From contig CAZELK010000001.1 of NCBI GenBank assembly GCA_964513145.1, positions 1 to 64,000 on the forward strand: a stretch of 64,000 bases of DNA, written 5' to 3'. Below the pieces are notes generated by a model. That model was given only the letters and a program-made list of their open reading frames with translations. It was not told the DNA's origin and searched no databases. This DNA is from Candidatus Woesearchaeota archaeon (GTDB lineage Archaea; Nanobdellota; Nanobdellia; SCGC-AAA011-G17; JACPIM01). Position 1 is the first letter of the stretch; each line of letters begins with the position of its first letter. Of the stretch, positions 1 through 64,000 are shown in pieces. The translations under genes and the position numbers were made by a program.

Positions 1-1807
1 TTGACGCATTAAGCGCATTGATTTGAGCAGTCTCATTATAAATCTGAAGATCGGACGCATTAACATAACCAACATCGTTGGTAAAATTGCTCAGTGAAGT
101 GTATCCTCTATTTCCAAGATTGTCAGTGAAGTTTGATAGATGAGTGTATACTTGTCCGGAAGGAAGATTTGTCAGCAAACTACCATCTCCTATGAATTTA
201 GATGCCGTAACATTTCCTGTAACATTCACATTATTTGAAACATCAATATCCTGAACAAACAACTCTGTAATTCTTGAAGTAATTGATCCAAGGGATCCAA
301 AGAAACCTGTCTGTGTTGTTGTAATGTTGCCAGCAAAAGTTTCAGACTGGTTTTTCAATGCATAATTCACCAAGTTAGCAGAAGTCTGACGAGCATCGAT
401 GGTTGCATTAAGCTTGCTTTCATTCAAGCTTATTGTTTTTGTAGTGGAATCTACACTTAAATAAGGGCCAGAGCTTGAATTAATTGTTACCTTATTGTCA
501 ATTTCTGATTGAGTATAAGTTTCAGTCGTATTATAAAATCCTAATCCTTTAATATTTGCACTGGTGTTAACTGCATTTATTATTGCAGTTTCATTATATG
601 CAGATGCTCTTGAATCTATTGTCTGATTAAGCTTTGTCTCATTCAAACTCATTTTCTTGTTGAATTCAGTTAGATAAATTCCATCACTTGAATTTAGGTA
701 AGCCGAAGTTTCATCCAGCAATTTGATCCAATTTCCGTTATGTGCATAGTATAGTGCTCCTTCTGCATGCGAGTGAGCAACTGCTCCATGATAAGTAGAG
801 GCACTTGGAAATACACTTGTATTAGCAAAATAGAAAGGAACAATGTTGCCTGTTGAAACTCCTTTTATAATTCCTCCAACATCTAAATTGCCTGTTGCAT
901 TAACATTCAAACTCGTTGAAGTTGTTGTACTTGTGTTAGCCCATCCACCTGTGCCATCAGGAGAACCTCCACTACCAGAAACATCACTCCAGTCATCAAT
1001 AGTTGTTCCATTAAGAGTATAATTAGTGGCTTTTACATTTCCAGAAGCATCAATATCAGTTACAAATAACTTTGTTATCCTGCTCACTAAACTTCCTAAA
1101 AATCCGAAGAAACCTGTTCCAGCTGTAGTAATATTTCCCCCATCAAGCAAATTAACATTAAGAGATGTATTTGTCTGTATAGAATCATTAACCCATCCAG
1201 CGGCACTTGATTGATATCCTACAACTGGAATTCTAGCATCAATTGTATTATTCAACTGAGTTTCATTGACATTCAACACGCCAGAAGAATTAACAAGATA
1301 ATTGCTTCCTGTAATGTTCCATATAGTATCCGTATCTGTAATATTTCCACTGACACTTTGGCAGACAACGCTTCCATTAGCATACACTTGCTTTATTGCC
1401 TGCCCACTCGGACAACCTTGAATCAAAGAAAAATTAATATAAGAGAAATTGTTGATATAACCTACAGGAGAAGTAAATTCTAGTCTATCAATTCCATCAA
1501 AGGCAAGATCAACCCCATTAATGGCGTAGTCCTTCCAATAACTTTTGCCAAACTCTAAATCAGGATTTATCATAACATTCCATGAGCCATTAAAGATTGC
1601 TCCTGTAAACGTTTGGTTAAAAATAGGGACTCCGCCGGTAGAAGCAGAATAGAGTAAAACAGTCAGATCTCCACTAGATAATTGCACTCCTGATTGCTTG
1701 ACATCTGTTCCTTGGTCTGACAACAAAACAGGAGTTGCAGAAACAGAGCTAATAACAAATAGTGCAAATACGAAGGAGATTGAGATTAATAGTTTTTGGT
1801 TATTCAT
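1..1807 (-). CDS. Large secreted/surface glycoprotein with internal repeats (3' end outside window; absent from ORF track)
   Basis: Manual translation from ATG at 1807 (GGTGG RBS) stays open to the window edge. Signal peptide MNNQKLLISISFVFALFVISSVSA, many N-x-S/T sequons, repeats GFFGFLGSLVSRITKLFV / GFFGSLGSITSRITELFV and three LNExxLNxTIDxR-like units. Confidence 0.85.
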   Translation of the reverse strand, partial: MNNQKLLISISFVFALFVISSVSATPVLLSDQGTDVKQSGVQLSSGDLTVLLYSASTGGVPIFNQTFTGAIFNGSWNVMINPDLEFGKSYWKDYAINGVDLAFDGIDRLEFTSPVGYINNFSYINFSLIQGCPSGQAIKQVYANGSVVCQSVSGNITDTDTIWNITGSNYLVNSSGVLNVNETQLNNTIDARIPVVGYQSSAAGWVNDSIQTNTSLNVNLLDGGNITTAGTGFFGFLGSLVSRITKLFVTDIDASGNVKATNYTLNGTTIDDWSDVSGSGGSPDGTGGWANTSTTTSTSLNVNATGNLDVGGIIKGVSTGNIVPFYFANTSVFPSASTYHGAVAHSHAEGALYYAHNGNWIKLLDETSAYLNSSDGIYLTEFNKKMSLNETKLNQTIDSRASAYNETAIINAVNTSANIKGLGFYNTTETYTQSEIDNKVTINSSSGPYLSVDSTTKTISLNESKLNATIDARQTSANLVNYALKNQSETFAGNITTTQTGFFGSLGSITSRITELFVQDIDVSNNVNVTGNVTASKFIGDGSLLTNLPSGQVYTHLSNFTDNLGNRGYTSLSNFTNDVGYVNASDLQIYNETAQINALNAS

Positions 1808-1925
1808 TTTTAAAACCACCATTAATATTTGTGCTATTAATAGGAGTGTCAAATGCGTTTACACTTCCAGATAAGAGAACCACCATGCAAATGCCGATCA
1901 CTAAACTAGAAATTTTATCTCTCAT
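1800..1925 (-). CDS. Small 41-aa secreted/membrane peptide
   Basis: MRDKISSLVIGICMVVLLSGSVNAFD..., GTGAGG RBS, stop overlaps the start of the surface protein gene. Confidence 0.4.
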   Translation of the reverse strand: MRDKISSLVIGICMVVLLSGSVNAFDTPINSTNINGGFKNE

Positions 1926-2004
1926 TTCCTCACGCCTCTTTTTCACTCATTTTCCCCCTTTTTTGTTTTGATTATGTTCCTCATACCAATAAATATAGGA
2001 ACTC

Positions 2005-2208
2005 TTAATCCGCCCGTTTTATTATTTTTAATGAATGTAATTTTGCCATGCCCACTTTTCTCATAGTTACTTTTCTTGCACCTTCCAATTGTGCAAGTAT
2101 AGTTCTTACTCTGGATCGTGACAATCCTGATACCTCGACCAACTCTGTGATTGTCAGCCCTTTTGCTGATCCTCTTAGTGCTGATTCAATTCTTGTTTGA
2201 TCTGATAT
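2005..2208 (-). CDS. Small winged-helix DNA-binding protein (apparent ATA start)
   Basis: GLTITELVEVSGLSRSRVRTILAQLEGARKVTMRKVGMAKLH, a wHTH pattern. Strong AGGTGAGG RBS upstream of ATA at 2208. Confidence 0.6.
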   Translation of the reverse strand: MSDQTRIESALRGSAKGLTITELVEVSGLSRSRVRTILAQLEGARKVTMRKVGMAKLHSLKIIKRAD

Positions 2209-2270
2209 GATTTTTCCTCACCTTTTGTTATTCACAATGTTATAAACAAAACCGCAATATTTATATTATG

Positions 2271-2284
2271 GCGATATATATCGC
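2271..2284. promoter_or_regulatory. Perfect 14-bp palindrome GCGATATATATCGC, candidate operator
   Basis: Lies between a TTTATATT TATA-like box and the ATG of the HTH_10 gene. Related copies at 2948-2963 and 4955-4966. Confidence 0.6.
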
Positions 2285-2290
2285 TTATGT

Positions 2291-2965
2291 ATGTGGCAAT
2301 TGAAATTTGTAGCAAAAACTGAGAATACTATTGTTGGAAAAATTGCTGCAAAACACCAAGTGGTAGTTCAGTTATATCCTCTTTTAACAAACAGAACAAC
2401 AGATAGTGCTTTAGTAAATTGTTATGGCATTGTGTTTGGGCCTGAAGACAAAAAGATAAAATTCATTAAAGATTTCAGTAGATTAGAACAAGTAATAAAT
2501 GTAAAAAAACATGATGACGCTTTTTTATTCCAATACAAAGAAAAAGAACATCATGCTGCCTTTTATAACCCGGAAGTTATTTTTATTGAACCTTGGACTA
2601 TTGATGGTGGAGGAAACAAGCATTGCCTGCTCTTAGGCTCATGGAAAAGAGAAGTGCTTGTTGAAATGTTTCATAATATTAAATCGCATCACAAGGCAGA
2701 TCTTTTGATGTTGAAGATGTCAAGAATAAATAAACCCTCGTTGGTATTTTGTAATGTACGACCGCATTTGACACAAAAACAACGTCTTGCTTTGGATCTA
2801 GCAATAAAACAGGGTTATTATGAATATCCAAGAAAAACAAGCGTCGAAAAACTCTCACAGCTTGCAGGCCTCTCATTTTCAACGTTTCAAGCCCATTTAA
2901 GAAAAGCAGAAAAAAAAATTATCCCTTATTCTCACAAATTAGTTTTCAGCGATACATATCGCTAG
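2291..2965 (+). CDS. HTH_10 (bacterio-opsin activator-like) transcriptional regulator
   Basis: C-terminal LTQKQRLALDLAIKQGYYEYPRKTSVEKLSQLAGLSFSTFQAHLRKAE. Confidence 0.85.
   Translation: MWQLKFVAKTENTIVGKIAAKHQVVVQLYPLLTNRTTDSALVNCYGIVFGPEDKKIKFIKDFSRLEQVINVKKHDDAFLFQYKEKEHHAAFYNPEVIFIEPWTIDGGGNKHCLLLGSWKREVLVEMFHNIKSHHKADLLMLKMSRINKPSLVFCNVRPHLTQKQRLALDLAIKQGYYEYPRKTSVEKLSQLAGLSFSTFQAHLRKAEKKIIPYSHKLVFSDTYR
2948..2963. promoter_or_regulatory. Operator-like near-palindrome AGCGATACATATCGCT
   Basis: Same motif as 2271-2284, about 36 nt upstream of the ORF at 3000. Confidence 0.55.
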
Positions 2966-2999
2966 AAAGTATACATCTCTAATATCCTTCTTCAAACAA

Positions 3000-3524
3000 A
3001 TGCTTAGTATTGATGATACAGTTACCGTTATGCTTAAAGAATACCCTGAACAAGTAAGGTTTCTTAGAACGGCAGAATATGTTGATCCGTATACCCTAAG
3101 AGGCAATTTTCGGTCTGATCCTGGTTGGTCGTACTCAGGACGTAATGGGGAAAAAACACCCGTTAATCATTTTACGTTAACAGAATCCGCCTTTGCCCAC
3201 AACCAGATGGCGTATACCATATTAGCATATATGGCACAGCAAGGGCATCTGCAAGGCGTAAAACCGTTATCTCTTAATATTATGAATGAGAAGAAATTTA
3301 ATGATATGCTTATTATCCAATATGAAGCATCATTCAGAAGAGCCTTTCCTTCGTCAGAACTCTTCACCGGCGATTTTTCAATCAGCAGTCAATCACTTAG
3401 AAGAACCAGAACAGGTATTTATGTTTTTACTGATAATGCGTTTCAATTTGGAGGTGGGAAAGCGCATGGAACAAGTAAATCAGTAATACGCATAGAAGAA
3501 AATGAACTCTCTCGATATATATGA
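3000..3524 (+). CDS. FcoT-like hot-dog fold protein (putative)
   Basis: Segments LKEYPEQVRFL, HFTLTESAFAHNQMAY, MLIIQYEASFRR and GGGKAHG resemble the FcoT/ScoD pattern (recognised from memory). Confidence 0.5.
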   Translation: MLSIDDTVTVMLKEYPEQVRFLRTAEYVDPYTLRGNFRSDPGWSYSGRNGEKTPVNHFTLTESAFAHNQMAYTILAYMAQQGHLQGVKPLSLNIMNEKKFNDMLIIQYEASFRRAFPSSELFTGDFSISSQSLRRTRTGIYVFTDNAFQFGGGKAHGTSKSVIRIEENELSRYI

Positions 3525-4146
3525 TTTTCTTGTTCCGGCGGTCTGTCCATTATATGCTGAGGCTATTGAATTATTTGTTGAAAGAACAAAACATGTATGT
3601 TCGGCGGTAGAGCTTGGTGTGGGAACAGGGCGCGTTGCCTCGGCCATTCTCGAATATTCTCCATCCATACAATATGTTGGTTACGATCACAGTGCGGCGG
3701 CTTTAGAAATTGCAAGAAGAAAACTAATGCAGCATCACTGCAGACTCATTGAGGCAGATTTTAAGAGTGTTGATCTGCCATCAGCAGACATAATTCTCAG
3801 CTCATTAGCAATACATCACTTAACTATTGAAAACCAGTACTGCTTGCTAAAAAGAATTCAGAAGTCTTATAGAACGTTCATTCATTTTGAACTTGTTGAA
3901 TTGCCAACTTCAGAAGAAAAAGAAAAAAAAGAGGATTACATTTTAGACAGAGCCAAGCAAGCATCAAAAGAGTTAGGAGTTCCTTTTACTGAGATAGAAA
4001 CGCTGCTTGAAACTTCTTCTAAACACGATAATCCTCTCACAATAGATGAACATATACGCATTCATGAAGTGTGTGGAGTAGAATTGGAAATATTGCTAGA
4101 TGGACAGGGGTTTGTTATGTATCAAACGCACAAGAAACCAAAATAA
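3502..4146 (+). CDS. Class I SAM-dependent methyltransferase
   Basis: VELGVGTGR motif I, acidic/GYD motif II, SSLAIHHL. Confidence 0.85.
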   Translation: MNSLDIYDFLVPAVCPLYAEAIELFVERTKHVCSAVELGVGTGRVASAILEYSPSIQYVGYDHSAAALEIARRKLMQHHCRLIEADFKSVDLPSADIILSSLAIHHLTIENQYCLLKRIQKSYRTFIHFELVELPTSEEKEKKEDYILDRAKQASKELGVPFTEIETLLETSSKHDNPLTIDEHIRIHEVCGVELEILLDGQGFVMYQTHKKPK

Positions 4147-4933
4147 TCTTTTATTTTTAGAAGTACTTTTTCTTTGCATAGCAGGTGCATATTGTGTGTC
4201 GAACCTTCGATAACTTCCACTCTCATTCTTGGAGTAGATTTTTTTATTCTAAGGACATGTTCTTTTGTTGACGTTGGCGAAAGCATATCAGATTGAAAAA
4301 CAAGAATGGGCTTGTTCAAAGAAACTATTTTCTCACGAACATCATACCCTTGGTAAATATAAAGATTGCGCTCTAAGGCGGATAAAGGAGTGTTTAGGAA
4401 ACTTTTTTCTTGTATCTCTTTATCCGAATTCTCAGTGCCATAAATGTGATATGGTTTGTTGGGATAAAATTTTCCTTTAGCCGCGTCCAAGTATTTTCTC
4501 TGCAAATCTTCAATAGCTTCCCTCTGAAATAGCATCAGGGGGTTGACAAAAAAAGGATCAAATAGTACAAGCGATTGAATAAGATGCTTTGTTGCAAGAA
4601 GCAAAGCTGCTGCGGCACCATGAGAATGGCCGATAATAATGCTGGACTCTACTTTCTCTTTTTGAATTATTTGTAGTAAGAGATCGACCTCATTGAACAG
4701 GGTTCTATGCCCATAGTCAGTCGAATATCCATGGCCCGGAAAGTCTACTGAAATTTTTTTGTAAGAGTCGGGAAATAGTTTAAGAATATGCTCCCCTGCA
4801 CTGTGGTTTTGACCATCGCCATGGAAAAAAAGCACTGATCTCTGTGATTTTCCCTGAACAAAATAGACAAGTTCACCAGACGTGTGACTGATGCTACAGT
4901 ACCTCTTTTTTTTTTTTTTTTATAACCCCTCAT
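4122..4933 (-). CDS. Alpha/beta hydrolase, 5' end frameshifted in a poly(A)16 tract
   Basis: GHSHG nucleophile elbow, DFPGHG, C-terminal His. The frame extends upstream of 4835 (...SGELVYFVQGKSQRSVLFFHG) to the homopolymer. ATG at 4933 is out of frame. Confidence 0.75.
4906..4921. repeat. Homopolymer T16 (A16 on the coding strand)
   Basis: Directly visible. Confidence 0.95.
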
Positions 4934-5116
4934 CCAATATATCTAATCTAATATATATATATCGCTGTATGTATTGAATAACAACCCCATGATAAAAATA
5001 AGGGGCATGGATAAAATACAACCCCTTAAAATAATCCTCATCATCAATGAGTAAAATATTATAATTTCCTCATTATAAATGAGAAGATTTAAATAGTAGA
5101 CACGTCCATAGTTATA

Positions 5117-6382
5117 ATGATGCCGAAAGATATACTTAAACAAGTGTTAGTAGATCAAAGGGATGCAATTCTCCAGAAGCCATTAGGCATACAAAGAACT
5201 ATTCTGAAATTCATTGAAAAGAAAGCTAGCTTGCCTCATGTAGTTGTCCTGACTGGCTTAAGACGAAGCGGAAAGTCCACACTTCTCAGACAAGTAATCA
5301 GTAAAAGATATAGTGACAAGGACTTTTATTATGTCAATTTTGAGGATGAGCGATTATTCAATTTCAAAGCTGAAGACTTTAATGCGCTCTATGAAGCTCT
5401 TGTAGAATTGTTTGGTGAAAAGAAGACGTTTTTCATAGATGAAATACAAAACGTCACTAATTTTGAGAGTTTTGTCAGAAGGTTCTATGATGCAGGATTC
5501 AAATTCTTCATAACAGGCTCCAGCGCAAAATTATTGAGCAAAGAGATCGGCACCAAATTAACAGGAAGGCATGTTGACATAATAGTAAGACCATTCTCAT
5601 TTGAAGAATTCTTAATATGCAATAATGTCAGATTAGATAAGCAGGCTATGTTCAAGACAAGAACTCGTGCAGAACTCAAGAAATACTTCCAGGAATACTT
5701 GATCAATGGTGGAATGCCAGAATACGTGCAATATCATGATCCGGAAATACTGATAAGAGTATATGAGGATATCATCATTAAAGATATTGTAGCAAGGTAT
5801 AAAGTAGACAATGTTAAAGAATTAAAGGAACTCTACCAATACCTGATAACAACAATATCCCAAAGATTCAGCTACAATTCCTTAAGGAAATTCATAAAAA
5901 TAAACAGCGCCAACACGATCAAGAAATACATCGATTTCCTGGAAGAAACATTCTTTATCAATCAGGTGAGCAAATTTGATTACAGTTTAAAAAAACAAAT
6001 AATAAACGATAAAAAAGCCTATGTAGTTGACAATGGATTCATCCAAAAAATTTCATTGAAATTCACTAAAGACAACGGGTGGCTGCTTGAAAACCTTGTA
6101 TTTAATGTGCTAAAAACTCGCGGAGAAGTATTTTATTTCTCAGAAAAATCCGAATGCGATTTTGTTATAACGGAGAACAATAAAGTCAAAGAAGCAGTCC
6201 AAGTCTGCTGGAACATAAACCAGACCAACAAAGAAAGAGAAATAGCAGGGCTGCTTGAAGCCATGAACAAATTCAAGCTTACAACAGGCACAATCTTAAC
6301 TAGCGACCAGGAAGAAGAAATAAAAGTAGACGAAAAAAAGATAATTATAAAACCTATCTGGAAGTGGTTACTCACAGAATAA
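5117..6382 (+). CDS. AAA_14/DUF4143 ATP-binding protein
   Basis: GLRRSGKS Walker A, FIDEIQ Walker B, ITGSS, GGMPE, C-terminal ECDFV. Confidence 0.9.
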   Translation: MMPKDILKQVLVDQRDAILQKPLGIQRTILKFIEKKASLPHVVVLTGLRRSGKSTLLRQVISKRYSDKDFYYVNFEDERLFNFKAEDFNALYEALVELFGEKKTFFIDEIQNVTNFESFVRRFYDAGFKFFITGSSAKLLSKEIGTKLTGRHVDIIVRPFSFEEFLICNNVRLDKQAMFKTRTRAELKKYFQEYLINGGMPEYVQYHDPEILIRVYEDIIIKDIVARYKVDNVKELKELYQYLITTISQRFSYNSLRKFIKINSANTIKKYIDFLEETFFINQVSKFDYSLKKQIINDKKAYVVDNGFIQKISLKFTKDNGWLLENLVFNVLKTRGEVFYFSEKSECDFVITENNKVKEAVQVCWNINQTNKEREIAGLLEAMNKFKLTTGTILTSDQEEEIKVDEKKIIIKPIWKWLLTE

Positions 6383-6606
6383 CAAGAATGCACTGAACTT
6401 AAAAATTCTTCCGTATATGCGCTTTTAGATATACAATTTTCTAAGATGAATATGTTATATTTGATTTGATCTCTTAATTAAAGGTCTTAGCTTCTTGATA
6501 TATCAGATGTATCTCGACATCCGCTGCTTTCTTGAAGCAGACCAGCAGGTTGATATCTTTGTCTTTCTTAGCCCTATCCATCTAAACGTTTTTCCATCCT
6601 TCACTG

Positions 6607-6636
6607 CTAAAATAATATTAAGAAAAAAACAGATTT
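6607..6636 (+). promoter_or_regulatory. Viral late-promoter-like motif, copy 1
   Basis: CTAAAATAATATTAAGAAAAAAACAGATTT, identical at 12080-12109. Confidence 0.7.
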
Positions 6637-6644
6637 GTCTGTTT

Positions 6645-7565
6645 ATGTCTGAACAAATCATTAAAGAGATAAAAGAATTCATCGATTCTGAAGAGTCACA
6701 GGACTCAAAGCAGCTTATAGACAATTTTATCTCTTACAATGATTCGACTGTAAAAGAGATCAATCTATTCATTGAATTTTTGCAAGAATTTGAAGACGAA
6801 GAGGATGAGCAAGACCCTGATGACGAGTTAGGAAAACTCGCTGAGCGATGGGAAGAAACGAAAAACGAAATTGCTTGCGTGTTAGAAGATTCAGGCATGT
6901 TCATTGGTGAATCTTTCAGAAGGAAATACTTAGGCAACGGAATTTCTATTCTCATCGGCGTTCTTAAAGAAGCAGGGACTGGGCAGTTTGCAATTCACAG
7001 TTTCAAGTTTGACAAAAGAGAACCTCATAACTGGACTCTTGAAAGAGCTCAGGAATGGATGGACAACAGACGAGTAATAGACAATTCTTCAAGGCTTCAC
7101 AAGAACCTGAAATTTGTTCAAATTAAGAACATCAAGATCAAGCAGGTTCTCAAAGATGGAACTGCTCTGCGGATCACTGGCATTGCTTTGAGTGAGGGCG
7201 AGTGGAACGGCATTTATTATCCTGCTGAAGAACTTGAAAGATCATACAAATCTCTTGAAGGAAAGCCTCTAAGGATTGATCATTCTTCAAGTTCACGTGA
7301 TATTGTTGGGAAGGTCATCAAGTCAGTCTACAACCCTGGGAAGAAGTGGATTGAGTTTGAGGCCATCGTAACAGATGAGGACATAGCACAGAAACTGCTT
7401 GATAAGCTGATAGATTCTGTGAGTGTCGGTGTGCTGATAGACAGCGAAGAAGAGAACGGGCGTCAGGTAGCTCGCAATCTTGAGTTTAAAGAATTGAGTC
7501 TGGTAGATGATCCAGCATGCAAAGATGCAAAATTTGAACCTGTAAAAGAAGGAGGAGATGATTAA
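6645..7565 (+). CDS. Prohead (capsid maturation) protease with acidic N-terminal extension
   Basis: KPLRIDH, VSVG and ELSLVDDPA protease motifs. Start reassigned to ATG 6645, downstream of the promoter motif. Confidence 0.8.
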   Translation: MSEQIIKEIKEFIDSEESQDSKQLIDNFISYNDSTVKEINLFIEFLQEFEDEEDEQDPDDELGKLAERWEETKNEIACVLEDSGMFIGESFRRKYLGNGISILIGVLKEAGTGQFAIHSFKFDKREPHNWTLERAQEWMDNRRVIDNSSRLHKNLKFVQIKNIKIKQVLKDGTALRITGIALSEGEWNGIYYPAEELERSYKSLEGKPLRIDHSSSSRDIVGKVIKSVYNPGKKWIEFEAIVTDEDIAQKLLDKLIDSVSVGVLIDSEEENGRQVARNLEFKELSLVDDPACKDAKFEPVKEGGDD

Positions 7566-7567
7566 CA

Positions 7568-8029
7568 ATGGCTGAACCAAAAGAAATGGAACAAGCAAAG
7601 TCTCTTTTGAAAAAAGCCTCAGATGAACTTGCTGCTAAGACGCAAGAGATCACAAAGCTGGAGAAAGCTGTGTCTGAAAAAGATAAGCTGATCTCTGAAC
7701 TTACTGCCAAGCATGAAAAGCTTGCCAAGGGCTTTGAAGAGGCATCAAAGGAACTGAAGCAAATCAAGCAAGAAACACGAGACGTTGCACTCAAAGAAGT
7801 CATTGATGCTGAAGAAAAACTTGGCATCCTTGAAGTATCAAAAGATGATAGGCTGGCCGAGCTGAGACAGCTTGATGAATCTGGCGGATTTGATCTGTAT
7901 GCCAAGCAGACGAGAAAGATGATTGGGTTGCACAAGAGTGTAGGCGAAAGAAAGACACTGGTCAACAACTCGAATCAGATGGCAGACAAAAAACAGGAGA
8001 TTGCTCAAGCACTGGGCATCAAGCTGTAA
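7568..8029 (+). CDS. Capsid scaffolding protein (coiled coil)
   Basis: Heptad-rich, lies between protease and capsid genes, GGAGG RBS. Confidence 0.65.
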   Translation: MAEPKEMEQAKSLLKKASDELAAKTQEITKLEKAVSEKDKLISELTAKHEKLAKGFEEASKELKQIKQETRDVALKEVIDAEEKLGILEVSKDDRLAELRQLDESGGFDLYAKQTRKMIGLHKSVGERKTLVNNSNQMADKKQEIAQALGIKL

Positions 8030-8043
8030 GGAGGTAAAGCAAA

Positions 8044-8418
8044 ATGACATACGATATCACAATCGATGATGGAAAGAATCCAAGCATGCTCGTTGCAGCT
8101 GCAAACTTGCAGAAGGGCCAGTTTGTAGGGCTGAATCTTCAACCCGCAAGCGCTCAAGCAGATGTCCTGGGTTTATGTCTGAGAGACACTGCTCAAAACA
8201 ATCCTATCTCAATCGGCTGCATAGGAACATTCTATGTTGACGTTGAGGTTGCCGCAGCAGCAACGCTGAATGTGGGCGACGAGCTTGAAGTCAAAGACTC
8301 AAGCACACTGCAAAAAAAGAACACAGGAGTGGTCGTGGCAAAAGCTTACGAGAAAGTTGACAACTCATCTGGCGGAGGCGCTGTTGTCAAGAAAGTCCCT
8401 GTGAAGATCGTAAAATAA
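8044..8418 (+). CDS. Capsid decoration/cement protein (DUF2190-like)
   Basis: About 120 aa, Ala/Gly/Val-rich beta pattern, immediately before the MCP. Confidence 0.6.
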   Translation: MTYDITIDDGKNPSMLVAAANLQKGQFVGLNLQPASAQADVLGLCLRDTAQNNPISIGCIGTFYVDVEVAAAATLNVGDELEVKDSSTLQKKNTGVVVAKAYEKVDNSSGGGAVVKKVPVKIVK

Positions 8419-8432
8419 AGGAGGCAAGCAAA

Positions 8433-9239
8433 ATGAAAACCATGCAAGAACTGTTTTCGACACAGGATGCTGCACCTCTCATAAAAGAAGTGATCGACTC
8501 CAATGTGTTCAAGGTTGCTCAACGTGAAAGGGTTGGCAGGAAGATATTGAGAGTTATCACTCTTAGCGAGGGTTCAGCCCTGAAAATCCCAAAGATGGGA
8601 AATGGTCAGGCGTATGTAGTTCCAGAACTTGGAGCTATACCTTTGGATGTGAGCACATTCAACGAGGTCGTCGTGACACCTTACAAGATTGGCAAAGCTT
8701 TCGCTATTGCCAAGGAATCCATTGAGGACTCAGCTTTTGATGTCGTGAGACTCAAGGCGGACATGGCTGCAGAAGATGTTGCCAGAAAAGAAGATGATGA
8801 AATCTTCAGGGTGGTGACTCAGACCACAAACACAGTCCCTCCAAAGACTGCCGGACAGTTTGTCCAGGAAGATGCCATCACACTGAGAAACGCTGTGAAC
8901 AAGAACAATTACAGGGCCAAGTTCCTGGTAGGGCATCCTGATGATCTTGCCAAGCTGGAAAAAGACCTGATTAGCAAAGGCTACAAGGCTTTTGACAGGC
9001 TTGATGAAGAAGGCATCATGGGCAACGTGGCTGGCCTGCAAGTTGTCGAAACCACAGCTGTAGAGCCTGGTACAGTCCTTGCTCTTGATAATAGGGCAGT
9101 CGTGCTGGTTGAAAGACGGCCTCTCTCAACTGAGAACTTCACCGATCCTTTGAGGGATTTGGCAGGAGGAGTTACCATAACAGAGAGAGTAGCTCCTGCA
9201 GTGCTTGACGACAACGCTGTCGCAAAGATGACCTTGTAA
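8433..9239 (+). CDS. Major capsid protein (HK97 fold)
   Basis: Position and size, EGSALKIPK E-loop-like segment, LVGHPDD, C-terminal ERVAPAVLDDNAVAK. Confidence 0.8.
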   Translation: MKTMQELFSTQDAAPLIKEVIDSNVFKVAQRERVGRKILRVITLSEGSALKIPKMGNGQAYVVPELGAIPLDVSTFNEVVVTPYKIGKAFAIAKESIEDSAFDVVRLKADMAAEDVARKEDDEIFRVVTQTTNTVPPKTAGQFVQEDAITLRNAVNKNNYRAKFLVGHPDDLAKLEKDLISKGYKAFDRLDEEGIMGNVAGLQVVETTAVEPGTVLALDNRAVVLVERRPLSTENFTDPLRDLAGGVTITERVAPAVLDDNAVAKMTL

Positions 9240-9290
9240 AGGGTCATCTAAACTGCAGGACTCTGCTATCTTTTTGGCAGGTGATGTACT

Positions 9291-10028
9291 ATGGACATAA
9301 GTAGCTTGAAGACTGAAATAATCGTGGAATCAAATAAGTACAGGATAGGTCAGAAGCTCCTTAGGGTTCAGAAGCAGAGCGAAGGATCAGCCACTAAGAT
9401 AACCAAAATAAAGGGCATTAACGGAGCCGTTGTTCCCGCATTGGGATCTGCTCCACTTTCTCTTTTAGACGTTGAATCAGTCATAGTATTTCCTCTGACA
9501 CTAAAGAGAGCAATTCTTTTTTCTGCAGAGAATTTTGAAGACAATGCGTTAAATGAGATTTTTCAGAAATCATTGCAGGAGACATTTCATTTTGCTCAGA
9601 TTGAGAACAAGCTTGTTGTTGACACCCTCATTGCAGGAGCTGGCAAAACCATTGCTTCTCAAAGCAAGCCCAATGTTCGGGAAATTCCGATCCTTGACAA
9701 CTTCATTGAAGCAATCAAATTTATTGAAGAGAACAGGTATCACCCTGACAAGATTCTCATCAATCCAGGAATAGCTGAATCATTAAGGCAAAGAGATGAA
9801 CTCAAAGAGAAACTCATATCTTATGCTATCGAAGTGCTTGTCGAATCAAGTGTTCCTTCTGGTGCGGTTGTTGTTCTTGATTCTCAGCATGCTGGGATAA
9901 TGATAGAACGAATCCCTTTAGAAATTGAGGATTACGCTGATCCTTGGAAAGGATTGAGAGGTTTTATTCTCAGAGAAAGAGTCGTGCCAGTCGTCATCAA
10001 TGGAAATGCAGTGGCGGTGATATCATAA
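9291..10028 (+). CDS. Second, paralogous capsid-like protein
   Basis: Aligns by eye to the MCP: RIGQKLLRVQKQSEGSATKITK vs RVGRKILRVITLSEGSALKIPK, and ERVVPVVINGNAVA vs ERVAPAVLDDNAVA. Confidence 0.75.
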   Translation: MDISSLKTEIIVESNKYRIGQKLLRVQKQSEGSATKITKIKGINGAVVPALGSAPLSLLDVESVIVFPLTLKRAILFSAENFEDNALNEIFQKSLQETFHFAQIENKLVVDTLIAGAGKTIASQSKPNVREIPILDNFIEAIKFIEENRYHPDKILINPGIAESLRQRDELKEKLISYAIEVLVESSVPSGAVVVLDSQHAGIMIERIPLEIEDYADPWKGLRGFILRERVVPVVINGNAVAVIS

Positions 10029-10597
10029 TGGGAATGGATATCGAACTTCTGCAAGAGTTGAAAGCAGTCATTGCTGAACTCAAGTCATTTATCAGCACGC
10101 TGAAAATAGAGCAGGATGGAAGCATAAATACAAACATGACAGGAATTATAAATGTTGAATCAGTCTCAATCGCTGATCCTGTAAACCAGAATCAAAAAGC
10201 ATTAGTTGATAGTTCAGGAAGACTTCTTGTATCTACACCACCCCCAACACCTCCACCAAATACGACTCCTATAATTTTGACTGGTTTCGGCGCTGTTTCA
10301 GGAAATTCAGACTCCTTGCATGTGATCACACCAGGCAAGAAACTCGTTATTGGAAGATTACTTGCAGGAGCAGAAGAGATGACTAAAGCAGGAAGAATAA
10401 CCCTCTATGAAAATCCTGACGGGAATAATATCACCCTGAACCTTGTGGCAACATTGTATGTCAATGGCAGTTCTGATGTTGCAGACTTATCTGAAACATT
10501 TCAAGGTAACGGAACAAGACGAATGGTGCTGAGAAGAACTAATTTGGGTGGCGGTAGCAAGGAGCTGTTTGCACGCTTTGAAGGATACGAGGAATAA
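10028..10597 (+). CDS. Putative virion structural protein
   Basis: TAATG coupling to the upstream gene, Pro-rich linker, beta-rich C-terminus. Confidence 0.55.
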   Translation: MGMDIELLQELKAVIAELKSFISTLKIEQDGSINTNMTGIINVESVSIADPVNQNQKALVDSSGRLLVSTPPPTPPPNTTPIILTGFGAVSGNSDSLHVITPGKKLVIGRLLAGAEEMTKAGRITLYENPDGNNITLNLVATLYVNGSSDVADLSETFQGNGTRRMVLRRTNLGGGSKELFARFEGYEE

Positions 10598-10599
10598 GA

Positions 10600-10836
10600 A
10601 TGGCAACTGTCCAAGAAACATTATCAAGCATCGAGAACAAGACAGGACATATTCCAGGTTCATTGATAGTTCATAGCATGGACGAAAAAGGAGCAGTAAT
10701 CAAATGGCTTGAAGATAATGCAGGAGCTGCTGAAAGAAAAAAGATGTTCCTTCAGCTTGATCCTAATGAGAAGGATTTGGCATTCGAACAAAGGACAACT
10801 ATACTCATGATAGACGTCGAGCCTGCAGGTGGTTAA
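10600..10836 (+). CDS. Hypothetical viral protein
   Basis: Tightly packed in the operon. Confidence 0.55.
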   Translation: MATVQETLSSIENKTGHIPGSLIVHSMDEKGAVIKWLEDNAGAAERKKMFLQLDPNEKDLAFEQRTTILMIDVEPAGG

Positions 10837-10838
10837 AA

Positions 10839-10994
10839 GTGGCAAATTGGAAGTACAAAGTTGTAAGCAAAAGGATCAAAGACATTTCAGAAGAAGCTCT
10901 CGATACATTAGGAAATAATGGATGGGAACTCATATTCATGAGTCAGTTATGGAACGGCAAAATCATTGCTGTATTCAAAAAAGAAAAACCTTGA
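10839..10994 (+). CDS. DUF4177-like small protein (GTG start; not in track)
   Basis: WKYKVV...LDTLGNNGWELI motif, GGTGG RBS. Confidence 0.7.
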   Translation: MANWKYKVVSKRIKDISEEALDTLGNNGWELIFMSQLWNGKIIAVFKKEKP

Positions 10995-11004
10995 GGTGAA
11001 AAAC

Positions 11005-11226
11005 ATGGCAAATAAAACACAAGAATACGATTGGAAGCTTAGGCTAAAACTTGGCCTGAAGAGATTCCTGAAAGGATTTGCAGCTACAATGCTGGTCGCA
11101 GGAGTTCAGTACGGAGTGCAATTTGTTCAATCAAGCCCTGACCTGTTCCCACAAGAATCTGCACTTGCAGGTATCTTGATATCAGGATTGCTTGCTTTAG
11201 AGAAAGCTCTTCAAAAGCAGAAGTAA
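11005..11226 (+). CDS. Small membrane protein, holin-like
   Basis: Two hydrophobic segments, basic ends, GAGGTG RBS. Confidence 0.5.
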   Translation: MANKTQEYDWKLRLKLGLKRFLKGFAATMLVAGVQYGVQFVQSSPDLFPQESALAGILISGLLALEKALQKQK

Positions 11227-11227
11227 C

Positions 11228-11710
11228 ATGGTACAAAAAGAATATTCGACAGTGGCAATAGTAAAAGCCAGAGTGGGAGAAACCCATATCGACTCTGACA
11301 TTCAAGATAGTGAGATCACTCAATGGATCAGAGAAGCAAGTAATTTCATCGACGTTAGCACCAAGAAAGTTGGAACTGGCTTCGAGGAGACTGATGCCCT
11401 CTATCCATTAATTCAACAGATTGTGACAGATCTGGCAGTGATTAAGCTATTGCTGAGAATGAACACTACTGGCAAAGAAACCACAGCAGGATTGTCTTAC
11501 AGAATTGGAGACTTTTCTGTCGATAAGAAAAACATAGAGTCTTCTTCTGTCAAGGAGATAGTGATCTATGAGAAAAGTGCCAAAGACAGTCTTGAAACAC
11601 TGAAAGAATATTTAGGGATTAATAGCGGAGGATTTGTTGGGGGATCAGTAGTTCGTGGAGTTCCTGCTCCAAGCACTAATTACGGAAGCAATGACCCTCA
11701 GCAACCATAA
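11228..11710 (+). CDS. Head-tail adaptor-like protein
   Basis: YSTVAIVKARVG...ITQWIREASNFID pattern and position. Confidence 0.6.
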   Translation: MVQKEYSTVAIVKARVGETHIDSDIQDSEITQWIREASNFIDVSTKKVGTGFEETDALYPLIQQIVTDLAVIKLLLRMNTTGKETTAGLSYRIGDFSVDKKNIESSSVKEIVIYEKSAKDSLETLKEYLGINSGGFVGGSVVRGVPAPSTNYGSNDPQQP

Positions 11711-11713
11711 ACG

Positions 11714-12088
11714 ATGGATATCAACTCGGAAGATTTCAACAGAATAGTCGACTTTGACATAGGTGTAAATGTAACTCTCAGACGAAAGACCCAAACGATT
11801 GATCCTGACTACGGAAGCCTTGTATCTGATTCACATGAAGATCATTCCATCAAATTAGTCTGGCAAGAAGTAACAGGAGAAGAGGAAAATTTCCGACCAG
11901 AAGGAGAGTTTAAGATTGGCGACATTAAATGCTATGCCAAAGATTCTTATGAAAACGAAACTCTAATCCCGGATAGCAAAACTGATTCTATTCTTAAAGA
12001 GGGGGTAGAATATAAAATTGTCAAGTCCACAGCAAGAACAGTGGGAGATATCATCATCTATCGTCTCTTGCAGTTGCGACTAAAATAA
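11714..12088 (+). CDS. Head closure-like protein
   Basis: VTLRRK...GD..CY...D.I..EGVEYKIV beta-barrel pattern and position. Confidence 0.6.
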   Translation: MDINSEDFNRIVDFDIGVNVTLRRKTQTIDPDYGSLVSDSHEDHSIKLVWQEVTGEEENFRPEGEFKIGDIKCYAKDSYENETLIPDSKTDSILKEGVEYKIVKSTARTVGDIIIYRLLQLRLK

Positions 12089-12109
12089 TATTAAGAAAAA
12101 AACAGATTT
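12080..12109 (+). promoter_or_regulatory. Viral late-promoter-like motif, copy 2
   Basis: Exact 30-bp match to 6607-6636. Confidence 0.7.
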
Positions 12110-12118
12110 CTGAATTGT

Positions 12119-12481
12119 ATGGTTAAGATCAAAGTCATAAGCCCAGACCTCGCAAAACTGGGCAAAAAGGTTGCTGATCTTAATGACAAGGGTTTCAAGA
12201 AAGACGTGCATGAAGGAATCAGGAAAGTGCTTCCTTTGATTCACAGGGATGCTGTCCTGAATGCCCCTAAAAAAACAGGGCTGCTATCAGCATCGCTTCA
12301 TGTCGGCTTTGAAGATGAAACCACAGGATACATTGCAGACGGAGTTTTTTATGGTGTGTTCCAAGAGGAAGGCACTCGATATATAGCTCCCAAGCATTTC
12401 ATGCGTAATGCTGTCAATAAGAATTTCCCAAGTGTGGGAAAAGAAGTCACAACAATCGTGAAGAAGCACTTCAACCAATGA
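12119..12481 (+). CDS. HK97 gp10-like tail/neck protein
   Basis: APKKTGLLSAS, YGVFQEEGT, PKHFMRNAV. Confidence 0.8.
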   Translation: MVKIKVISPDLAKLGKKVADLNDKGFKKDVHEGIRKVLPLIHRDAVLNAPKKTGLLSASLHVGFEDETTGYIADGVFYGVFQEEGTRYIAPKHFMRNAVNKNFPSVGKEVTTIVKKHFNQ

Positions 12482-12514
12482 AGGCATCTCTTCAAGAGCG
12501 AGGAGGCCAAACGA

Positions 12515-12976
12515 ATGGATAAAGAACCGATCATCATAGTGCAGGATCTCCTGAGAGGTCAGCTGTATGATTACAATACTTCTCGTTCTGGCGAATGGAT
12601 ATATCCTGATTTCCCAAAAATCAACTTGAGCAATAATTCCTATCCCAGGGTTTCAGTAACAGACTCGGATGAGCCAGCAAGAAAGTTCAGTGTTGGCACA
12701 AAATCTGAGATGCAGACCGTTGATATTGACATCAACATCTGGGTGAAAAACGGCATCATTTACGAGCGGAACAGTGAGCAGTTTGAAGGTGCAAAACTGA
12801 GAGACGCAATAGCTCGTGAAATAGTGGATGCGATAAGATTGAATCAGGATGCATTAGCCGCATCAGGGTTGCATAATTACGAGAGAATCGGGATGAAGAC
12901 GATAAACTCCGAGATAACAGAAGGACTGTTGAGAAAACAGATTACTGTGCGGTTTTCAAGGCCAGTAATCATATAA
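12515..12976 (+). CDS. Tail terminator-like protein
   Basis: YPRVSV, VDIDINIW pattern, immediately before the tail tube gene. Confidence 0.6.
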   Translation: MDKEPIIIVQDLLRGQLYDYNTSRSGEWIYPDFPKINLSNNSYPRVSVTDSDEPARKFSVGTKSEMQTVDIDINIWVKNGIIYERNSEQFEGAKLRDAIAREIVDAIRLNQDALAASGLHNYERIGMKTINSEITEGLLRKQITVRFSRPVII

Positions 12977-12999
12977 AAAAACAAGGAGGATGAATCAAA

Positions 13000-13151
13000 A
13001 TGGCCATATTTTTTGGAACGCAAGGTTCGATCACGATTGACACTGTTCAATCAAAGAACATAACCGAGTGGAGTCTGTCAACAAGTGCAGATGTCGAGCA
13101 AATCAAGACCATAGGTAACTTCACTATTTTTGATGAGAAACCGTTGGGCTT
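13000..13151 (+). pseudogene. Tail tube protein, N-terminal fragment only
   Basis: MAIFFGTQGSITID...ITEWSLSTSADVEQIKTIG with AGGAGG RBS, then runs into hsdR sequence out of frame. Confidence 0.6.
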
Positions 13152-14807
13152 GCTCGAGGGAAGCAAAATAATCTTAGCTTCTTTGCATTTACAGCAACAC
13201 CTAAAAATAAAACCCTCGAAGTCTTTGGCCATAAAAAGAATAACAGACCGTATCCGTTTCATCTTTATTCAATGCGGCAAGCCATAGAAGAAGGATTCAT
13301 TTTGGATGTCCTAAAAAATTATACTACATATAAAACTTATTTCAAATTGTCGAAAGAGATTGAAGATGACCCTAAAATGAACAAGAAGAAAGCTGCCAGA
13401 GCAATAGCTAGGTTTTTGACTTTGCACCCCCATAATCTCGCACAAAAAACAGAGGTTATGGTAGAGCATTTTAGACGGGTTGTTATGCATAAAATAGGTG
13501 GAAAAGCAAAGGCTATGGTGGTAACTGCATCAAGGCTTCATGCGGTAAGATACTATCAAGAATTTAATAAATACATCAAAGAAAAAGGTTACACTGATAT
13601 CAAGACACTTGTTGCTTTCTCGGGTGTTGTGAAAGATGAATTTGATAATGAATTCAAAGAAACTATCCTTAATGGATTTAAAGAGAAAGAGTTACCCGAT
13701 AAGTTTAATACAAATGAGTATCAAATACTGCTCGTGGCAGAGAAATATCAGACAGGTTATGACCAACCATTGCTTCACACGATGTATGTTGATAAAAAGC
13801 TATCTGGAGTAAAAGCAGTGCAAACTCTTTCAAGGCTCAATAGAATATGTACTGGAAAAGAAGATACATTCATTCTTGATTTTGCCAATACTGAGGAAGA
13901 AATAGTTCAATCCTTCCAACCATATTATGAAATCACGACAGTAGATGAGATCACAAGTCCAAATAGATTATACGATTTAAAGAATGTGCTTGACCAGATG
14001 AGAATATACACCACCCAGGAAATCGACAATTTTGCAGGAGTGTTCTTTAAACCAAAAGAAAAATACACTATAAAAGATCACGCACAACTCAATGCATACA
14101 TTGACCCTGCAGTTGATAGATTTAAGGCAATCGATGATGAAAACGCAAAAGAAGATTTCAAACACACTTTAATAGTATTTCTAAGGACATACTCGTTCTT
14201 GTCCCAGGTTATGCCTTTCAATGATGCAGAACTTGAAAAGTTCTTTGCATATGGAAAACTACTATCAAATAAACTTCCAAAAAGACAGCTCGGAGAACAA
14301 TTCAAACTAAATGACGAAGTGGCTCTTGAATATTATAGACTTCAAAAAATCAAAGAAGGTAACATCACACTTGAAAAAGGAAAAGCTGGAGAACTAAAAT
14401 CTTCAAAAGAAGCAGGCATCAGAAAAGAGAAGGAAGAAAAAGCCAAACTCTCCGAGATAATTGACATATTGAATGAAAGGTTTGGAACAGACTTTGCGGA
14501 AGCTGATAAGCTATTCTTTGACCAAATAGAAGCAGAACTTGTTGCAGATGACAAACTGTCTCAGCAGGCACAAAGTAATAATCTTGAAAACTTTAAATTC
14601 GGATTTGATGACGTATTTTTTAACAAATTGGTCGAAAGAATGGATCAGAATCAGGATATCTTCAAAAAGATTAATGATGATAAGGCTTTTGCTGCAGTTG
14701 TCAAAGATTATATGCTTAAAAAAGTCTATAACCGACTTAAAGAAGATGAGGGTAAGCTGAAAAAATATTTGAATCTGGGGGTAAATCAAAATGAACGAAC
14801 AAATTGA
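13152..14807 (+). pseudogene. hsdR: Type I restriction enzyme R subunit, 5'-truncated
   Basis: Frame reads ARGKQNNLSFFAFTATPKNKTLEVFG...YSMRQAIEEGFILDVL and KYQTGYDQP. In-frame TGA at 13134-13136. Nuclease and Walker A regions are missing. Confidence 0.85.
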
Positions 14808-16308
14808 AATAAAGGCAGAATTGCCAAAATATATAGAGATAGGCGAGATCTCTTCAGACGAATCAACACCTAACTTTGAAAAGTTTAGGTTTAAAGCATT
14901 CCATGATAAATCAGTTACACCAGGATCTGTTGTAGCTGTTGAAATCGGAAAAGATAAGCTGCTGCTTGGAAGAGTTGAAGCGTCTCATGAACATAACCCC
15001 CATTATTCCCCTGAACAATTAAGTGTAAAACATTCCTTGAAGGTCAACCCAGATCATCCAGGAGAAGAGTATTCTTTTACTGTTTACAGATTATATGAGG
15101 TTAATGTTATGGACGAAATCCATCACATCAATGGAAAGTGGGTTACTCGTCCTGCAGAAGTGTTGCCAAAAGCTGGATTAAAAGTAGTTATCCCTCCTCA
15201 AGATTTTATATTCCCTCTGTTAGGATTAGATTCAACTCCTGAAAAAGGTCTTAAAATAGGGACTCTTGCTTCGTCTTTAGCTGGAGAAAAAGATACGCCC
15301 ATCATTCTCAAAAGAGAAACGATTCAAAGGCACGTCTTCATCGGAGGGACAACGGGTGGAGGAAAGTCTTACGCTTCAAAAGTATTGGCTGAAGAACTTC
15401 ATAGACACAAATTGCCGATTATCTTTTTTGATACGCAGTATGAGTTTGTTCCAATTGTTGAAGCGTTGAACGGAACTATCCTTGAGCCAGGAAGAAATTT
15501 TACAGTGAGATTATCATCACTCACGCCTGATGAGATTAGGCAATTGATACCAACAATCGCCCATGAGCAGCATGTAAACATATTAACAAATGCTTTCCTG
15601 AACCTAAAATCATCTGGAAATAATTTTGGATTTGAAGAATTGATTGCTGAAGTCGATACAGTGGCCAATTCAATGAACGCACGAAATGCATCTGCAATAA
15701 TGGGCCCAAGAATTAGATACACTTTAAGTTCGTATAATTTCTTAGGTGATGATTTCAATTGGAAAGATAACCTTAAACCTGGCAGTTTGATTGCCATAAA
15801 TTGCAGGGGAGTAGACAGACAAAGGCTGCAGTTAATATTGGCTGCAACTTTAAGAGAGCTGCAATCATTAAGAAAAGCTAAACACATACTTCCATACACA
15901 GTGATGGTGGATGAAGCACATCTTTTTGTTCCAAACGATGAGGAAACTGCCTGCAAACAAATCATTCGAGAAGGAGTGCGTATTGGAAGGCATTATGGGA
16001 TTAGTTTTGTTTTGATAACTCAGAGTCCCATTGATATAGACAAGAAAGCAATCAGACAATGTAACACTCGTTTGTTGTTTGCTATTGAGCCAGATCAGTT
16101 GATGGCATTACAAGGCGTGAGGTCTGATGCAACGCCAGATATGCTAAATAAACTGCCTAAGTCTCCAGTAGGAACTTGCATCTTATCTGGAACATATGAA
16201 ACAGTTAAGCATGCTGTGCTTGTAAGAATAAGATTATTGGAAACAAAAGAATCAGATGGAGGACAAGCTCCTGACATCTTCAACGAAGTTGAGAAACATG
16301 GCCAGTGA
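14791..16308 (+). CDS. herA: HerA-family ATPase/translocase with N-terminal HAS-barrel-like domain
   Basis: HVFIGGTTGGGKS, VMVDEAH, GRHYG..ITQSP. Confidence 0.85.
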   Translation: MNEQIEIKAELPKYIEIGEISSDESTPNFEKFRFKAFHDKSVTPGSVVAVEIGKDKLLLGRVEASHEHNPHYSPEQLSVKHSLKVNPDHPGEEYSFTVYRLYEVNVMDEIHHINGKWVTRPAEVLPKAGLKVVIPPQDFIFPLLGLDSTPEKGLKIGTLASSLAGEKDTPIILKRETIQRHVFIGGTTGGGKSYASKVLAEELHRHKLPIIFFDTQYEFVPIVEALNGTILEPGRNFTVRLSSLTPDEIRQLIPTIAHEQHVNILTNAFLNLKSSGNNFGFEELIAEVDTVANSMNARNASAIMGPRIRYTLSSYNFLGDDFNWKDNLKPGSLIAINCRGVDRQRLQLILAATLRELQSLRKAKHILPYTVMVDEAHLFVPNDEETACKQIIREGVRIGRHYGISFVLITQSPIDIDKKAIRQCNTRLLFAIEPDQLMALQGVRSDATPDMLNKLPKSPVGTCILSGTYETVKHAVLVRIRLLETKESDGGQAPDIFNEVEKHGQ

Positions 16309-17911
16309 ACATACTCCCCAAAATTTAGAACTCGATGAGAAAAAGATTTCTTACGAAGAAATCTTATCAAGAGCCCAAGTAGAGAGGCTATACGATTCTT
16401 CTATTAATGAGACCGCAAAAGTGCTTTACAGCGCAAGTTTCTTGGAAGACGGGAAAGATATAATCAAGGATGCAAAAGAGAGACTCTTGAAAGAGGATCC
16501 ACGAAAATTGTTCCTTAACTGTATCAAATATATAGTTGATAATATCCAAAGAAGTCAGCAATCGAGAAAATATTTTTGGGTTGAGAAACTTGATGTTTTA
16601 GCTATTCGTGGCTTGGGAATCAAAATTGATGATCTTGAATTTATGGGAAAAGATTCAAACAATATTTTCAGAGCACAACCAAAATGGGATAAAATTGAAG
16701 AGCATATCAATAAGGTCGTTCTAGGAAAAACATTTATTGAGGAAGTTTCAGTGCCAAGTGATACAGAGTTATGGGGGGATGAATTCCCTCTTAGGATGAG
16801 TTCTTGCGATGCTTCACAACACCGACTAAAATTAACAGTCCCTTTTTTTAACATAAATTTTTCAACACCAATAATAGTCAATAATGCTGCAGGAGTCGTC
16901 AAAGAAAGAAAGCAAGACCGCCCCGAATGGTTAAATATTGTCGTACCGAAGAATACTCAAGATTTTGAGGATTGGGTTATTATCGGATACGAAGATTACA
17001 CTAATTTAAGTGAGGGAGATTATGAATGGGCTGCAAAAGCAGCAATGGATGTGGGACAGTATTTTGTAGAAGAAGTCTATATTCTCCCGTATGGAGGCGC
17101 TGCAAAGAGACCAGATATTCATTTGCGTGATGGTAGGGCATTTCCACAGGATAAAGCAATGAATTGCAAGCTGCAAAATAGGCATGGCCAATTAACAAGA
17201 GAGTCTATTTGGAGGATGTGTACAACCCTCAAAAAAGCTAAAGAACTTAATGTGATCTATTGCGGTGTTTCGAAAAATGTGCAATTGAAAATATTCAGTA
17301 CAATAATCGACTGGTATATTCGAGAGGTCATGAAAGAAGAAAAATGGAATTCAACAGGACATGTTCTCTCAGATACTGATGTTATGAGATACTTTTTACA
17401 TAACCAAAAGTTTGACAGCACATTCAAGAACATCTATGTTACCTGCAAAGTGATCAGATCGTTTTATACAACATCAAACTTCAATGCAAGGACTGACCAT
17501 CAATTTCAGAATGATTTAAACTCATTGGGAGGAATATATCATAACAGAGATCTCTCTGCGAAACAAATCGTTGAAGAAGCACTGAAATACAAAGTCGCCA
17601 TGTTTTTTGCTGGGCATACAAACAGCAACGAGTATTATATCCCTCGATATGAATTTGTTATGTACGATGAGGACGTCGATAAGGTAGACAAAATTGTATT
17701 AAAAATATTATCTGCCCTTAGATTGGGTTCATTCCTGGTCGATTCTGATCATATGAGAGATATGGAAAAGCCAATATTGATTCCAGTACCAATGAATTAC
17801 TCACATGATCTCAGCAAAGCTATGGGCAATATTCTCGCTAAAGATTGGGTAAATAGAACATATGCTGAATTTGTAAAGTTAATTAGGAATAGACCAAATA
17901 ATAACACGTGA
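16298..17911 (+). CDS. nurA: NurA-like nuclease with N-terminal extension
   Basis: SCDAS, LRDG, GVSK and C-terminal PVP..YSH..SK correspond to NurA motifs. Overlaps the herA stop. Confidence 0.6.
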   Translation: MASEHTPQNLELDEKKISYEEILSRAQVERLYDSSINETAKVLYSASFLEDGKDIIKDAKERLLKEDPRKLFLNCIKYIVDNIQRSQQSRKYFWVEKLDVLAIRGLGIKIDDLEFMGKDSNNIFRAQPKWDKIEEHINKVVLGKTFIEEVSVPSDTELWGDEFPLRMSSCDASQHRLKLTVPFFNINFSTPIIVNNAAGVVKERKQDRPEWLNIVVPKNTQDFEDWVIIGYEDYTNLSEGDYEWAAKAAMDVGQYFVEEVYILPYGGAAKRPDIHLRDGRAFPQDKAMNCKLQNRHGQLTRESIWRMCTTLKKAKELNVIYCGVSKNVQLKIFSTIIDWYIREVMKEEKWNSTGHVLSDTDVMRYFLHNQKFDSTFKNIYVTCKVIRSFYTTSNFNARTDHQFQNDLNSLGGIYHNRDLSAKQIVEEALKYKVAMFFAGHTNSNEYYIPRYEFVMYDEDVDKVDKIVLKILSALRLGSFLVDSDHMRDMEKPILIPVPMNYSHDLSKAMGNILAKDWVNRTYAEFVKLIRNRPNNNT

Positions 17912-17914
17912 AGA

Positions 17915-18955
17915 TTAATCGGCAATGAATAACATCTCTTTTGTACTTCCATTGCTGAGAGCATACTTATAATCTTTCATCTTAATTGTGGGACGCTTAC
18001 CTTTATGCTTCACAATGATATCAACAATTTCTTTTTTAGTAGGAATACCATCATTTCTATACGATAAGACGATGATGCTGTCTTTGAAGTGTTCAATCAT
18101 TTTATCGAACAAATCAATTATTTGTTCACGATCTAACCATCTGCTAATCTTCTTATTTTCAACCATTTTTTTTAGTGAAGAGGAATGATCTATTTTTCCA
18201 CTCCATTTTTTATAATCATTTAACCCCTCGAGGAAATGATAATAGGCATGATAATTTATTCTGCTATTTTTTGATAAGTAAGGCGGGTCAAGGTACACAA
18301 GGTCAACTTTGTTCGGAAGGTTGAACACGTCCTTTCCTCCAATGACAGTATTCTCTTTTCCATTATCAAAAACTGCTCTATTATACTCATCCACAAATTT
18401 GGTAAAATGAACGAGAAAAGGTGTATCCCATGACACTTTATTTCCAAAATTACGAGGCACATCATTCATTCGTAGACTCAAATTGTTTCGATGGAACAAA
18501 TTGAATGGTCTCTTGATTAAGCACGCTTGAAACAAAGCCGACAATGCTATTGCTCGTTTGTACTTATTCTTGATTTGATGTATGTTTGTTATTGTTTTAT
18601 CCAGCCAATCATTCTCTTTCCTTGTAAAGTATATTTTATTGAAGGTATCCCGAATAAATGTTGGATATTGAATATCATCTCTTTTCTTTAAGATATCAAT
18701 AATATCCTCTTCTGTGAGAATAGTCCTTTTATTCTCTATGAGAGCCAAACCAATTTGTTTATTGAAATTCAGAACATCGTTATAATAAACAGTTTTTCCA
18801 TTCTTTTTGAAAAGATAACCGACACTTGAAGTTCCGCCAAAGGCATCCAGTACAGTCTCAAATTTTAAGTGCTTCGTGTTATCCCATATCCAATTAAGAA
18901 GCTTAACCTTGCTTCCGAGGAATCTCGTTGATGGAAAATTATAGATGTTGCTCAT
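17915..18955 (-). CDS. N6-adenine DNA methyltransferase (D12/Dam-like class)
   Basis: RFLGSK, DAFGGTSSV, YLDPPY. Confidence 0.9.
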   Translation of the reverse strand: MSNIYNFPSTRFLGSKVKLLNWIWDNTKHLKFETVLDAFGGTSSVGYLFKKNGKTVYYNDVLNFNKQIGLALIENKRTILTEEDIIDILKKRDDIQYPTFIRDTFNKIYFTRKENDWLDKTITNIHQIKNKYKRAIALSALFQACLIKRPFNLFHRNNLSLRMNDVPRNFGNKVSWDTPFLVHFTKFVDEYNRAVFDNGKENTVIGGKDVFNLPNKVDLVYLDPPYLSKNSRINYHAYYHFLEGLNDYKKWSGKIDHSSSLKKMVENKKISRWLDREQIIDLFDKMIEHFKDSIIVLSYRNDGIPTKKEIVDIIVKHKGKRPTIKMKDYKYALSNGSTKEMLFIAD

Positions 18956-19119
18956 TTTTTGTTTCTCTTAATCGTTTTGATCTCTTTTAGTACTAAATTG
19001 CCATTGTCATCCAATTGGATAAGTAGTTCAGTTCCTTTCTTCCATCCTGTGGCCCTCATGATGTTCTTCGGGATCGTAATTCCTGATTGTCCTTTGTTGG
19101 TTTCTTGGATTTTTACCAT
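18952..19119 (-). CDS. AbrB/MazE-like regulator (55 aa; not in track)
   Basis: GQSGITIPKNIMRATGWKKGTEL. ATGA overlap with the MTase start. Confidence 0.75.
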   Translation of the reverse strand: MVKIQETNKGQSGITIPKNIMRATGWKKGTELLIQLDDNGNLVLKEIKTIKRNKK

Positions 19120-19196
19120 TGGAATATTTCTTTAATATTTGATAACTATTTATCTAATAGTATTTAAATATTCCTATTTTGAAGGCTTATTTCTGA

Positions 19197-19215
19197 TAAA
19201 ATAATATTAAGAAAA
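19197..19215 (+). promoter_or_regulatory. Viral late-promoter-like motif, copy 3 (19-bp core)
   Basis: TAAAATAATATTAAGAAAA. Confidence 0.65.
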
Positions 19216-19232
19216 GAATGAACTCAGTCTGT

Positions 19233-19493
19233 ATGGATCTGTCAGCCACTCAAAGAGAATTATCTGAATTGAGAGCATCAATTGAAGAAGTTAAATCTGA
19301 ACTCACACTTGCTCTGACAAAGGTCAGCGACAAGCTTGCCACTCAGTCTCAGAATTATCTTGAGCTCAGAGCGAAAATAGACAGGCTAAGCAATGTCTGT
19401 GCAGTCGAAGAAGACCAAGCAGATATTTACGGATTTGCCGAGGTGCAACATGAACATAGTAGTCGAAATACTGATATTAATCCTGCTGATTAA
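19233..19493 (+). CDS. Small coiled-coil protein
   Basis: Heptad pattern. Start moved to the second ATG by promoter spacing. Confidence 0.6.
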   Translation: MDLSATQRELSELRASIEEVKSELTLALTKVSDKLATQSQNYLELRAKIDRLSNVCAVEEDQADIYGFAEVQHEHSSRNTDINPAD

Positions 19494-19629
19494 GACCCTT
19501 AATCTAAATGCAGCTTTGATCTGGATCATTTATGCAGTAAGCAAGATTCTCGGCCAATTCTACATCATGTGGGAAGAGGGCCTAAGACAGACGTTCTTGA
19601 CTCATTTCAAGAAGAAAAGCAGACGATGA
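19450..19629 (+). CDS. Small membrane protein with basic C-terminus
   Basis: GAGGTG RBS, long hydrophobic N-terminus, KKKSRR tail. Confidence 0.55.
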   Translation: MNIVVEILILILLIKTLNLNAALIWIIYAVSKILGQFYIMWEEGLRQTFLTHFKKKSRR

Positions 19630-19841
19630 ATATGAAATTCAGGATATCCAGCCAAGGTGGGCTCGTAGTGACGCTTCAAGAACTCGTCGATATGAATAGA
19701 GTGGGATTCAAATACAAAATCAATCATAAAACAAAAGACCTTATTGTGCTCAGGAATTTCCTGACTAAGGAGATTAATCAAAGATTGAGAGGTGCTAACA
19801 ATGGCAAAGAAAATCCTGCAAAGGATCAAAAGCGACCATAA
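19626..19841 (+). CDS. Hypothetical viral protein
   Basis: Overlap-coupled to the upstream gene. Confidence 0.5.
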   Translation: MNMKFRISSQGGLVVTLQELVDMNRVGFKYKINHKTKDLIVLRNFLTKEINQRLRGANNGKENPAKDQKRP

Positions 19842-19896
19842 GATCAGAATCTCATTGTGGGAACGGATCAAGAGGTTTATTCATCGAATAATTTGA
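19801..19896 (+). CDS. 31-aa basic amphipathic peptide
   Basis: GAGGTG RBS, MAKKILQRIKSDHKIRISLWERIKRFIHRII. Confidence 0.4.
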   Translation: MAKKILQRIKSDHKIRISLWERIKRFIHRII

Positions 19897-20317
19897 GGAA
19901 TTCATTAGCCTCCTTGACTTTCTCAGCCATAGGTTTTAAATCCCATAATTGCTGGATAAGTTCGTCTTTGTTCAAGTCATTCATCATAACAAAGTAATGT
20001 TCTTTGTAATCCTTGAGTTTTTCTTTAAGCGGAACTCTCTCGCTTCTGCGTTCTATAAATCCAACATATCGAGGATAATCATAGCCAGATGTGTCCACAA
20101 GCAAGAGTTCATCTTCTTCTATTAGTTGCACTCTCCAAAATTGGTGCCCTGAAAGGTCTGCTTTGCTCAATGCTTCCCAAGAATCAAAAACTGCTTCGTT
20201 CACGTCAGTGCTCTTAGTGATCTCAGGTAGTTCTGCAAGAGTAATCTTGGCTGTCGCTTGCTTTTTGATATCGTTCAGATCCACTGGCTTTCTCGCCATC
20301 AGTATTCGTTTATTCAT
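19877..20317 (-). CDS. Hypothetical viral protein (VDTSGYDYPRY motif)
   Basis: GGAGG RBS, motif familiar from mobile-element proteins. Confidence 0.6.
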   Translation of the reverse strand: MNKRILMARKPVDLNDIKKQATAKITLAELPEITKSTDVNEAVFDSWEALSKADLSGHQFWRVQLIEEDELLLVDTSGYDYPRYVGFIERRSERVPLKEKLKDYKEHYFVMMNDLNKDELIQQLWDLKPMAEKVKEANEFLKLFDE

Positions 20318-20351
20318 GTTATATACCTCCTCTATTCTTTTCTTATTATTT

Positions 20352-21236
20352 TTAGTCCAGCGTTGCTTTCTTGATAGTGTGCTTTGAGAACAGCTGGTTT
20401 TGCATGAGCGCTAATGCTTCTTCTTCAGCTATTTTTGTCGGGGCAGTGCAAGCCTCTTTTTGCGGTGTAATCACCACCTTGACAAGTTCAGTGAGCTGCT
20501 TAATCTGATCTTTCAAATCGCTGATCTCTACAGTATGTTGCTCTTCTGTTGTATTGAAGACACTCTCAACGATATCTCTTTTTGCTTTCATGCTGGTTTT
20601 GATGTATCGCTCTGTGCTTCTCAAATTCTTGTGCCTGCCGCAGATCTGTGCAGCAAAAACACCTTTCTTATCGCATATCTTTTGGAGATAATAGTGCCTT
20701 AGTGTATGGTAACTTAGCACAGAAAGTTTATGGCCTGAGTTGGATGTTGAGTACTTATGATCCAGTCCAGCCTCTTTTCTGATTCTCATTACTCTTGTTC
20801 GTATCGTTCCTGGACTCAGGTGCTTGTGTCCTGCATTGCCATACTTTCCAGTGAGAGGTGGCCTGCCGCAGTGCCACATTCTTCCATACCTCTGTCGCCA
20901 GAAAATATAGTTATCCGACAGCACTATCTCTGATTTGTAAGTAAGGATGTGGTCTTTTAACCGTTCAAGCATGAAGTCAGGAATGATGATCTTCTCGAAC
21001 CTTTCTTTATTCTTCTGCTCGGGAAGCAGCAATGTCTTTTCAACAAAATCAATGTGGTCAACTTTTATCCTGCAGGTCTCAATGCTTCTTAATCCGAGCT
21101 CACTCGCACAATAGAAGATGTTCTCCCAAAACTTGACATAGTCAGTGTCGTATCTTGATTCGACGTCTCTGACGGCTTGCATGTACATATTGAATTGCGC
21201 TTCTGTTATTGATTTTGCTTTTGCTTCGTGTACCAT
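20352..21236 (-). CDS. Tyrosine recombinase, copy 1
   Basis: GLR, QKN, YHTLRH, GRH and TERY: R-K-H-R-H-Y set present. Confidence 0.85.
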   Translation of the reverse strand: MVHEAKAKSITEAQFNMYMQAVRDVESRYDTDYVKFWENIFYCASELGLRSIETCRIKVDHIDFVEKTLLLPEQKNKERFEKIIIPDFMLERLKDHILTYKSEIVLSDNYIFWRQRYGRMWHCGRPPLTGKYGNAGHKHLSPGTIRTRVMRIRKEAGLDHKYSTSNSGHKLSVLSYHTLRHYYLQKICDKKGVFAAQICGRHKNLRSTERYIKTSMKAKRDIVESVFNTTEEQHTVEISDLKDQIKQLTELVKVVITPQKEACTAPTKIAEEEALALMQNQLFSKHTIKKATLD

Positions 21237-21484
21237 TTTGCAAAGTCACCTCCGCAGCATTCATCCATGAGTGCCCTGCCAACTTCTATGAGAAAAGCAT
21301 CCTTTGGCACTTGCACATTGATAAAACCAAAACAAAATCGTGCTTCTTTTTCTCTTAATTCGATGTCAAAATCGCCCTCTGATTTGACGGTGATCCTCTT
21401 TTGATTCTCAGCGTCCCAAAGAGGTGCTTTATTGAAATCTTCTGTTAAGAGAAATATTTCAACGCTCTGCTTGCATGTGGGCAT
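21206..21484 (-). CDS. Hypothetical viral protein
   Basis: Coupled in the minus-strand operon. Confidence 0.5.
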   Translation of the reverse strand: MPTCKQSVEIFLLTEDFNKAPLWDAENQKRITVKSEGDFDIELREKEARFCFGFINVQVPKDAFLIEVGRALMDECCGGDFAKWYTKQKQNQ

Positions 21485-21834
21485 TACAGATCACCCCACA
21501 GTTTCTTCCGTAGTTCCTTTGTATAGCTGACGAGTTCGTCTGTGGTTACGCTTGTGCCAGAGAGAATGCTTGCAGCTGCTTTCAAGCAAACCTGAAGATG
21601 AATGTCATCAGTTACCGGGTCTGATCTGCGTTCAGGTTCTTTCTTGGTGTTTTCTGCAGTCTTTATTGTTACGATGTTTTTGTACTTGCCATTGTCCTCG
21701 TAATCAAGCAAGACATAGTCTCCTTTCTGAACAGGGCAGTTTCCGTAACCGCCAAACCATTGCTTGTTGAGGGCAATGCTGTAGGTCTTGTCTCGCTGCT
21801 TTACTGCGTTGATTGTTCCTTGTTCAGTTTGCAT
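21484..21834 (-). CDS. OB-fold-like protein, possible ssDNA-binding protein
   Basis: Aromatic beta-rich N-terminus plus C-terminal helix LQVCLKAAASIL. Confidence 0.4.
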   Translation of the reverse strand: MQTEQGTINAVKQRDKTYSIALNKQWFGGYGNCPVQKGDYVLLDYEDNGKYKNIVTIKTAENTKKEPERRSDPVTDDIHLQVCLKAAASILSGTSVTTDELVSYTKELRKKLWGDL

Positions 21835-22132
21835 CGTTCTTCACCTCTTTCTTGTCCCATTCAGCAAGGCCAAACATTCCTTTGCCTGCTTTTTTGAATC
21901 TGCCAAGGTTGTCGGTTGTCATTCTGGCAAAGATGCTGTTCTGCGGTGTTGTTCCAGCTGACTTGCTTCGCTTGAGAACTTCTTCTGTTATGGCTTTGTA
22001 GTGCATGGGCTGGCCATGCTCCTTGAGGATTTCATAGCACACTTCTCTGTGCGGCAAAAATCCTTCAGAACTCGTTTCTGGCTGTTTCTCCAGCGATACT
22101 TTTATATCTGTCTTTTTCTTTTTTCCTTTCAT
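21824..22132 (-). CDS. HARE-HTH (HB1/ASXL) winged-helix protein
   Basis: EILKEHGQPMHYKAIT...GTTPQNSIFARM...GMFGLAEW. Confidence 0.75.
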   Translation of the reverse strand: MKGKKKKTDIKVSLEKQPETSSEGFLPHREVCYEILKEHGQPMHYKAITEEVLKRSKSAGTTPQNSIFARMTTDNLGRFKKAGKGMFGLAEWDKKEVKNDAN

Positions 22133-22214
22133 GGATATCTACCTCCGGGTGGATGTTCATCGGGATTGAGCGTTTCTTGATAGGGATTCTCAATCCCGTC
22201 ATGATTACATGACT

Positions 22215-22382
22215 CTAATGGGTTTTACATTGCTCCTTTAGGATCACGTAAACCTCCTTTCCTACATGCTTCTTGGTGTAGGGTATCACTGCTCCGTTTC
22301 CTGAAGCTACTACTGTTTTGACTTCGATGTATTCAGGGTCAACGGTTATGGTTTTTGGCTTTATCTTGACTTTTTCTGTCAT
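22215..22382 (-). CDS. DUF2080-like small regulator (not in track)
   Basis: VVASGNGAVIPYTKKHVGKEVYVIL, GAGGAG RBS. Confidence 0.7.
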   Translation of the reverse strand: MTEKVKIKPKTITVDPEYIEVKTVVASGNGAVIPYTKKHVGKEVYVILKEQCKTH

Positions 22383-22639
22383 TGTTATCTCCTCGTTAAT
22401 TGTCTATACTTTATGAGACTTGGATGCTCTACCTTCTATATAAACCTTGTCCTCAAAAACGCCATTTTGTCGACGGAGAGTGCCCTTTCTGATAAGTGAC
22501 ACTTGTCCTATTTGACAACTCGATGTCAAGTCAATTCCTCTCTTATTCTCTTCACAGAAAACAGGGTTTCCGCCATATCGTTCGGTGGACTTGTCAATGG
22601 GAGATAGGACTTATTAAAACACTGGACGGATAAAAAAGC

Positions 22640-23608
22640 ATGAAGGTAAACAACGGCAGGATGCAATTTGGGCACAGGAATGAAGCCCGTGAGAAAACCA
22701 TAACTGACGAACAGTTAGACAGGTTCATCAAGGCCATAAAGTTTACCGAAGAGGACAAGTACATTTTTTTCTGGGAGAATGTCTATTATGCAGCAGCATA
22801 CCTTGGCCTGAGAAGCGTTGAAACCTGCAAGATCAGAATAGAAGATATTGACTTTGTAGAGAAAACACTCACTCTCCCGGAACAGAAAAACAAAGAGCGC
22901 TATGAAAAGATAATCATACCAGATATCTTACTCGACAGATTCAAGAAACACATAATCACTTACAAGCAAGAGATTATATCCAATGGCATAGAATACACGG
23001 GCGTTAGGGACACAGATACGCTTCGAGGGAATTATTACATCTTCTGGAGGCAACGAGGGCCAAGAGGCGGCAAGACAAGAGAAAAGCATATGGCTACCAA
23101 CACGATAAGAACGCACCTGATAAAAACCAGGAAAGTAGCTGGGCTTGACATGAAATACGGCATGTCAAATACAGGCCATGCACTCTCCATTTTCAGCTAT
23201 CATACACTCAGGCACTACTTCTTACAGAGGATCTGCGATCAGCGCGGAGTGTTCGCAGCCCAGATAACAGGACGCCACAAAAATCTCAGAAGCACAGAAA
23301 GATATCTGACAACATCAATGGTCGCAAAAAGAGATATCGTGAACGGCGTATTCAATGTCAAGGAAGAAACAGCCCCTTACGAAGTATCTCAACTGAAGGA
23401 CGAAATAGCTGAATTGAAGGCCCTCATCAAGGAATCTATGATCATCAGCAATGGAAACTCGCAGAACGTGAAAAACCAGAGCAAAATAGCCATAGAAGAA
23501 GCAGAAAGGGCAATGCAGAACAGAGCACTGTATGAAAGCAGGCAGCTCAGAAAGAGCAAACCCGCAACCAACGAGCACAACGTGATGGTCGGCTCATTGG
23601 AACTGTGA
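22640..23608 (+). CDS. Tyrosine recombinase, copy 2 (probable integrase)
   Basis: Same catalytic motifs, closely paralogous to 20352-21236. Confidence 0.85.
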   Translation: MKVNNGRMQFGHRNEAREKTITDEQLDRFIKAIKFTEEDKYIFFWENVYYAAAYLGLRSVETCKIRIEDIDFVEKTLTLPEQKNKERYEKIIIPDILLDRFKKHIITYKQEIISNGIEYTGVRDTDTLRGNYYIFWRQRGPRGGKTREKHMATNTIRTHLIKTRKVAGLDMKYGMSNTGHALSIFSYHTLRHYFLQRICDQRGVFAAQITGRHKNLRSTERYLTTSMVAKRDIVNGVFNVKEETAPYEVSQLKDEIAELKALIKESMIISNGNSQNVKNQSKIAIEEAERAMQNRALYESRQLRKSKPATNEHNVMVGSLEL

Positions 23609-23650
23609 AGCATCAGAAAAATATTTAATGAAAGAAACTTTTATGTTCTT

Positions 23651-23797
23651 ATGGTCTTGGAAAGGAGGAAGAAGTATCAATGTGAGGAATGCAAGCTTTG
23701 GTACAAAGAGAAATCCTGGGCAGAAAAATGCGAGGCCTGGTGCAAGGAGCATCAAAGCTGCAATATCGAGATCACCAGTCATGCGATAAAACCGTAG
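23651..23797 (+). CDS. Small Cys/His-rich protein (not in track)
   Basis: YQCEECKLWYKEKSWAEKCEAWCKEHQSCNIEI. Confidence 0.7.
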   Translation: MVLERRKKYQCEECKLWYKEKSWAEKCEAWCKEHQSCNIEITSHAIKP

Positions 23798-23860
23798 ACT
23801 TGTCCACTTGACACACTTGACAGGGTGGACACAAGGTTTATATCTGAGTCCAGTTATTAT

Positions 23861-23950
23861 GATTCACAGGTTGCCCTAACCGCAATCATTCCAGAAAGGC
23901 ATGAAAGTGGTTATGACGATTTTGGGGAAAGCGTCATAAATCTATGACGG
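23861..23950 (+). ncRNA. Candidate structured RNA at the element boundary
   Basis: AAGGTTTATAT BRE/TATA at 23833-23843, no ORF, stems AACCGC/GTGGTT and TTATGACG/CGTCATAA. Confidence 0.3.
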
Positions 23951-24077
23951 AAATATAAATGTTTTTATCTTGTAATTACTTTTAAGTAACTAAATACTAT
24001 TGTTTTATATTACCCTTTATTTTTATATACTAAGTTTAAAGGGTAAAATTTAAATAGTTTGAAATGATAATAAATTT

Positions 24078-25073
24078 ATGGTTTATATTTATAAAAAGCA
24101 AATAGGCGACAGATCTTACTATTATTTGAGGGCTTCTGTTAAGAAAGGAGATAGATTAATCACCAAGGATATTGCTTATTTGGGTAGTTCTTTAGAAGAT
24201 ATAAAGAGTAAACTGGAAAATTTGCCCAAATATTCGCAACAAATTAGAAAAGCTTACAGAACAATACAGAATTTTATAGAGTCAAATAGATATTTAGAAA
24301 AAATAAAAGAGCTAAAAATAAAGAAAGATACTTTCCTAAATGAATTAACAGAAAGAGTAGAATCTTGTAAACTTCATTATAATTCAATATTTAATAATTT
24401 TGATGGTGTTACGAAAAGAGAAATTCTTAAGAATTTTGTTGTAGAATTCGCTTTTAATACTACCTCTATAGAAGGAAACACTATAAATATAGAAGAAGCC
24501 AGAAAATTATTAACTGATGGATTAACTCCCAAAGATAAAACACTAAGAGAGATATATGACATTCAAAATACAGAGAAAGTTTTCTTTAGTCTCTTGAATT
24601 TAAAAGATGATATTTCGCATGAGTTTATTATTGATGTTCATAAAAAATTAATGGAAAATATTGATAATAGATTTGGGTATAGAGTCTTAGATGTTAGGGT
24701 TATAAAGTCTAATTTTAAGGCTACACCAGCGCCTTATGTAAAGACAGATATGGGTCTTTTATTAAGGTGGTATAATGAAAATAAAAATTTTTTACACCCC
24801 TTAGTTTTAGCTTCAATATTTCATCACAAATTTGAAAGAATTCACCCTTTTATGGATGGTAATGGCAGAACTGGTAGAATGATATTAAATTATATACTTT
24901 TATTTAATAACTACCCCCCCTTAATAGTCCGTAAAAAATCTAGAGACCTATATTTGAAATCATTAAAATATGCGGACAAGATAGACTTGTTTAAATTAGA
25001 TAATAATTATTTAAACCTTATTAATTTTATAGCAAATCAACTGATTGGAACTTATTGGAATATTTTTCTCTGA
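24078..25073 (+). CDS. Fic domain protein
   Basis: HPFMDGNGRTGR. Confidence 0.9.
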   Translation: MVYIYKKQIGDRSYYYLRASVKKGDRLITKDIAYLGSSLEDIKSKLENLPKYSQQIRKAYRTIQNFIESNRYLEKIKELKIKKDTFLNELTERVESCKLHYNSIFNNFDGVTKREILKNFVVEFAFNTTSIEGNTINIEEARKLLTDGLTPKDKTLREIYDIQNTEKVFFSLLNLKDDISHEFIIDVHKKLMENIDNRFGYRVLDVRVIKSNFKATPAPYVKTDMGLLLRWYNENKNFLHPLVLASIFHHKFERIHPFMDGNGRTGRMILNYILLFNNYPPLIVRKKSRDLYLKSLKYADKIDLFKLDNNYLNLINFIANQLIGTYWNIFL

Positions 25074-25084
25074 TTTTTGTCATA

Positions 25085-27262
25085 TTACTGGGCCAACCCC
25101 TTTCTTACGACATTTAGTATCAATCTTTTCTCGGATTTTGCTATTTTATTTTTAGCTTCATTTACTGATTTTATATTACATATTAAGCTGTCAACACCAT
25201 TTTTTACCAGGAACTCTACGAATTCGGGCTCAAAAATCGTCCTGCCGATTATACTTGTTTCTATATTTAATTTTCTGCAGGTTTTTGTTATATTTGATAT
25301 TTGTTTTAGAACAGACAGGTGGTTCTCATTATATTTTTCATCATTTTCATTTATGTTTAATGTTGCTGCTGTTAATTTTACAAGGTCTATCACAATAAAA
25401 TCTATTTGTTCATCACAAAATTCCTTGATTAATATAGAAGAAGCGGGGGTGTCTATAACAATGCCGAAATCAATTTCTTCAAGAGGCTCTATATTAATTT
25501 CCTTAATTTTCTGCTTCATTACTTTTATCTGAGATATCTCTGTTATTGACGGTATTGCTACACCAATATTATTTATTCCCTTATCTTGAAGTTTTTTTAT
25601 GCTTTTTAATTGAACATCCAATATATTTTCATTGTTTATATTCTGCAGATAATACCATATTGGCTTGTTTTTAAAAAAAGATATTTCTGATTCAATCTCC
25701 TTTGATATCTGGTCTATTAATTCTTCTTTTTCAATTGTCAGATAAAAATCATCCAAATTAATTTTCAACAGACCTACGCCGTCATTTCTTTCTGAATCTG
25801 GCATTATTTCTTCCTTATTGTCAATAATAACTTTTATTTCAGTTGCTGTGTTATAATAATCAATTAATTTATCACCATGTTTTTTTTCAATTTCTTCATA
25901 TATTACTCCAGTATTTCCATCAATTGTCACAAACTGGTCATTTTTTAATATTCTTGTAGAGTCTGTAGTACTTACTATGCATGGAATTCCAAAATCCCTC
26001 GCTATCCTAGCTAAAGGAGAATCTAAATTATCATTGTCAGTTACTACACCAGACAGTTTTTTTAATTTATTTGAGTCAAGAAGATTTAAGTTTATATAAT
26101 TGCATGATTTTATGACTAAAATCTGATTTTCCTTTAAGTTTTCCAATTCTTCATTATTTTTTATTATATTTACATACCCTGATCTTAGACCAAGGCTGGC
26201 ATTTAAACCACGCACCAATATTCTCTGTTCTTTTTTACTTAGTTCTTCTTCAATTTCGTCAGTATATTCTTTTGCATATATGTTTATAATTGGTTTTGAC
26301 TGCAAAAAGAAAACCTTATCTTTATTAATACAAAATTCAATTTCTTGCGGATGTTTGTAAATATTTTCAATTTGCAATGCATAAGATACGACTTTATTTA
26401 TTTCCATGTCTGTTATTTTCTGCTCTTCATTATTGAATAAATTTCTTTTTATATTTTTACCAATATTATCATCTTTTGTAAGCATGAAATCCTGTTTATT
26501 TATTGATTTTTCAATTACTTCTTTTGTAGTTTTATTTATAGTGTATTTATCAGGGATTATAGACCCTGTTGTTATTACTTCGCCCTGACCAAGACAAGCT
26601 TCTATAACTATCTCATTTTTATTATAATCTGGATTTGATGTGTAAACTATGCCTGATTTCTCAGCATCAATCATTTTCTGTATTATTATTGCTGTTCTTG
26701 CATCTGTTAATGGAATCTTATTTTTTATTTTCATATTTAAAGAGTTTGCACTGAACATTGAAGCCCAGCATTTTTGTATTGTTTTTATTAATTCTTCCTT
26801 GCCTTTTATATTCAATGCATTCGGCTGATGATTTAAACTTGAATTTAATGGGGAAGTTCTTACAGCAACATAAGTTGATTCACGGCCTGCTTTTATAATC
26901 TCCAAGGCATTTTTTCCAGCCATTTTGTATACATCAATGTCAACATTAATATTTTCATATGACTCTATTATCTGCTGCTTTAATTTTATTGGCATATTTG
27001 CATTTATTACCAGATTCTGTATTTTTTCTGATGTTGTATAAAGAGAATTTAAGTTATTAATATCTAAACTGCTTAATATTTCCTCGATCTTTGCTTTTAT
27101 TTTTGTTTCTTCCTGAAAAGAATCGAAAACTTCATATGGGATACAAAAGCCATTTGGGACTGGTATATTGTTATTGAAAATTTTACTTATACTTAAGGCC
27201 TTATTCCCGACCTGGTTTAAATTTAAGTCAGAAATCTCCTTGAACCACAGAACATTAGTCAT
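25085..27262 (-). CDS. Degenerate PEP synthase/PPDK-like protein
   Basis: PPS domain order retained, phospho-His motif reads DSPLARIAR. Confidence 0.75.
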   Translation of the reverse strand: MTNVLWFKEISDLNLNQVGNKALSISKIFNNNIPVPNGFCIPYEVFDSFQEETKIKAKIEEILSSLDINNLNSLYTTSEKIQNLVINANMPIKLKQQIIESYENINVDIDVYKMAGKNALEIIKAGRESTYVAVRTSPLNSSLNHQPNALNIKGKEELIKTIQKCWASMFSANSLNMKIKNKIPLTDARTAIIIQKMIDAEKSGIVYTSNPDYNKNEIVIEACLGQGEVITTGSIIPDKYTINKTTKEVIEKSINKQDFMLTKDDNIGKNIKRNLFNNEEQKITDMEINKVVSYALQIENIYKHPQEIEFCINKDKVFFLQSKPIINIYAKEYTDEIEEELSKKEQRILVRGLNASLGLRSGYVNIIKNNEELENLKENQILVIKSCNYINLNLLDSNKLKKLSGVVTDNDNLDSPLARIARDFGIPCIVSTTDSTRILKNDQFVTIDGNTGVIYEEIEKKHGDKLIDYYNTATEIKVIIDNKEEIMPDSERNDGVGLLKINLDDFYLTIEKEELIDQISKEIESEISFFKNKPIWYYLQNINNENILDVQLKSIKKLQDKGINNIGVAIPSITEISQIKVMKQKIKEINIEPLEEIDFGIVIDTPASSILIKEFCDEQIDFIVIDLVKLTAATLNINENDEKYNENHLSVLKQISNITKTCRKLNIETSIIGRTIFEPEFVEFLVKNGVDSLICNIKSVNEAKNKIAKSEKRLILNVVRKGLAQ

Positions 27263-27360
27263 TGTTAACAGAATAATTTCAAATTATATATAAATATTTT
27301 GTTGGTATTTAGATGTAGTATATGGAAACATTAATTACCCAATACTAATTGTAACAATAA

Positions 27361-27978
27361 ATGGATAAATTAATCAGCCATCTTAAAAAAGAAGGCATTT
27401 TTGATATAAATGTCTTAAATGCCATTAGAAATGTATCCAGAGAAAATTTTATTTTGGAATCTTTTAAGCATATGGCTTATGATGACGTGGCTTTGCCAAT
27501 TGTATCTGGACAGACAATTTCACAACCTTATACTGTTGCATTCATGCTTCAGGAATTAGAATTAAAGAAAGGCGACGAAGTCATGGAAATTGGCGCTGGG
27601 TCTGGATGGGGCGGTGCTTTAATTAGTTTTATTACTAAAAATATTGTTTATGCTATTGAATATAATAAAGAAGTTGCTAATTTTGCAATTGAAAATCTGA
27701 AAAAAAACAATATAAAAAATGTAAATGTAGTTATTGGTGATGGAAACAAGGGATATGAAAAAGAACAGCCATATGACAAGATTAATGTTACAGCAGCATG
27801 TTCAAGAATACCTTATGATTTAATCAAGCAGCTTAAAAATAATGGAATACTTTTAGCTCCTGTTGGGAGTTTATTATCACAAGACCTTTTGAAAATTAAA
27901 AAAGTTAATAATGAAATTCAGAAAGAAAATTTAGGCAAATTTGTTTTTGTGCCATTAAAAGGAAAATATGGTTTTTAG
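27361..27978 (+). CDS. pcm: Protein-L-isoaspartate O-methyltransferase
   Basis: GQTISQP, EIGAGSGW, YDKINVTAA. Confidence 0.9.
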   Translation: MDKLISHLKKEGIFDINVLNAIRNVSRENFILESFKHMAYDDVALPIVSGQTISQPYTVAFMLQELELKKGDEVMEIGAGSGWGGALISFITKNIVYAIEYNKEVANFAIENLKKNNIKNVNVVIGDGNKGYEKEQPYDKINVTAACSRIPYDLIKQLKNNGILLAPVGSLLSQDLLKIKKVNNEIQKENLGKFVFVPLKGKYGF

Positions 27979-28325
27979 AAAAGACCATCCTGCTCCTGAA
28001 GCACTGTTTCATTATATGATAAAATAACATAAACTCCAAAGGCATCAATTTTTTTATTATCCCCATTAATTTTAAAAGAGATATTATCACTTGGTGTTTC
28101 TAATTTAATCAGCTTATTTCCGTATATTTTATCTGCGTATTCTTTTGCTTTTTCTTCCAAATGTTTTTTTATCAATGACTCTGTTTCAAAAGAAGGCTTT
28201 GTTAGACCATGAGACAAATTTAAATCCTCAATAAAATTTCTTATAGCGACTTCTATTACAACTCTTTTTACCAAATCAACATTTTTTATTATTACGTCTT
28301 CTTCACTGCCTGGTGTTTTCTCCAT
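27975..28325 (-). CDS. Hypothetical protein
   Basis: Overlap-coupled ORF. Confidence 0.5.
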   Translation of the reverse strand: MEKTPGSEEDVIIKNVDLVKRVVIEVAIRNFIEDLNLSHGLTKPSFETESLIKKHLEEKAKEYADKIYGNKLIKLETPSDNISFKINGDNKKIDAFGVYVILSYNETVLQEQDGLF

Positions 28326-28887
28326 TTTGATCTCCTATTTTTATTTCTGGATTTAAATGAAGAATATATTCAAATGACACTGCTTTAAATCCATTTCCAA
28401 TGTCTTCAGCTTTTAAGTTTCTAACTTGAGCATCTATGTATCTTTCACCATATATTTTTTTAACTTCCTGATCAAATAATTCTGGAACAAAATCTATTCC
28501 AGGTGCATCACCTTGGATTAAATGCGTTCCCCCAAGAATTAATTCTTCGACTAATCTTGATGATTTTGTAAAAACGCGAATATCTTTTATTAGATTTTCT
28601 TTAATTTCTAGTTGTGGAATTGGAGTTTGATGTTCTAATTCAACTATTAATTCTAATTTTGCTTTCATAACTGAGTTACTATTACTGTCAAATGTTATAA
28701 TTGGATATTTTAATCTTGAAGAAATATATCTTGAGCCGTAGTTTTCCTTTAATACTTTATGGGCATCTTCTTCTAATGAATATGAAGTTGGCTTGCTATC
28801 ATTTAATAAATTTATATTAACTTCGACTACTTTACCTTTTTCATGGTCAGAGACTTCCTTTAACACAATTTCCTTTAAATTTTTCAT
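28303..28887 (-). CDS. Hypothetical protein
   Basis: Overlap-coupled ORF. Confidence 0.55.
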   Translation of the reverse strand: MKNLKEIVLKEVSDHEKGKVVEVNINLLNDSKPTSYSLEEDAHKVLKENYGSRYISSRLKYPIITFDSNSNSVMKAKLELIVELEHQTPIPQLEIKENLIKDIRVFTKSSRLVEELILGGTHLIQGDAPGIDFVPELFDQEVKKIYGERYIDAQVRNLKAEDIGNGFKAVSFEYILHLNPEIKIGDQNGENTRQ

Positions 28888-29177
28888 TTTGTTTTTTGAA
28901 TTATTTCTCTTTTTTTAACATCATAGACTGCCATTATGTTTATATTAGTTACTCTGTAAGAAACATTAATTGATTTAAGCTTAAAGTCACGAATAAACTC
29001 TGATTTTTCATTTTGCAAGTAACTATTAAATATTACTCCTGCTTCTGCTTCGATCCTCTTGGCGTAATCATGCTCATTATCAAACATAGGCCAAGTCAGA
29101 CCAGTTATTTCAACTGTTATTTCCCCAATACCAAATACCCTTAAATCTTCTCTTATTGTCAGTTTTGATTCCAGCAT
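28884..29177 (-). CDS. Hypothetical protein
   Basis: Overlap-coupled ORF. Confidence 0.5.
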   Translation of the reverse strand: MLESKLTIREDLRVFGIGEITVEITGLTWPMFDNEHDYAKRIEAEAGVIFNSYLQNEKSEFIRDFKLKSINVSYRVTNINIMAVYDVKKREIIQKTK

Positions 29178-29474
29178 ATTTTTTTATTCTTGTTTTATTT
29201 TATAAATTCTTTTATTCTGAAGGGTTAGTGCATAATTAAAACCTTTAATCAGAATTTCTATAAAATTAAGGACGAAACACCATTTTTACATAAACATTTT
29301 GATGGTCGAGTATTACTTGGATTCTATTTCGCACCAACCCCTATTCTGGAAATGTAGCTTTGAGGAGCGTTAAATATTTTTTATGATAAAGAGAATAAAT
29401 ATCTAGAAAAATGCAAATTTGACCAAGTTTTGTATTAGTAATATTTATATAATTAAATTTTAAATTTTTAGGGA

Positions 29475-30779
29475 ATGTCCAGAATAAAAAAACAAGAAAT
29501 CTTGGAAGAACCTAAGAAATTTATTAAGAAGGAAGTTTCCAAAGTAACCCCTGAATTTTATGTACAACCAGAGATAAATGTAGGCACGATTGGACAGGTT
29601 GATAATGGCAAAACTTCAGTTGTAAAAATCTTAACAGGAAAATGGGCTGATACACATTCTGAAGAGTTAAAAAAAGGGATTACAATAAGATTGGGGTATG
29701 CTGATGCTTCTTTTTATTATTGTGACAAATGCAAAAAATATGGAAATTTGAATAAGTGTCATTCATGCGGATGGCAAGCTAAATTTCTGAGAAGGGTTTC
29801 TTTTGTTGATGCGCCAGGACATGAAACTTTAATGGCAACTATGCTGTCTGGTGCAGCTATTATGGATGGAGCTATTTTGCTTATTGCAGCAAATGAGAAA
29901 TGCCCACAACCACAAACAAGGGAGCATTTAATGGCTTTAGAAATTATAGGGATAAAAAATATTGTTATAGCCCAAAACAAGATTGATTTGGTTAATGATG
30001 AAGAAGCTTTAGAAAATTATAACCAAATTAAGTCCTTTATTAAAGGAACAATTGCAGAGAATGCACCGATAATTCCAATTTCAGCACAACACAATATCAA
30101 CATAGATCTCCTGATCAAGGCTATTGAAGATGTTATTAAAACGCCGAAAAGAAATGACAAAGATGACCCTTTAATGTTTATTGTAAGAAGCTTTGATATC
30201 AATAAACCAGGAAATAAAATCTCAGATTTAAAAGGGGGAGTTTTAGGCGGGGCTTTAAAAAAGGGAGTTTTCAAAATAAATGATGAAATTGAAATCAAGC
30301 CAGGATTGAAAATTGAGAAAGAAGGAAAATTGATCTGGAAACCTGTAATAACGAAAATATCCGGATTAAAAAGTGGCGGGCAGGAAATAGAAACTGTAAG
30401 ACCTGGGGGATCAATTGGGGTTTTAACTTTATTAGACCCAAGTATTGTCAAGGCAGACCAATTATCTGGAAATGTTTTGGGATTAAAAGGAAAATTGCCT
30501 GATGTGTGGTACAGCTTTACTTTGAAACCATTTTTATTAAAAAGAGTGGTTGGGGCAAAGGAAGAATTAAATGTTGATCCTTTAAGAAAATTGGAACCAT
30601 TAATGCTTAATGTTAATTCAAGTTTAACTGTCGGAATAATTGATGACTTAAAGAAAGGGGTTGCGCATTTAAATTTGAAATTACCTGTCTGTTGCTATAA
30701 AACTGATAGAGTAACTATTTCAAGAAGATTTGGCGACAGATGGAGATTAATCGGCTATGCAGAAATTGTTGATAAATGA
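29475..30779 (+). CDS. eif2g: Translation initiation factor 2 gamma subunit
   Basis: DTHSEELKKGITIRLG, Zn knuckle, DAPGHE, CPQPQTREH. Confidence 0.95.
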   Translation: MSRIKKQEILEEPKKFIKKEVSKVTPEFYVQPEINVGTIGQVDNGKTSVVKILTGKWADTHSEELKKGITIRLGYADASFYYCDKCKKYGNLNKCHSCGWQAKFLRRVSFVDAPGHETLMATMLSGAAIMDGAILLIAANEKCPQPQTREHLMALEIIGIKNIVIAQNKIDLVNDEEALENYNQIKSFIKGTIAENAPIIPISAQHNINIDLLIKAIEDVIKTPKRNDKDDPLMFIVRSFDINKPGNKISDLKGGVLGGALKKGVFKINDEIEIKPGLKIEKEGKLIWKPVITKISGLKSGGQEIETVRPGGSIGVLTLLDPSIVKADQLSGNVLGLKGKLPDVWYSFTLKPFLLKRVVGAKEELNVDPLRKLEPLMLNVNSSLTVGIIDDLKKGVAHLNLKLPVCCYKTDRVTISRRFGDRWRLIGYAEIVDK

Positions 30780-30959
30780 AATTTAATTTTCTTTGGAAAA
30801 AAATCTTTTTCTATTTATATGTAAACTTAATTTTCGTTAATTTACTTTACTTTTGAAATGTTTCTGGATTTTTCATGGAAGTTATTATTAAGCTTAAAAT
30901 ACAAATTTATTATTAGCAAATAATTGTGGTTATCTATTAACTGCATATATGATAGAAAA

Positions 30960-31193
30960 ATGAAACCTGAAAATATGTCTATTTATTATGATGGAGAGGG
31001 AGATTATTTAGAAATATATTTTGGTAAAATAAGAAAAGGTTATTTTAAAGAAATTGGTAATAAAAACTTTGAAAGAATAGATGCAAAAACAGGAAAAGTT
31101 GTCGGGATTTCTATTATGGATTTTAAGAGAAAAACAGAAAAAATAAAAGATTTGAAAATTAAACTACCATTTAAATTGGAAATCGTTTCTTAA
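30960..31193 (+). CDS. DUF2283-like protein
   Basis: IYYDGEGDYLEI...GKVVGISI. Confidence 0.7.
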   Translation: MKPENMSIYYDGEGDYLEIYFGKIRKGYFKEIGNKNFERIDAKTGKVVGISIMDFKRKTEKIKDLKIKLPFKLEIVS

Positions 31194-31216
31194 ATAAGCA
31201 AAATTAGTTGAGCTAT

Positions 31217-33622
31217 TTATTCCTTACTTATCTTGGCTATATTTGCTACAGAATCGTTTTCATTTAATCTGATTAAATGTACGCCAGAGGTATTTCTACC
31301 AATTATGTTTATATCTTTTACATTTAATCTAATTATCTGACCTTTTTTAGTTATAATAATAAGTTCGTCATTATCATTTACAATTGAAGTAGAAACTACA
31401 AAACTATTTTTTTCACTAATTTTAATATTTCTGACGCCTTTTCCGCCTCTTCTAATTAGAGCGTATTCTTCCAGACTGGTTCTTTTTCCAAATCCTTTTT
31501 CAGTAACTGTCAGCAAAGTATAACCATGAATTACAATCTCAAGACCAATTAATTCATCTTTTTCCTGCAGTTTTATTCCTCTTACACCTGTTGAATTTCT
31601 CCCTACTTCATTTATGTCTTTTTCATGGAACCTAATTGCTTTTCCTAATTTTGAAGTTAAAATTAATTCAGAATTATTATCTGTTAAAATAACTTTTACT
31701 ACTTCATCATTTTCACGCAAATTTATTGCTTTAATTCCGGATTTTCTTATATTTGAGTATTCCATTAAACTTGTTTTTTTAATTACTCCTTTTTTAGTTG
31801 AGAATACAAGATATTGGTTTTCTTTGTAATCTTTAATTGATAAAATTGTGTTTACTTTTTCATTTTCTTCCAAGTTTAGCAAATTAACAATTGCTTTTCC
31901 TTTTGCTTGTCTTGATACTTCTGGAATCTCATAACCTTTTAGCCAGAAGACTTTTCCTTTATTTGTGAAAAACATTAAAGTGTTTAGGTTGCTTGTCACA
32001 ATCATGTTTTTCACTATATCTTCTTCATCTTTTGTTGATGTAGCCTGAATACCTTTTCCACCTCTTCCTTGCTGTTTATATGTTGTTAATGGAACCTGCT
32101 TAATATAACCAGAATATGTTAAAGTTACAACAATATTTTCTTCTTTTATCAGATCTTCCCGTACTATAGCATCAACTTCCTCTTCAACAATTTCTGTTCT
32201 TCTTTTGTCTGAGTATTTTTCTTTTAATTCTGTTAATTCCTGTCTTATTATTTCTATTATTTTTATTTCTGAAGCTAGAATTGATCTTAATTCTTCGATT
32301 AATTTCTTTGTTTTTTCCAATTCTTCCAAAACTTTTTTAGTTTCTAAATTTGTCAATCTTTGAAGACGCATTTCTAGAATTGCTATGCTTTGTTTTTCTG
32401 TTAAATTAAAATTAGCAGATAAATTAGTTTTAGCTGTCTCTGCATTTTCAGACTGCTTGATTAATTCAATGACTTTGTCTATATTTGACAAGGCAATCTG
32501 TAAACCTTCCAGAATATGGGCTTTCTCTTCAGCTTTGTTTAAATCGAATTTAGTTCTTTTTACAATAACTTGTTTTCTATGTAAAATGTAATTCTCAATT
32601 ATTTCTTTTAAATTTAAGACCCTGGGCTCATTATTTACTAGTGCGAGCATAATTACACCAAAAGTATTTTGCAATCCAGAATGCTTGTATAATTGATTTA
32701 AAATTAATTTTGGATCTTCATCTTTTTTAAGATGAATTATAACCCTTATACCAGTCTTGTCTGTTTCATCTCTTATATCTTTTATTCCTTCTACAACTCC
32801 TTCTTTAACTAAATTAGCTATACCTTCTATCAACAAGGATTTATTTAACTGATAAGGGATTTCTTTTATTATTATTTTATTGTCTTCAATTTCTGTTTTG
32901 GCTCTTACAATTAATTTTCCCTTTCCAGTCTTGTAATAATCTTCAACCCCTTTTTTTCCATTAATTATAGCGCCAGTTGGAAAATCCGGACCTTTAATTA
33001 TTTTCATTAATTCAGTAACATCAGCGCCAGGATTTTCTAATATTAATAATGTACCATTAATAATTTCTGATACATTATGGGGCGGAATATTTGTTGCCAT
33101 TCCGACTGCAATTCCTGTTGAACCGTTAATTAATAAGTTAGGTAATTTAGCAGGCAATACAACTGGTTCTTTTAAATTTCCATCAAAATTTGGTATAAAA
33201 TCAACTGTTTCTTTTTCAATATCTAATAACATTTCTTCAGCTAAAGCATCTAATTTTGCCTCTGTATATCTGTAAGCTGCTGGCGGGTCTCCATCAATTG
33301 AACCCCAGTTACCTTGCCCTACTATTAATTTATATCTTAAATTCCATTCCTGTCCTAATCTAACCAACGCATCATAAACAGAACTATCACCATGCGGGTG
33401 GTATTTTTTTAAAACATCTCCAACAATACCAGCGCATTTTGTGAATCTCTTATTGTGCTGCAGCCCCATTTCGTGCATTGCATAAAGAATTCTTCTATGA
33501 ACTGGCTTCAATCCGTCTTTTACATCAGGCAAGGCTCTTCCAATAATAACTGACATAGAATAATCCAAGTAAGCTTCTTTTAGTTGATCTTCAACAATTG
33601 ACTGCTTTATTTCCTGGCTCAT
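31217..33622 (-). CDS. gyrA: DNA gyrase subunit A
   Basis: DGLKPVHRR, HPHGD, AAYRYTE, GyrA-box QGRGGKG. Confidence 0.97.
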   Translation of the reverse strand: MSQEIKQSIVEDQLKEAYLDYSMSVIIGRALPDVKDGLKPVHRRILYAMHEMGLQHNKRFTKCAGIVGDVLKKYHPHGDSSVYDALVRLGQEWNLRYKLIVGQGNWGSIDGDPPAAYRYTEAKLDALAEEMLLDIEKETVDFIPNFDGNLKEPVVLPAKLPNLLINGSTGIAVGMATNIPPHNVSEIINGTLLILENPGADVTELMKIIKGPDFPTGAIINGKKGVEDYYKTGKGKLIVRAKTEIEDNKIIIKEIPYQLNKSLLIEGIANLVKEGVVEGIKDIRDETDKTGIRVIIHLKKDEDPKLILNQLYKHSGLQNTFGVIMLALVNNEPRVLNLKEIIENYILHRKQVIVKRTKFDLNKAEEKAHILEGLQIALSNIDKVIELIKQSENAETAKTNLSANFNLTEKQSIAILEMRLQRLTNLETKKVLEELEKTKKLIEELRSILASEIKIIEIIRQELTELKEKYSDKRRTEIVEEEVDAIVREDLIKEENIVVTLTYSGYIKQVPLTTYKQQGRGGKGIQATSTKDEEDIVKNMIVTSNLNTLMFFTNKGKVFWLKGYEIPEVSRQAKGKAIVNLLNLEENEKVNTILSIKDYKENQYLVFSTKKGVIKKTSLMEYSNIRKSGIKAINLRENDEVVKVILTDNNSELILTSKLGKAIRFHEKDINEVGRNSTGVRGIKLQEKDELIGLEIVIHGYTLLTVTEKGFGKRTSLEEYALIRRGGKGVRNIKISEKNSFVVSTSIVNDNDELIIITKKGQIIRLNVKDINIIGRNTSGVHLIRLNENDSVANIAKISKE

Positions 33623-35575
<1,953 letters not shown>

Positions 35576-35680
35576 CTATTTGAAAAAATAGTTCAAACTT
35601 TAAATACTTTTCTAAGGCTAAAAATGTATTTAATTGTATTTATAGGGCTTATAGAGTCATAGTACACTTCTAAAAATAGT

Positions 35681-35958
35681 GTAGGCATCCCAGTTCAGAG
35701 CACACGAAGACAATAGCTACCCTGGTTTTTCCTTTGTTCTGCTACCCTAACGACACCAAATCATATGCTTAAGGCTGCTTTGAACAAGCTTAGCTTTCTG
35801 TTCCCAGCCTGACCTGGTTCACATATGAAATGACCCGCCAGGACAAAACATCATTGTACAAACCAAGACTATTATCTTAGTATACTCTTATCCGGGCCTT
35901 CAGTTTCCCATAAAGTCCGTTTGGAAAATGCAGAGGACTAGCCTGCTACCTAGCCTAC
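35681..35958 (-). ncRNA. ffs: SRP RNA with an 18-nt BHB-type intron at 35780-35797
   Basis: Terminal GUAGGC/GCCUAC helix. Long helix 5 (agaguauac/gugugcucu, aagauaauagu/gcuauugucuu, cuugguuu/aaaccagg). GAACCAGGUCAGG...AGCAGCCUUAAG helix-8 flanks. TTTATAAA TATA about 23-30 nt upstream. Confidence 0.88.
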
Positions 35959-35991
35959 GCAATAACTATTAAGTATATAGTTTATAAAGTT

Positions 35992-36531
35992 TTATTTTAA
36001 TATTATTTCATTATAAATATTTGAAGTTCTTTTTTCTAAGTCTTCTGTATCCAAATATAGTCTACAGCTTTCTAAAAACTTAACTGCCTCTGAAAGATGG
36101 CAGTGCCAGAAATATTCCTGTCTTTTAATTTGATCTGCTTTTACTTTAATTGCCCCCAGCATACGACGATCTTCATTTTTTAATTCAGGAATATGCGGTT
36201 CTGAAAAACTTAAAATATCTTCAAGCAAGATTATTGCAGCTCTTTTTAATTCATAATCAAAAGTTGAATTTAAATTAACTATTTTCTGATATTTTGTATG
36301 TACTTTATTTAATTCTTTTAATTGTGTTTCAGTTATATATGATTTTTTCTTAATATACTTTAAAGTTTTTTTAGTTTGATTTTGTAAATTATACAAGTGA
36401 TTATTTGTTGTAAGCCTTGATTCAAAAGGACTTATTTTTTCATCATGCAATATTCTGCTGAATTCTTTTAAGAATTTACTGCATTTATGCTTTTCAAGTC
36501 TTTTTTGCATACTATCAATACATAATGGCAT
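35992..36531 (-). CDS. Hypothetical protein
   Basis: ORF only; start uncertain. Confidence 0.5.
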   Translation of the reverse strand: MPLCIDSMQKRLEKHKCSKFLKEFSRILHDEKISPFESRLTTNNHLYNLQNQTKKTLKYIKKKSYITETQLKELNKVHTKYQKIVNLNSTFDYELKRAAIILLEDILSFSEPHIPELKNEDRRMLGAIKVKADQIKRQEYFWHCHLSEAVKFLESCRLYLDTEDLEKRTSNIYNEIILK

Positions 36532-36593
36532 TATTTAAGACATTAGTAAGATTTATATATATGTATGTATGTACATATTTACAGGTGATCAAG

Positions 36594-37139
36594 ATGAAGA
36601 GCAAAGTTTGGAGAAGCGGGAACAGCTGGGTAATTACAATACCTTCTGAAATAGCTGGAAAACTTAATTTAATGGAAAGAAAATTAATTGATTTTGATAT
36701 CAAGGATGTTTTTGAAGAAACAGAAAAACTATTTGACAATATGTTTGGGAGTGATAATATGCCAGGTATAGAACCTCTAAAAAAATTAGGAAGAAATTTA
36801 CAATTCAGACAACCTTTAATGGATTTAAAGGAGAATGAAAGAGAATTTATTGCAAATATCGAAATACCTGGTGTTGACAAAAAAGATATTCAATTAAAAA
36901 TTACAGACAATGTTTTAGAAATTAAAGTTGAAAAGAAATCAGAAGTTAATATTTCAAATGAAGAAGAAGGACTTGTAAGATCAGAAAGAGTTTACAATGG
37001 ATTTTATAGATCAATGAGTTTGCCTTCTAAAGTGATTTCTGAAAAAGCCAAAGCTTCTTATAGAAATGGTGTTTTAGAAGTCAGGCTCCCAAAGACTATG
37101 AATGAGAAAAGGAATTCCAATAACATACCTATTGAATGA
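36594..37139 (+). CDS. AbrB-like N-terminus fused to an Hsp20 alpha-crystallin domain
   Basis: KVWRSGNSWVITIP, then EIPGVDKKDI...GFYRSMSLP...ASYRNGVLEVRLPK. AGGTGA RBS. Confidence 0.85.
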   Translation: MKSKVWRSGNSWVITIPSEIAGKLNLMERKLIDFDIKDVFEETEKLFDNMFGSDNMPGIEPLKKLGRNLQFRQPLMDLKENEREFIANIEIPGVDKKDIQLKITDNVLEIKVEKKSEVNISNEEEGLVRSERVYNGFYRSMSLPSKVISEKAKASYRNGVLEVRLPKTMNEKRNSNNIPIE

Positions 37140-37158
37140 TTTTTGTAAAATTTGACAT

Positions 37159-37695
37159 ATGGAAAACGAACATAGTGAAAAAAAGCACAAAGACAAAAAG
37201 AAATTAGAGCAAGACATAATCAACTTATCTAATGATCTCCGTGAAAAATCAAGTCTTGCTGAAGATAGATTAAACCAATTAAGATATCTTCAAGCAGACT
37301 TTGATAATTATAGAAAGAAATTTGACAAGGAAAAAGAAGACATCATAAAACTGGCAAATGAAAATTTAGTGAAAGAGCTTTTGGTTATAGCTGATGATTT
37401 TGAGAGATGTGTAAAAGAAACTCATGATGACAAGATAAAAAAAGGATTAGAATTAGTTTATAAAAATTTTTTAAAAATTTTGGAGAAATACGGACTAAAG
37501 CAAATAGAATCAATAGGGAAAAAATTTGACCCTAATTATCACGAAGTTTTAATGAAAGAAAATTCTGATAAAGACGGGGTTATTTTGGATGAGATTCAAA
37601 AGGGATTCATGTTAAAAAATAAAGTTATCAGGACTTCAAAAGTAAAAATTGGTGAAAAACAAAATTTAGAAAAGAATAATGTTATGGGGGAATAA
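37159..37695 (+). CDS. grpE: GrpE
   Basis: ADFDNYRK, FDPNYHE, KGF..K.KVIR. Confidence 0.95.
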   Translation: MENEHSEKKHKDKKKLEQDIINLSNDLREKSSLAEDRLNQLRYLQADFDNYRKKFDKEKEDIIKLANENLVKELLVIADDFERCVKETHDDKIKKGLELVYKNFLKILEKYGLKQIESIGKKFDPNYHEVLMKENSDKDGVILDEIQKGFMLKNKVIRTSKVKIGEKQNLEKNNVMGE

Positions 37696-37698
37696 AAA

Positions 37699-39558
37699 AT
37701 GAGTAAAGAGAAAATAATTGGAATAGATTTAGGTACGACAAATTCAGAAGCAGCAGTTATGCTGGGCGGGAAACCTACAATAGTTCCATCTGCTGAAGGT
37801 GCAACTGTTGCTGGGAAAATGTTTCCTTCTGTTGTTGCGTTTACAAAAGATGGGCAGTTGTTAGTTGGAGAACCTGCGAGGAGACAGGCAGTAAGCAATC
37901 CTGATGGAACTGTTATGGCTGCAAAAAGAAAAATTGGCGCAGACTATAAATTTAAAATTTATGGCAAGGAATACACACCACAACAAATCTCGGCTTATAT
38001 ATTACAAAAAATAAAGAAAGATGCTGAAGCTTTTTTAGGCGAGGAAATAAAAAAGGTTGTAATTACTGTTCCAGCTTATTTTAATGACAATCAAAGAACA
38101 GCAACAAAAGATGCCGGAAAAATTGCCGGCCTGGATGTTATAAGACTAGTTAATGAACCTACTGCAGCTTCAATGGCTTATGGTTTAGACAAAGAAGGGC
38201 AAGAGCAAAAAATACTAGTTTTTGATTTGGGCGGAGGAACTTTAGATGTAACTATTATGGAATTTGGGGATGGAACATTTACTGTTTTGTCTACTTCAGG
38301 AGATACACAATTAGGCGGAACTGATATGGACAAGGCTGTGATTGACTGGATTGTTAGTGAATTTAAAAAACAAGAAAATGTTGATTTAACAAAGGATAAA
38401 GCAGCTGTACAAAGAGTCAGGGATGCAGCAGAAAAAGCAAAAATAGAATTGAGTACTGTTTTAGAAACTGAAATTAATTTGCCATATATTACTGCAGACA
38501 AAGAAGGACCAAAACATTTAGTTTTAAAATTATCAAGAGCAAAGTTAGAACAATTACTTCAGCCCATAATTGACAGATGCATACACCCTGTTGAGCAGGC
38601 AATGAAGGATGCTAATTTAACTAAAGATGACATTAAAAAAGTAATTTTAGTCGGCGGACCAACAAGAATGCCAGTTGTCCAAAAATTTATTGAAGAAAAG
38701 GTAGGAAAAAAACTTGAACATGGCGTAGATCCAATGGAATGTGTAGCTGCTGGTGCTGCAATTCAAGGAGCTATTCTTTCAGGAGATGTAAAGGATTTAG
38801 TCTTGCTTGATGTTACACCCTTAACTTTAGGAATAGAAACTTTAGGCAGTGTTATGACGCCTTTAATTGAAAGGAATACTACAATTCCAACCAAAAAAAG
38901 CCAGGTATTTTCTACTGCTGCTGATTTTCAAACTGCAGTAACTGTACATGTTTTACAAGGAGAAAGACCTATAGCAAAGGATAATACAAGTCTGGGTCAA
39001 TTTAATTTAATTGGAGTTCCTCCAGCACCAAGGGGAGTGCCCCAGATTGAAGTTACTTTTGATATAGATGCTTCTGGAATTTTAAATGTACATGCAAAGG
39101 ACTTGGGTACTGGAAAAGAACAGAAGATGACAATTACAGCATCAACAAAATTAAATGACAAAGAAGTTGAAAGAATGGTTAAAGAGGCTAAAGAACATGA
39201 GGAAGAAGACAAAAAAAGAAAAGAAGAAATAGAAATCAAAAACAATGCTGACTCCCTGATTTATACTACAGAAAAAACACTTTCTGATTTGGGAGACAAA
39301 TTAGATAAGCAACATAAAGAAAAAATTGAAGGTGCTTTGAAAACTGCAAAAGATGCTTTAGCTACTAATGACCTGGAAAAAATAAAAAAAGAAACTGACA
39401 ATTTACAAAAAATTGTGCAGGAAGCCGGGGCTTCTATTTATGCTGAGGCAATGAAACAAGGGGCACAACAAGAAGAAACAAAAGAAAATACAAAGACAAA
39501 AAACAAGAAAGACAAAGTAGTAGATGCTGATTTCAAAGTTGAAGATGATAACAAATAA
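37699..39558 (+). CDS. dnaK: DnaK
   Basis: [23 protein letters not shown]. Confidence 0.98.
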
Positions 39559-40177
39559 ACAACATGGGGCTATAACAAAATCAGTACGACTTGGATTACA
39601 AATTCAAAAAGACTATCCCCAAGTAGCTGGAAGCCATATATCTGGAAATTCTTTAACAGAAATAACTAAAAATTTTTGTTTTCAAATTATTTATGGAACT
39701 GATTTTAAAATAGCTAGGGAAGCAGTTAGAAAAGCTTTATCAGGATATAATGGAAATTTAAGAGATTTTCCAGAAAGATACTCTGGTTTAATAAACCAGG
39801 ACGAACTAAAAAAACTAGAAAAAATCCATAAACTTGATGGAGCAAAAAAGGCTTTAGAAAATAGACTTGGAATTTGTGGTTTGACAATTGAAGAAAGAAA
39901 AATTTATTCTAGAGAGGCTGTAATAGCACAAGGAAAAACTCCATGGATTGAAAGAAAAGAAACAGAAAATTTCAGTAATTTATCAGAAATAGAATTCGCC
40001 TATATGCTTTCACAGTCTTCTGAATTTTTATTAATGCGGGGAACAAATAAAGGAAAAGTTAATTTGGAGAAAATAGCTAGCTTATTAAACCAATTTTATC
40101 ATTATGATAGAAAAATAAGAACAGCTGATAATTTGTCTGTAAAGTTAGTTCGGTTTAGAAAAATGAAAAATGGCTAA
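39545..40177 (+). CDS. Hypothetical protein between dnaK and dnaJ
   Basis: Overlaps both neighbours. Confidence 0.65.
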
Positions 40178-41237
40178 AAAAGATTATTATGATATATTAG
40201 GGATTAAAAAGGATGCAAGCCAAGAAGAGATTAAAAAAGCATTCAGGCAATTAGCTAAAAAATGGCACCCGGATGTTCATTCTGACAAAAAACAAGCTGA
40301 AGAGAAATTTAAAGAAATTAACGAGGCTTTTCAAGTTTTAAATGACAAACAGAAAAGGGCACAATATGATCAATTTGGTCATGCTGATTTTAATGGACAA
40401 AATTATGGACAAGGTTTTGATTTCAATGATATTTTTAAAGGATTTGATGATTTTTTTGGCGGATTTTCAGGTTTTGGGAACAGAAAAAGAGAGCAAGAAA
40501 AAGAGTACAGATATGATGTAGAAATTTCTTTAGAAGATGCTTTTAATGGTGTTATGAAAATTGTTGAAGTACCTATATTCAGTAAATGCACACCCTGTAA
40601 TGGAACTGGTGCAGAACCTGGCTTTTTAAAAGAATGTGCTGAATGTGATGGAACTGGGAAATCAAGGAAAGTAAGAAGAACTCCTTTTGGACAAATAGTG
40701 AGTGTCAGCACATGCCATACTTGTAGCGGTACTGGAAAAATAATTTCTAAACCTTGTGAGAAATGCAAGGGAGAAGGAAAAATTAAAAGAAACAAGAAAG
40801 TTGAAGTTCAAATTCCAAGGGGTGTTGATAATGAACAATATTTAAGCATAAATCTTGAAGATAATTCTATATTATATGTTGTTATAAGCATAAAAAAGCA
40901 CGAAATATTTGACAGAGATGAAAGCAATTTATTTTGCAAGACAACTATAGATTTACTAACTGCTATTTTGGGCGGAGAAATTGAAGTACCTACTATTATA
41001 GGGAAAGGCAAATTAAAAATTCCTTCTGGAACACAAAGTCATACTATTTTTAGACTTAAAGGACAGGGCATGCCGAATGTCAATACAAATAAAAGAGGCG
41101 ACCAATTAGTCAAGATTGTAGTTGATATACCTGAGAAATTAAATAAAAAACAAGAAAACTTACTTAAAGAGATATTTGCTGAAACAAAAACAGAAACTAA
41201 AAAAGGATTTTTTGAAAAATTAAAGGAATTTGTATAA
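40170..41237 (+). CDS. dnaJ: DnaJ
   Basis: HPD motif, four CxxCxGxG repeats. Confidence 0.97.
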   Translation: MAKKDYYDILGIKKDASQEEIKKAFRQLAKKWHPDVHSDKKQAEEKFKEINEAFQVLNDKQKRAQYDQFGHADFNGQNYGQGFDFNDIFKGFDDFFGGFSGFGNRKREQEKEYRYDVEISLEDAFNGVMKIVEVPIFSKCTPCNGTGAEPGFLKECAECDGTGKSRKVRRTPFGQIVSVSTCHTCSGTGKIISKPCEKCKGEGKIKRNKKVEVQIPRGVDNEQYLSINLEDNSILYVVISIKKHEIFDRDESNLFCKTTIDLLTAILGGEIEVPTIIGKGKLKIPSGTQSHTIFRLKGQGMPNVNTNKRGDQLVKIVVDIPEKLNKKQENLLKEIFAETKTETKKGFFEKLKEFV

Positions 41238-41368
41238 CTTTTTAGGCAGGATAAGAATTATGAATTCGTTATTTTTTAATAATAATTTCTATAATACTAC
41301 AATAATTTTCATTGCCGAAAGTTATAAATAGTCTTATAATAATAAAAATTCATAGTTATTTACTTAAA

Positions 41369-41653
41369 ATGATAGAGTTAGGGGGGAATATAAAATTAAT
41401 TGGATTTAATGATTTAGATCCAGCTTCTTTGATTGTTATTAAAAAAATTACTGGAAATTATGCTAGAAAGATTTCTGAGAAAGTAAACTCTAACTTGGAT
41501 GAATTAAGCTTAGAGTTGAAAAATGAAGCCCAGAAAAATATTAATTCTTCATTAAAGATCAAGGACAAAACATTTAATGCTGAAGTTAATGATATTAATT
41601 TATTCTATGCTCTGGACAAAGTTTTGGCTAAGCTATTAAATGAAGCCCAATAA
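41369..41653 (+). CDS. Conserved hypothetical protein
   Basis: MIELGGNIKL start. Confidence 0.6.
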   Translation: MIELGGNIKLIGFNDLDPASLIVIKKITGNYARKISEKVNSNLDELSLELKNEAQKNINSSLKIKDKTFNAEVNDINLFYALDKVLAKLLNEAQ

Positions 41654-41783
41654 ATTTTCTTAAAAAGAAAATGTTTCAAGTCTATAACTTAAATATAAGC
41701 CAAATAAGATTGAATCAAACCTTGAAAAAATGATATGAAACTTTAATCATAACATTTTTATATAACCACATCATAGTAGATCC

Positions 41784-41951
41784 ATGGCTGAAGACAATAA
41801 AATTTATGTACCTGCTTCGAGCGGGGGAGTTGTAACTTATTATAATGATTTTAAGAGCAAGATAAATTTTGATCCAAATTATGTTATAGTTGCTATTGTA
41901 GCTGTTTTAGTTGTTGAATTTATATTATTTAAATTTTTTAGCATAAAATGA
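41784..41951 (+). CDS. secG: Preprotein translocase Sec61beta/SecG (not in track)
   Basis: PASSGGVVTYY...KSKINFDPNYV followed by a TM helix. ATGA overlap with nac. Confidence 0.85.
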   Translation: MAEDNKIYVPASSGGVVTYYNDFKSKINFDPNYVIVAIVAVLVVEFILFKFFSIK

Positions 41952-42277
41952 TACCTAAAATAAACCCCAGGGAAATGGAGAAAATGATGAAAAAGATGGG
42001 GTTAAAACAGGAAGAGATTGATGCTGAGGAAGTAATTATTTCCTGCAAACATAAAAAAATTATTATCAAAAACCCACAAGTTACAAAGGTTAATATGATG
42101 GGGCAAGAAACAATACAAATTCTAGGAGACATAGAGGAAGAGGAAATTACTGGTTTTAAAGATGAGGATATTCACATTGTCATGGAACAGACTGGCTGCA
42201 CTATGGAAGAGGCAAGAACTGCTTTAGAAAGTAAAAATGATATTGCTGGAGCAATATTATATCTTAAAGATAAGTAA
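41948..42277 (+). CDS. nac: Nascent polypeptide-associated complex
   Basis: NPREMEKMMKKMG, C-terminal UBA-like DIAGAI. Confidence 0.92.
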   Translation: MIPKINPREMEKMMKKMGLKQEEIDAEEVIISCKHKKIIIKNPQVTKVNMMGQETIQILGDIEEEEITGFKDEDIHIVMEQTGCTMEEARTALESKNDIAGAILYLKDK

Positions 42278-42285
42278 TTATTTTT

Positions 42286-42747
42286 ATGGATTTATTTTTA
42301 GAACAGATAGAAGAAGCAAAAAAGGCTCTTAGGATAGCTGACCATCTTGCTTATGTTACGTTCCCTTTAATTGGAGATGAAAAAATAACAAACATGATTA
42401 CGAACAATTTACAAATTTCAGCAATTAAATCTTTAGAGGCTTTGCTTAATTACGAGAAATATTACAAAAGAATTTCCAACATACCTGAAACTTTTGATGA
42501 TAAATTTGATATTTTTAAGATGGAAGTTTCTAAAAGGTACAATATAGGTAGTGAGATTATATTTACAATAAAAGAAATTAATGATATAAGCAGCAAAAAA
42601 GATCTTAATTTGAATTTTGATTTTTTCCAAGACAATTATAAATTTAAAAAATTAGGATTAAAGAAAATAAAAGAATATATAAATATTGTAAAATTATTAG
42701 TAAACAAAATAGATTTTATTATAGGAAAGAATGCTCGAAGACTTTGA
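42286..42747 (+). CDS. Conserved hypothetical helical protein
   Basis: ADHLAYVTFPL, similar to the next gene. Confidence 0.65.
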   Translation: MDLFLEQIEEAKKALRIADHLAYVTFPLIGDEKITNMITNNLQISAIKSLEALLNYEKYYKRISNIPETFDDKFDIFKMEVSKRYNIGSEIIFTIKEINDISSKKDLNLNFDFFQDNYKFKKLGLKKIKEYINIVKLLVNKIDFIIGKNARRL

Positions 42748-43165
42748 AGAAAATTCAGAAGAGGAGCTTAAGAGAGCTGATCATTTGATCTATGTTACTC
42801 TAAAATATACAAAAACAGTTGATGTTATAAGAAGTGTAATTCATAGATTAATTAATTCCATGGACTATAGTGTCTTAGAAGTTTTGGAATATTTAAGGGT
42901 AAAAAATATTTCTGATGTTCCAAGAATGAGGATGGAACAATTATTAGAAAAACTTTCCAAGGTGAAAGAATATGCTGATTTTTATTTTATGCTAAGAAGA
43001 ATATATAATGTGAAATTTGACAAAAAGGAAGAGTATAGAAAAAATGTTACTTTGCTAACAGAAGAAGGCGATGTTAATATAGACACTTTAAAGGAATATT
43101 ATACAAAAGCCAAGAGATTTGTAAGAACAATGGAAGAATTTTGCAAAGGCAAAAAAATTTTTTAA
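42731..43165 (+). CDS. Conserved hypothetical helical protein
   Basis: ADHLIYVTLKY. Confidence 0.65.
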   Translation: MLEDFEENSEEELKRADHLIYVTLKYTKTVDVIRSVIHRLINSMDYSVLEVLEYLRVKNISDVPRMRMEQLLEKLSKVKEYADFYFMLRRIYNVKFDKKEEYRKNVTLLTEEGDVNIDTLKEYYTKAKRFVRTMEEFCKGKKIF

Positions 43166-43881
43166 ATATTTTTAATTTTTATTTCTCCGAATGGTATTTC
43201 CTGCTCCAAGGCTATTTTACCATCTGTTTCCAAGTAGATCAAAGGCAGGAATGTATATAGCTTGTCTTCTTTTTTTGTACTTGGAAGCAATTTTGAAAAT
43301 GTTACTTCCTCGTTTCTTTTAAACATGGAAATTATTTTTCCATAAATATTTTTTATTATTTCAGTTATATTTATAATATTTTTAGGCAATTCTACTGATC
43401 TTATTACTGCGTAATTTCTTTTTTTGATTTCTCTTTTATAATCTATATCAAGGGCTTTTTCCAAGGCAGTCATCAATTCCTTTAAAGTTACTTGCCTTTT
43501 TCTTTCTTGCGGGGTTTTGAGCATTAATTGTGGTATTTTTTCTTCATGATAATTATTTTCTGCTGCAATATTATCCAAAAGCTCAGAAATTTCTGTTTCT
43601 TCAGACTGGGAATATAAAAAACTATCAAAATTAGAAATATGTTCAGTAACAAATCTATGTGATTTAAGTCTAAGCAATAATGCTGATGCTAATAAGACTT
43701 TTCCAGAGATAAAAAAATTATGCTGCTTAAGTTCTTTTATTTTTTCTATATATTTATTTGCCAAAAGGGATATATTGATATGCCAAGGATCTAATTGTTC
43801 TTTTTTGATTAAATCATAGATAATAGTCTGCCAAGTTATTTCACTTTCTTCTGTAAGCATTTTATATATTTTGTCTTCCAT
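43162..43881 (-). CDS. scpA: Segregation/condensation protein A (kleisin)
   Basis: LDPWHINISLLA...SGKVLLASALLLRLKS, C-terminal FLPLIYL..EQEIPFGEI. Confidence 0.85.
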   Translation of the reverse strand: MEDKIYKMLTEESEITWQTIIYDLIKKEQLDPWHINISLLANKYIEKIKELKQHNFFISGKVLLASALLLRLKSHRFVTEHISNFDSFLYSQSEETEISELLDNIAAENNYHEEKIPQLMLKTPQERKRQVTLKELMTALEKALDIDYKREIKKRNYAVIRSVELPKNIINITEIIKNIYGKIISMFKRNEEVTFSKLLPSTKKEDKLYTFLPLIYLETDGKIALEQEIPFGEIKIKNI

Positions 43882-44007
43882 ATTCTCCTATTTTTAGCTC
43901 CTTTTTGTTATTAAAAACTGATTTTCCATTATAAATTGATTTGTCACTATTATTAAATGATTACAACCGAAAGGTTTATATATAAGTATAATTTATGAAA
44001 ATTATCA

Positions 44008-44099
44008 CCTCTTTTTTCCCAGGAAGAAACCTCTTCGGAGATTTCTTCCCAGGGTTTAACGACCATTAGCCAGGCTTATCTAAAATTATCAAAAAGAGA
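44008..44099 (+). ncRNA. Candidate small structured RNA with a cUUCGg hairpin
   Basis: TATA GGTTTATATAT at about 43973-43983, GGAAGAAA-CUC-UUCG-GAG-UUUCUUCC hairpin. Confidence 0.35.
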
Positions 44100-44233
44100 T
44101 ATTGAATTTTCATGGCTTAAAAATTATTTTTTATAATGCAAGAATTAAAATTATGACAAATAGCTTTTGAATATCAATTGAAGAAATTTCGCAATTAAAA
44201 TTTGTAAAATAAAAAAAGAAAAAAGAGTTTTAT

Positions 44234-44338
44234 TTACTCTTCATCATCCCAGTCATCATCTTCATCATCTTCATCAGAATCATCATCGTCTTCCCAATCG
44301 TCATCATCACCCATCATAAACTTTAATTCTTCTACCAT
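44234..44338 (-). CDS. 34-aa extremely acidic peptide (not in track)
   Basis: AGGAGG RBS, MVEELKFMMGDDDDWEDDDDSDEDDEDDDWDDEE. Confidence 0.7.
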   Translation of the reverse strand: MVEELKFMMGDDDDWEDDDDSDEDDEDDDWDDEE

Positions 44339-44446
44339 ACTTTCTCCTCCTCTGCTATATCTAACGAGCCATTTGTTAAACTCACCAGAGATAGTTTATT
44401 TTTTTCCAATTTAGTTAACATTTTTGTGAAGCTTTTCAGCCTAGTA

Positions 44447-45667
44447 CTATTTAAATGTATCGTTTTTTTGTTTCTGAAAAAATGAGATTAATTTATCTAC
44501 ATTGTAAAGCTCTTCTTTACCAGTTCTCATATTTCTTAACTTTATTTTCTTTTCTTTAATTTCTTTTTTGCCTATAAATACAACAAAAGGTATTGAATAT
44601 GAATTGGCATATTCCAGTGCCTTGCTTATTTTATTTGAAATTATGGCTGAGATTTTATTTTTCCTTAATTCTACTGCCAGTTTAACTGCTTCTTTATCTT
44701 TGTCAATAGATATAATCAAGCAATTAGTCATATTCACATTAATTTTTTCCCAGTCAATTAACTTACCAAAACTTATTCCGACAGAAGGTATTTTTCTATT
44801 AATATATTTACCAACTTTATCATCATATCTGCCACCACCAGCTAAGGCAACTTTTATTTCTTGAGACCATATTTCCCAAATGTTTCCAGTATAATAAGAG
44901 AACCCACGCATTAATGTTGGAAAGAATTTTATTTTTAAATTATATAATTTACCTATTTTAATTAATTCTTCAATTTCTTCTGCACCTTCAAATTTATTTT
45001 TTATAAAATAATCCAAATCTTTTTCAAAAAAAGAAAATAATTTTTTTATAGTATCTTCATTAATTAAATTTTTAAGATTATTTTTTACTTCGATAATCTG
45101 TAATTTATCTAATTTATCTATCTCCCTCAAGATTTGTTTATTGTTATTTTTTATTTCGAGTTTGTTTAAAATTGAGTTTAGAAGTTTTCTGTTGTTTATT
45201 CTAATTTCTGCTTTTATTTTTAATTCCTTTAATATTTCATTACCTAAGGCTAAACATTCGGCGTCAGCTTTTACAGAATCATCACCAATAATATCAGCAT
45301 CACACTGGATAAATTCCCTAAATTTACCTGGCTTTAATGCTTCATCCCTGAATACAGAACCAATTTGGTATCTCCTGAATGGGAGTTTGATATTTAAATT
45401 TTCCTTGAAAATTCTTGAAAGCTGAAATGTAAATTCATATCTCAGGCCCAAAGATCTATTTGCCCTATCTTTAAGCCTGAACATATCACTAACTGCTTCA
45501 TCTTCTTCATTATCTCCTTTAAGCAAGTCTTCATATTCTATTGTTGGTGTTTCTACTGGCAGAAAACCAAATAATCTAAATTTCTCTTCTATTGTTTCAA
45601 TAATTTTTCTTCTTTTTAAAGAAGCTAATGGCAAAATATCTCTAAAGCCTTTTACAGTTTCAATCAT
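44447..45667 (-). CDS. hisS: Histidyl-tRNA synthetase
   Basis: KGFRD, LRYEFT, FRDE...REF.QCDADI, GGGRYD. Confidence 0.93.
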   Translation of the reverse strand: MIETVKGFRDILPLASLKRRKIIETIEEKFRLFGFLPVETPTIEYEDLLKGDNEEDEAVSDMFRLKDRANRSLGLRYEFTFQLSRIFKENLNIKLPFRRYQIGSVFRDEALKPGKFREFIQCDADIIGDDSVKADAECLALGNEILKELKIKAEIRINNRKLLNSILNKLEIKNNNKQILREIDKLDKLQIIEVKNNLKNLINEDTIKKLFSFFEKDLDYFIKNKFEGAEEIEELIKIGKLYNLKIKFFPTLMRGFSYYTGNIWEIWSQEIKVALAGGGRYDDKVGKYINRKIPSVGISFGKLIDWEKINVNMTNCLIISIDKDKEAVKLAVELRKNKISAIISNKISKALEYANSYSIPFVVFIGKKEIKEKKIKLRNMRTGKEELYNVDKLISFFQKQKNDTFK

Positions 45668-45726
45668 AATTTTTTAACGAAGAAGTTAATTAAAAAGCTT
45701 ATTCGCAACCTCCTTTTTTAATATAG

Positions 45727-45815
45727 GGCGGTCGGGGAGACTTTCGCAAAATTGAATCGAACTCCCTTTAGCCGGGCCACAGCCAGCTGTAATAAGCCAG
45801 TATACTACGACCGCC
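45727..45815 (-). tRNA. tRNA-His(GUG) with encoded G-1 and a 15-nt intron at position 59/60 (45741-45755)
   Basis: Acceptor GCGGTCG/CGACCGC, anticodon arm GCTGG-CTGTGGC-CCGGC, T arm GGGAG-TTCGAT|intron|T-CTCCC. Confidence 0.92.
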
Positions 45816-46097
45816 ATTTGATAAATATTATAGTAAGAACTAAAAGAAACGCTTTCTTTGTTAATGAAATAAACCAACTCGTGCTATCATTTTAAATTAA
45901 TTAAATTAGAAACACTATTTAAATATTTTGATTATTTTTTAGAGATTTATTAAACTGTTTTGTTTTGGTGTTTAAAGCACTAAAATTCCATTTTACCAAA
46001 ACCTTTATATATAAGCTATGTGTAGATTTATATTTAACTCAAAATATTACATAATAGAAATATTTTAAAGATATATAAAGATTGAGAGGTGGAGTCA

Positions 46098-47948
46098 ATG
46101 AATAATAAGAGGGTAACTTTTTATTTTATTAGTTTAATAATTCTTATGAGTTTATTTGTAATCTTTGTTTGGGCTGGGTCTGGAGAAAGCATGGATATTT
46201 CACAAGGTCTTTACAATATTGTTATTAACAATGTTACATCAGGATCTAATTTGTTAAATAGATTTAATGTAACTACAGGAGAAAATCTAAATTTTACATG
46301 CACTGCACAAAGGTCGAATAACGGATCATTACCTTTAAATGGTTCAGCAGCCATAATTACAAATGTTAGTTTTTACCATAATTTTAATTCAACATATGTT
46401 GGCTTAAATATAACTTCTACTTATGATGTAGTAAACAGTTCTAATAACTCAATTAGTGTACTACAGGTAAATGCTAGTAATACATCTAACTCAGTAAGAT
46501 TCAGAGCAATTAATGGTTCAATGTCTTTTGACAGCAATGGAGTAGCAAGTTTTCCAACAATAGCTTCAGTAAGTGAGGGAAATTATAGTATAGCTTGTGC
46601 AGCAGCAACTAACAACACAGGTACTTTTAATTTTTCAACTAATGTAACTTTAGCTATAGACAGATCAAGACCTAATTTTAGTATTTCAACATTAAATGTA
46701 ACTGATGGAACTAATGTTGTAGATTTAGGTTTACTAAATGCAACAGATGGCGGAGATAAAGCATATTTAAGAAATGATAGTACCTTAATTGTAAGTGTTT
46801 CAGTAACTGAACCTTACCCAGATAGTGCAAGACTTTTTTGGTCTACAAATGTAACTATTCCAGAGGTAAATTTGAGTCCTAATATTAATAATTTATCTAT
46901 GAACAGGAAAGTAAGTCCTTCAGCAAGTCAAAATGTAAGCGTATATAACGGATCACTTAGATATGCTGGAGTTAGTGCTGATATAATAGATAGGGGATTA
47001 TTAGCAGATGGAACAGTTATTAATTTCAAGATGATAGCAAATGACTCTGCTGGCAATATAAGGAATTTTACTAATGGTGGTGCTGGATTTAATATTACTT
47101 TAGATGGAACAGTACCTAGAGTAACATATTCAATTGACAAAACTAGAATTGAAACTTTACAATCAGTAAAAGCAACATGTGAAGCAAATGATACTTCACC
47201 TGTTTCATTTAGGATAACTTTAACTAAACCTAGTGGGGCAACAGTTGTAAAGACACCTTTAGATGGAAAAGCAACTTTTTCAGATAAGGATACTGGAGAA
47301 GCAGGAAAGTATACAATAGTATGCAGAGTAGAAGATAAAGTAAAATATGTAACTGAAGAAACAAAAGAGTTTTCAGCATTTTATGGTGGGGAGGATTCTG
47401 GCACTACTTTAACTGAAGAAGAGGAAGAAAAACCAGTAGCTCAAATTGATTTAAGCAAGAGAACTACTGAGGCTCCTGTAGAAGCTGGAGTTTCTGGAAT
47501 TCAAGGTGAATCTAAAAGCTTTACATTAGATGGAGAAACTCCACATACAATAACTTTCCTGGAAGTTGACGCACAAGAAGTAACTTTAAGGTTTGAATCA
47601 ACACCAGTAGATGTAACTTTGAGAGTAGGAGAGACAAAAGAAGTTGATTTGGATGCAGATGGAAAGAATGATGTTATAGTAACTTTGAGAGGGGTTGCAG
47701 ATGAAACAGTAGATGTTTTAATTAAACCAGTAGTTCAACCTCCAATACAAGAAACTACTCCAACTGAAACGCCAACAACTTCAGAAACTACAGAACAATC
47801 CACTAGCAGGACTGGTGTGGTAGTGTTGGTAATAGTGATTGCAGCTGTCTTAGTAGTAGCTTACTTAGTGCTTAAAAAAGGCAAAAAAGGAAAGAAAGGA
47901 GAAATAAGATTTACTAGCAAGGATTTATCTAGTGAGTTTTCCTTTTAA
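46098..47948 (+). CDS. Membrane-anchored surface glycoprotein
   Basis: Signal peptide, dense N-x-S/T sequons, Ig-like segments, Thr/Pro/Glu linker, C-terminal TM plus KKGKKGKK. Confidence 0.85.
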   Translation: MNNKRVTFYFISLIILMSLFVIFVWAGSGESMDISQGLYNIVINNVTSGSNLLNRFNVTTGENLNFTCTAQRSNNGSLPLNGSAAIITNVSFYHNFNSTYVGLNITSTYDVVNSSNNSISVLQVNASNTSNSVRFRAINGSMSFDSNGVASFPTIASVSEGNYSIACAAATNNTGTFNFSTNVTLAIDRSRPNFSISTLNVTDGTNVVDLGLLNATDGGDKAYLRNDSTLIVSVSVTEPYPDSARLFWSTNVTIPEVNLSPNINNLSMNRKVSPSASQNVSVYNGSLRYAGVSADIIDRGLLADGTVINFKMIANDSAGNIRNFTNGGAGFNITLDGTVPRVTYSIDKTRIETLQSVKATCEANDTSPVSFRITLTKPSGATVVKTPLDGKATFSDKDTGEAGKYTIVCRVEDKVKYVTEETKEFSAFYGGEDSGTTLTEEEEEKPVAQIDLSKRTTEAPVEAGVSGIQGESKSFTLDGETPHTITFLEVDAQEVTLRFESTPVDVTLRVGETKEVDLDADGKNDVIVTLRGVADETVDVLIKPVVQPPIQETTPTETPTTSETTEQSTSRTGVVVLVIVIAAVLVVAYLVLKKGKKGKKGEIRFTSKDLSSEFSF

Positions 47949-48187
47949 TTTTTTATTTTCTTTATATTAAATTTTTTTAGTATCTGTTTGATATTCTGAA
48001 GTTAATTTGACTATAAACATTAAAGACTTTGAATAAAAGGTAATTCAGTAAGATTGCTATACAAGAAAACAAAAACTAATATTTCTTAATTGTACTATTT
48101 CGAGTTACATTGTTTTGAGAGTAAGCTTCAGAAACTGAATAATAAAAAATTCCTAACTTTTATAAATTAGAAATTTTTTATAATCTC

Positions 48188-48739
48188 ATGGATCTAAAAA
48201 CAAAGAAAACTTTAATTGCCGTCTTTATAGCTTTTCTTATGATTACCAGCATAGCTGGTTTTATATTTACTCCTGAGTCTAATACACAAATAAAAAAATA
48301 TAAAGATGTTGATTTTGCGAGAGATGGAGATAGGTGGACAACTGATTTTGGCGGGAAAAGAATATCAATTCTTGCAGACCCAGAAAGTTTACAAGAACAG
48401 AAAATAGTCAGCATTAATAATTTAAATTTTGCTGAAAAAATTTATTTATCAATTAATCCAAAAGAGGATTTGGGAAGAGTGTCTATTGAGCTTAATAGTT
48501 TACTTTCTCTTTTGACACCAAGGGTAGTTAATTCTTGTTATGTAGACATAGATGAGTGCAAGAGTTCACCAATTAAACAATGCAAGGATGCAACAATTTC
48601 AAATAAAGTTATTTTAATTAAACTAGAAAATACTACAAGCATTAATTACCACCAAAACTGCCTTGAAATAAAAGGCAAAGAAGATGAAATAATCAAATTT
48701 TTAGACAGCATGATAGTTTCTGCAATTCAGCCTTTATAG
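48188..48739 (+). CDS. Membrane-anchored hypothetical protein
   Basis: N-terminal TM helix. Confidence 0.7.
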   Translation: MDLKTKKTLIAVFIAFLMITSIAGFIFTPESNTQIKKYKDVDFARDGDRWTTDFGGKRISILADPESLQEQKIVSINNLNFAEKIYLSINPKEDLGRVSIELNSLLSLLTPRVVNSCYVDIDECKSSPIKQCKDATISNKVILIKLENTTSINYHQNCLEIKGKEDEIIKFLDSMIVSAIQPL

Positions 48740-48774
48740 AAAATTTTAAAAATAGATGGAATTGATATTATTTT

Positions 48775-49350
48775 ATGAAGAATCTGAATAAGTTTTTAGT
48801 AGTTTTATTTATTTTAGCAATTGTTAGTTTGCCTATTTATATTTACAAACAAAATTTAAATTCTTTTAAATACAATGGGTATAGTGTTACAAAGACTTAT
48901 GATAATACCTATAATATAGAAATTTATTTTAAAAATGATCTTAGTCCGCATTATATTTCTACTAGATATGATCCTTCTGATTTAGAATATATAAAAATAG
49001 AACCTAATTTAAAGAACAAGCTCTTAAAAGAAGAAATTTATATTACTTTGACCCCAAATTTAACTTCGACAAGTGTTGTGGCTTTAGCTGAAATTTCCAA
49101 GATAACATCAAACCAATTTTTATATAATATTCCAACATTTGGTGCTTTTACATATCCAACAGTGGATAATCCCATTAAAACCTGTGGTGATGTTGATTAT
49201 CAAACTGCAATAGTTTTACTTAAATTAGGGGATGAAACTGCTGTTAATTTGAAAGATCACTGCATTATTGTTCAGGGAATTAATGAAGATGAAATAATAA
49301 AGGCTGGAACAAGATTAACTTTGACTACTTTGGGAATTATGAATGAATAG
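48775..49350 (+). CDS. Membrane-anchored hypothetical protein, paralog-like to the upstream gene
   Basis: N-terminal TM helix and similar C-terminal Cys pattern. Confidence 0.7.
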   Translation: MKNLNKFLVVLFILAIVSLPIYIYKQNLNSFKYNGYSVTKTYDNTYNIEIYFKNDLSPHYISTRYDPSDLEYIKIEPNLKNKLLKEEIYITLTPNLTSTSVVALAEISKITSNQFLYNIPTFGAFTYPTVDNPIKTCGDVDYQTAIVLLKLGDETAVNLKDHCIIVQGINEDEIIKAGTRLTLTTLGIMNE

Positions 49351-49358
49351 CCCAAATT

Positions 49359-49958
49359 CTATAGAATAAATACATGAAATTGTGTTCTTATTAAGTAAAT
49401 AATTGTCCCAGCTATTAGTGGAACAATTAAATTATCATCTATGTCATTTACACCTATTTTAAGACCAGCACCCTCTATAATCATAGCAATTAAACTACCA
49501 AAGAAACTTTCAGTGATATTAACAAAAAATAAACTACCTAAAAAAGCAAATAACATGCCAGCCAATATTCCTTCTACTTTTTTTAAACTATTAAATCTTA
49601 ATTTGGTTTTTCCAAGAAAAGCACCAAAAAGGTATGAAGTAGAATCACCAATAGTCAGGATTATTATTGATGCCAAGGCTATGTCTTTTGTAAACAGCTT
49701 GACAGTAATAAGGCAACCACATAGAAAAAACAGCATGCCTTTAAATGGAAAATTATTCTGATCTTTTTCCCTTTCAAAGTTATTTAACAAGAAATTAATA
49801 ATTGGTATTTTTAATTTTATGCTTAAAAGTGAGACTATGCTGAAAAAGATAATTCCAAAGAAGATGTGTTTTGGTTTTAATATATCTAAGTAATAAGTTA
49901 TTACAATAAACAAACCTACAGAAATGTGCGCTATTTTTCTTTTTACTTCAAGATTCAT
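49359..49958 (-). CDS. Dolichol/phytol kinase-like (CTP_transf_1) membrane protein
   Basis: EVKRKIAH, IGDS...GK, KKVEG, DDNL. Start reassigned to 49958 (ATGA overlap). Confidence 0.8.
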   Translation of the reverse strand: MNLEVKRKIAHISVGLFIVITYYLDILKPKHIFFGIIFFSIVSLLSIKLKIPIINFLLNNFEREKDQNNFPFKGMLFFLCGCLITVKLFTKDIALASIIILTIGDSTSYLFGAFLGKTKLRFNSLKKVEGILAGMLFAFLGSLFFVNITESFFGSLIAMIIEGAGLKIGVNDIDDNLIVPLIAGTIIYLIRTQFHVFIL

Positions 49959-50479
49959 ATTTTTGATATGCTTTTTCCTATAATTAAACCGAAAATTATT
50001 CCGCCAATTATATCTGTAAAATAATGAACATTGAGATACATTCTTGAAAAAGCAATTATAACTGCAATTATTAACCAAGTATATTTTATATATTTTTGTT
50101 CAAAGTTATTCCAAATTAAATATAACAAAGAGAACATGACTGTAGTATGCCCACTTGGGAAAGAGTAACCTAGAGCTTCGATTAAATTTATAACTGGTCT
50201 AGGCCTTTGAATTATTGTTTTTAATATGTAAACACCAACAAGGGAAGATACAAATGCCAACCCCAATTTTATGGCTATTTTCCTTGATTTCTTTATTAAA
50301 GTTAATGCTAAGATTAATGCAGCCAATAAATAATAATTAAAATATTTAGCTATGAATATAAAAAGATTAGTCATTATTGGATTTCTATATCTTGATAAAA
50401 AATTTATTGTAGTATTATCTAGATAAAATGCCATTATCAGGATTATTAAAAATCCCAACACTATCCAGAGGTTTTTCAT
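49955..50479 (-). CDS. PAP2-family phosphatase
   Basis: K...RPRP, SFPSGH, SRMYLNVHYFTD. Confidence 0.9.
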   Translation of the reverse strand: MKNLWIVLGFLIILIMAFYLDNTTINFLSRYRNPIMTNLFIFIAKYFNYYLLAALILALTLIKKSRKIAIKLGLAFVSSLVGVYILKTIIQRPRPVINLIEALGYSFPSGHTTVMFSLLYLIWNNFEQKYIKYTWLIIAVIIAFSRMYLNVHYFTDIIGGIIFGLIIGKSISKI

Positions 50480-50530
50480 TATGAGTATGAATAAAGAAAC
50501 TATTATAAATTTATTCAGTTATTTTTCATT

Positions 50531-51040
50531 ATGAAATATGTTCCCAAACTAGTATTAAGGCTTATTGCTTCATTTTTATTAGTTTTTAGCAGTGAATTTT
50601 TTTATAAAGCACTATTTTATCCAATGTTTTATTTATTTTATTTTTTATTACTTCCATATAGTCCAAGCATATCCGGCAGTACTTTAATAATTGATGATAA
50701 AAAACTTATTTTTATTTCTGCTTGCGTTGCTGCGTCTGCTTATATACTTTTGGCCATATTAGTTCTTTTAACTAAAGATATTTCTTTTATGCAGGGCATT
50801 AAAATTTTAATTCTTGGATATTGTGCTTTGTTTATAGTTAATATGATTAGGATTTATTTTTTAGCATTGGTTTTATTAAAATTTGACATAAAACTTTTTG
50901 AAACCCTGCATTTATTTTTCTGGCAGATATTCTCGACTATTTTTGTTATTTTATTGTGGCTGTTTTTAGTTAAATATTTTAAAATTAAGTCAATACCAAT
51001 TTATTCTGACTTTAATTATTTATTTAAAAAATCAAGATAA
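50531..51040 (+). CDS. Archaeosortase/exosortase family protein (pacearchaeosortase-like)
   Basis: Multi-TM with Cys (SACVA), Arg (NMIRI) and His (LHLFFW). Confidence 0.75.
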   Translation: MKYVPKLVLRLIASFLLVFSSEFFYKALFYPMFYLFYFLLLPYSPSISGSTLIIDDKKLIFISACVAASAYILLAILVLLTKDISFMQGIKILILGYCALFIVNMIRIYFLALVLLKFDIKLFETLHLFFWQIFSTIFVILLWLFLVKYFKIKSIPIYSDFNYLFKKSR

Positions 51041-51919
51041 CTGGTCTTTTTTATTTAACTGGCTCTGATATATCAGGAAATCTTCTTTTGTTAACTTTGC
51101 CTTATTTTTTATTTTATCTTCAACTATTTTTGATTTTTCTTCTATGATTTTTTCTTCTTGTTTCTTCTTCATCTCTTTTCTTATCATCACTTCTGTTATT
51201 TTATTGTCTTTTATTTTCCCTATTTCGCCTAATTTAGAATTTAATTCCATATTTGACTTTTCTATTTCTGACTTAGTTTCTGATATCTCCTTTTGCTTAA
51301 GGTCTTCTTTTTCCCTTAATGCGTCAAGTTCTCTGAAAACTGTTTTAAATTCCTTATTTTTTTCTTTATTTGAGTCAAATAACCCTTTTATTTTATTATG
51401 TATCTTATCTGCTTCATTTCTTTCTTCTTTTATTTCTTTAGAAATCTTTTCTATTTTTTCTTTGTTGAAGAATAATTCACCACTGGTTTTAAATTCCATT
51501 TTAAGTTTTTTTAATTCTTCCATTAATTTTCTTTCCTTGTCAAATGATATTACTTCGGTTTGTATCTTTTCTTCCAAGAACTCTATTCTCTTTTTTATAT
51601 CAAGGGGATTTAATCTCTTATTTTTTGTTTTCTTTTCAAATTCTGAGTTTTTCTCCCTTAATTCTTTAACTGCAAAAATTAATTCCCTTACTTTTTTATT
51701 ATGAATGTCCCTTTCTTCCTTAAGTCTTGCCAGCTCTTCCTTTATATCAGGTCTTTTTTCTCTGGTTTCCTTAAGATTTGCCAAGAATTTTCTTATCTCT
51801 TTTTTTATATCAGTAATTTCTTTTATTTTTTGCTTTTTCTGAGAATTTAGATCACCTAATCTTCTGGTAAGTAAGTTAATCTCAGTTTTTAATTTATTTG
51901 AATCATTTTCTCTATCCAT
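51032..51919 (-). CDS. Archaeal coiled-coil protein
   Basis: Long heptad repeats, IQTEVISFDKER. Confidence 0.75.
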   Translation of the reverse strand: MDRENDSNKLKTEINLLTRRLGDLNSQKKQKIKEITDIKKEIRKFLANLKETREKRPDIKEELARLKEERDIHNKKVRELIFAVKELREKNSEFEKKTKNKRLNPLDIKKRIEFLEEKIQTEVISFDKERKLMEELKKLKMEFKTSGELFFNKEKIEKISKEIKEERNEADKIHNKIKGLFDSNKEKNKEFKTVFRELDALREKEDLKQKEISETKSEIEKSNMELNSKLGEIGKIKDNKITEVMIRKEMKKKQEEKIIEEKSKIVEDKIKNKAKLTKEDFLIYQSQLNKKDQLS

Positions 51920-51944
51920 ATTAAAAAAAGGTTAAAAATTTTAA

Positions 51945-52247
51945 TTAACCAAATAATGCCCCGAGGCCGACAGCAGCTGATTCTTCTGCTTTCTTTTCAT
52001 CTTCAGCTGATTTCTTCTTGTCTTCTTTAGCTTCTGTTTTTACTTCTGAAGGTTGTGCTGATGCAACTGGTATTGCTGCTTGCTTTATAACTTCATCTAT
52101 ATTGACTCCGTCTAATGCAGCCATTAAAGCCCTTGCTTTAGTATCATCAGCTTTTCCGCCAGCAGCTTCTATTACTTTTTTTACTTTATCCTGTGTTAAC
52201 TCTATTCCAAGTTTATGGATTAACAAAGCTGAATATACATACTCCAT
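51945..52247 (-). CDS. rpl12: 50S ribosomal protein P1/L12
   Basis: MEYVYSALL...GLGALFG. Confidence 0.97.
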   Translation of the reverse strand: MEYVYSALLIHKLGIELTQDKVKKVIEAAGGKADDTKARALMAALDGVNIDEVIKQAAIPVASAQPSEVKTEAKEDKKKSAEDEKKAEESAAVGLGALFG

Positions 52248-52259
52248 ATTTTCCTCCGA

Positions 52260-53306
52260 TTATATTTCTCCCCTTATTTTTTTATCAGTAAGCTGTTTTA
52301 AAATATCTGCAGCTTGTTGTTGATCATTTTTTGTAACATCTGTATTTTTAACTTCTAATTTTTCATTTACTTTTTTTAGTTCTTCTTTTAACGGCACTTC
52401 ATCATTTAAAATTTTTTTTGGTTCTTCCTGCTTGACTTCAATTTTCTTTTCTTCTTTAGGTTTTTCTATTGTTTTTTCTTCCTGCTTTATTTCTTTTGAT
52501 TCTTCTTTTACTTCAACTTTTCCAAGATCGCCAACTTTATTTTCCAAAGCCAAGGCATTCAAATATGCTTTTCTTAATATTATATCAACTGTGTCTTTCT
52601 CAATATAGCAAGCACCTACAGCAAGATTTAATGCTTCTGAATATGCTCTCTTTATATTGTTTAAATATTCTTCTTCATTTATACTTAATTGATCCTTTGT
52701 TAAAATTTCCCCATTTTTATATGTAAACATTAAGTTTAAACCTATCTCCATAGGCTCTATACCAAGTTTACTTAAAAGACCGGCTAATTTATCAGAAATT
52801 ACTTCGCCTTCTTTAACAATCAGTTTATCATCTTTAATGTGGATTTTTCCTTCCTGAACCTGAGTTTTTATGCCTAATACACCAAATTCACCAATCATCG
52901 GACCTGGAGTGAATTGGGTTGGGCCAGCTTTGATGTAAATATCTTTATTTGCCAGTTGCCCTGCTTTTGCTGCTGCACTTGTTTTATTTTTATTTAACAT
53001 TTTTTGCAGCTTAAATTCATCTTCTTTTGTAAATACTAAGGCTGGAATACCTTTTAACAATGGCTTTATTTTTGCAATATCTTTTTTTTCTTTTTCTAAC
53101 TGGTCAAATGCTAATTTCATCAGCCTTTTTTTTGTTATTTTAATAAAAATCCTGTCTCGCAATTTATGCTTTATTTTTAAGAAATGGGCTGCTGGCAAAT
53201 TCTCTAAGTTTATTATGCCCAGGACAGGATATTCTTTAATAGTTTTCTTAATATTTTCAACTTCTACTTTCTTTTGCGGGTTTACGTGGGCTATTTTATT
53301 TTCCAT
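52260..53306 (-). CDS. rpl10: 50S ribosomal protein uL10/P0
   Basis: GPTQFTPGP, LGIEPMEIGL. Confidence 0.95.
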   Translation of the reverse strand: MENKIAHVNPQKKVEVENIKKTIKEYPVLGIINLENLPAAHFLKIKHKLRDRIFIKITKKRLMKLAFDQLEKEKKDIAKIKPLLKGIPALVFTKEDEFKLQKMLNKNKTSAAAKAGQLANKDIYIKAGPTQFTPGPMIGEFGVLGIKTQVQEGKIHIKDDKLIVKEGEVISDKLAGLLSKLGIEPMEIGLNLMFTYKNGEILTKDQLSINEEEYLNNIKRAYSEALNLAVGACYIEKDTVDIILRKAYLNALALENKVGDLGKVEVKEESKEIKQEEKTIEKPKEEKKIEVKQEEPKKILNDEVPLKEELKKVNEKLEVKNTDVTKNDQQQAADILKQLTDKKIRGEI

Positions 53307-54024
53307 TTTCTTTTTTCTTTTCCCTTACTTTCTGGATTATTTGTTCTATTTCTTCTTTTTTATAATCCTTACCAATTTCAACTGCGCTGCCCATACTTAA
53401 TTTTATAAAAGTACTTTTTATGTTGTTTTTTTCTTGCGGTATGCTGTGAAGTATAAAATTATAAATCAAAAGAATATTATCAGCTATATCTTCTTCTTTC
53501 ATTGATTCATTTCCTATCAGTGTTTTTACTGTCAATTCGTTTTTAGTCTGCAGTTTTATTGTGTTTCTTAATTTTTCAATCAAGGGTTTAATTGTAGGCA
53601 AGTTTCCAGGAATGACACAGCCTACTTTTGGGTTAGGCATTTTTCCCAATGGACCAATAATTTTACCCAATAATGTAGCTATTTTTGGCATTATATCTGC
53701 CTGAGCTATAAAATAATCATAAGCTCTGGCGATTTTTTTCAATTCTTTCTTTTTATTTTCGTATTTAGGAAATTCATCTTTTAATATTACTAAATCGCAG
53801 GTTTCTTTAGCCTGCTTTTCCAGATCATAATCAACTAATGCACATATCTTTACTTTTCTACCTGTTGGGTGATTTAATTGAGTGAATAAATTTATATTTT
53901 CTTCTGGCTTTTTTAGATTTAAATTTTTTAGATTTATAACTAGGTCAATACTTTGCTTAAAATTTCTTTTCTTAGAAACTTCTTTTGCTAATTTTATTGA
54001 TTCTAGTATTTGCTTTTTATCCAA
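53296..54024 (-). CDS. rpl1: 50S ribosomal protein uL1
   Basis: KRNFKQSIDL, GKMPNP. TTG start with GGAGG RBS. Confidence 0.95.
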   Translation of the reverse strand: MDKKQILESIKLAKEVSKKRNFKQSIDLVINLKNLNLKKPEENINLFTQLNHPTGRKVKICALVDYDLEKQAKETCDLVILKDEFPKYENKKKELKKIARAYDYFIAQADIMPKIATLLGKIIGPLGKMPNPKVGCVIPGNLPTIKPLIEKLRNTIKLQTKNELTVKTLIGNESMKEEDIADNILLIYNFILHSIPQEKNNIKSTFIKLSMGSAVEIGKDYKKEEIEQIIQKVREKKKENGK

Positions 54025-54194
54025 TTTACCCTCCTACGAACCTTTTTAGCGAATCACTAAAAACTTACGGAATCCGTAATGTAGTCCAAATGGGTAAGAA
54101 TTTTACTATATTTCTTATTTATAAATATTTGTCTTTATTTATTCCTACTCTTATGTATGAAAAAGTTTAAATACTTTTACTTACTATTAATATT

Positions 54195-54431
54195 ATGATC
54201 ATTAGAAGAGAAATAGGTAAAAAAGGACAGGTTGTAATCCCCAAGGACATAAGAACTTTTTTGGGAATAAAATCCGGAGAGAATGTCATTTTTGAAGTTA
54301 GAAATAAAGAAGTTGTCTTAAAACAGCAAGACAATACAAATTTTTTAGAAGAATTTTTGAATGTTTCAAAGAAACTGAACAAGGGAATTAGAATAAAAGA
54401 TATAAAAGAAGTGATAGATGAGCAATATTAA
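54195..54431 (+). CDS. AbrB/MazE-type antitoxin (VapB-like)
   Basis: KGQVVIPKDIR. Confidence 0.85.
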   Translation: MIIRREIGKKGQVVIPKDIRTFLGIKSGENVIFEVRNKEVVLKQQDNTNFLEEFLNVSKKLNKGIRIKDIKEVIDEQY

Positions 54432-54840
54432 TTATGTTGATGTAAATATTTTTATTTACCCAGTAGTCAATCCTATTAAGGACTCAAAGGCCTTATCTTC
54501 TAAAAAAATTTTAGACAGGATAGTAAAAAATGATATTTCTGCAATAACTTCTTTTTTAAGCTGGGATGAATTTGTATATTCTATAAGGAAATTCTTAGGA
54601 AAGGAATTGGCTGTTACTGAAGGGAAAAAACTCCTTGAATTTCCCAATCTGAAATTCTTAAAAGTTGATGAAGAGGTTATACAAAAAGCCCAAGATTTAA
54701 TTACAAAATATAATTTAAAACCAAGAGATGCTATACATGCTGCAAGTGCTTTAATTAATGATGCTGTTTTAATAATTTCTGATGACCCTGATTTTGATAA
54801 GATGATTGAACTTATTAAACGAATTAAATTAGAGTCCTAA
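54418..54840 (+). CDS. vapC: PIN-domain toxin
   Basis: YVDVNIFIY, RDAIHAA, SDDPDF. Confidence 0.9.
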   Translation: MSNINYVDVNIFIYPVVNPIKDSKALSSKKILDRIVKNDISAITSFLSWDEFVYSIRKFLGKELAVTEGKKLLEFPNLKFLKVDEEVIQKAQDLITKYNLKPRDAIHAASALINDAVLIISDDPDFDKMIELIKRIKLES

Positions 54841-54894
54841 TTTATATCTCGTTTTGCAATAAAACTTATAAATCATTATTAACAATTATAATTT

Positions 54895-55308
54895 ATGACA
54901 GAAAATAATTCAAGAGATCCAGTGGGATTAAGAAGGGCCGGATCTGCTTTTAATTTGTCTGGAAGACTGGGCCAATATGCAGCCCTAATGTATGGGGTCT
55001 ATACAATTAACCAAGAAAACATTAACATTAAAAAAATTGTTTTAAGCGGTGTCGCTTTTGGAGTTTTTAGTTTTATTGAGTATTTGTCATGCCTTGCTGC
55101 TTACAGGGCTGAAGGAGAAATAATAAGGGAGACTACTAATGAATTAAAAGACAAGATTAATCATCTGGAAAGAAAAATTTCTGGAAAAAGTATAAGTTCC
55201 AGAATTTTAGATCCAAACAAACCTGATGACAGGACTAAACTTGATGAAATTGTAGAAAGAAACTTAAGAGAAGCAGAAAAGAAAGATAAAAAATCAAGGT
55301 CTTATTAA
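54895..55308 (+). CDS. Hypothetical membrane protein
   Basis: Two hydrophobic segments. Confidence 0.55.
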   Translation: MTENNSRDPVGLRRAGSAFNLSGRLGQYAALMYGVYTINQENINIKKIVLSGVAFGVFSFIEYLSCLAAYRAEGEIIRETTNELKDKINHLERKISGKSISSRILDPNKPDDRTKLDEIVERNLREAEKKDKKSRSY

Positions 55309-55814
55309 GATAATAAATAAACATATAATTTCTCAAAGAAAAACTTTTTTTCTGATAATTTTTTATATTTAAAATTGTATTTTTTAATTATTGTATTAAC
55401 ATCGGGAGTTAATGAACTAAAAACCATTAATATTTTTCCATTCTCTTTTAAATGTTCTCTTGCTTTTGACAAAAACCTTTCTATAATCTCATTACCTTTT
55501 TTCCCACCAATATAGTTTAGGTTGTCTTCTAATTTTACTTTGTCATCTGGCAAATATGGCGGATTGAAAGTTATTAAATCAAATTTTCCATTTACATTTT
55601 TGAATAAATCTGATTTTATACATTTAATTCCTAATTTTTTACAATGGATTACTGATTCTTTGTTAATATCAACTGCAGTAACATATTTTGTTTTTTTTAG
55701 TGCTGTTTCTGCCAATATACCAGTTCCAGTACACATATCAAGAACTTTTCCTTTTGCATATTTTTTTACTTGCTCCTGTATTAAGAAACTATCATCTGAT
55801 GGTTTGTATAGCAT
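55305..55814 (-). CDS. HemK/PrmC-related methyltransferase
   Basis: YKPSDDSFL, DMCTGTG, NPPY. Confidence 0.88.
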   Translation of the reverse strand: MLYKPSDDSFLIQEQVKKYAKGKVLDMCTGTGILAETALKKTKYVTAVDINKESVIHCKKLGIKCIKSDLFKNVNGKFDLITFNPPYLPDDKVKLEDNLNYIGGKKGNEIIERFLSKAREHLKENGKILMVFSSLTPDVNTIIKKYNFKYKKLSEKKFFFEKLYVYLLS

Positions 55815-55865
55815 TTTATTTTATAATTAGAATAAATTTATAATTGTTTTTAATCTTGTTATTTT

Positions 55866-56459
55866 ATGAGAGAATTTATATTGTTGGCTTCAAGAGCCAG
55901 AACAAGTCCTGATTTTGATTTATTTAATTTAAAGGAAGCTGGAAGAATGGATTTAGTTTGCAGGGCTGTTTCGAGTGCTTTTTTTACTTCAGACAATTTA
56001 AGAACTGACACTATCTTGAATGTTGTTTTAAATGGTCCTGATTATCCACCAAAAATTATAACTTTTTCTGGAAATAGTTTAAGAAATATTTATCCTGATG
56101 AGATTTCTATAGCTGGATATATTCTTCAAGCATTAAAAAAGGGCAAAAATCTGAAATTAAATGAACAAATTGATGTTACAGACGGAGTAAAAATCTCCAA
56201 AAAAAGTTTTGAAGCACAGGTTAAAGAAAAATCTTCAGATAAAAAACTTATTTATTTAAATGATAAAGGAGAAGATATAAGAGATATAGAACTTAAGGAT
56301 GATTTTGTTTTTATTTTAGGCGATAATTTGGGGTTGCCAAAGAAAACTGAAAAATTTTTAGACAGATTAAATGCAAAAAAAGTCAAATTAGGTTCAGTTA
56401 GCTTGTTCAGCAGCCATGCAATTATCCTGGTTCACAATGAATTTGATAGAACAGTTTAA
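55866..56459 (+). CDS. trmY: tRNA (pseudouridine54-N1)-methyltransferase
   Basis: AGRMDLVCR, LGDNLG, SPOUT-type C-terminus. Confidence 0.88.
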   Translation: MREFILLASRARTSPDFDLFNLKEAGRMDLVCRAVSSAFFTSDNLRTDTILNVVLNGPDYPPKIITFSGNSLRNIYPDEISIAGYILQALKKGKNLKLNEQIDVTDGVKISKKSFEAQVKEKSSDKKLIYLNDKGEDIRDIELKDDFVFILGDNLGLPKKTEKFLDRLNAKKVKLGSVSLFSSHAIILVHNEFDRTV

Positions 56460-56485
56460 AAATCTGTTAATTATTTATAATTTAA

Positions 56486-56605
56486 ATGAAAAGAGTTGCA
56501 ATTATTGGCGGCGGATTTGGAGGAATTTATACTTGCAAATATTTATTAAAGAAATTAAAGAATGTTGAAATAATATTAATCAACAAAATTAATTATTTTA
56601 TTTAG
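56486..56605 (+). pseudogene. N-terminal remnant of an FAD-dependent oxidoreductase (NDH-2-like)
   Basis: MKRVAIIGGGFGGIYTCKYL...ILINKINYFI*. Confidence 0.7.
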
Positions 56606-57020
56606 TACTATTTTCTTCTTCAATTGACATAGCATTTAATTCTACAGTTAACTGCTCACTATATAGTGCTGCTTTATTCAACTGTTCTCTTATTGTTTCC
56701 AATGACGAGGTTACATTTATAACCTGGCTTTTTATCAAGGTTACAGAGTCATTAATATTTTTTTCAACTAATATTCCTGCACCGATATTGACTATGACGT
56801 TTTGATTATTATTTAACTTGCTGCTGATAAATATGCCAGGACCTATAGATGAAAACATATCAGAACCATTTTTAATATCATTTAATTCTAATACACTAGC
56901 TTCTAAATTTGTTAATTCATTTAATTGCTGCTGCAAGAAAATAAATTGTTCCTGAACCTGCTTTATCTGCTGATTCAGCATCTGAAGTTCAACGTACTTT
57001 TCTTGTACTTCTTTTTTCAT
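56598..57020 (-). CDS. pfdA: Prefoldin alpha subunit
   Basis: IGPGIFI...VNIGAGILVEK. Confidence 0.92.
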   Translation of the reverse strand: MKKEVQEKYVELQMLNQQIKQVQEQFIFLQQQLNELTNLEASVLELNDIKNGSDMFSSIGPGIFISSKLNNNQNVIVNIGAGILVEKNINDSVTLIKSQVINVTSSLETIREQLNKAALYSEQLTVELNAMSIEEENSTK

Positions 57021-57600
57021 CTTTGATCTTTTTTGCTTTTGTTTCTTTTACTTTAACAGGCGTCTTTTCTTCTTTTGCTACTTTTTTCTTTTCCCTTATT
57101 TCATAACCTAATTTGCCAAATTCTTTTTTTATATTTTCTGTATTTTCATTTTTTTTGATATCAATTTGCCTTTCAAGTGTTTTTAAATGAAGAATATTGC
57201 ATTTTCTTCTCTTTACCTGGCCATCAATCATGACAAAATTATCATCAATTTTATCAATGACAACACAAATTTTAGATCCTTCCTTGCCTGCTGTTTTGAC
57301 ACATACCTGACCAATTTCCAGTGGCAATTCTTTCATTTCCTTAAATTTGTTAATTATAGTTTCGCGCGAACATTTGCTACATAAGTTTCCACCATATGCT
57401 CTTGAAACTGTTTTTTGACTTAAAGTTAAATTTCTAAAACCAGAAGGTCTTTCTCTTGGTATTCCTTTTAATGCTGTTTTACATTTTCCGCATTTTACTG
57501 CAGATGGTTTTCTTTTAAGATAATGAATTACTAACCTAGAACCAGGTGTTTTTACTTTTACTCTTCTTAAGCTTCTTGTTGCATTTGGTTGTATAGCCAT
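56989..57600 (-). CDS. Fused ribosomal proteins eL34-eL14
   Basis: RRVKVKTPG...YGGNLCSKC (eL34), then IGQVCVKTAGKEG...VKRRKCNILHL (eL14), in one frame. Confidence 0.85.
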   Translation of the reverse strand: MAIQPNATRSLRRVKVKTPGSRLVIHYLKRKPSAVKCGKCKTALKGIPRERPSGFRNLTLSQKTVSRAYGGNLCSKCSRETIINKFKEMKELPLEIGQVCVKTAGKEGSKICVVIDKIDDNFVMIDGQVKRRKCNILHLKTLERQIDIKKNENTENIKKEFGKLGYEIREKKKVAKEEKTPVKVKETKAKKIKDEKRSTRKVR

Positions 57601-57601
57601 T

Positions 57602-58069
57602 TTAATGAAGTTTTAGTATCTTTCTTATTATCAGGCTGAATATTATTGATGAAATAATGTATGTTCCAAGCCAGCCTATGCTTGAACCAATTAACGGAAG
57701 TGAGAAAGGAAGATTTATTAATGTTTCTCCTGCTGGAAATTTTTTTCCAAGCCAGCTGAATATTATTAACAATGGTATAAGAGTGAATAATGTTGGCTTC
57801 ATTGAATGCTTCATATAATTTAAACTATTTTCCATAGCTTTTTTTTGCATTTCCAGTAGTTTTTGCGGTTCATCTTTAAGATTTTTCATTTCATTCTTGA
57901 AAAACTGGCTTTCTTCTTTAAGTTTTTTCATAGCATTTTGATCACTTAAAAATTTTATTGCCAAGTTAACTAGTAAAGTTAAAATAAATGAGATTACAAT
58001 TAAACTCCATGGTTTTCCAAGGGCTAAAATCCAGCCAAATATAAAATTCAAAAAATTATCCAATACCAT
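57602..58069 (-). CDS. DUF106/EMC3-TMCO1 (Oxa1 superfamily) membrane protein
   Basis: TM-coiled coil-TM, SMKPTLFT, GWLGTYI. Adjacent to secY. Confidence 0.85.
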   Translation of the reverse strand: MVLDNFLNFIFGWILALGKPWSLIVISFILTLLVNLAIKFLSDQNAMKKLKEESQFFKNEMKNLKDEPQKLLEMQKKAMENSLNYMKHSMKPTLFTLIPLLIIFSWLGKKFPAGETLINLPFSLPLIGSSIGWLGTYIISSIIFSLIIRKILKLH

Positions 58070-58070
58070 T

Positions 58071-59471
58071 TTACTCCATCATCTTTTTTAATCCTGGGTG
58101 CATGTCTACCATGTGCTGCCTACTAATGTCCTCATATAACTTGTAAATTATCATAACAGTAAGAAGTAATCCAGTACCGCTTGTTAAAGCACCCAATAAA
58201 TCTGCTGTTGCTGCCAAAAAACCTACTGACATTGCACCCATTACAGTTAATGGGGATATATATCTTTCTAATAATTTTTCAATGACTCTCGGATCTCTTC
58301 TGAAACCTGGAATCTGCAATCCGGAATTTATTATTTGTTTAGCCTGGGACGAAGCATCCATACCAGATGTCTGCACCCAGAATATTGAAAATATTATTGA
58401 ACCAAAAACAAAGGCAAGAATATATACAAATGACTGGGCTACTAAAATTGGCCTAAAGCTTCCGCCCAAAATCTCGGCAGGCAAATTAGGTGCAAATAAC
58501 CATGATACTAAACCTGAAGTCGGGGTATTGCCTGCAAATGTTCCCAAAATTGGATAACCCCAACCTTCCAAAAGCCTTGCCCATAACTGGATATTTGCAA
58601 ACAAAGCTGCGATTAATATTACCGGGATATTTGATGTATACATAAACTTTAAAGGCCACCTTATACCCTGACCACGGATACGGCCAAAACTTAGGGGGAT
58701 TTCTACTTTCATTGACTGGGCATAAACAGCAACAACAAAAATTAAAACTGTGAATAATATCAACAAGCCAGCCAAGAATGCTTCTCCTGGATTTCTCTGA
58801 ATTAATGACAGTAATAAAACCCATAATTGCCCAACAGGACTTTCTCCAGATCCAAGTGCGAAATTACCACCCCTTGTTAAAGGAGATAAAATTCTTACAA
58901 ATAATTGTGATGCTACTCCAGCTGCTATAAATAGACTAGTACCAGAACCAAAGCCCCATTTATTTAAAACCTCATCCATAAATAAAACTAATAATCCGCC
59001 AACAAATAACTGTATTACCATAAATATCTGGAGTGTACTATATAATCCAGAACTGACGCTTTGTGGTGGAGCAAGACCACCCAAGTAAACATAGATAATT
59101 GCCTCGAAAATTATGAAACCTATAGCTGATATTTTCTGAACTCCCTGAAAATGAGATCTTCCTTCATGTGTTGTTGTGTCAAATTTTAATATTCCTGAAC
59201 CTGTTAATAATTGCAAAACTATTGATGCAGTAACAATAGGACCAATACCCAAGGATAAAATACTTCCAAAACTTGCACCCAATAAAATAGAAATTGATTC
59301 AAATTGAGACAAGGCGTTTTGTCCTAAGCCATACAAAGGCACTATACTTAAAATGTAAAATGAAGTTAATATTATCAAAGTCCATTTTAATTTAGTATTA
59401 AAAGAAACATGCTTTTCTTCAGGTCCTTTAATTTCTGGGAGACTATTTAGAATTTTTTTAAAAAGACTCAT
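58071..59471 (-). CDS. secY: Preprotein translocase SecY
   Basis: LGIGPIVTASI, GFGSGTSLFI, YTSNIPVI. Confidence 0.97.
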   Translation of the reverse strand: MSLFKKILNSLPEIKGPEEKHVSFNTKLKWTLIILTSFYILSIVPLYGLGQNALSQFESISILLGASFGSILSLGIGPIVTASIVLQLLTGSGILKFDTTTHEGRSHFQGVQKISAIGFIIFEAIIYVYLGGLAPPQSVSSGLYSTLQIFMVIQLFVGGLLVLFMDEVLNKWGFGSGTSLFIAAGVASQLFVRILSPLTRGGNFALGSGESPVGQLWVLLLSLIQRNPGEAFLAGLLILFTVLIFVVAVYAQSMKVEIPLSFGRIRGQGIRWPLKFMYTSNIPVILIAALFANIQLWARLLEGWGYPILGTFAGNTPTSGLVSWLFAPNLPAEILGGSFRPILVAQSFVYILAFVFGSIIFSIFWVQTSGMDASSQAKQIINSGLQIPGFRRDPRVIEKLLERYISPLTVMGAMSVGFLAATADLLGALTSGTGLLLTVMIIYKLYEDISRQHMVDMHPGLKKMME

Positions 59472-59472
59472 C

Positions 59473-59883
59473 TTATTTTTTTATAATTTGTCCACCTATT
59501 TTTTCAATTTTTTCTTTTGCATTTTTACTATAGCTACTTATCATGACTGTTATTTTCTTTGTGAGATTTCCTTTTCCTAATAATTTTGTAAATCCCATAT
59601 TAGCAAGATCTATACTTGATTCTTTGTATTTTTCTAAATCTCCTATATTAATAATTTTTATTTCCCTTTTCAAATGCTGGGGTCTTCTAAAACCAAATTT
59701 CCCAAAATAATCATGGCCATATTTTTTTAAGATCATTGTTTTTTTATGGTCAGATCTTTTTCCTGTGCCAGACATTCCACGGCCACCACGGTTGCCAGCT
59801 TTTCGATGCTTTTTCTTACTACCCCAACCATATGTGTGCGATCCTTTCTGCCTTGAATTTTTCTTTCTTTTATTTATTGGCAT
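59473..59883 (-). CDS. rpl15: 50S ribosomal protein uL15
   Basis: GSHTYGWGSKKKHRKAG. Confidence 0.95.
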   Translation of the reverse strand: MPINKRKKNSRQKGSHTYGWGSKKKHRKAGNRGGRGMSGTGKRSDHKKTMILKKYGHDYFGKFGFRRPQHLKREIKIINIGDLEKYKESSIDLANMGFTKLLGKGNLTKKITVMISSYSKNAKEKIEKIGGQIIKK

Positions 59884-59887
59884 AAAC

Positions 59888-60361
59888 TTAAACCATTTTT
59901 ACTATTAATTCATTAATTTTGTCTTTTCTATAACCCAAGACTCCACCCAATGAATAGGGTTTTTTAGTGCTATTTTGTTCAAAACCGCCTTTTGGAGGAC
60001 ATAATTTAAAAAAATTTTTTAATCCTGGAATATCTTTAAATTCTTTTTTAATATTCATAAAATTTTCAACAAATTCATTTAATGATAATTTTACATGTTT
60101 TTTTAAATATTCTTCACTAAACTTTTCTTTTTTTGTTATTTTGCCTCTTTTTTCCAATAAAACTTTGAAAGTTTCCTTGTCTATTTCGCCCCAAGTAACA
60201 TAATTATTTAATTTCATAATCATTCCAAGATAATTTTTTGTAGAAGGCACAATTGTGCAAGTATATTTATTATATAACCTTAATAAATTGAAAGTTTCCT
60301 TGATATCTTTTTTAACTCCGACTTTTCCAGCAATCCTTATTATTGCAATCCGCTTTTCCAT
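59888..60361 (-). CDS. rpl30: 50S ribosomal protein uL30
   Basis: VTWGEI, PPKGGF. Confidence 0.95.
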   Translation of the reverse strand: MEKRIAIIRIAGKVGVKKDIKETFNLLRLYNKYTCTIVPSTKNYLGMIMKLNNYVTWGEIDKETFKVLLEKRGKITKKEKFSEEYLKKHVKLSLNEFVENFMNIKKEFKDIPGLKNFFKLCPPKGGFEQNSTKKPYSLGGVLGYRKDKINELIVKMV

Positions 60362-60362
60362 T

Positions 60363-61163
60363 TTAAATCATACCTTCAACAATACCTAAATCGCTTATTA
60401 ATTTATTATTGACTTTTGTTGTGCTTAATTTTCCTAAACATTCAAAGCATGATTTTATTAAATTGTATTTTGTTCTTGACTGACCGAAAGTTTTTGAATA
60501 AACATCCTTTATCCCAGCAAAAGCCAACATTCTTCCACATTCTTTTTCTACACATAAATTACTTCCTTTAGGTGCAGGCATTAATGTCACTATAACGCTG
60601 CTGCATCTTGATGTAACTTCAAAAGGAATAGAATGAGAACCTTTACAATTGCATTCCCATGAACCACAACCACGCCTTATTTTTATCAGATTTAATTTGG
60701 CTTTTCTGATTGCTTTCTCTCTTGCAGGAACTGTCTCTTTTGACTTACCATAACCTATACCAATATAACCATTTTTATTACCCACTATAGCTAATGCAGC
60801 AAATTTCGGTTTGTTACCTTCTGCTGTTTTCTTCTGGGTTTGTCTCCAAATAGACCTTTTACCGCCGCCAAATTTACCTTTGCTTTGACCAACCATTATA
60901 AAGTCAACTTCTAAGTTTGGCATTAAAAGATCAACAACTTGTGCTTCCAGAATTTTCATACCATTATCAAGAATTTGATCTATATTTGTGATTTTACCTT
61001 CTTTAACCAATTTTCCCAATGTAGTTTTCGGTTTCCAACTAGAAACTTCTTCTTTAACAACTACGCCCAAAGGCAATTCTTCTTCTACAACAGGCAAGAC
61101 TGCTGCTTCTGTAGTACTTTCTAATTTTGTTTCTTCGCTTTCAGGCAATTTCGTTTTTTCCAT
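60363..61163 (-). CDS. rps5: 30S ribosomal protein uS5
   Basis: WKPKTTLG, PAPKG. Confidence 0.95.
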   Translation of the reverse strand: MEKTKLPESEETKLESTTEAAVLPVVEEELPLGVVVKEEVSSWKPKTTLGKLVKEGKITNIDQILDNGMKILEAQVVDLLMPNLEVDFIMVGQSKGKFGGGKRSIWRQTQKKTAEGNKPKFAALAIVGNKNGYIGIGYGKSKETVPAREKAIRKAKLNLIKIRRGCGSWECNCKGSHSIPFEVTSRCSSVIVTLMPAPKGSNLCVEKECGRMLAFAGIKDVYSKTFGQSRTKYNLIKSCFECLGKLSTTKVNNKLISDLGIVEGMI

Positions 61164-61183
61164 TTGTTTCTTATTAAAAGTGG

Positions 61184-61711
61184 TTAATTCTTAAGTATTT
61201 TTTCCTTGATATCATTTATATGCTTTCCTAAATCTGAAATATTAATCTTATAACTCTTAATTTGTGCATTGTTTTTTTTGTAATCCATAATATGTTTCCC
61301 CAGTATTCTGTCATTAGATGGGAGACATTCTTTGTCATGTGGAATATTTAGTCCAGAATCCAAAGCACCCTTTAAAACAGCATAAATCTTTGAACCTTTT
61401 ACATTTCTATACATACCAATATCCAAAATAACTTTTTTAATTCCCTTTTTAATACTTTTTTTACCTACTAAAATACCAAGCAAATAAGCAACAGGGGTAT
61501 TTGATTTTGGCATGCCTAAATTATATTTTTTAACTAATTCCTGTGTTGAAGCTGATAAAAGAACTTTGTCACCTTTTTCATTGTATTCAATTACTTGTGC
61601 TGTCAAGTTTTTTAATGCTTTTCTTATTACTAAACGTAATTCCCTGCTTTTAATTAATTTTAATCTTCTTCTATAGTCTGTTTTTCCCAAAGCTTTTCTT
61701 TTATACTGCAT
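61184..61711 (-). CDS. rpl18: 50S ribosomal protein uL18
   Basis: GKTDYRRRL, AYLLG. Confidence 0.95.
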   Translation of the reverse strand: MQYKRKALGKTDYRRRLKLIKSRELRLVIRKALKNLTAQVIEYNEKGDKVLLSASTQELVKKYNLGMPKSNTPVAYLLGILVGKKSIKKGIKKVILDIGMYRNVKGSKIYAVLKGALDSGLNIPHDKECLPSNDRILGKHIMDYKKNNAQIKSYKINISDLGKHINDIKEKILKN

Positions 61712-62162
61712 CTTTCTTTTTCACTAAATTATTTTCATCCAAATATAATTTTAAGTGTCTCTTACTCCTAAACATATTTCCTTTTATCATCTTGTACATT
61801 ATTCTGTAATTTTGAACAGAAAGATATTTTTTTGCTTTTAATAATCTAATAAACCTTCTCTGGACTCTTACTTTTATCATCCAAATTTTCTTTCTTTCCA
61901 GCCTAGCTGTTTTGGTACCTTTTCTTGAACCCTGACCACGCCTTTTACCTTTTCGTCTCTGAGTTTTTAATTTATTTGACCTAAATGATGAAATCCCGTT
62001 AATTTGATTTAAATTAATGGCTCTGTCCTTGATTAAATTTCTAATATCTGATTTAGTAATAGCTTCTTTTATTTCATTTAATCTTGCAGTATCAAAACTA
62101 ATTCTATTTTCACCAGACTTGAGAATGTCTGCTGCTATTCTTTTTTGTACACTTAAGTTCAT
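61701..62162 (-). CDS. rpl19e: 50S ribosomal protein eL19
   Basis: VQKRIAA, GQGSRKG. Confidence 0.95.
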   Translation of the reverse strand: MNLSVQKRIAADILKSGENRISFDTARLNEIKEAITKSDIRNLIKDRAINLNQINGISSFRSNKLKTQRRKGKRRGQGSRKGTKTARLERKKIWMIKVRVQRRFIRLLKAKKYLSVQNYRIMYKMIKGNMFRSKRHLKLYLDENNLVKKKDAV

Positions 62163-62740
62163 GCTTTACCTTCCAAGACTTTCCTTTTCTCTTCTTTTTC
62201 TCTGACCTTCTTTTCTTCTTCTGTAATTTTTTGTTCTTCTTTTTTAGTTTCTTTTGGTTTTTCTTCTACTTTTTTCTTTTCTGCTGTCTTTGCTTTTAAT
62301 TTTTCTTTCTTTTCTTTTATTCTTTCCTGGAATTTATTTACCAAGTCGCTAATTGCTTTGTCAATATCCTTAATATTCAGTATTTTTAACCTGAGCTCCT
62401 TTATTTTCTTTAATATTTCTATTCTTTTTTTGTTTCCGAAAGATCTGCTTAGAACTATAATATTCTCTTTTGTTACTTTACTTAAATCATTTATATTATT
62501 AACCTGGATTAATTTTAACCCATCATTACTTAAACCGCGGACTGATCTTGGAGATTTCCAACCAACGCTTGGCTGAATTTTCTTGCCTCTTTTTTTATCT
62601 TTCATTTTTGAATGGATACCTTTTGGCTTTCTCCAGGTTAATTTAAGATTTTTTCTAGCTGGATATTCCTGCCTGGTAAATTTAGGTTTTCTGTTCTTGA
62701 TTTCTTTTCTTATTTCCAATAATTCTGATGCTGATTTCAT
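62159..62740 (-). CDS. rpl32e: 50S ribosomal protein eL32 with charged tail
   Basis: KPKFTRQE, WRKPKG. Confidence 0.93.
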   Translation of the reverse strand: MKSASELLEIRKEIKNRKPKFTRQEYPARKNLKLTWRKPKGIHSKMKDKKRGKKIQPSVGWKSPRSVRGLSNDGLKLIQVNNINDLSKVTKENIIVLSRSFGNKKRIEILKKIKELRLKILNIKDIDKAISDLVNKFQERIKEKKEKLKAKTAEKKKVEEKPKETKKEEQKITEEEKKVREKEEKRKVLEGKA

Positions 62741-63279
62741 TTTGTTTCCTCTAAAACTAATGGGTAACCAAAAATTGTATGCGGCTTATCTGTATTATCT
62801 ATAACTAATTTATTTTCCAGATATTGTATAAAAATAATTCCCATTGTTCCGTATTTTCTTTCTGGAATATCAGTTATTATAACTTTTTCCGGATTTTCTA
62901 ATTTTGATATCTTCTCCAGCATTGATTCTGGAGAATTGTGTTCAAAACCCAGCAGTGTTCTTAAATACTGAATAGATTCATGATTTTTTACAACTTCAGT
63001 TAATCTTGCACCTTTTAATCCTGGCAAAAATTTGAAACTTGCTCCCTGAAATACTGGATTATAAGTGCCTATTTCGACACCATCGAATCCTATGTAAATT
63101 GCTGTTTCTCTTCCATGATTTATATACGATCCAGTTAACAATGGCGTTTTTGTTTTTACTTTTTCATATTCATCCTTGCTTAAATTAAATAATTTTCCAA
63201 CATCAGCTAACTTACCTTTGAATTCTTTTTTAAGTTCTTCAAACATACATGACTTATCTAAAACTTTAGCTAGTGTCAT
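62737..63279 (-). CDS. Hypothetical protein inserted in the spc operon
   Basis: Overlaps rpl6 and rpl32e by 4 bp each. Confidence 0.75.
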   Translation of the reverse strand: MTLAKVLDKSCMFEELKKEFKGKLADVGKLFNLSKDEYEKVKTKTPLLTGSYINHGRETAIYIGFDGVEIGTYNPVFQGASFKFLPGLKGARLTEVVKNHESIQYLRTLLGFEHNSPESMLEKISKLENPEKVIITDIPERKYGTMGIIFIQYLENKLVIDNTDKPHTIFGYPLVLEETK

Positions 63280-63824
63280 TTTATTATTTCTCCTGCTTTT
63301 TCTACCAGGAAAATGCCGTCTTGGAAAACTCTTCGATCTTTATGCGGTATTTTTGTTGCAATTTCTATATTTGCTGATACCTGACCAGCCTTATCTTTAT
63401 CATTGCTTTCTACAATAATTATATCACCATTAACTTTTACCTGGACTCCCTGTATTATTTTAGCAACCCTTGGCAATTTCTCGCCTATGAAATTTTTTAT
63501 AATTACCTTTTCTTTGTCTACAGTTACATTCATTGGAAAGTGACCAGAACAAACTTTTAGTTTATATGTATAAGTACTGTTTGCTCCTTCAAGCATATTC
63601 CTGAAGTGTGCGACAATTGTATTTAAAATATCCTTATCTTTTCTTGAAGAACCTTCGACAGAAAAATTTAATTTATTATTTTCATTTTTTATTTTTATGC
63701 GAGAACTATTAATTTTTTTTATTATTTCCTCTTTAGAACCCCTGACTTTTATCGTGCTTCCTTCTACATTAACATTTATCCCATTCGGGATTTCTACATT
63801 TTCTGAAAGTCCATTTTTTTCCAT
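63276..63824 (-). CDS. rpl6: 50S ribosomal protein uL6
   Basis: HFPM, NFIGEK, DRRVFQDGI. Confidence 0.96.
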   Translation of the reverse strand: MEKNGLSENVEIPNGINVNVEGSTIKVRGSKEEIIKKINSSRIKIKNENNKLNFSVEGSSRKDKDILNTIVAHFRNMLEGANSTYTYKLKVCSGHFPMNVTVDKEKVIIKNFIGEKLPRVAKIIQGVQVKVNGDIIIVESNDKDKAGQVSANIEIATKIPHKDRRVFQDGIFLVEKAGEIIK

Positions 63825-64000
63825 TTAATAAAAGTAAGCTAATAATCTTCCCCCTAAATTATTTGTTTTTGCTTCGTTATGCGTCATTACGCCCTTTGAT
63901 GTTGAAACTATCAAGAAACCAAAATCTTTTGCAGGCAAATATCTTTTTTCAAACTTTTCATAACCTGTCTTTTTTATATTGTATCTTGGCTTTATTGGTC
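63825..64000 (-). CDS. rps8: 30S ribosomal protein uS8 (3' part)
   Basis: IKPRY...[20 protein letters not shown]...GGRLLAY. Confidence 0.95.

Follow-up and report, generated by a model that had tools for sequence, protein, structure and literature searches.

Families of DPANN viruses were reportedly surveyed in 2024 by Wu, Liu and Ni in Nature Microbiology (cited in PMC13573593). Closest to the locus analysed here are the Woesearchaeales tailed proviruses, named as the WATPV lineage in 2024 (PMC11705971), of which QZIT01000006_pro (51,544 bp) and QMQO01000002_pro (55,455 bp) have been described, with DISARM and Dnd/Pbe systems reported as their cargo and a position in a clade distant from reference archaeal viruses (PMC11705971). 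Complete relatives measure 51–55 kb and follow the order attL, methyltransferase/ParB, terminase, portal, variable slot, late head-neck-tail operon, defence-cargo slot, early genes with two recombinases, attR; they carry TerL, portal (PF03237, PF04860) and a 1369-aa tape-measure protein (PF10145, 1.3e-44).

Our work here concerns a window of 64,000 nt at the start of contig C1 of a Candidatus Woesearchaeota archaeon genome (MAG), in which positions 6,604–23,965 very probably represent the remnant of an archaeal tailed virus, temperate and siphovirus-like, from the WATPV lineage, integrated in the chromosome of a DPANN host (class Nanoarchaeia) and no longer forming particles. Its closest relatives are the 51–55 kb proviruses, with capsid proteins 81–90% identical, and so the element is a new, defective member of an already described virus lineage. 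A preliminary description had seen in it a remnant of a little-known virus group; the remnant reading was right, with tail, terminase and portal missing, but the group already had a name. The element is built of three parts: an operon of ordered head-neck genes at 6,604–13,164, in which an HK97-type major capsid protein (MCP) is clear, a stretch at 13165–19190 that is cargo and not viral structural DNA, and the early/integration end of the same virus at 19.2–23.96 kb. The first of these comprises:

6607–6636, + strand: promoter-like motif, copy 1; 30 nt, A/T-rich, before the protease gene
6645–7565, + strand: putative prohead protease, 306 aa, with an acidic N-terminal extension (phrog_36109, 1.2e-8; weakly phrog_80, head maturation protease, 3.6e-4)
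7568–8029, + strand: coiled-coil scaffold-like protein, 153 aa (position and coiled-coil matches)
8044–8418, + strand: tentative decoration/cement-like head protein, 124 aa (phrog_673, 2.7e-6; weakly PF09956, Phage_cement_2)
8433–9239, + strand: HK97-fold MCP, 268 aa (PF05065, 2.5e-21; phrog_10, 6.5e-23)
9291–10028, + strand: second, divergent capsid paralog, 245 aa, 31% identical to the MCP (E 7.7e-22)
10025–11226, + strand: four small conserved virion-module genes of ~190, 78, 51 and 73–86 aa, with orthologs in all relatives
11228–11710, + strand: putative head-tail adaptor (weak leads: phrog_541, E 0.044; an Atlas cluster with PF05135 in 30% of members)
11714–12088, + strand: putative head closure protein (phrog_161, 6.6e-5)
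12080–12109, + strand: promoter-like motif, copy 2, preceding the Neck1/gp10-like gene
12119–12481, + strand: Neck1/tail-completion (gp10-like) protein (phrog_5, 1.5e-16)
12515–12976, + strand: 153-aa protein in the tail-terminator position
13000–13164, + strand: tail tube gene, first 55 codons, up to the deletion breakpoint at 13164/13165

The region 6604–13164 is collinear with five IMG/VR contigs and seven MAG loci at 67–74% nucleotide identity, and in all of them similarity ends at 13142–13164. Homology with all relatives begins, within a few bases, at the first 30-nt motif, which is repeated exactly at 12080–12109; at equivalent sites in relatives the motif is 94–100% conserved, while coding DNA there is only ~70% identical. 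The MCP scores 76.7 bits against PF05065 (cut-off 24.2) and matches PDB 6wkk_A, ‘Gp27 major capsid protein’, at 4e-5. Proteins 81–90% identical to it come from IMG/VR contigs and from proviruses whose MAGs for the most part bear the label Woesearchaeota or Nanoarchaeota, and of 50,697 deposited phage records the best match, from a Bacillus phage, reaches 24% identity; the MCP thus does not group with those of bacterial phages, a grouping that the preliminary description had named as refuting its reading. The putative protease is 60–68% and the decoration-like protein 70–83% identical to the relatives' orthologs, related proviruses also have a gene in the scaffold position, and the capsid paralog occurs in every relative examined. 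The four small genes at 10025–11226 gave no family matches. Adaptor, terminator and tube remain putative assignments, drawn from weak matches or from position: the terminator candidate is placed by position, its single-sequence AF2 model having a pLDDT of 31, and the full-length relative of the tube protein matches phrog_290 (tail) at 7e-5. The preliminary description had listed protease, scaffold, decoration protein, MCP, adaptor, closure protein, gp10 and terminator; MCP and gp10 are clear, the closure protein matches phrog_161 at 6.6e-5, the others are weak or positional, and the second capsid paralog had been omitted. Its further statement that the module was complete from protease to tube stands for the ordered head-neck genes at these coordinates, but not for the rest, since the tube ends at codon 55 (13164) and portal, terminase and tail genes are lacking.

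Where the viral operon breaks off, the cargo begins:

13165–14807, + strand: type I restriction R subunit (hsdR), 5'-truncated pseudogene fragment, C-terminal half only (PADLOC REase_I and PF22679)
14791–16308, + strand: HerA-type ATPase, intact, first of four cassette genes
16256–17911, + strand: 551-aa unknown protein, second cassette gene
17915–18955, − strand: D12/type II adenine methyltransferase, third cassette gene
18952–19119, − strand: 55-aa MazE/AbrB-like protein, fourth cassette gene

Tube codon 55 is fused directly to mid-hsdR, whose fragment covers positions 499–720 of the 1029 in the PADLOC REase_I model; the helicase motif continues straight from the breakpoint and the start codon is absent. 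The full-length tube counterpart in relatives has 155–157 aa and is followed by two chaperone-sized genes and the tape-measure gene. We suggest that one deletion joined tube codon 55 to mid-hsdR in the cargo slot and that the same event would have removed the tail genes and everything between them and hsdR. The junction itself is crossed by a single-run Logan contig (L051) at 100% identity, and another contig (L050, run SRR12113422) matches the window at 99.95% identity as far as 13164, beyond which it runs on into an intact tube gene. As near-identical contigs from the same sample series carry either an intact tube gene or a native left flank with an att-like motif, the damage appears to be recent and polymorphic, and a less damaged copy seems still to be present in the same groundwater community. 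The co-occurrence of these alleles in the same samples is a new observation.

Every head-neck ORF is intact behind a strongly conserved promoter motif, a near-identical but more complete virus co-occurs, and in two other genomes deletion derivatives also keep the capsid genes and the right end. One could posit that the head module has been domesticated or is parasitic, forming capsids in the manner of a satellite or GTA and relying for packaging and tails on an intact virus resident in the same host. We regard this as highly improbable, for the MAG strain lacks terminase, portal, small terminase and attL, and the breakpoints cut genes, tube and hsdR being interrupted mid-codon-series as in an accidental deletion, with capsid paralog and integrase truncated as well in one of the two other derivatives (L009). 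The element is also absent from all 239 other genomes of its host's order. Moreover, all three remnants were found through a capsid-protein search, so that capsid retention reflects selection bias, and near-identity to the intact allele means that the ORFs have had no time to decay.

The hsdR fragment and HerA cassette stand where QZIT01000006 has its Dnd/Pbe cargo: the gene immediately downstream of the cassette has a homolog that follows that cargo. Such a filling of the virus's defence-cargo slot, by an hsdR fragment and an intact HerA cassette, is likewise new. The four-gene order recurs without hsdR in another archaeal chromosome, and the cassette probably still serves the host as a defence or modification module.

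Downstream of the cargo lies the end of the virus that would direct its integration:

19196–22400: early/regulatory module with promoter-motif copy 3, small genes, recombinase 1, a 116-aa protein and a HARE-HTH protein
19196–19225: promoter-like motif, copy 3, 77% identical to copy 1
20352–21236, − strand: tyrosine recombinase 1 (PF00589, 1.8e-12)
21824–22132, − strand: HARE-HTH protein (PF05066, 4.8e-13)
22640–23608, + strand: tyrosine recombinase 2, terminal integrase, 322 aa (PF00589, 1.4e-10)
23797–23965, + strand: conserved right arm and attR, with a doubled motif, a triple motif and the att core

Homologs of the early module lie in the same order at the right end of two complete proviruses (G243, G244) and of a remnant (L007). 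The translation of recombinase 2 shows the catalytic Arg, His-x-x-Arg, His and Tyr, and in five other genomes its orthologs (66–77% identical) stand last before attR. The preliminary description spoke of promoters, small regulators and recombinases; the promoter-like 30-nt repeat, the HARE-HTH protein and the recombinases are indeed present. The right arm holds a doubled CACTTGACA motif at 23797–23834, a co-varying triple 7-nt motif at 23912–23949 and the att core TATAAATGTTT at 23954–23964. This terminus is conserved in the window, L007, L009, G243 and G244, beyond it the flanks diverge, and in the window GC drops from 40% to 27% at the right end of the element. In QZIT01000006, a 13-nt core repeat bounds 51,544 bp, exactly the published provirus length (PMC11705971). 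Very probably a tyrosine recombinase inserted the virus at this short TATA-box-like core (TATAAATGTTT) in an intergenic region of the small DPANN chromosome.

Beyond the right terminus the window continues into the host:

24078–33622: host chromosome with Fic, a PEP-synthase-like gene, PIMT, archaeal aIF2-gamma and GyrA, syntenic with three same-genus genomes

The adjoining core genes of the preliminary description are thus confirmed on the right side, where archaeal aIF2-gamma (TIGR03680, 607 bits) lies with GyrA. In three same-genus genomes the ortholog of C9:767-1570 lies 0.3–0.9 kb from the PEP-synthase gene; in the MAG these two genes begin contigs C9 and C1, with the island between them. 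This foreign-composition island spans at least 24 kb, whereas the kin genomes are syntenic without interruption at that spot; all island genes have 33–48% GC (head genes 40–48%), against 24–29% in host genes.

GC changes abruptly at 24 kb, the foreign DNA occupies the end of a contig, the capsid gene is missing from the other members of the order, and certain related contigs bear doubtful labels (Cloacimonadota, Methanosarcinales), all of which could point to an error of assembly or binning that brought a viral or otherwise foreign contig together with a DPANN chromosome. Yet single-run Logan contigs tile 167–25,616 and cross the junctions at 6.5, 13.16 and 23.96 kb, two of them, from different runs, spanning the right junction: L045 covers 23802–25616 at 100% and L055 covers 19529–24779 at 99.85% identity. 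Because independent single-run assemblies cross every junction, the contig is not chimeric. The join moreover falls exactly at the natural terminus conserved in four other genomes, the break in host synteny lies at the same locus, and related proviruses sit deep within contigs of 92–421 kb. Artefact is accordingly largely refuted already and has the least chance of any alternative considered here, and the 23.95-kb junction, on which the earlier interpretation hung, is genuine.

Among the 240 genomes of its GTDB order the capsid gene occurs in this MAG (G000) only, the genomes with described proviruses lie outside those 240, and one further carrier belongs to the same class. Since the capsid gene is missing from the rest of the order and the element's GC is far from the host's 29%, the host link rests on the junction contigs and synteny. 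The host appears to lie outside the order Woesearchaeales, which would make a GTDB order other than that of the described hosts a further new feature.

At the opposite end, the element adjoins DNA of a different kind:

1–6603: compositionally foreign left part of the island (Pfam matches; GC 34–39% per gene)
2–1852, − strand: partial surface protein, cut by the contig start

Pfam matches here are to an HTH_10 regulator, an FcoT-like protein, a methyltransferase, a hydrolase and an AAA_14/DUF4143 ATPase, and the 34–39% GC of these genes contrasts with 24–28% for paralogs of the ATPase in the MAG. The region is joined to the head module in three single-run assemblies, and its genes have no homologs in related proviruses. 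It may be cargo in the virus's portal-protease slot, or unrelated island DNA. Relatives carry variable cargo where homology begins, an arrangement that fits 1–6.6 kb as cargo with the portal further left.

With the relatives' proteins as tblastn queries, terminase, portal and tape-measure genes were found neither in the window nor in any of the 18 contigs of the 0.98-Mb MAG, and no tail gene beyond the 55-codon tube fragment turned up in the window or elsewhere in the MAG. The island's left end runs off contig C1, and terminase and portal could lie in an unassembled or unbinned piece and not be lost. Extended to the whole left arm, this reading holds that the tube-hsdR deletion alone damaged the provirus, that terminase, portal and attL lie in an assembly gap beyond C1:1 or on an unbinned contig, and that 1–6.6 kb is cargo. 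In its favour are the start of homology at the 30-nt motif, which in relatives comes right after the portal stop or variable cargo (a DGR cassette of ~10 kb in L005, L007 and G244), the foreign GC throughout 1–6.6 kb and the break of both MAG and Logan contigs within the surface-protein gene. A native host allele (L060, allele B) carries the att-like motif GATTTATAAATCTTTCG, and its last 8 bases agree with the left end of the phage in G243; in G243 and G241 the attL reads GATTTATAAATGTTTCG. However, only this alternative allele has such a motif: the MAG's own allele (C9:1-45, also in L061) lacks it together with the first 8 codons of the neighbouring host gene, so that no attL was found in the MAG and attL is gone in that strain, and neither TerL nor portal was found in the MAG, which is 98.8% complete. 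We give this reading perhaps one chance in a handful or slightly better, and infer that the left arm was lost rather than left unassembled.

Of the Caudoviricetes hallmarks the window holds the HK97-fold MCP, with large terminase, portal and tail genes absent; of those of a provirus it holds the integrase, a junction at a conserved terminus and an interrupted host gene order, the attL/attR direct repeat being absent in the MAG. With no terminase or portal in the MAG, the tail genes gone and the att site lost at the left, the element is unable to package DNA, to assemble tails or to leave the chromosome by precise excision. Kept intact are the head-neck genes behind their 30-nt motif, both recombinases and the cassette of HerA, unknown protein, methyltransferase and MazE-like protein.

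More speculatively, and with the odds clearly against us, the closely knit lineage, its capsids 81–90% identical, may use a TATA-box-like promoter sequence as integration site in hosts of two or more Nanoarchaeia orders some 10 GC points apart, with a fuller, possibly active copy and a fresh deletion derivative sharing one host population. If true, this would offer a DPANN virus system of a rare sort, tractable, linked directly to its host and with a host range of unusual breadth.

The two described WATPVs are the nearest known systems. Their MCPs are 88–90% identical to that of the window, the head-neck module is collinear, and all head-neck and right-end genes are orthologous and in the same order; paired tyrosine recombinases, a conserved right terminus with an att core, and defence cargo in the same slot upstream of the early genes are also shared. 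In contrast, left arm, tail and the span between tube gene and mid-hsdR are missing from the copy in the window, which carries as cargo an hsdR fragment with a HerA/methyltransferase cassette instead of DISARM or Dnd/Pbe (the latter confirmed here for QZIT) and whose host has ~29% GC and 0.98 Mb, whereas described Woesearchaeales hosts have 1.3–1.6 Mb. Closer in their state of decay are L007 (JAUYKZ010000002.1) and L009 (JAUSJN010000008.1), independent deletion remnants in which capsid genes are likewise joined to the recombinase/attR end. Unlike the window, neither carries hsdR/HerA cargo; past the 78-aa head gene L007 passes directly to the early genes, and it has only 110 aa of the portal left but retains attL, and in L009 the capsid paralog is fused to a 5'-truncated integrase. 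With the class Caudoviricetes and its archaeal tailed viruses (arTV) the element shares the HK97-fold MCP, and its complete relatives also the portal, TerL and tape-measure set; it differs in having no close deposited virus.

Cryptic, or defective, prophages of bacteria, among them the remnants in E. coli K-12, are integrated tailed-virus genomes reduced by deletion, in which an integrase, part of the structural genes and some accessory or defence functions persist and which form no particles. The element described here is similarly a deletion-reduced, integrated tailed virus with integrase, some structural and accessory/defence genes kept and no particles formed, but it differs in its archaeal DPANN host, its archaeal-type promoter motifs, its apparently very recent decay and the less damaged allele that seems to persist in the population.

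Our comparison of single-run assemblies, host synteny and related viral loci supports the preliminary description of a tailed provirus remnant integrated into a DPANN chromosome, in that host synteny is broken and the right element-host junction is genuine. Among the Logan contigs with which we checked the junctions, each assembled from a single run, two independent ones cross it (L045, 23,802-25,616, 100%; L055, 19,529-24,779, 99.85%), and together such contigs tile 167-25,616 gap-free, including the junctions at 6.5 kb (L042-L044) and 13.16 kb (L051). GC is 35-45% in the window's first 24 kb, in a MAG of 29% GC (18 contigs, 0.98 Mb, 98.8% complete, 0.27% contamination); outside this island none of its 5-kb windows exceeds 36% GC, save one stretch of contig C3 that we take for an rRNA operon. 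Archaeal core genes stand to the right, and for a host protein on the neighbouring contig the close relatives bear the label 'Nanoarchaeota archaeon' and the more remote ones 'Candidatus Woesearchaeota archaeon', which together justify speaking of a DPANN-like chromosome. In three same-genus genomes, the PEP-synthase gene lies 0.3-0.9 kb from the ortholog of C9:767-1570; in the MAG, these two genes stand at the starts of contig C1, whose first 64 kb form the window, and of contig C9, respectively, and the island is therefore inserted between them. The lesson for annotation is that this ~24-kb high-GC contig end is genuine, and that trimming it as contamination would be wrong. No spacer-like exact matches were found between the island and the rest of the MAG.

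Features of the island and its right flank
6607-6636 and 12080-12109: exact copies of a 30-nt A/T-rich motif, before the protease and Neck1 genes
6,645-13,164: single co-directional head-neck operon
19196-19225: 77% copy of the 30-nt motif, before the early genes
19.2-23.6 kb: genes shared with complete proviruses (small genes, recombinase 1, 116-aa protein, HARE-HTH, recombinase 2)
20334-20353: inverted partial copy of the 30-nt motif
Conserved right end: doubled CACTTGACA motif, co-varying triple 7-nt motif, and CGGAAATATAAATGTTT at the terminus
Right of the island: archaeal core genes aIF2-gamma (TIGR03680, 607 bits), PIMT, a PEP-synthase-like gene and GyrA

Within the operon, the major capsid protein is identified beyond doubt (PF05065, 2.5e-21; phrog_10, 6.5e-23; the solved capsid protein 6wkk_A, 4e-5) and Neck1/gp10 is clearly matched (phrog_5, 1.5e-16). 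Matches to the protease, decoration and head closure proteins are weak yet consistent, the adaptor has leads only, and the 'terminator' is assigned by position. Single-sequence AF2 models reached a pLDDT of 49 for a full-length tube relative and 31 for the 'terminator'. Overlooked at first reading were a second capsid paralog (9291-10028), 31% identical to the major capsid protein, and four small conserved genes. The tandem of 268-aa capsid protein and 245-aa divergent paralog (window 8433-10028; L003 10001-11583) is kept in every relative examined, and the surviving viral ORFs are all full length compared with their orthologs. Thus the ordered head-to-tube module proposed earlier stands as an ordered operon, but 'complete' overstates it, the tube gene being a 55-codon stump. 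The 30-nt motif is 94-100% conserved at equivalent sites in relatives (L003 8498, L005 8182 and 13718, L001 6681), against only ~70% for the flanking coding DNA, a pattern in which it appears to behave like a lineage-wide late promoter or operator.

Searching with the capsid protein recovered five IMG/VR contigs (86-90% identical) and seven MAG loci (81-90%), the latter mostly from MAGs labelled Woesearchaeota or Nanoarchaeota. All are collinear with window 6,604-13,164 at 67-74% nucleotide identity, the similarity running from the 30-nt motif to 13,142-13,164. Upstream of the operon the relatives carry methyltransferase, ParB, TerL (PF03237) and portal (PF04860) genes, and their operon goes on with genes for a 157-aa tube protein and a 1369-aa tape-measure protein (PF10145), two chaperone-sized genes lying in between. 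At the opposite end, orthologs of the 19.2-23.6 kb genes occupy, in matching order, the extreme right of complete proviruses; exact-protein look-up returned no record for integrase 2. A 2024 publication describes the proviruses of QZIT01000006 and QMQO01000002 (51,544 and 55,455 bp) under the name 'Woesearchaeales tailed proviruses' (WATPV; PMC11705971). Two of the relatives, L007 (JAUYKZ010000002.1) and L009 (JAUSJN010000008.1), are themselves remnants of this lineage left by independent deletions, with breakpoints that differ from the window's. Some public labels among the relatives are probably binning or labelling errors: a Cloacimonadota-labelled contig gives the same matches as a Woesearchaeota-labelled one from the same study (L010, JAIPIH010000012.1; L011, JAIPET010000001.1), and the host of L008 (CAYFJV010000001.1) is labelled Methanosarcinales although its genome is ~1.2 Mb. 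Separately, the portal-protease interval of three relatives holds a reverse transcriptase (RVT_1 + HTH_40) with large minus-strand genes (L005 6474-8150, L007 6800-8506, G244 locus L039 ~15727-17400), a cassette of ~10 kb that is probably a diversity-generating retroelement in a variable slot.

The element in the window is defective, and searches of all MAG contigs turned up no gene for TerL, portal or tape measure. At 13,164|13,165, tube codon 55 on the left meets, on the right, a type I R subunit entered in mid-gene, which has no start codon and matches the PADLOC REase_I model from position 499 onward. Over 4.1 kb, contig L050 (run SRR12113422) matches the window at 99.95% identity; it then runs on through at least 144 residues of an intact tube gene, and these align from end to end with the 157-aa L003 protein. 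Contigs from two further runs break off precisely at 13,164, a sign that the assembly graph branches there, and a scan of JGI metagenome contigs found no intact-tube allele. The most economical history would be one deletion from the tube gene into hsdR at the start of the cargo region. Elsewhere in the MAG, 27 residues encoded at C2:6366-6446 are 74% identical to a small gene upstream of the protease in L003 (7809-8120, minus strand) and may, on this likeness, be a trace of another related element.

The cargo occupies a slot that varies between relatives. In QZIT01000006, Dnd/Pbe genes immediately precede the ortholog of window gene 19,218-19,493; in this slot the window instead carries the hsdR fragment and HerA, 551-aa, D12-methyltransferase and MazE-like genes. 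A cassette of HerA, a ~530-aa protein of unknown function (551 aa in the window), D12 methyltransferase and a 55-aa protein (window 14791-19119) recurs without hsdR in another archaeal chromosome (L067 7481-11815), and for this reason we reject the hsdR fragment as part of the HerA operon. Homologs ~50% identical to the 551-aa protein, a member of a widespread unannotated family, occur in CPR and other bacteria, and we regard the cassette as a candidate mobile defence or modification system. A search of IMG/VR for the HerA and AAA_14 proteins yielded no close relatives. Ten members of the AAA_14/DUF4143 ATPase family are encoded in the MAG, including the island copy at 5117-6382, whose GC is 35% against 24-28% in the others and whose nearest relative (65% identical) comes from a different genus within the same taxonomic family. 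The portal-protease interval forms a second variable slot in the relatives, and window 1-6.6 kb, of foreign GC throughout, may be cargo of that slot; in a less favoured alternative reading, the portal gene may then lie past the contig end.

In QZIT01000006, the stretch bounded by a 13-nt direct repeat, TATAAATGTTTCG, measures exactly 51,544 bp between the outer limits of the repeat, the published provirus length, and the att core is therefore identified. The att motif reads GATTTATAAAT(G/C)TTTCG; the core lies in the window at 23,954-23,964, coinciding with a fall in GC from 40% to 27%. The final ~170 nt of the element are shared, in conserved form, by the window, the two deletion remnants and the complete proviruses of genomes G243 and G244, and past the att core these five sequences diverge into differing host flanks. 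Beside the core stand three 7-nt words (direct, inverted, direct; window 23912-23949, L007 17093-17137, L009, L038, L041) that change together between elements (TATGACG, TGTAGCG and TGTAACG variants). The words could be either co-evolving recombinase binding sites or alternative hairpins; a hairpin of the second and third copies shows compensatory changes at two pairs.

On the left, a search for attL in which the attR region was compared with the MAG hit nothing but A/T-rich sequence matching by chance. Two left-flank alleles exist: the MAG's own (C9:1-46), joined to 45 nt of unplaced origin, and that of contig L060 (6250-6353), assembled from the same series of samples, with a native gene start. 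Contig C9 starts 45 nt upstream of the point where L060 diverges, and the two differ by 1 mismatch in 6,249 nt. L060 has the native start of a 120-aa host gene, the N-terminus of which resembles that of a gene at the same position in genome G135 (12/22 residues identical, E 0.001), and carries ~60 nt upstream the att-like GATTTATAAATCTTTCG, which overlaps an apparent archaeal TATA box; the attL sites of G243 and G241 read GATTTATAAATGTTTCG. By this comparison, both the att site and 8 host-gene codons have been lost from the MAG strain. L060, which reaches 17 nt beyond the core and was the only contig returned by a search to extend it, represents one of two states, intact attL or empty attB. 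The host gene beside the G243 attL has no homology to its counterpart in this host, and the integration target that these sites have in common is the short motif rather than a conserved gene.

Nearly everything known so far about DPANN viruses comes from metagenomes, and few of these viruses are tied securely to a host. The locus described here provides a physical link, through a junction confirmed by several assemblies made independently and broken synteny, and places a WATPV host outside the described order: the capsid gene is absent from the other 239 genomes of the host's GTDB order, and the published WATPV genomes therefore lie outside it. In an even 400-genome sample from the class, one genome carries the gene. 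The order-level absence and the GC difference of 10-15 points that separates the element from its host suggest a recent acquisition across lineages, as judged from tallies rather than named taxonomy. The locus also shows a WATPV provirus in decay, with a base-mapped breakpoint, an undeleted allele still present and independent remnants in two other genomes, while the HerA/methyltransferase defence cargo outlives the virus. What had been described as a remnant of a little-known virus group is indeed a remnant, and a new defective member, of a group already described (PMC11705971). The finding is neither a new virus kind nor a new mechanism; of moderate interest is what it adds to the known WATPV, namely the host order, base-resolved and still-polymorphic deletions, and surviving defence cargo.

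Follow-up and report, generated by a model that had tools for sequence, protein, structure and literature searches.

Does the SRP RNA gene of a Woesearchaeota-like (DPANN) archaeon carry an intron inside helix 8, and is this intron of the kind excised by the tRNA splicing machinery? The question was raised by a sequence-only reading of a 64,000-nt stretch of DNA (the window), which had noted 18 extra nucleotides interrupting helix 8 at 35780-35797 on the minus strand, had interpreted them as a bulge-helix-bulge (BHB) intron, and had correctly guessed a DPANN host. The genome (G000) comprises 978 kb in 18 contigs, with 29% G+C and an estimated completeness of 98.8%. To our knowledge, SRP RNA is universal, essential and single-copy, and among its functional elements helix 8 is the most conserved. 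The known splicing substrates of archaea are tRNA, rRNA and a few mRNAs. A full-text literature search found no published report of an intron inside SRP RNA, in agreement with the sequence-only reading, which knew of no internal intron in helix 8.

The SRP RNA gene is the sole above-threshold Rfam match of the whole window: RF01854 aligns to 35958-35681 on the minus strand over model positions 1-256, with 62.2 bits (gathering score, 60) and a 19-nt insertion opposite a single model nucleotide in the helix-8 loop. Together with a profile of relatives, this match delimits a gene at 35681..35958 (-), encoding a precursor of 278 nt and a predicted mature RNA of 260 nt without helix 6. A whole-genome profile search returned 35681-35958 only, with no second SRP locus, and no open reading frame of at least 80 aa overlaps the locus. 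The Archaea_SRP model RF01857 has no match in this genome, which is not evidence against an SRP RNA, because the SRP RNAs of this order are without helix 6, as alignments of relatives indicate for the order as a whole. For the window locus and its relatives (L002-L031), the Bacteria_large_SRP model outscores Archaea_SRP. Read directly, the minus strand runs ...GGUCAGGCUGGGAACAG-AAAGCUAAGCUUGUUCAA-AGCAGCCUUAAG..., as had been transcribed before, and the minus-strand read of 35500-36100 contains ...GAACCAGGUCAGGCUGGGAACAG AAAGCUAAGCUUGUUCAA AGCAGCCUUAAGC....

Upstream of the gene, a TATA-like box, TTTATAAA (35981..35988, -), is centred ~26 nt before the first SRP RNA nucleotide, and from the spacing rule for archaeal promoters we infer that it may be the promoter element of this gene. 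An oligo-T run lies just past the 3’ end (35672..35676, -) and is likely, by inference, an archaeal terminator. SRP54 is encoded in the genome (M domain, 110 bits, within a 450-aa frame). An SRP19 domain could not be detected in the assembly, which is 98.8% complete. Directly downstream of the SRP RNA gene, and on the same strand, lie genes for bacterial-type DNA gyrase A and B (31217-35539, -), adjoined by eIF2-gamma; a grpE-dnaK-dnaJ cluster with an Hsp20 gene occupies 36525-41237 (+).

The extra sequence in helix 8 measures exactly 18 nt (35797-35780). GUCAGG and AGCAGC are spaced 34 nt apart in this gene versus 16 nt in all 29 relatives of the same order from which SRP RNAs were recovered for comparison, and the insert is missing from 30 relatives, including two members of the same genus (G001 and G002), whose SRP genes are 260 nt long. 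Deleting 35797-35780 yields GGUCAGGCUGGGAACAGAGCAGCC, letter for letter the helix 8 of three intron-less relatives (G024, G037 and G039), and a helix 8 with a GNAR tetraloop and the AGG/AGCA loop is present only once the 18 nt are removed. Scored with and without the insert against a sequence profile of the 29 relatives, the spliced form reaches 166.0 bits and the unspliced form 153.5 (a gain of 12.5 bits), with the 18 nt set apart as one insert block.

These comparisons, together with the Rfam alignment, divide the gene into a first exon (35798..35958, -) holding the Alu domain, the 5’ strand of helix 5 and helix 8 up to CUG-GGAA-CAG, an 18-nt intron A-AAGC-UAA-GCUU-GUUC-AA (35780..35797, -), and a second exon (35681..35779, -) that starts with AGCAGCC, the 3’ side of the SRP54-binding loops, and continues with the 3’ strand of helix 5. 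The predicted spliced junction is GGGAACAG|AGCAGCC, and the flanks in this organism read ...CAUAUGUGAACCAGGUCAGG... and ...CCUUAAGCAUAUGAUUUGG.... The insert is present with 0 differences and no indels in Logan contigs of four runs, three of them from a 2020 groundwater study that is a possible source of this DNA and one from an independent 2017 study. Its presence in contigs of two independent studies rules out an assembly artefact, which the sequence-only reading had named as an outcome that would refute it. No convincing further copies of the 18-mer (up to 3 mismatches) or of its 11-nt core were found in the genome, and hence nothing obvious assigns the intron to a repeat family.

We then considered how the insert and its flanks may fold. 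From 5’ to 3’ the layout is GGCUG, an unpaired G, GAAC, AG|A, AAGC-UAA-GCUU, GUUC, AA|A, an unpaired G and CAGCC, where the bars mark cut sites fixed by comparison with relatives. The central helix pairs GAAC of the exon (35800..35803, -), that is, three nucleotides of the GGAA tetraloop and the following C, with GUUC of the intron (35782..35785, -). On either side of it, on opposite strands, lie two 3-nt bulges: the 5’ bulge A-G|A (35797..35799, -; predicted cut 35798/35797) and the 3’ bulge A-A|A (35779..35781, -; predicted cut 35780/35779). Beyond the bulges, the intron forms an inner hairpin h’, AAGC-UAA-GCUU (35786..35796, -), and the exons form an outer helix h from GGCUG (35805..35809, -) and CAGCC (35773..35777, -). 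All of the pairings that had been claimed are present, including the single G.G mismatch, in which G35804 opposes G35778; it abuts the 3’ bulge and leaves 5 of 6 outer pairs. The defining elements of a BHB are therefore met, namely two 3-nt bulges on opposite strands with a 4-bp helix between them, and flanking helices h (exon-exon) and h’ (intron), with the mismatch as a caveat. Cutting after the second nucleotide of each bulge and joining the ends restores the mature helix 8, GGUCAGGCUGGGAACAGAGCAGCC, at the sequence level, as predicted. The insert and its flanks thus constitute a near-canonical BHB.

Such an arrangement rarely arises by chance. When random 18-mers of genome composition were placed at the helix-8 site, a BHB restoring the mature sequence formed in 1.3e-3 of 2 million cases if the rules admitted G.U pairs and set a minimum of 3 bp for the inner helix, and in 4.3e-5 of random 18-mers if the observed 4+4 bp had to be Watson-Crick; shuffles of the insert itself formed such a BHB in 1.8e-4 of trials. 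The strict BHB is not the minimum free energy (MFE) structure of the isolated region. In a 70-nt context it folds at -17.1 versus -21.3 kcal/mol for the MFE, 4.2 kcal/mol above it; the MFE fold retains the central helix and the 3-nt 5’ bulge, and its 3’ bulge becomes a 2x2 internal loop.

A survey of related SRP genes for the insert and for covarying pairs, which the sequence-only reading had suggested, revealed at least 12 further distinct SRP genes with an insert of 17-34 nt at the same site, all of them recovered with patterns blind to structure. This same-site family, with the covariation of its inner hairpin, is the main new evidence of the present analysis. The first pattern specified exon bases only (GGTCAGGNTGGGAACAN, a gap of 10-40, and AGCAGCC) and returned 17 loci from public metagenome contigs, of which 10 are SRP genes with a same-site insert of 17-34 nt (8 distinct sequences and two repeats). 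Five loci were without insert and were set aside, having merely a second AGCAGCC downstream (L050, L058, L059, L061 and L062), and two were unrelated matches in which no SRP helix 8 could be restored (L049 and L060). A second structure-blind pattern, applied to the full set of 240 species genomes in the order, found inserts in the genome under study (family f1), in G021 and G048 (f7), and in G136 and G350 (f9); a third, for a GGAAU context, found one in G369 (f11). Insert-bearing species thus span four families of the order, and inserts come from five genomes besides the one studied here, two of them repeating metagenome sequences. Two more candidates (G293 and G356) were set aside for lack of SRP context.

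Every one of these inserts ends in GUUC or GUUU followed by AA (AU once), an ending that none of the three patterns demanded. A separate pattern for genome contigs did require a GUUY-type ending, and every sequence that it recovered was already known from the structure-blind patterns. The 3’ bulge, A-A/U|A, is kept in 12 of 12 same-site introns. The inner hairpins themselves differ (AAGC/GCUU, GAA/UUC, GGC/GCC, GGAU/AUCC, AAG/CUU, AGAUAAA/UUUGUCU, ACAAG/CUUGU and others) within inserts of 17-34 nt that always have 1 nt before the hairpin, 4 pairing nt, and 2 nt after these.

In an alignment of the 12 sequences, the specified BHB pairs 94.9% of cells, versus 20-41% after shifting the partners by 1-3 columns. 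Double changes that preserve pairing occur in 18 cells, compared with 6.3 +/- 1.9 in shuffles (0 of 500 shuffles reach 18), and the covariation score is 0.310 versus 0.122. All four pairs of the inner helix show compensatory double changes. The central helix is paired in 100% of the 12 introns and varies only between G-C and G.U and between C-G and U.G, without any double change. RNAalifold predicts the outer and inner helices from this alignment and does not draw the 4-bp central helix. Since the search patterns themselves dictated the exon columns, these hold no independent information, and the outer helix, being invariant in the set, carries no covariation information.

Two of the loci deserve separate description. 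L079 (G369:C28:9231-9285, -) has a same-site intron of 33 nt in the exon context CUA-GGAA-UAG, with a central helix GAAU/GUUC that includes a U.G pair and an inner helix AAACAA/UUGUUU. On a contig of 55% G+C, L044:161-470 (G206:C137) is an archaeal SRP RNA lacking helix 6 (RF01857, 163 bits) with a 36-nt helix-8 insert bounded by a GGCCCG direct repeat; with a 4-bp GGCC/GGCC helix, the two candidate cuts both fall 2 nt downstream, the helices on its flanks are weak, and the loop of the product is GAAG or GGAA depending on the register.

Could the insert simply be retained, as an expansion segment that is never removed and that lengthens helix 8 beneath a variable hairpin cap? The MFE fold of the precursor is indeed one continuous extended stem, a conserved and covarying hairpin would also be expected of a structural expansion, and no RNA evidence excludes it. 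However, the GNAR tetraloop is hidden in such a fold and the AGG/AGCA nucleotides that are bound by SRP54 change register, and close relatives lack the insert with base precision. Moreover, the inserts range from 17 to 34 nt and yet keep the spacing of 1, 4 and 2 nt, which points to a cutting rule and not to a packing rule. We consider retention unlikely.

Excision as a BHB intron would proceed as follows. In the primary transcript, GAAC, taken from the GGAA tetraloop and the next C, would pair with GUUC near the 3’ end of the insert, flanked by the 4-bp intron hairpin and by the exon-exon helix GGCUG/CAGCC. With these helices on either side of a 4-bp helix, both exon-intron junctions come to lie in 3-nt bulges on opposite strands. 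The splicing endonuclease EndA, encoded by a single gene, would cut after the second nucleotide of each bulge, the ligase RtcB would then join the exons, and the mature 260-nt RNA is predicted to refold into the canonical helix 8, with CUG-GGAA-CAG atop the AGG/AGCA loop that forms the SRP54 binding site.

Both enzymes that this scheme needs are encoded by the host. EndA is encoded by one gene (G000:C7:33755-34318, -). The protein has 188 aa, an N-terminal and a catalytic domain (PF01974 and PF02778 matches) and the catalytic Y/H/K context; it most closely matches M. jannaschii EndA (1a79, 1.5e-34) and the catalytic subunit of N. equitans, and tblastn found no paralogue in the genome. In length and sequence it resembles the homotetrameric M. 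jannaschii enzyme. Homotetrameric EndAs are regarded as strict on BHB shape, and the caveats to the BHB reading are that the strict BHB is not the MFE, that a G.G mismatch adjoins the 3’ bulge, and that the EndA resembles the strict type. RtcB is encoded with a score of 473 bits. Its Pfam match (G000:C6:75368-78150, +) falls into two pieces separated by ~1.4 kb, model positions 1-44 and 49-426. An open frame of 879 aa contains the larger piece, and the match of the small one includes a single TAG. An intein likely splits the match.

Other genes of the same genome contain inserts of comparable form. Its tRNA-Arg(UCG) has a canonical 37/38 intron (CUUC, GG|U ... GGAG, AU|A, then the anticodon stem), and the geometry of the SRP BHB, including its 5’ bulge, is that of this intron. 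With its intron search, ARAGORN reported only 15 tRNA genes, 9 of them with introns, although the genome is 98.8% complete; the majority of tRNA genes probably escape detection because their introns are multiple or unusually positioned. In cbf5, a 19-nt BHB mini-intron (C3:20387-20405, +), C-GAAA-UAAU-UUUC-GAGG-AU, matches the layout of the SRP intron, with 1 nt, a 4-bp hairpin, a 4-nt helix strand and 2 nt, and its removal restores the Cbf5 catalytic motif GHSGTLDPGVTG. In EF-2, a 38-nt insert (C1:214066-214103, -) with a BHB-like fold and 3 of 4 central pairs splits the G1 motif AHID|HGK and shifts the frame; the sequence past HGK (CVHPNS...) looks like the start of an intein. Both genes regain their conserved motifs only upon removal of the BHB-like inserts.

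The genome has ~14 loci (for example C11:25421-25439, C2:34449-34467 and C9:27474-27558) with a hairpin repeat, AAGCTTTT-N3-AAAAGCTT, after which AAGCAAAA often follows, and several copies lie within tRNA genes as intron cores. We do not claim that the SRP intron is a homologue of this repeat, because the sequence shared is too short; AAGC/GCUU has only the stem ends in common with it.

Combining these results, we conclude, with a probability of roughly 85%, that the single SRP RNA gene contains an 18-nt archaeal tRNA-type (BHB) intron that is excised by EndA and joined by RtcB. The earlier proposal of a BHB intron is upheld by the absence of the insert from close relatives, by the geometry shared with the 37/38 tRNA intron, by the presence of EndA and RtcB, and by the same-site family with its covariation. 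Cleavage, ligation and the non-function of the unspliced RNA remain inferences without RNA data. Very probably, then, SRP works in this organism only after tRNA-splicing enzymes have cut and rejoined its RNA, although excision has not been observed in RNA.

As to the inferred ligation, the available evidence does not separate ligated from unligated exons. As in fragmented rRNAs, the RNA might be cut without rejoining, and the two fragments be held together by the long helix 5, through which the exons are extensively paired. We regard this as very unlikely: RtcB is encoded and is needed anyway for many tRNA introns, an open helix-8 tip would be without a closed tetraloop, and in the BHB-processed SRP RNA of Thermoproteus the ends at the helix-8 tip are ligated (PMC4731332). 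An artefact or dead gene (an assembly error, a chimeric contig, or a pseudogene accompanied by another working copy) has no support, was considered only because the genome is metagenome-assembled, and is scarcely credible given the identical insert in Logan contigs of four runs from two studies, the lack of a second SRP locus in a 98.8%-complete genome, and the 12 other distinct genes with same-site inserts.

The intron-bearing genes tend to escape standard annotation. In covariance-model scans for SRP RNA, 4 of the 5 intron-bearing genomes gave no match, and Rfam genome scans miss the intron-bearing SRP genes of G021, G048, G136 and G286-G289. Covariance-model surveys of the order and class had left the present genome as the sole carrier, an apparent uniqueness that we reject as misleading, because the model misses intron-bearing genes and the sequence patterns found others. 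In practical terms, SRP RNA will be wrongly annotated as missing in such genomes.

How did the intron come to its present distribution? In a tree of the exons, with introns removed, the gene studied here groups with a metagenome locus (L051) at 85% exon identity (support 98/92). The intron of L051 is 19 nt long and has a different hairpin (GAA/UUC), with the central helix and bulges as in the gene studied here. This pair is sister to the intron-less genes of G001 and G002. The tree requires between 3 (well-supported branches only) and 7 changes of the trait, implying that the intron was gained or lost several times, with base precision. An RNA of 260 nt is unable to resolve gain from loss, or a single origin. 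The sequence-only reading had raised the possibility of a regulatory checkpoint; the patchy distribution and variable length are no less compatible with an intron that is tolerated, selfish or neutral.

A wider view, towards which we lean without firm conviction, is that the helix-8 introns form a heritable tRNA-type family in Woesearchaeota-like archaea (four families of one order, and several metagenomes), that they represent the ‘simple BHB intron’ stage postulated as ancestral to permuted circular SRP genes, that all co-translational targeting in their hosts needs the tRNA-splicing enzymes, and that the intron may spread or persist by docking onto the invariant GGAA-C.

Among known systems, the BHB introns of archaeal pre-tRNAs, which in Thermoproteales and DPANN can be multiple and non-canonically placed, share with the SRP intron the hBHBh’ geometry, the position of the (here predicted) cut behind the second nucleotide of the bulge, short length, patchy occurrence and a host with EndA and RtcB. 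The SRP intron differs in that the host is not a tRNA and in that the central helix draws on the SRP GNAR tetraloop instead of the anticodon loop. A BHB intron is also said to occur in the cbf5 pre-mRNA of Crenarchaeota (Watanabe and Yoshinari and co-workers). Like that intron, the SRP intron would be a non-tRNA substrate of EndA in an essential gene; unlike it, its host is a structural and not a protein-coding RNA, and the intron directly competes with the mature fold. In archaeal 16S and 23S rRNA, EndA recognises BHBs in a large non-coding RNA and RtcB carries out ligation, the same sequence of events that we predict for SRP RNA. In contrast, most of the rRNA BHBs lie on either side of the mature rRNA and lead to circular intermediates, whereas the SRP insert is internal; and rRNA introns are usually long and often contain homing endonuclease genes, whereas the SRP intron has 18 nt and is non-coding. 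The substrate range of the archaeal splicing machinery is thereby widened to an internal intron in another structural RNA, and the 13 inserts of the comparative set offer natural variants for the recognition rules of EndA. If the helix-8 intron is spliced as inferred, protein targeting is made to depend on EndA and RtcB.

The nearest precedent for SRP RNA itself is found in Thermoproteus tenax and T. uzoniensis, in which the tRNA splicing endonuclease acts on a BHB to mature a circularly permuted SRP RNA (Plagens et al. 2015, eLife, PMC4731332). There, leader and trailer form the BHB; after its cleavage, ligation of the ends at the helix-8 tip closes the RNA into a circle (PMC4731332). Processing at a BHB by the tRNA splicing endonuclease is common to both, though only predicted here. 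Unlike the Thermoproteus gene, the present one is collinear, as judged from the order of model positions 1-256 and from 29 relatives, and its BHB encloses an internal 18-nt intron. It is thus not a permuted, circularised SRP RNA of the Thermoproteus type, and a linear spliced RNA is to be expected instead of a circle. The hosts differ as well, Thermoproteus being a crenarchaeon with a heterotetrameric enzyme and the present host a DPANN archaeon with a single EndA gene that resembles the homotetrameric one. Plagens et al. suggested that the permuted SRP RNA descended from a variant with simple BHB introns (PMC4731332). The SRP gene described here matches this postulated precursor state, and is a naturally occurring case of the intermediate from which permuted SRP RNA genes have been proposed to originate (PMC4731332).
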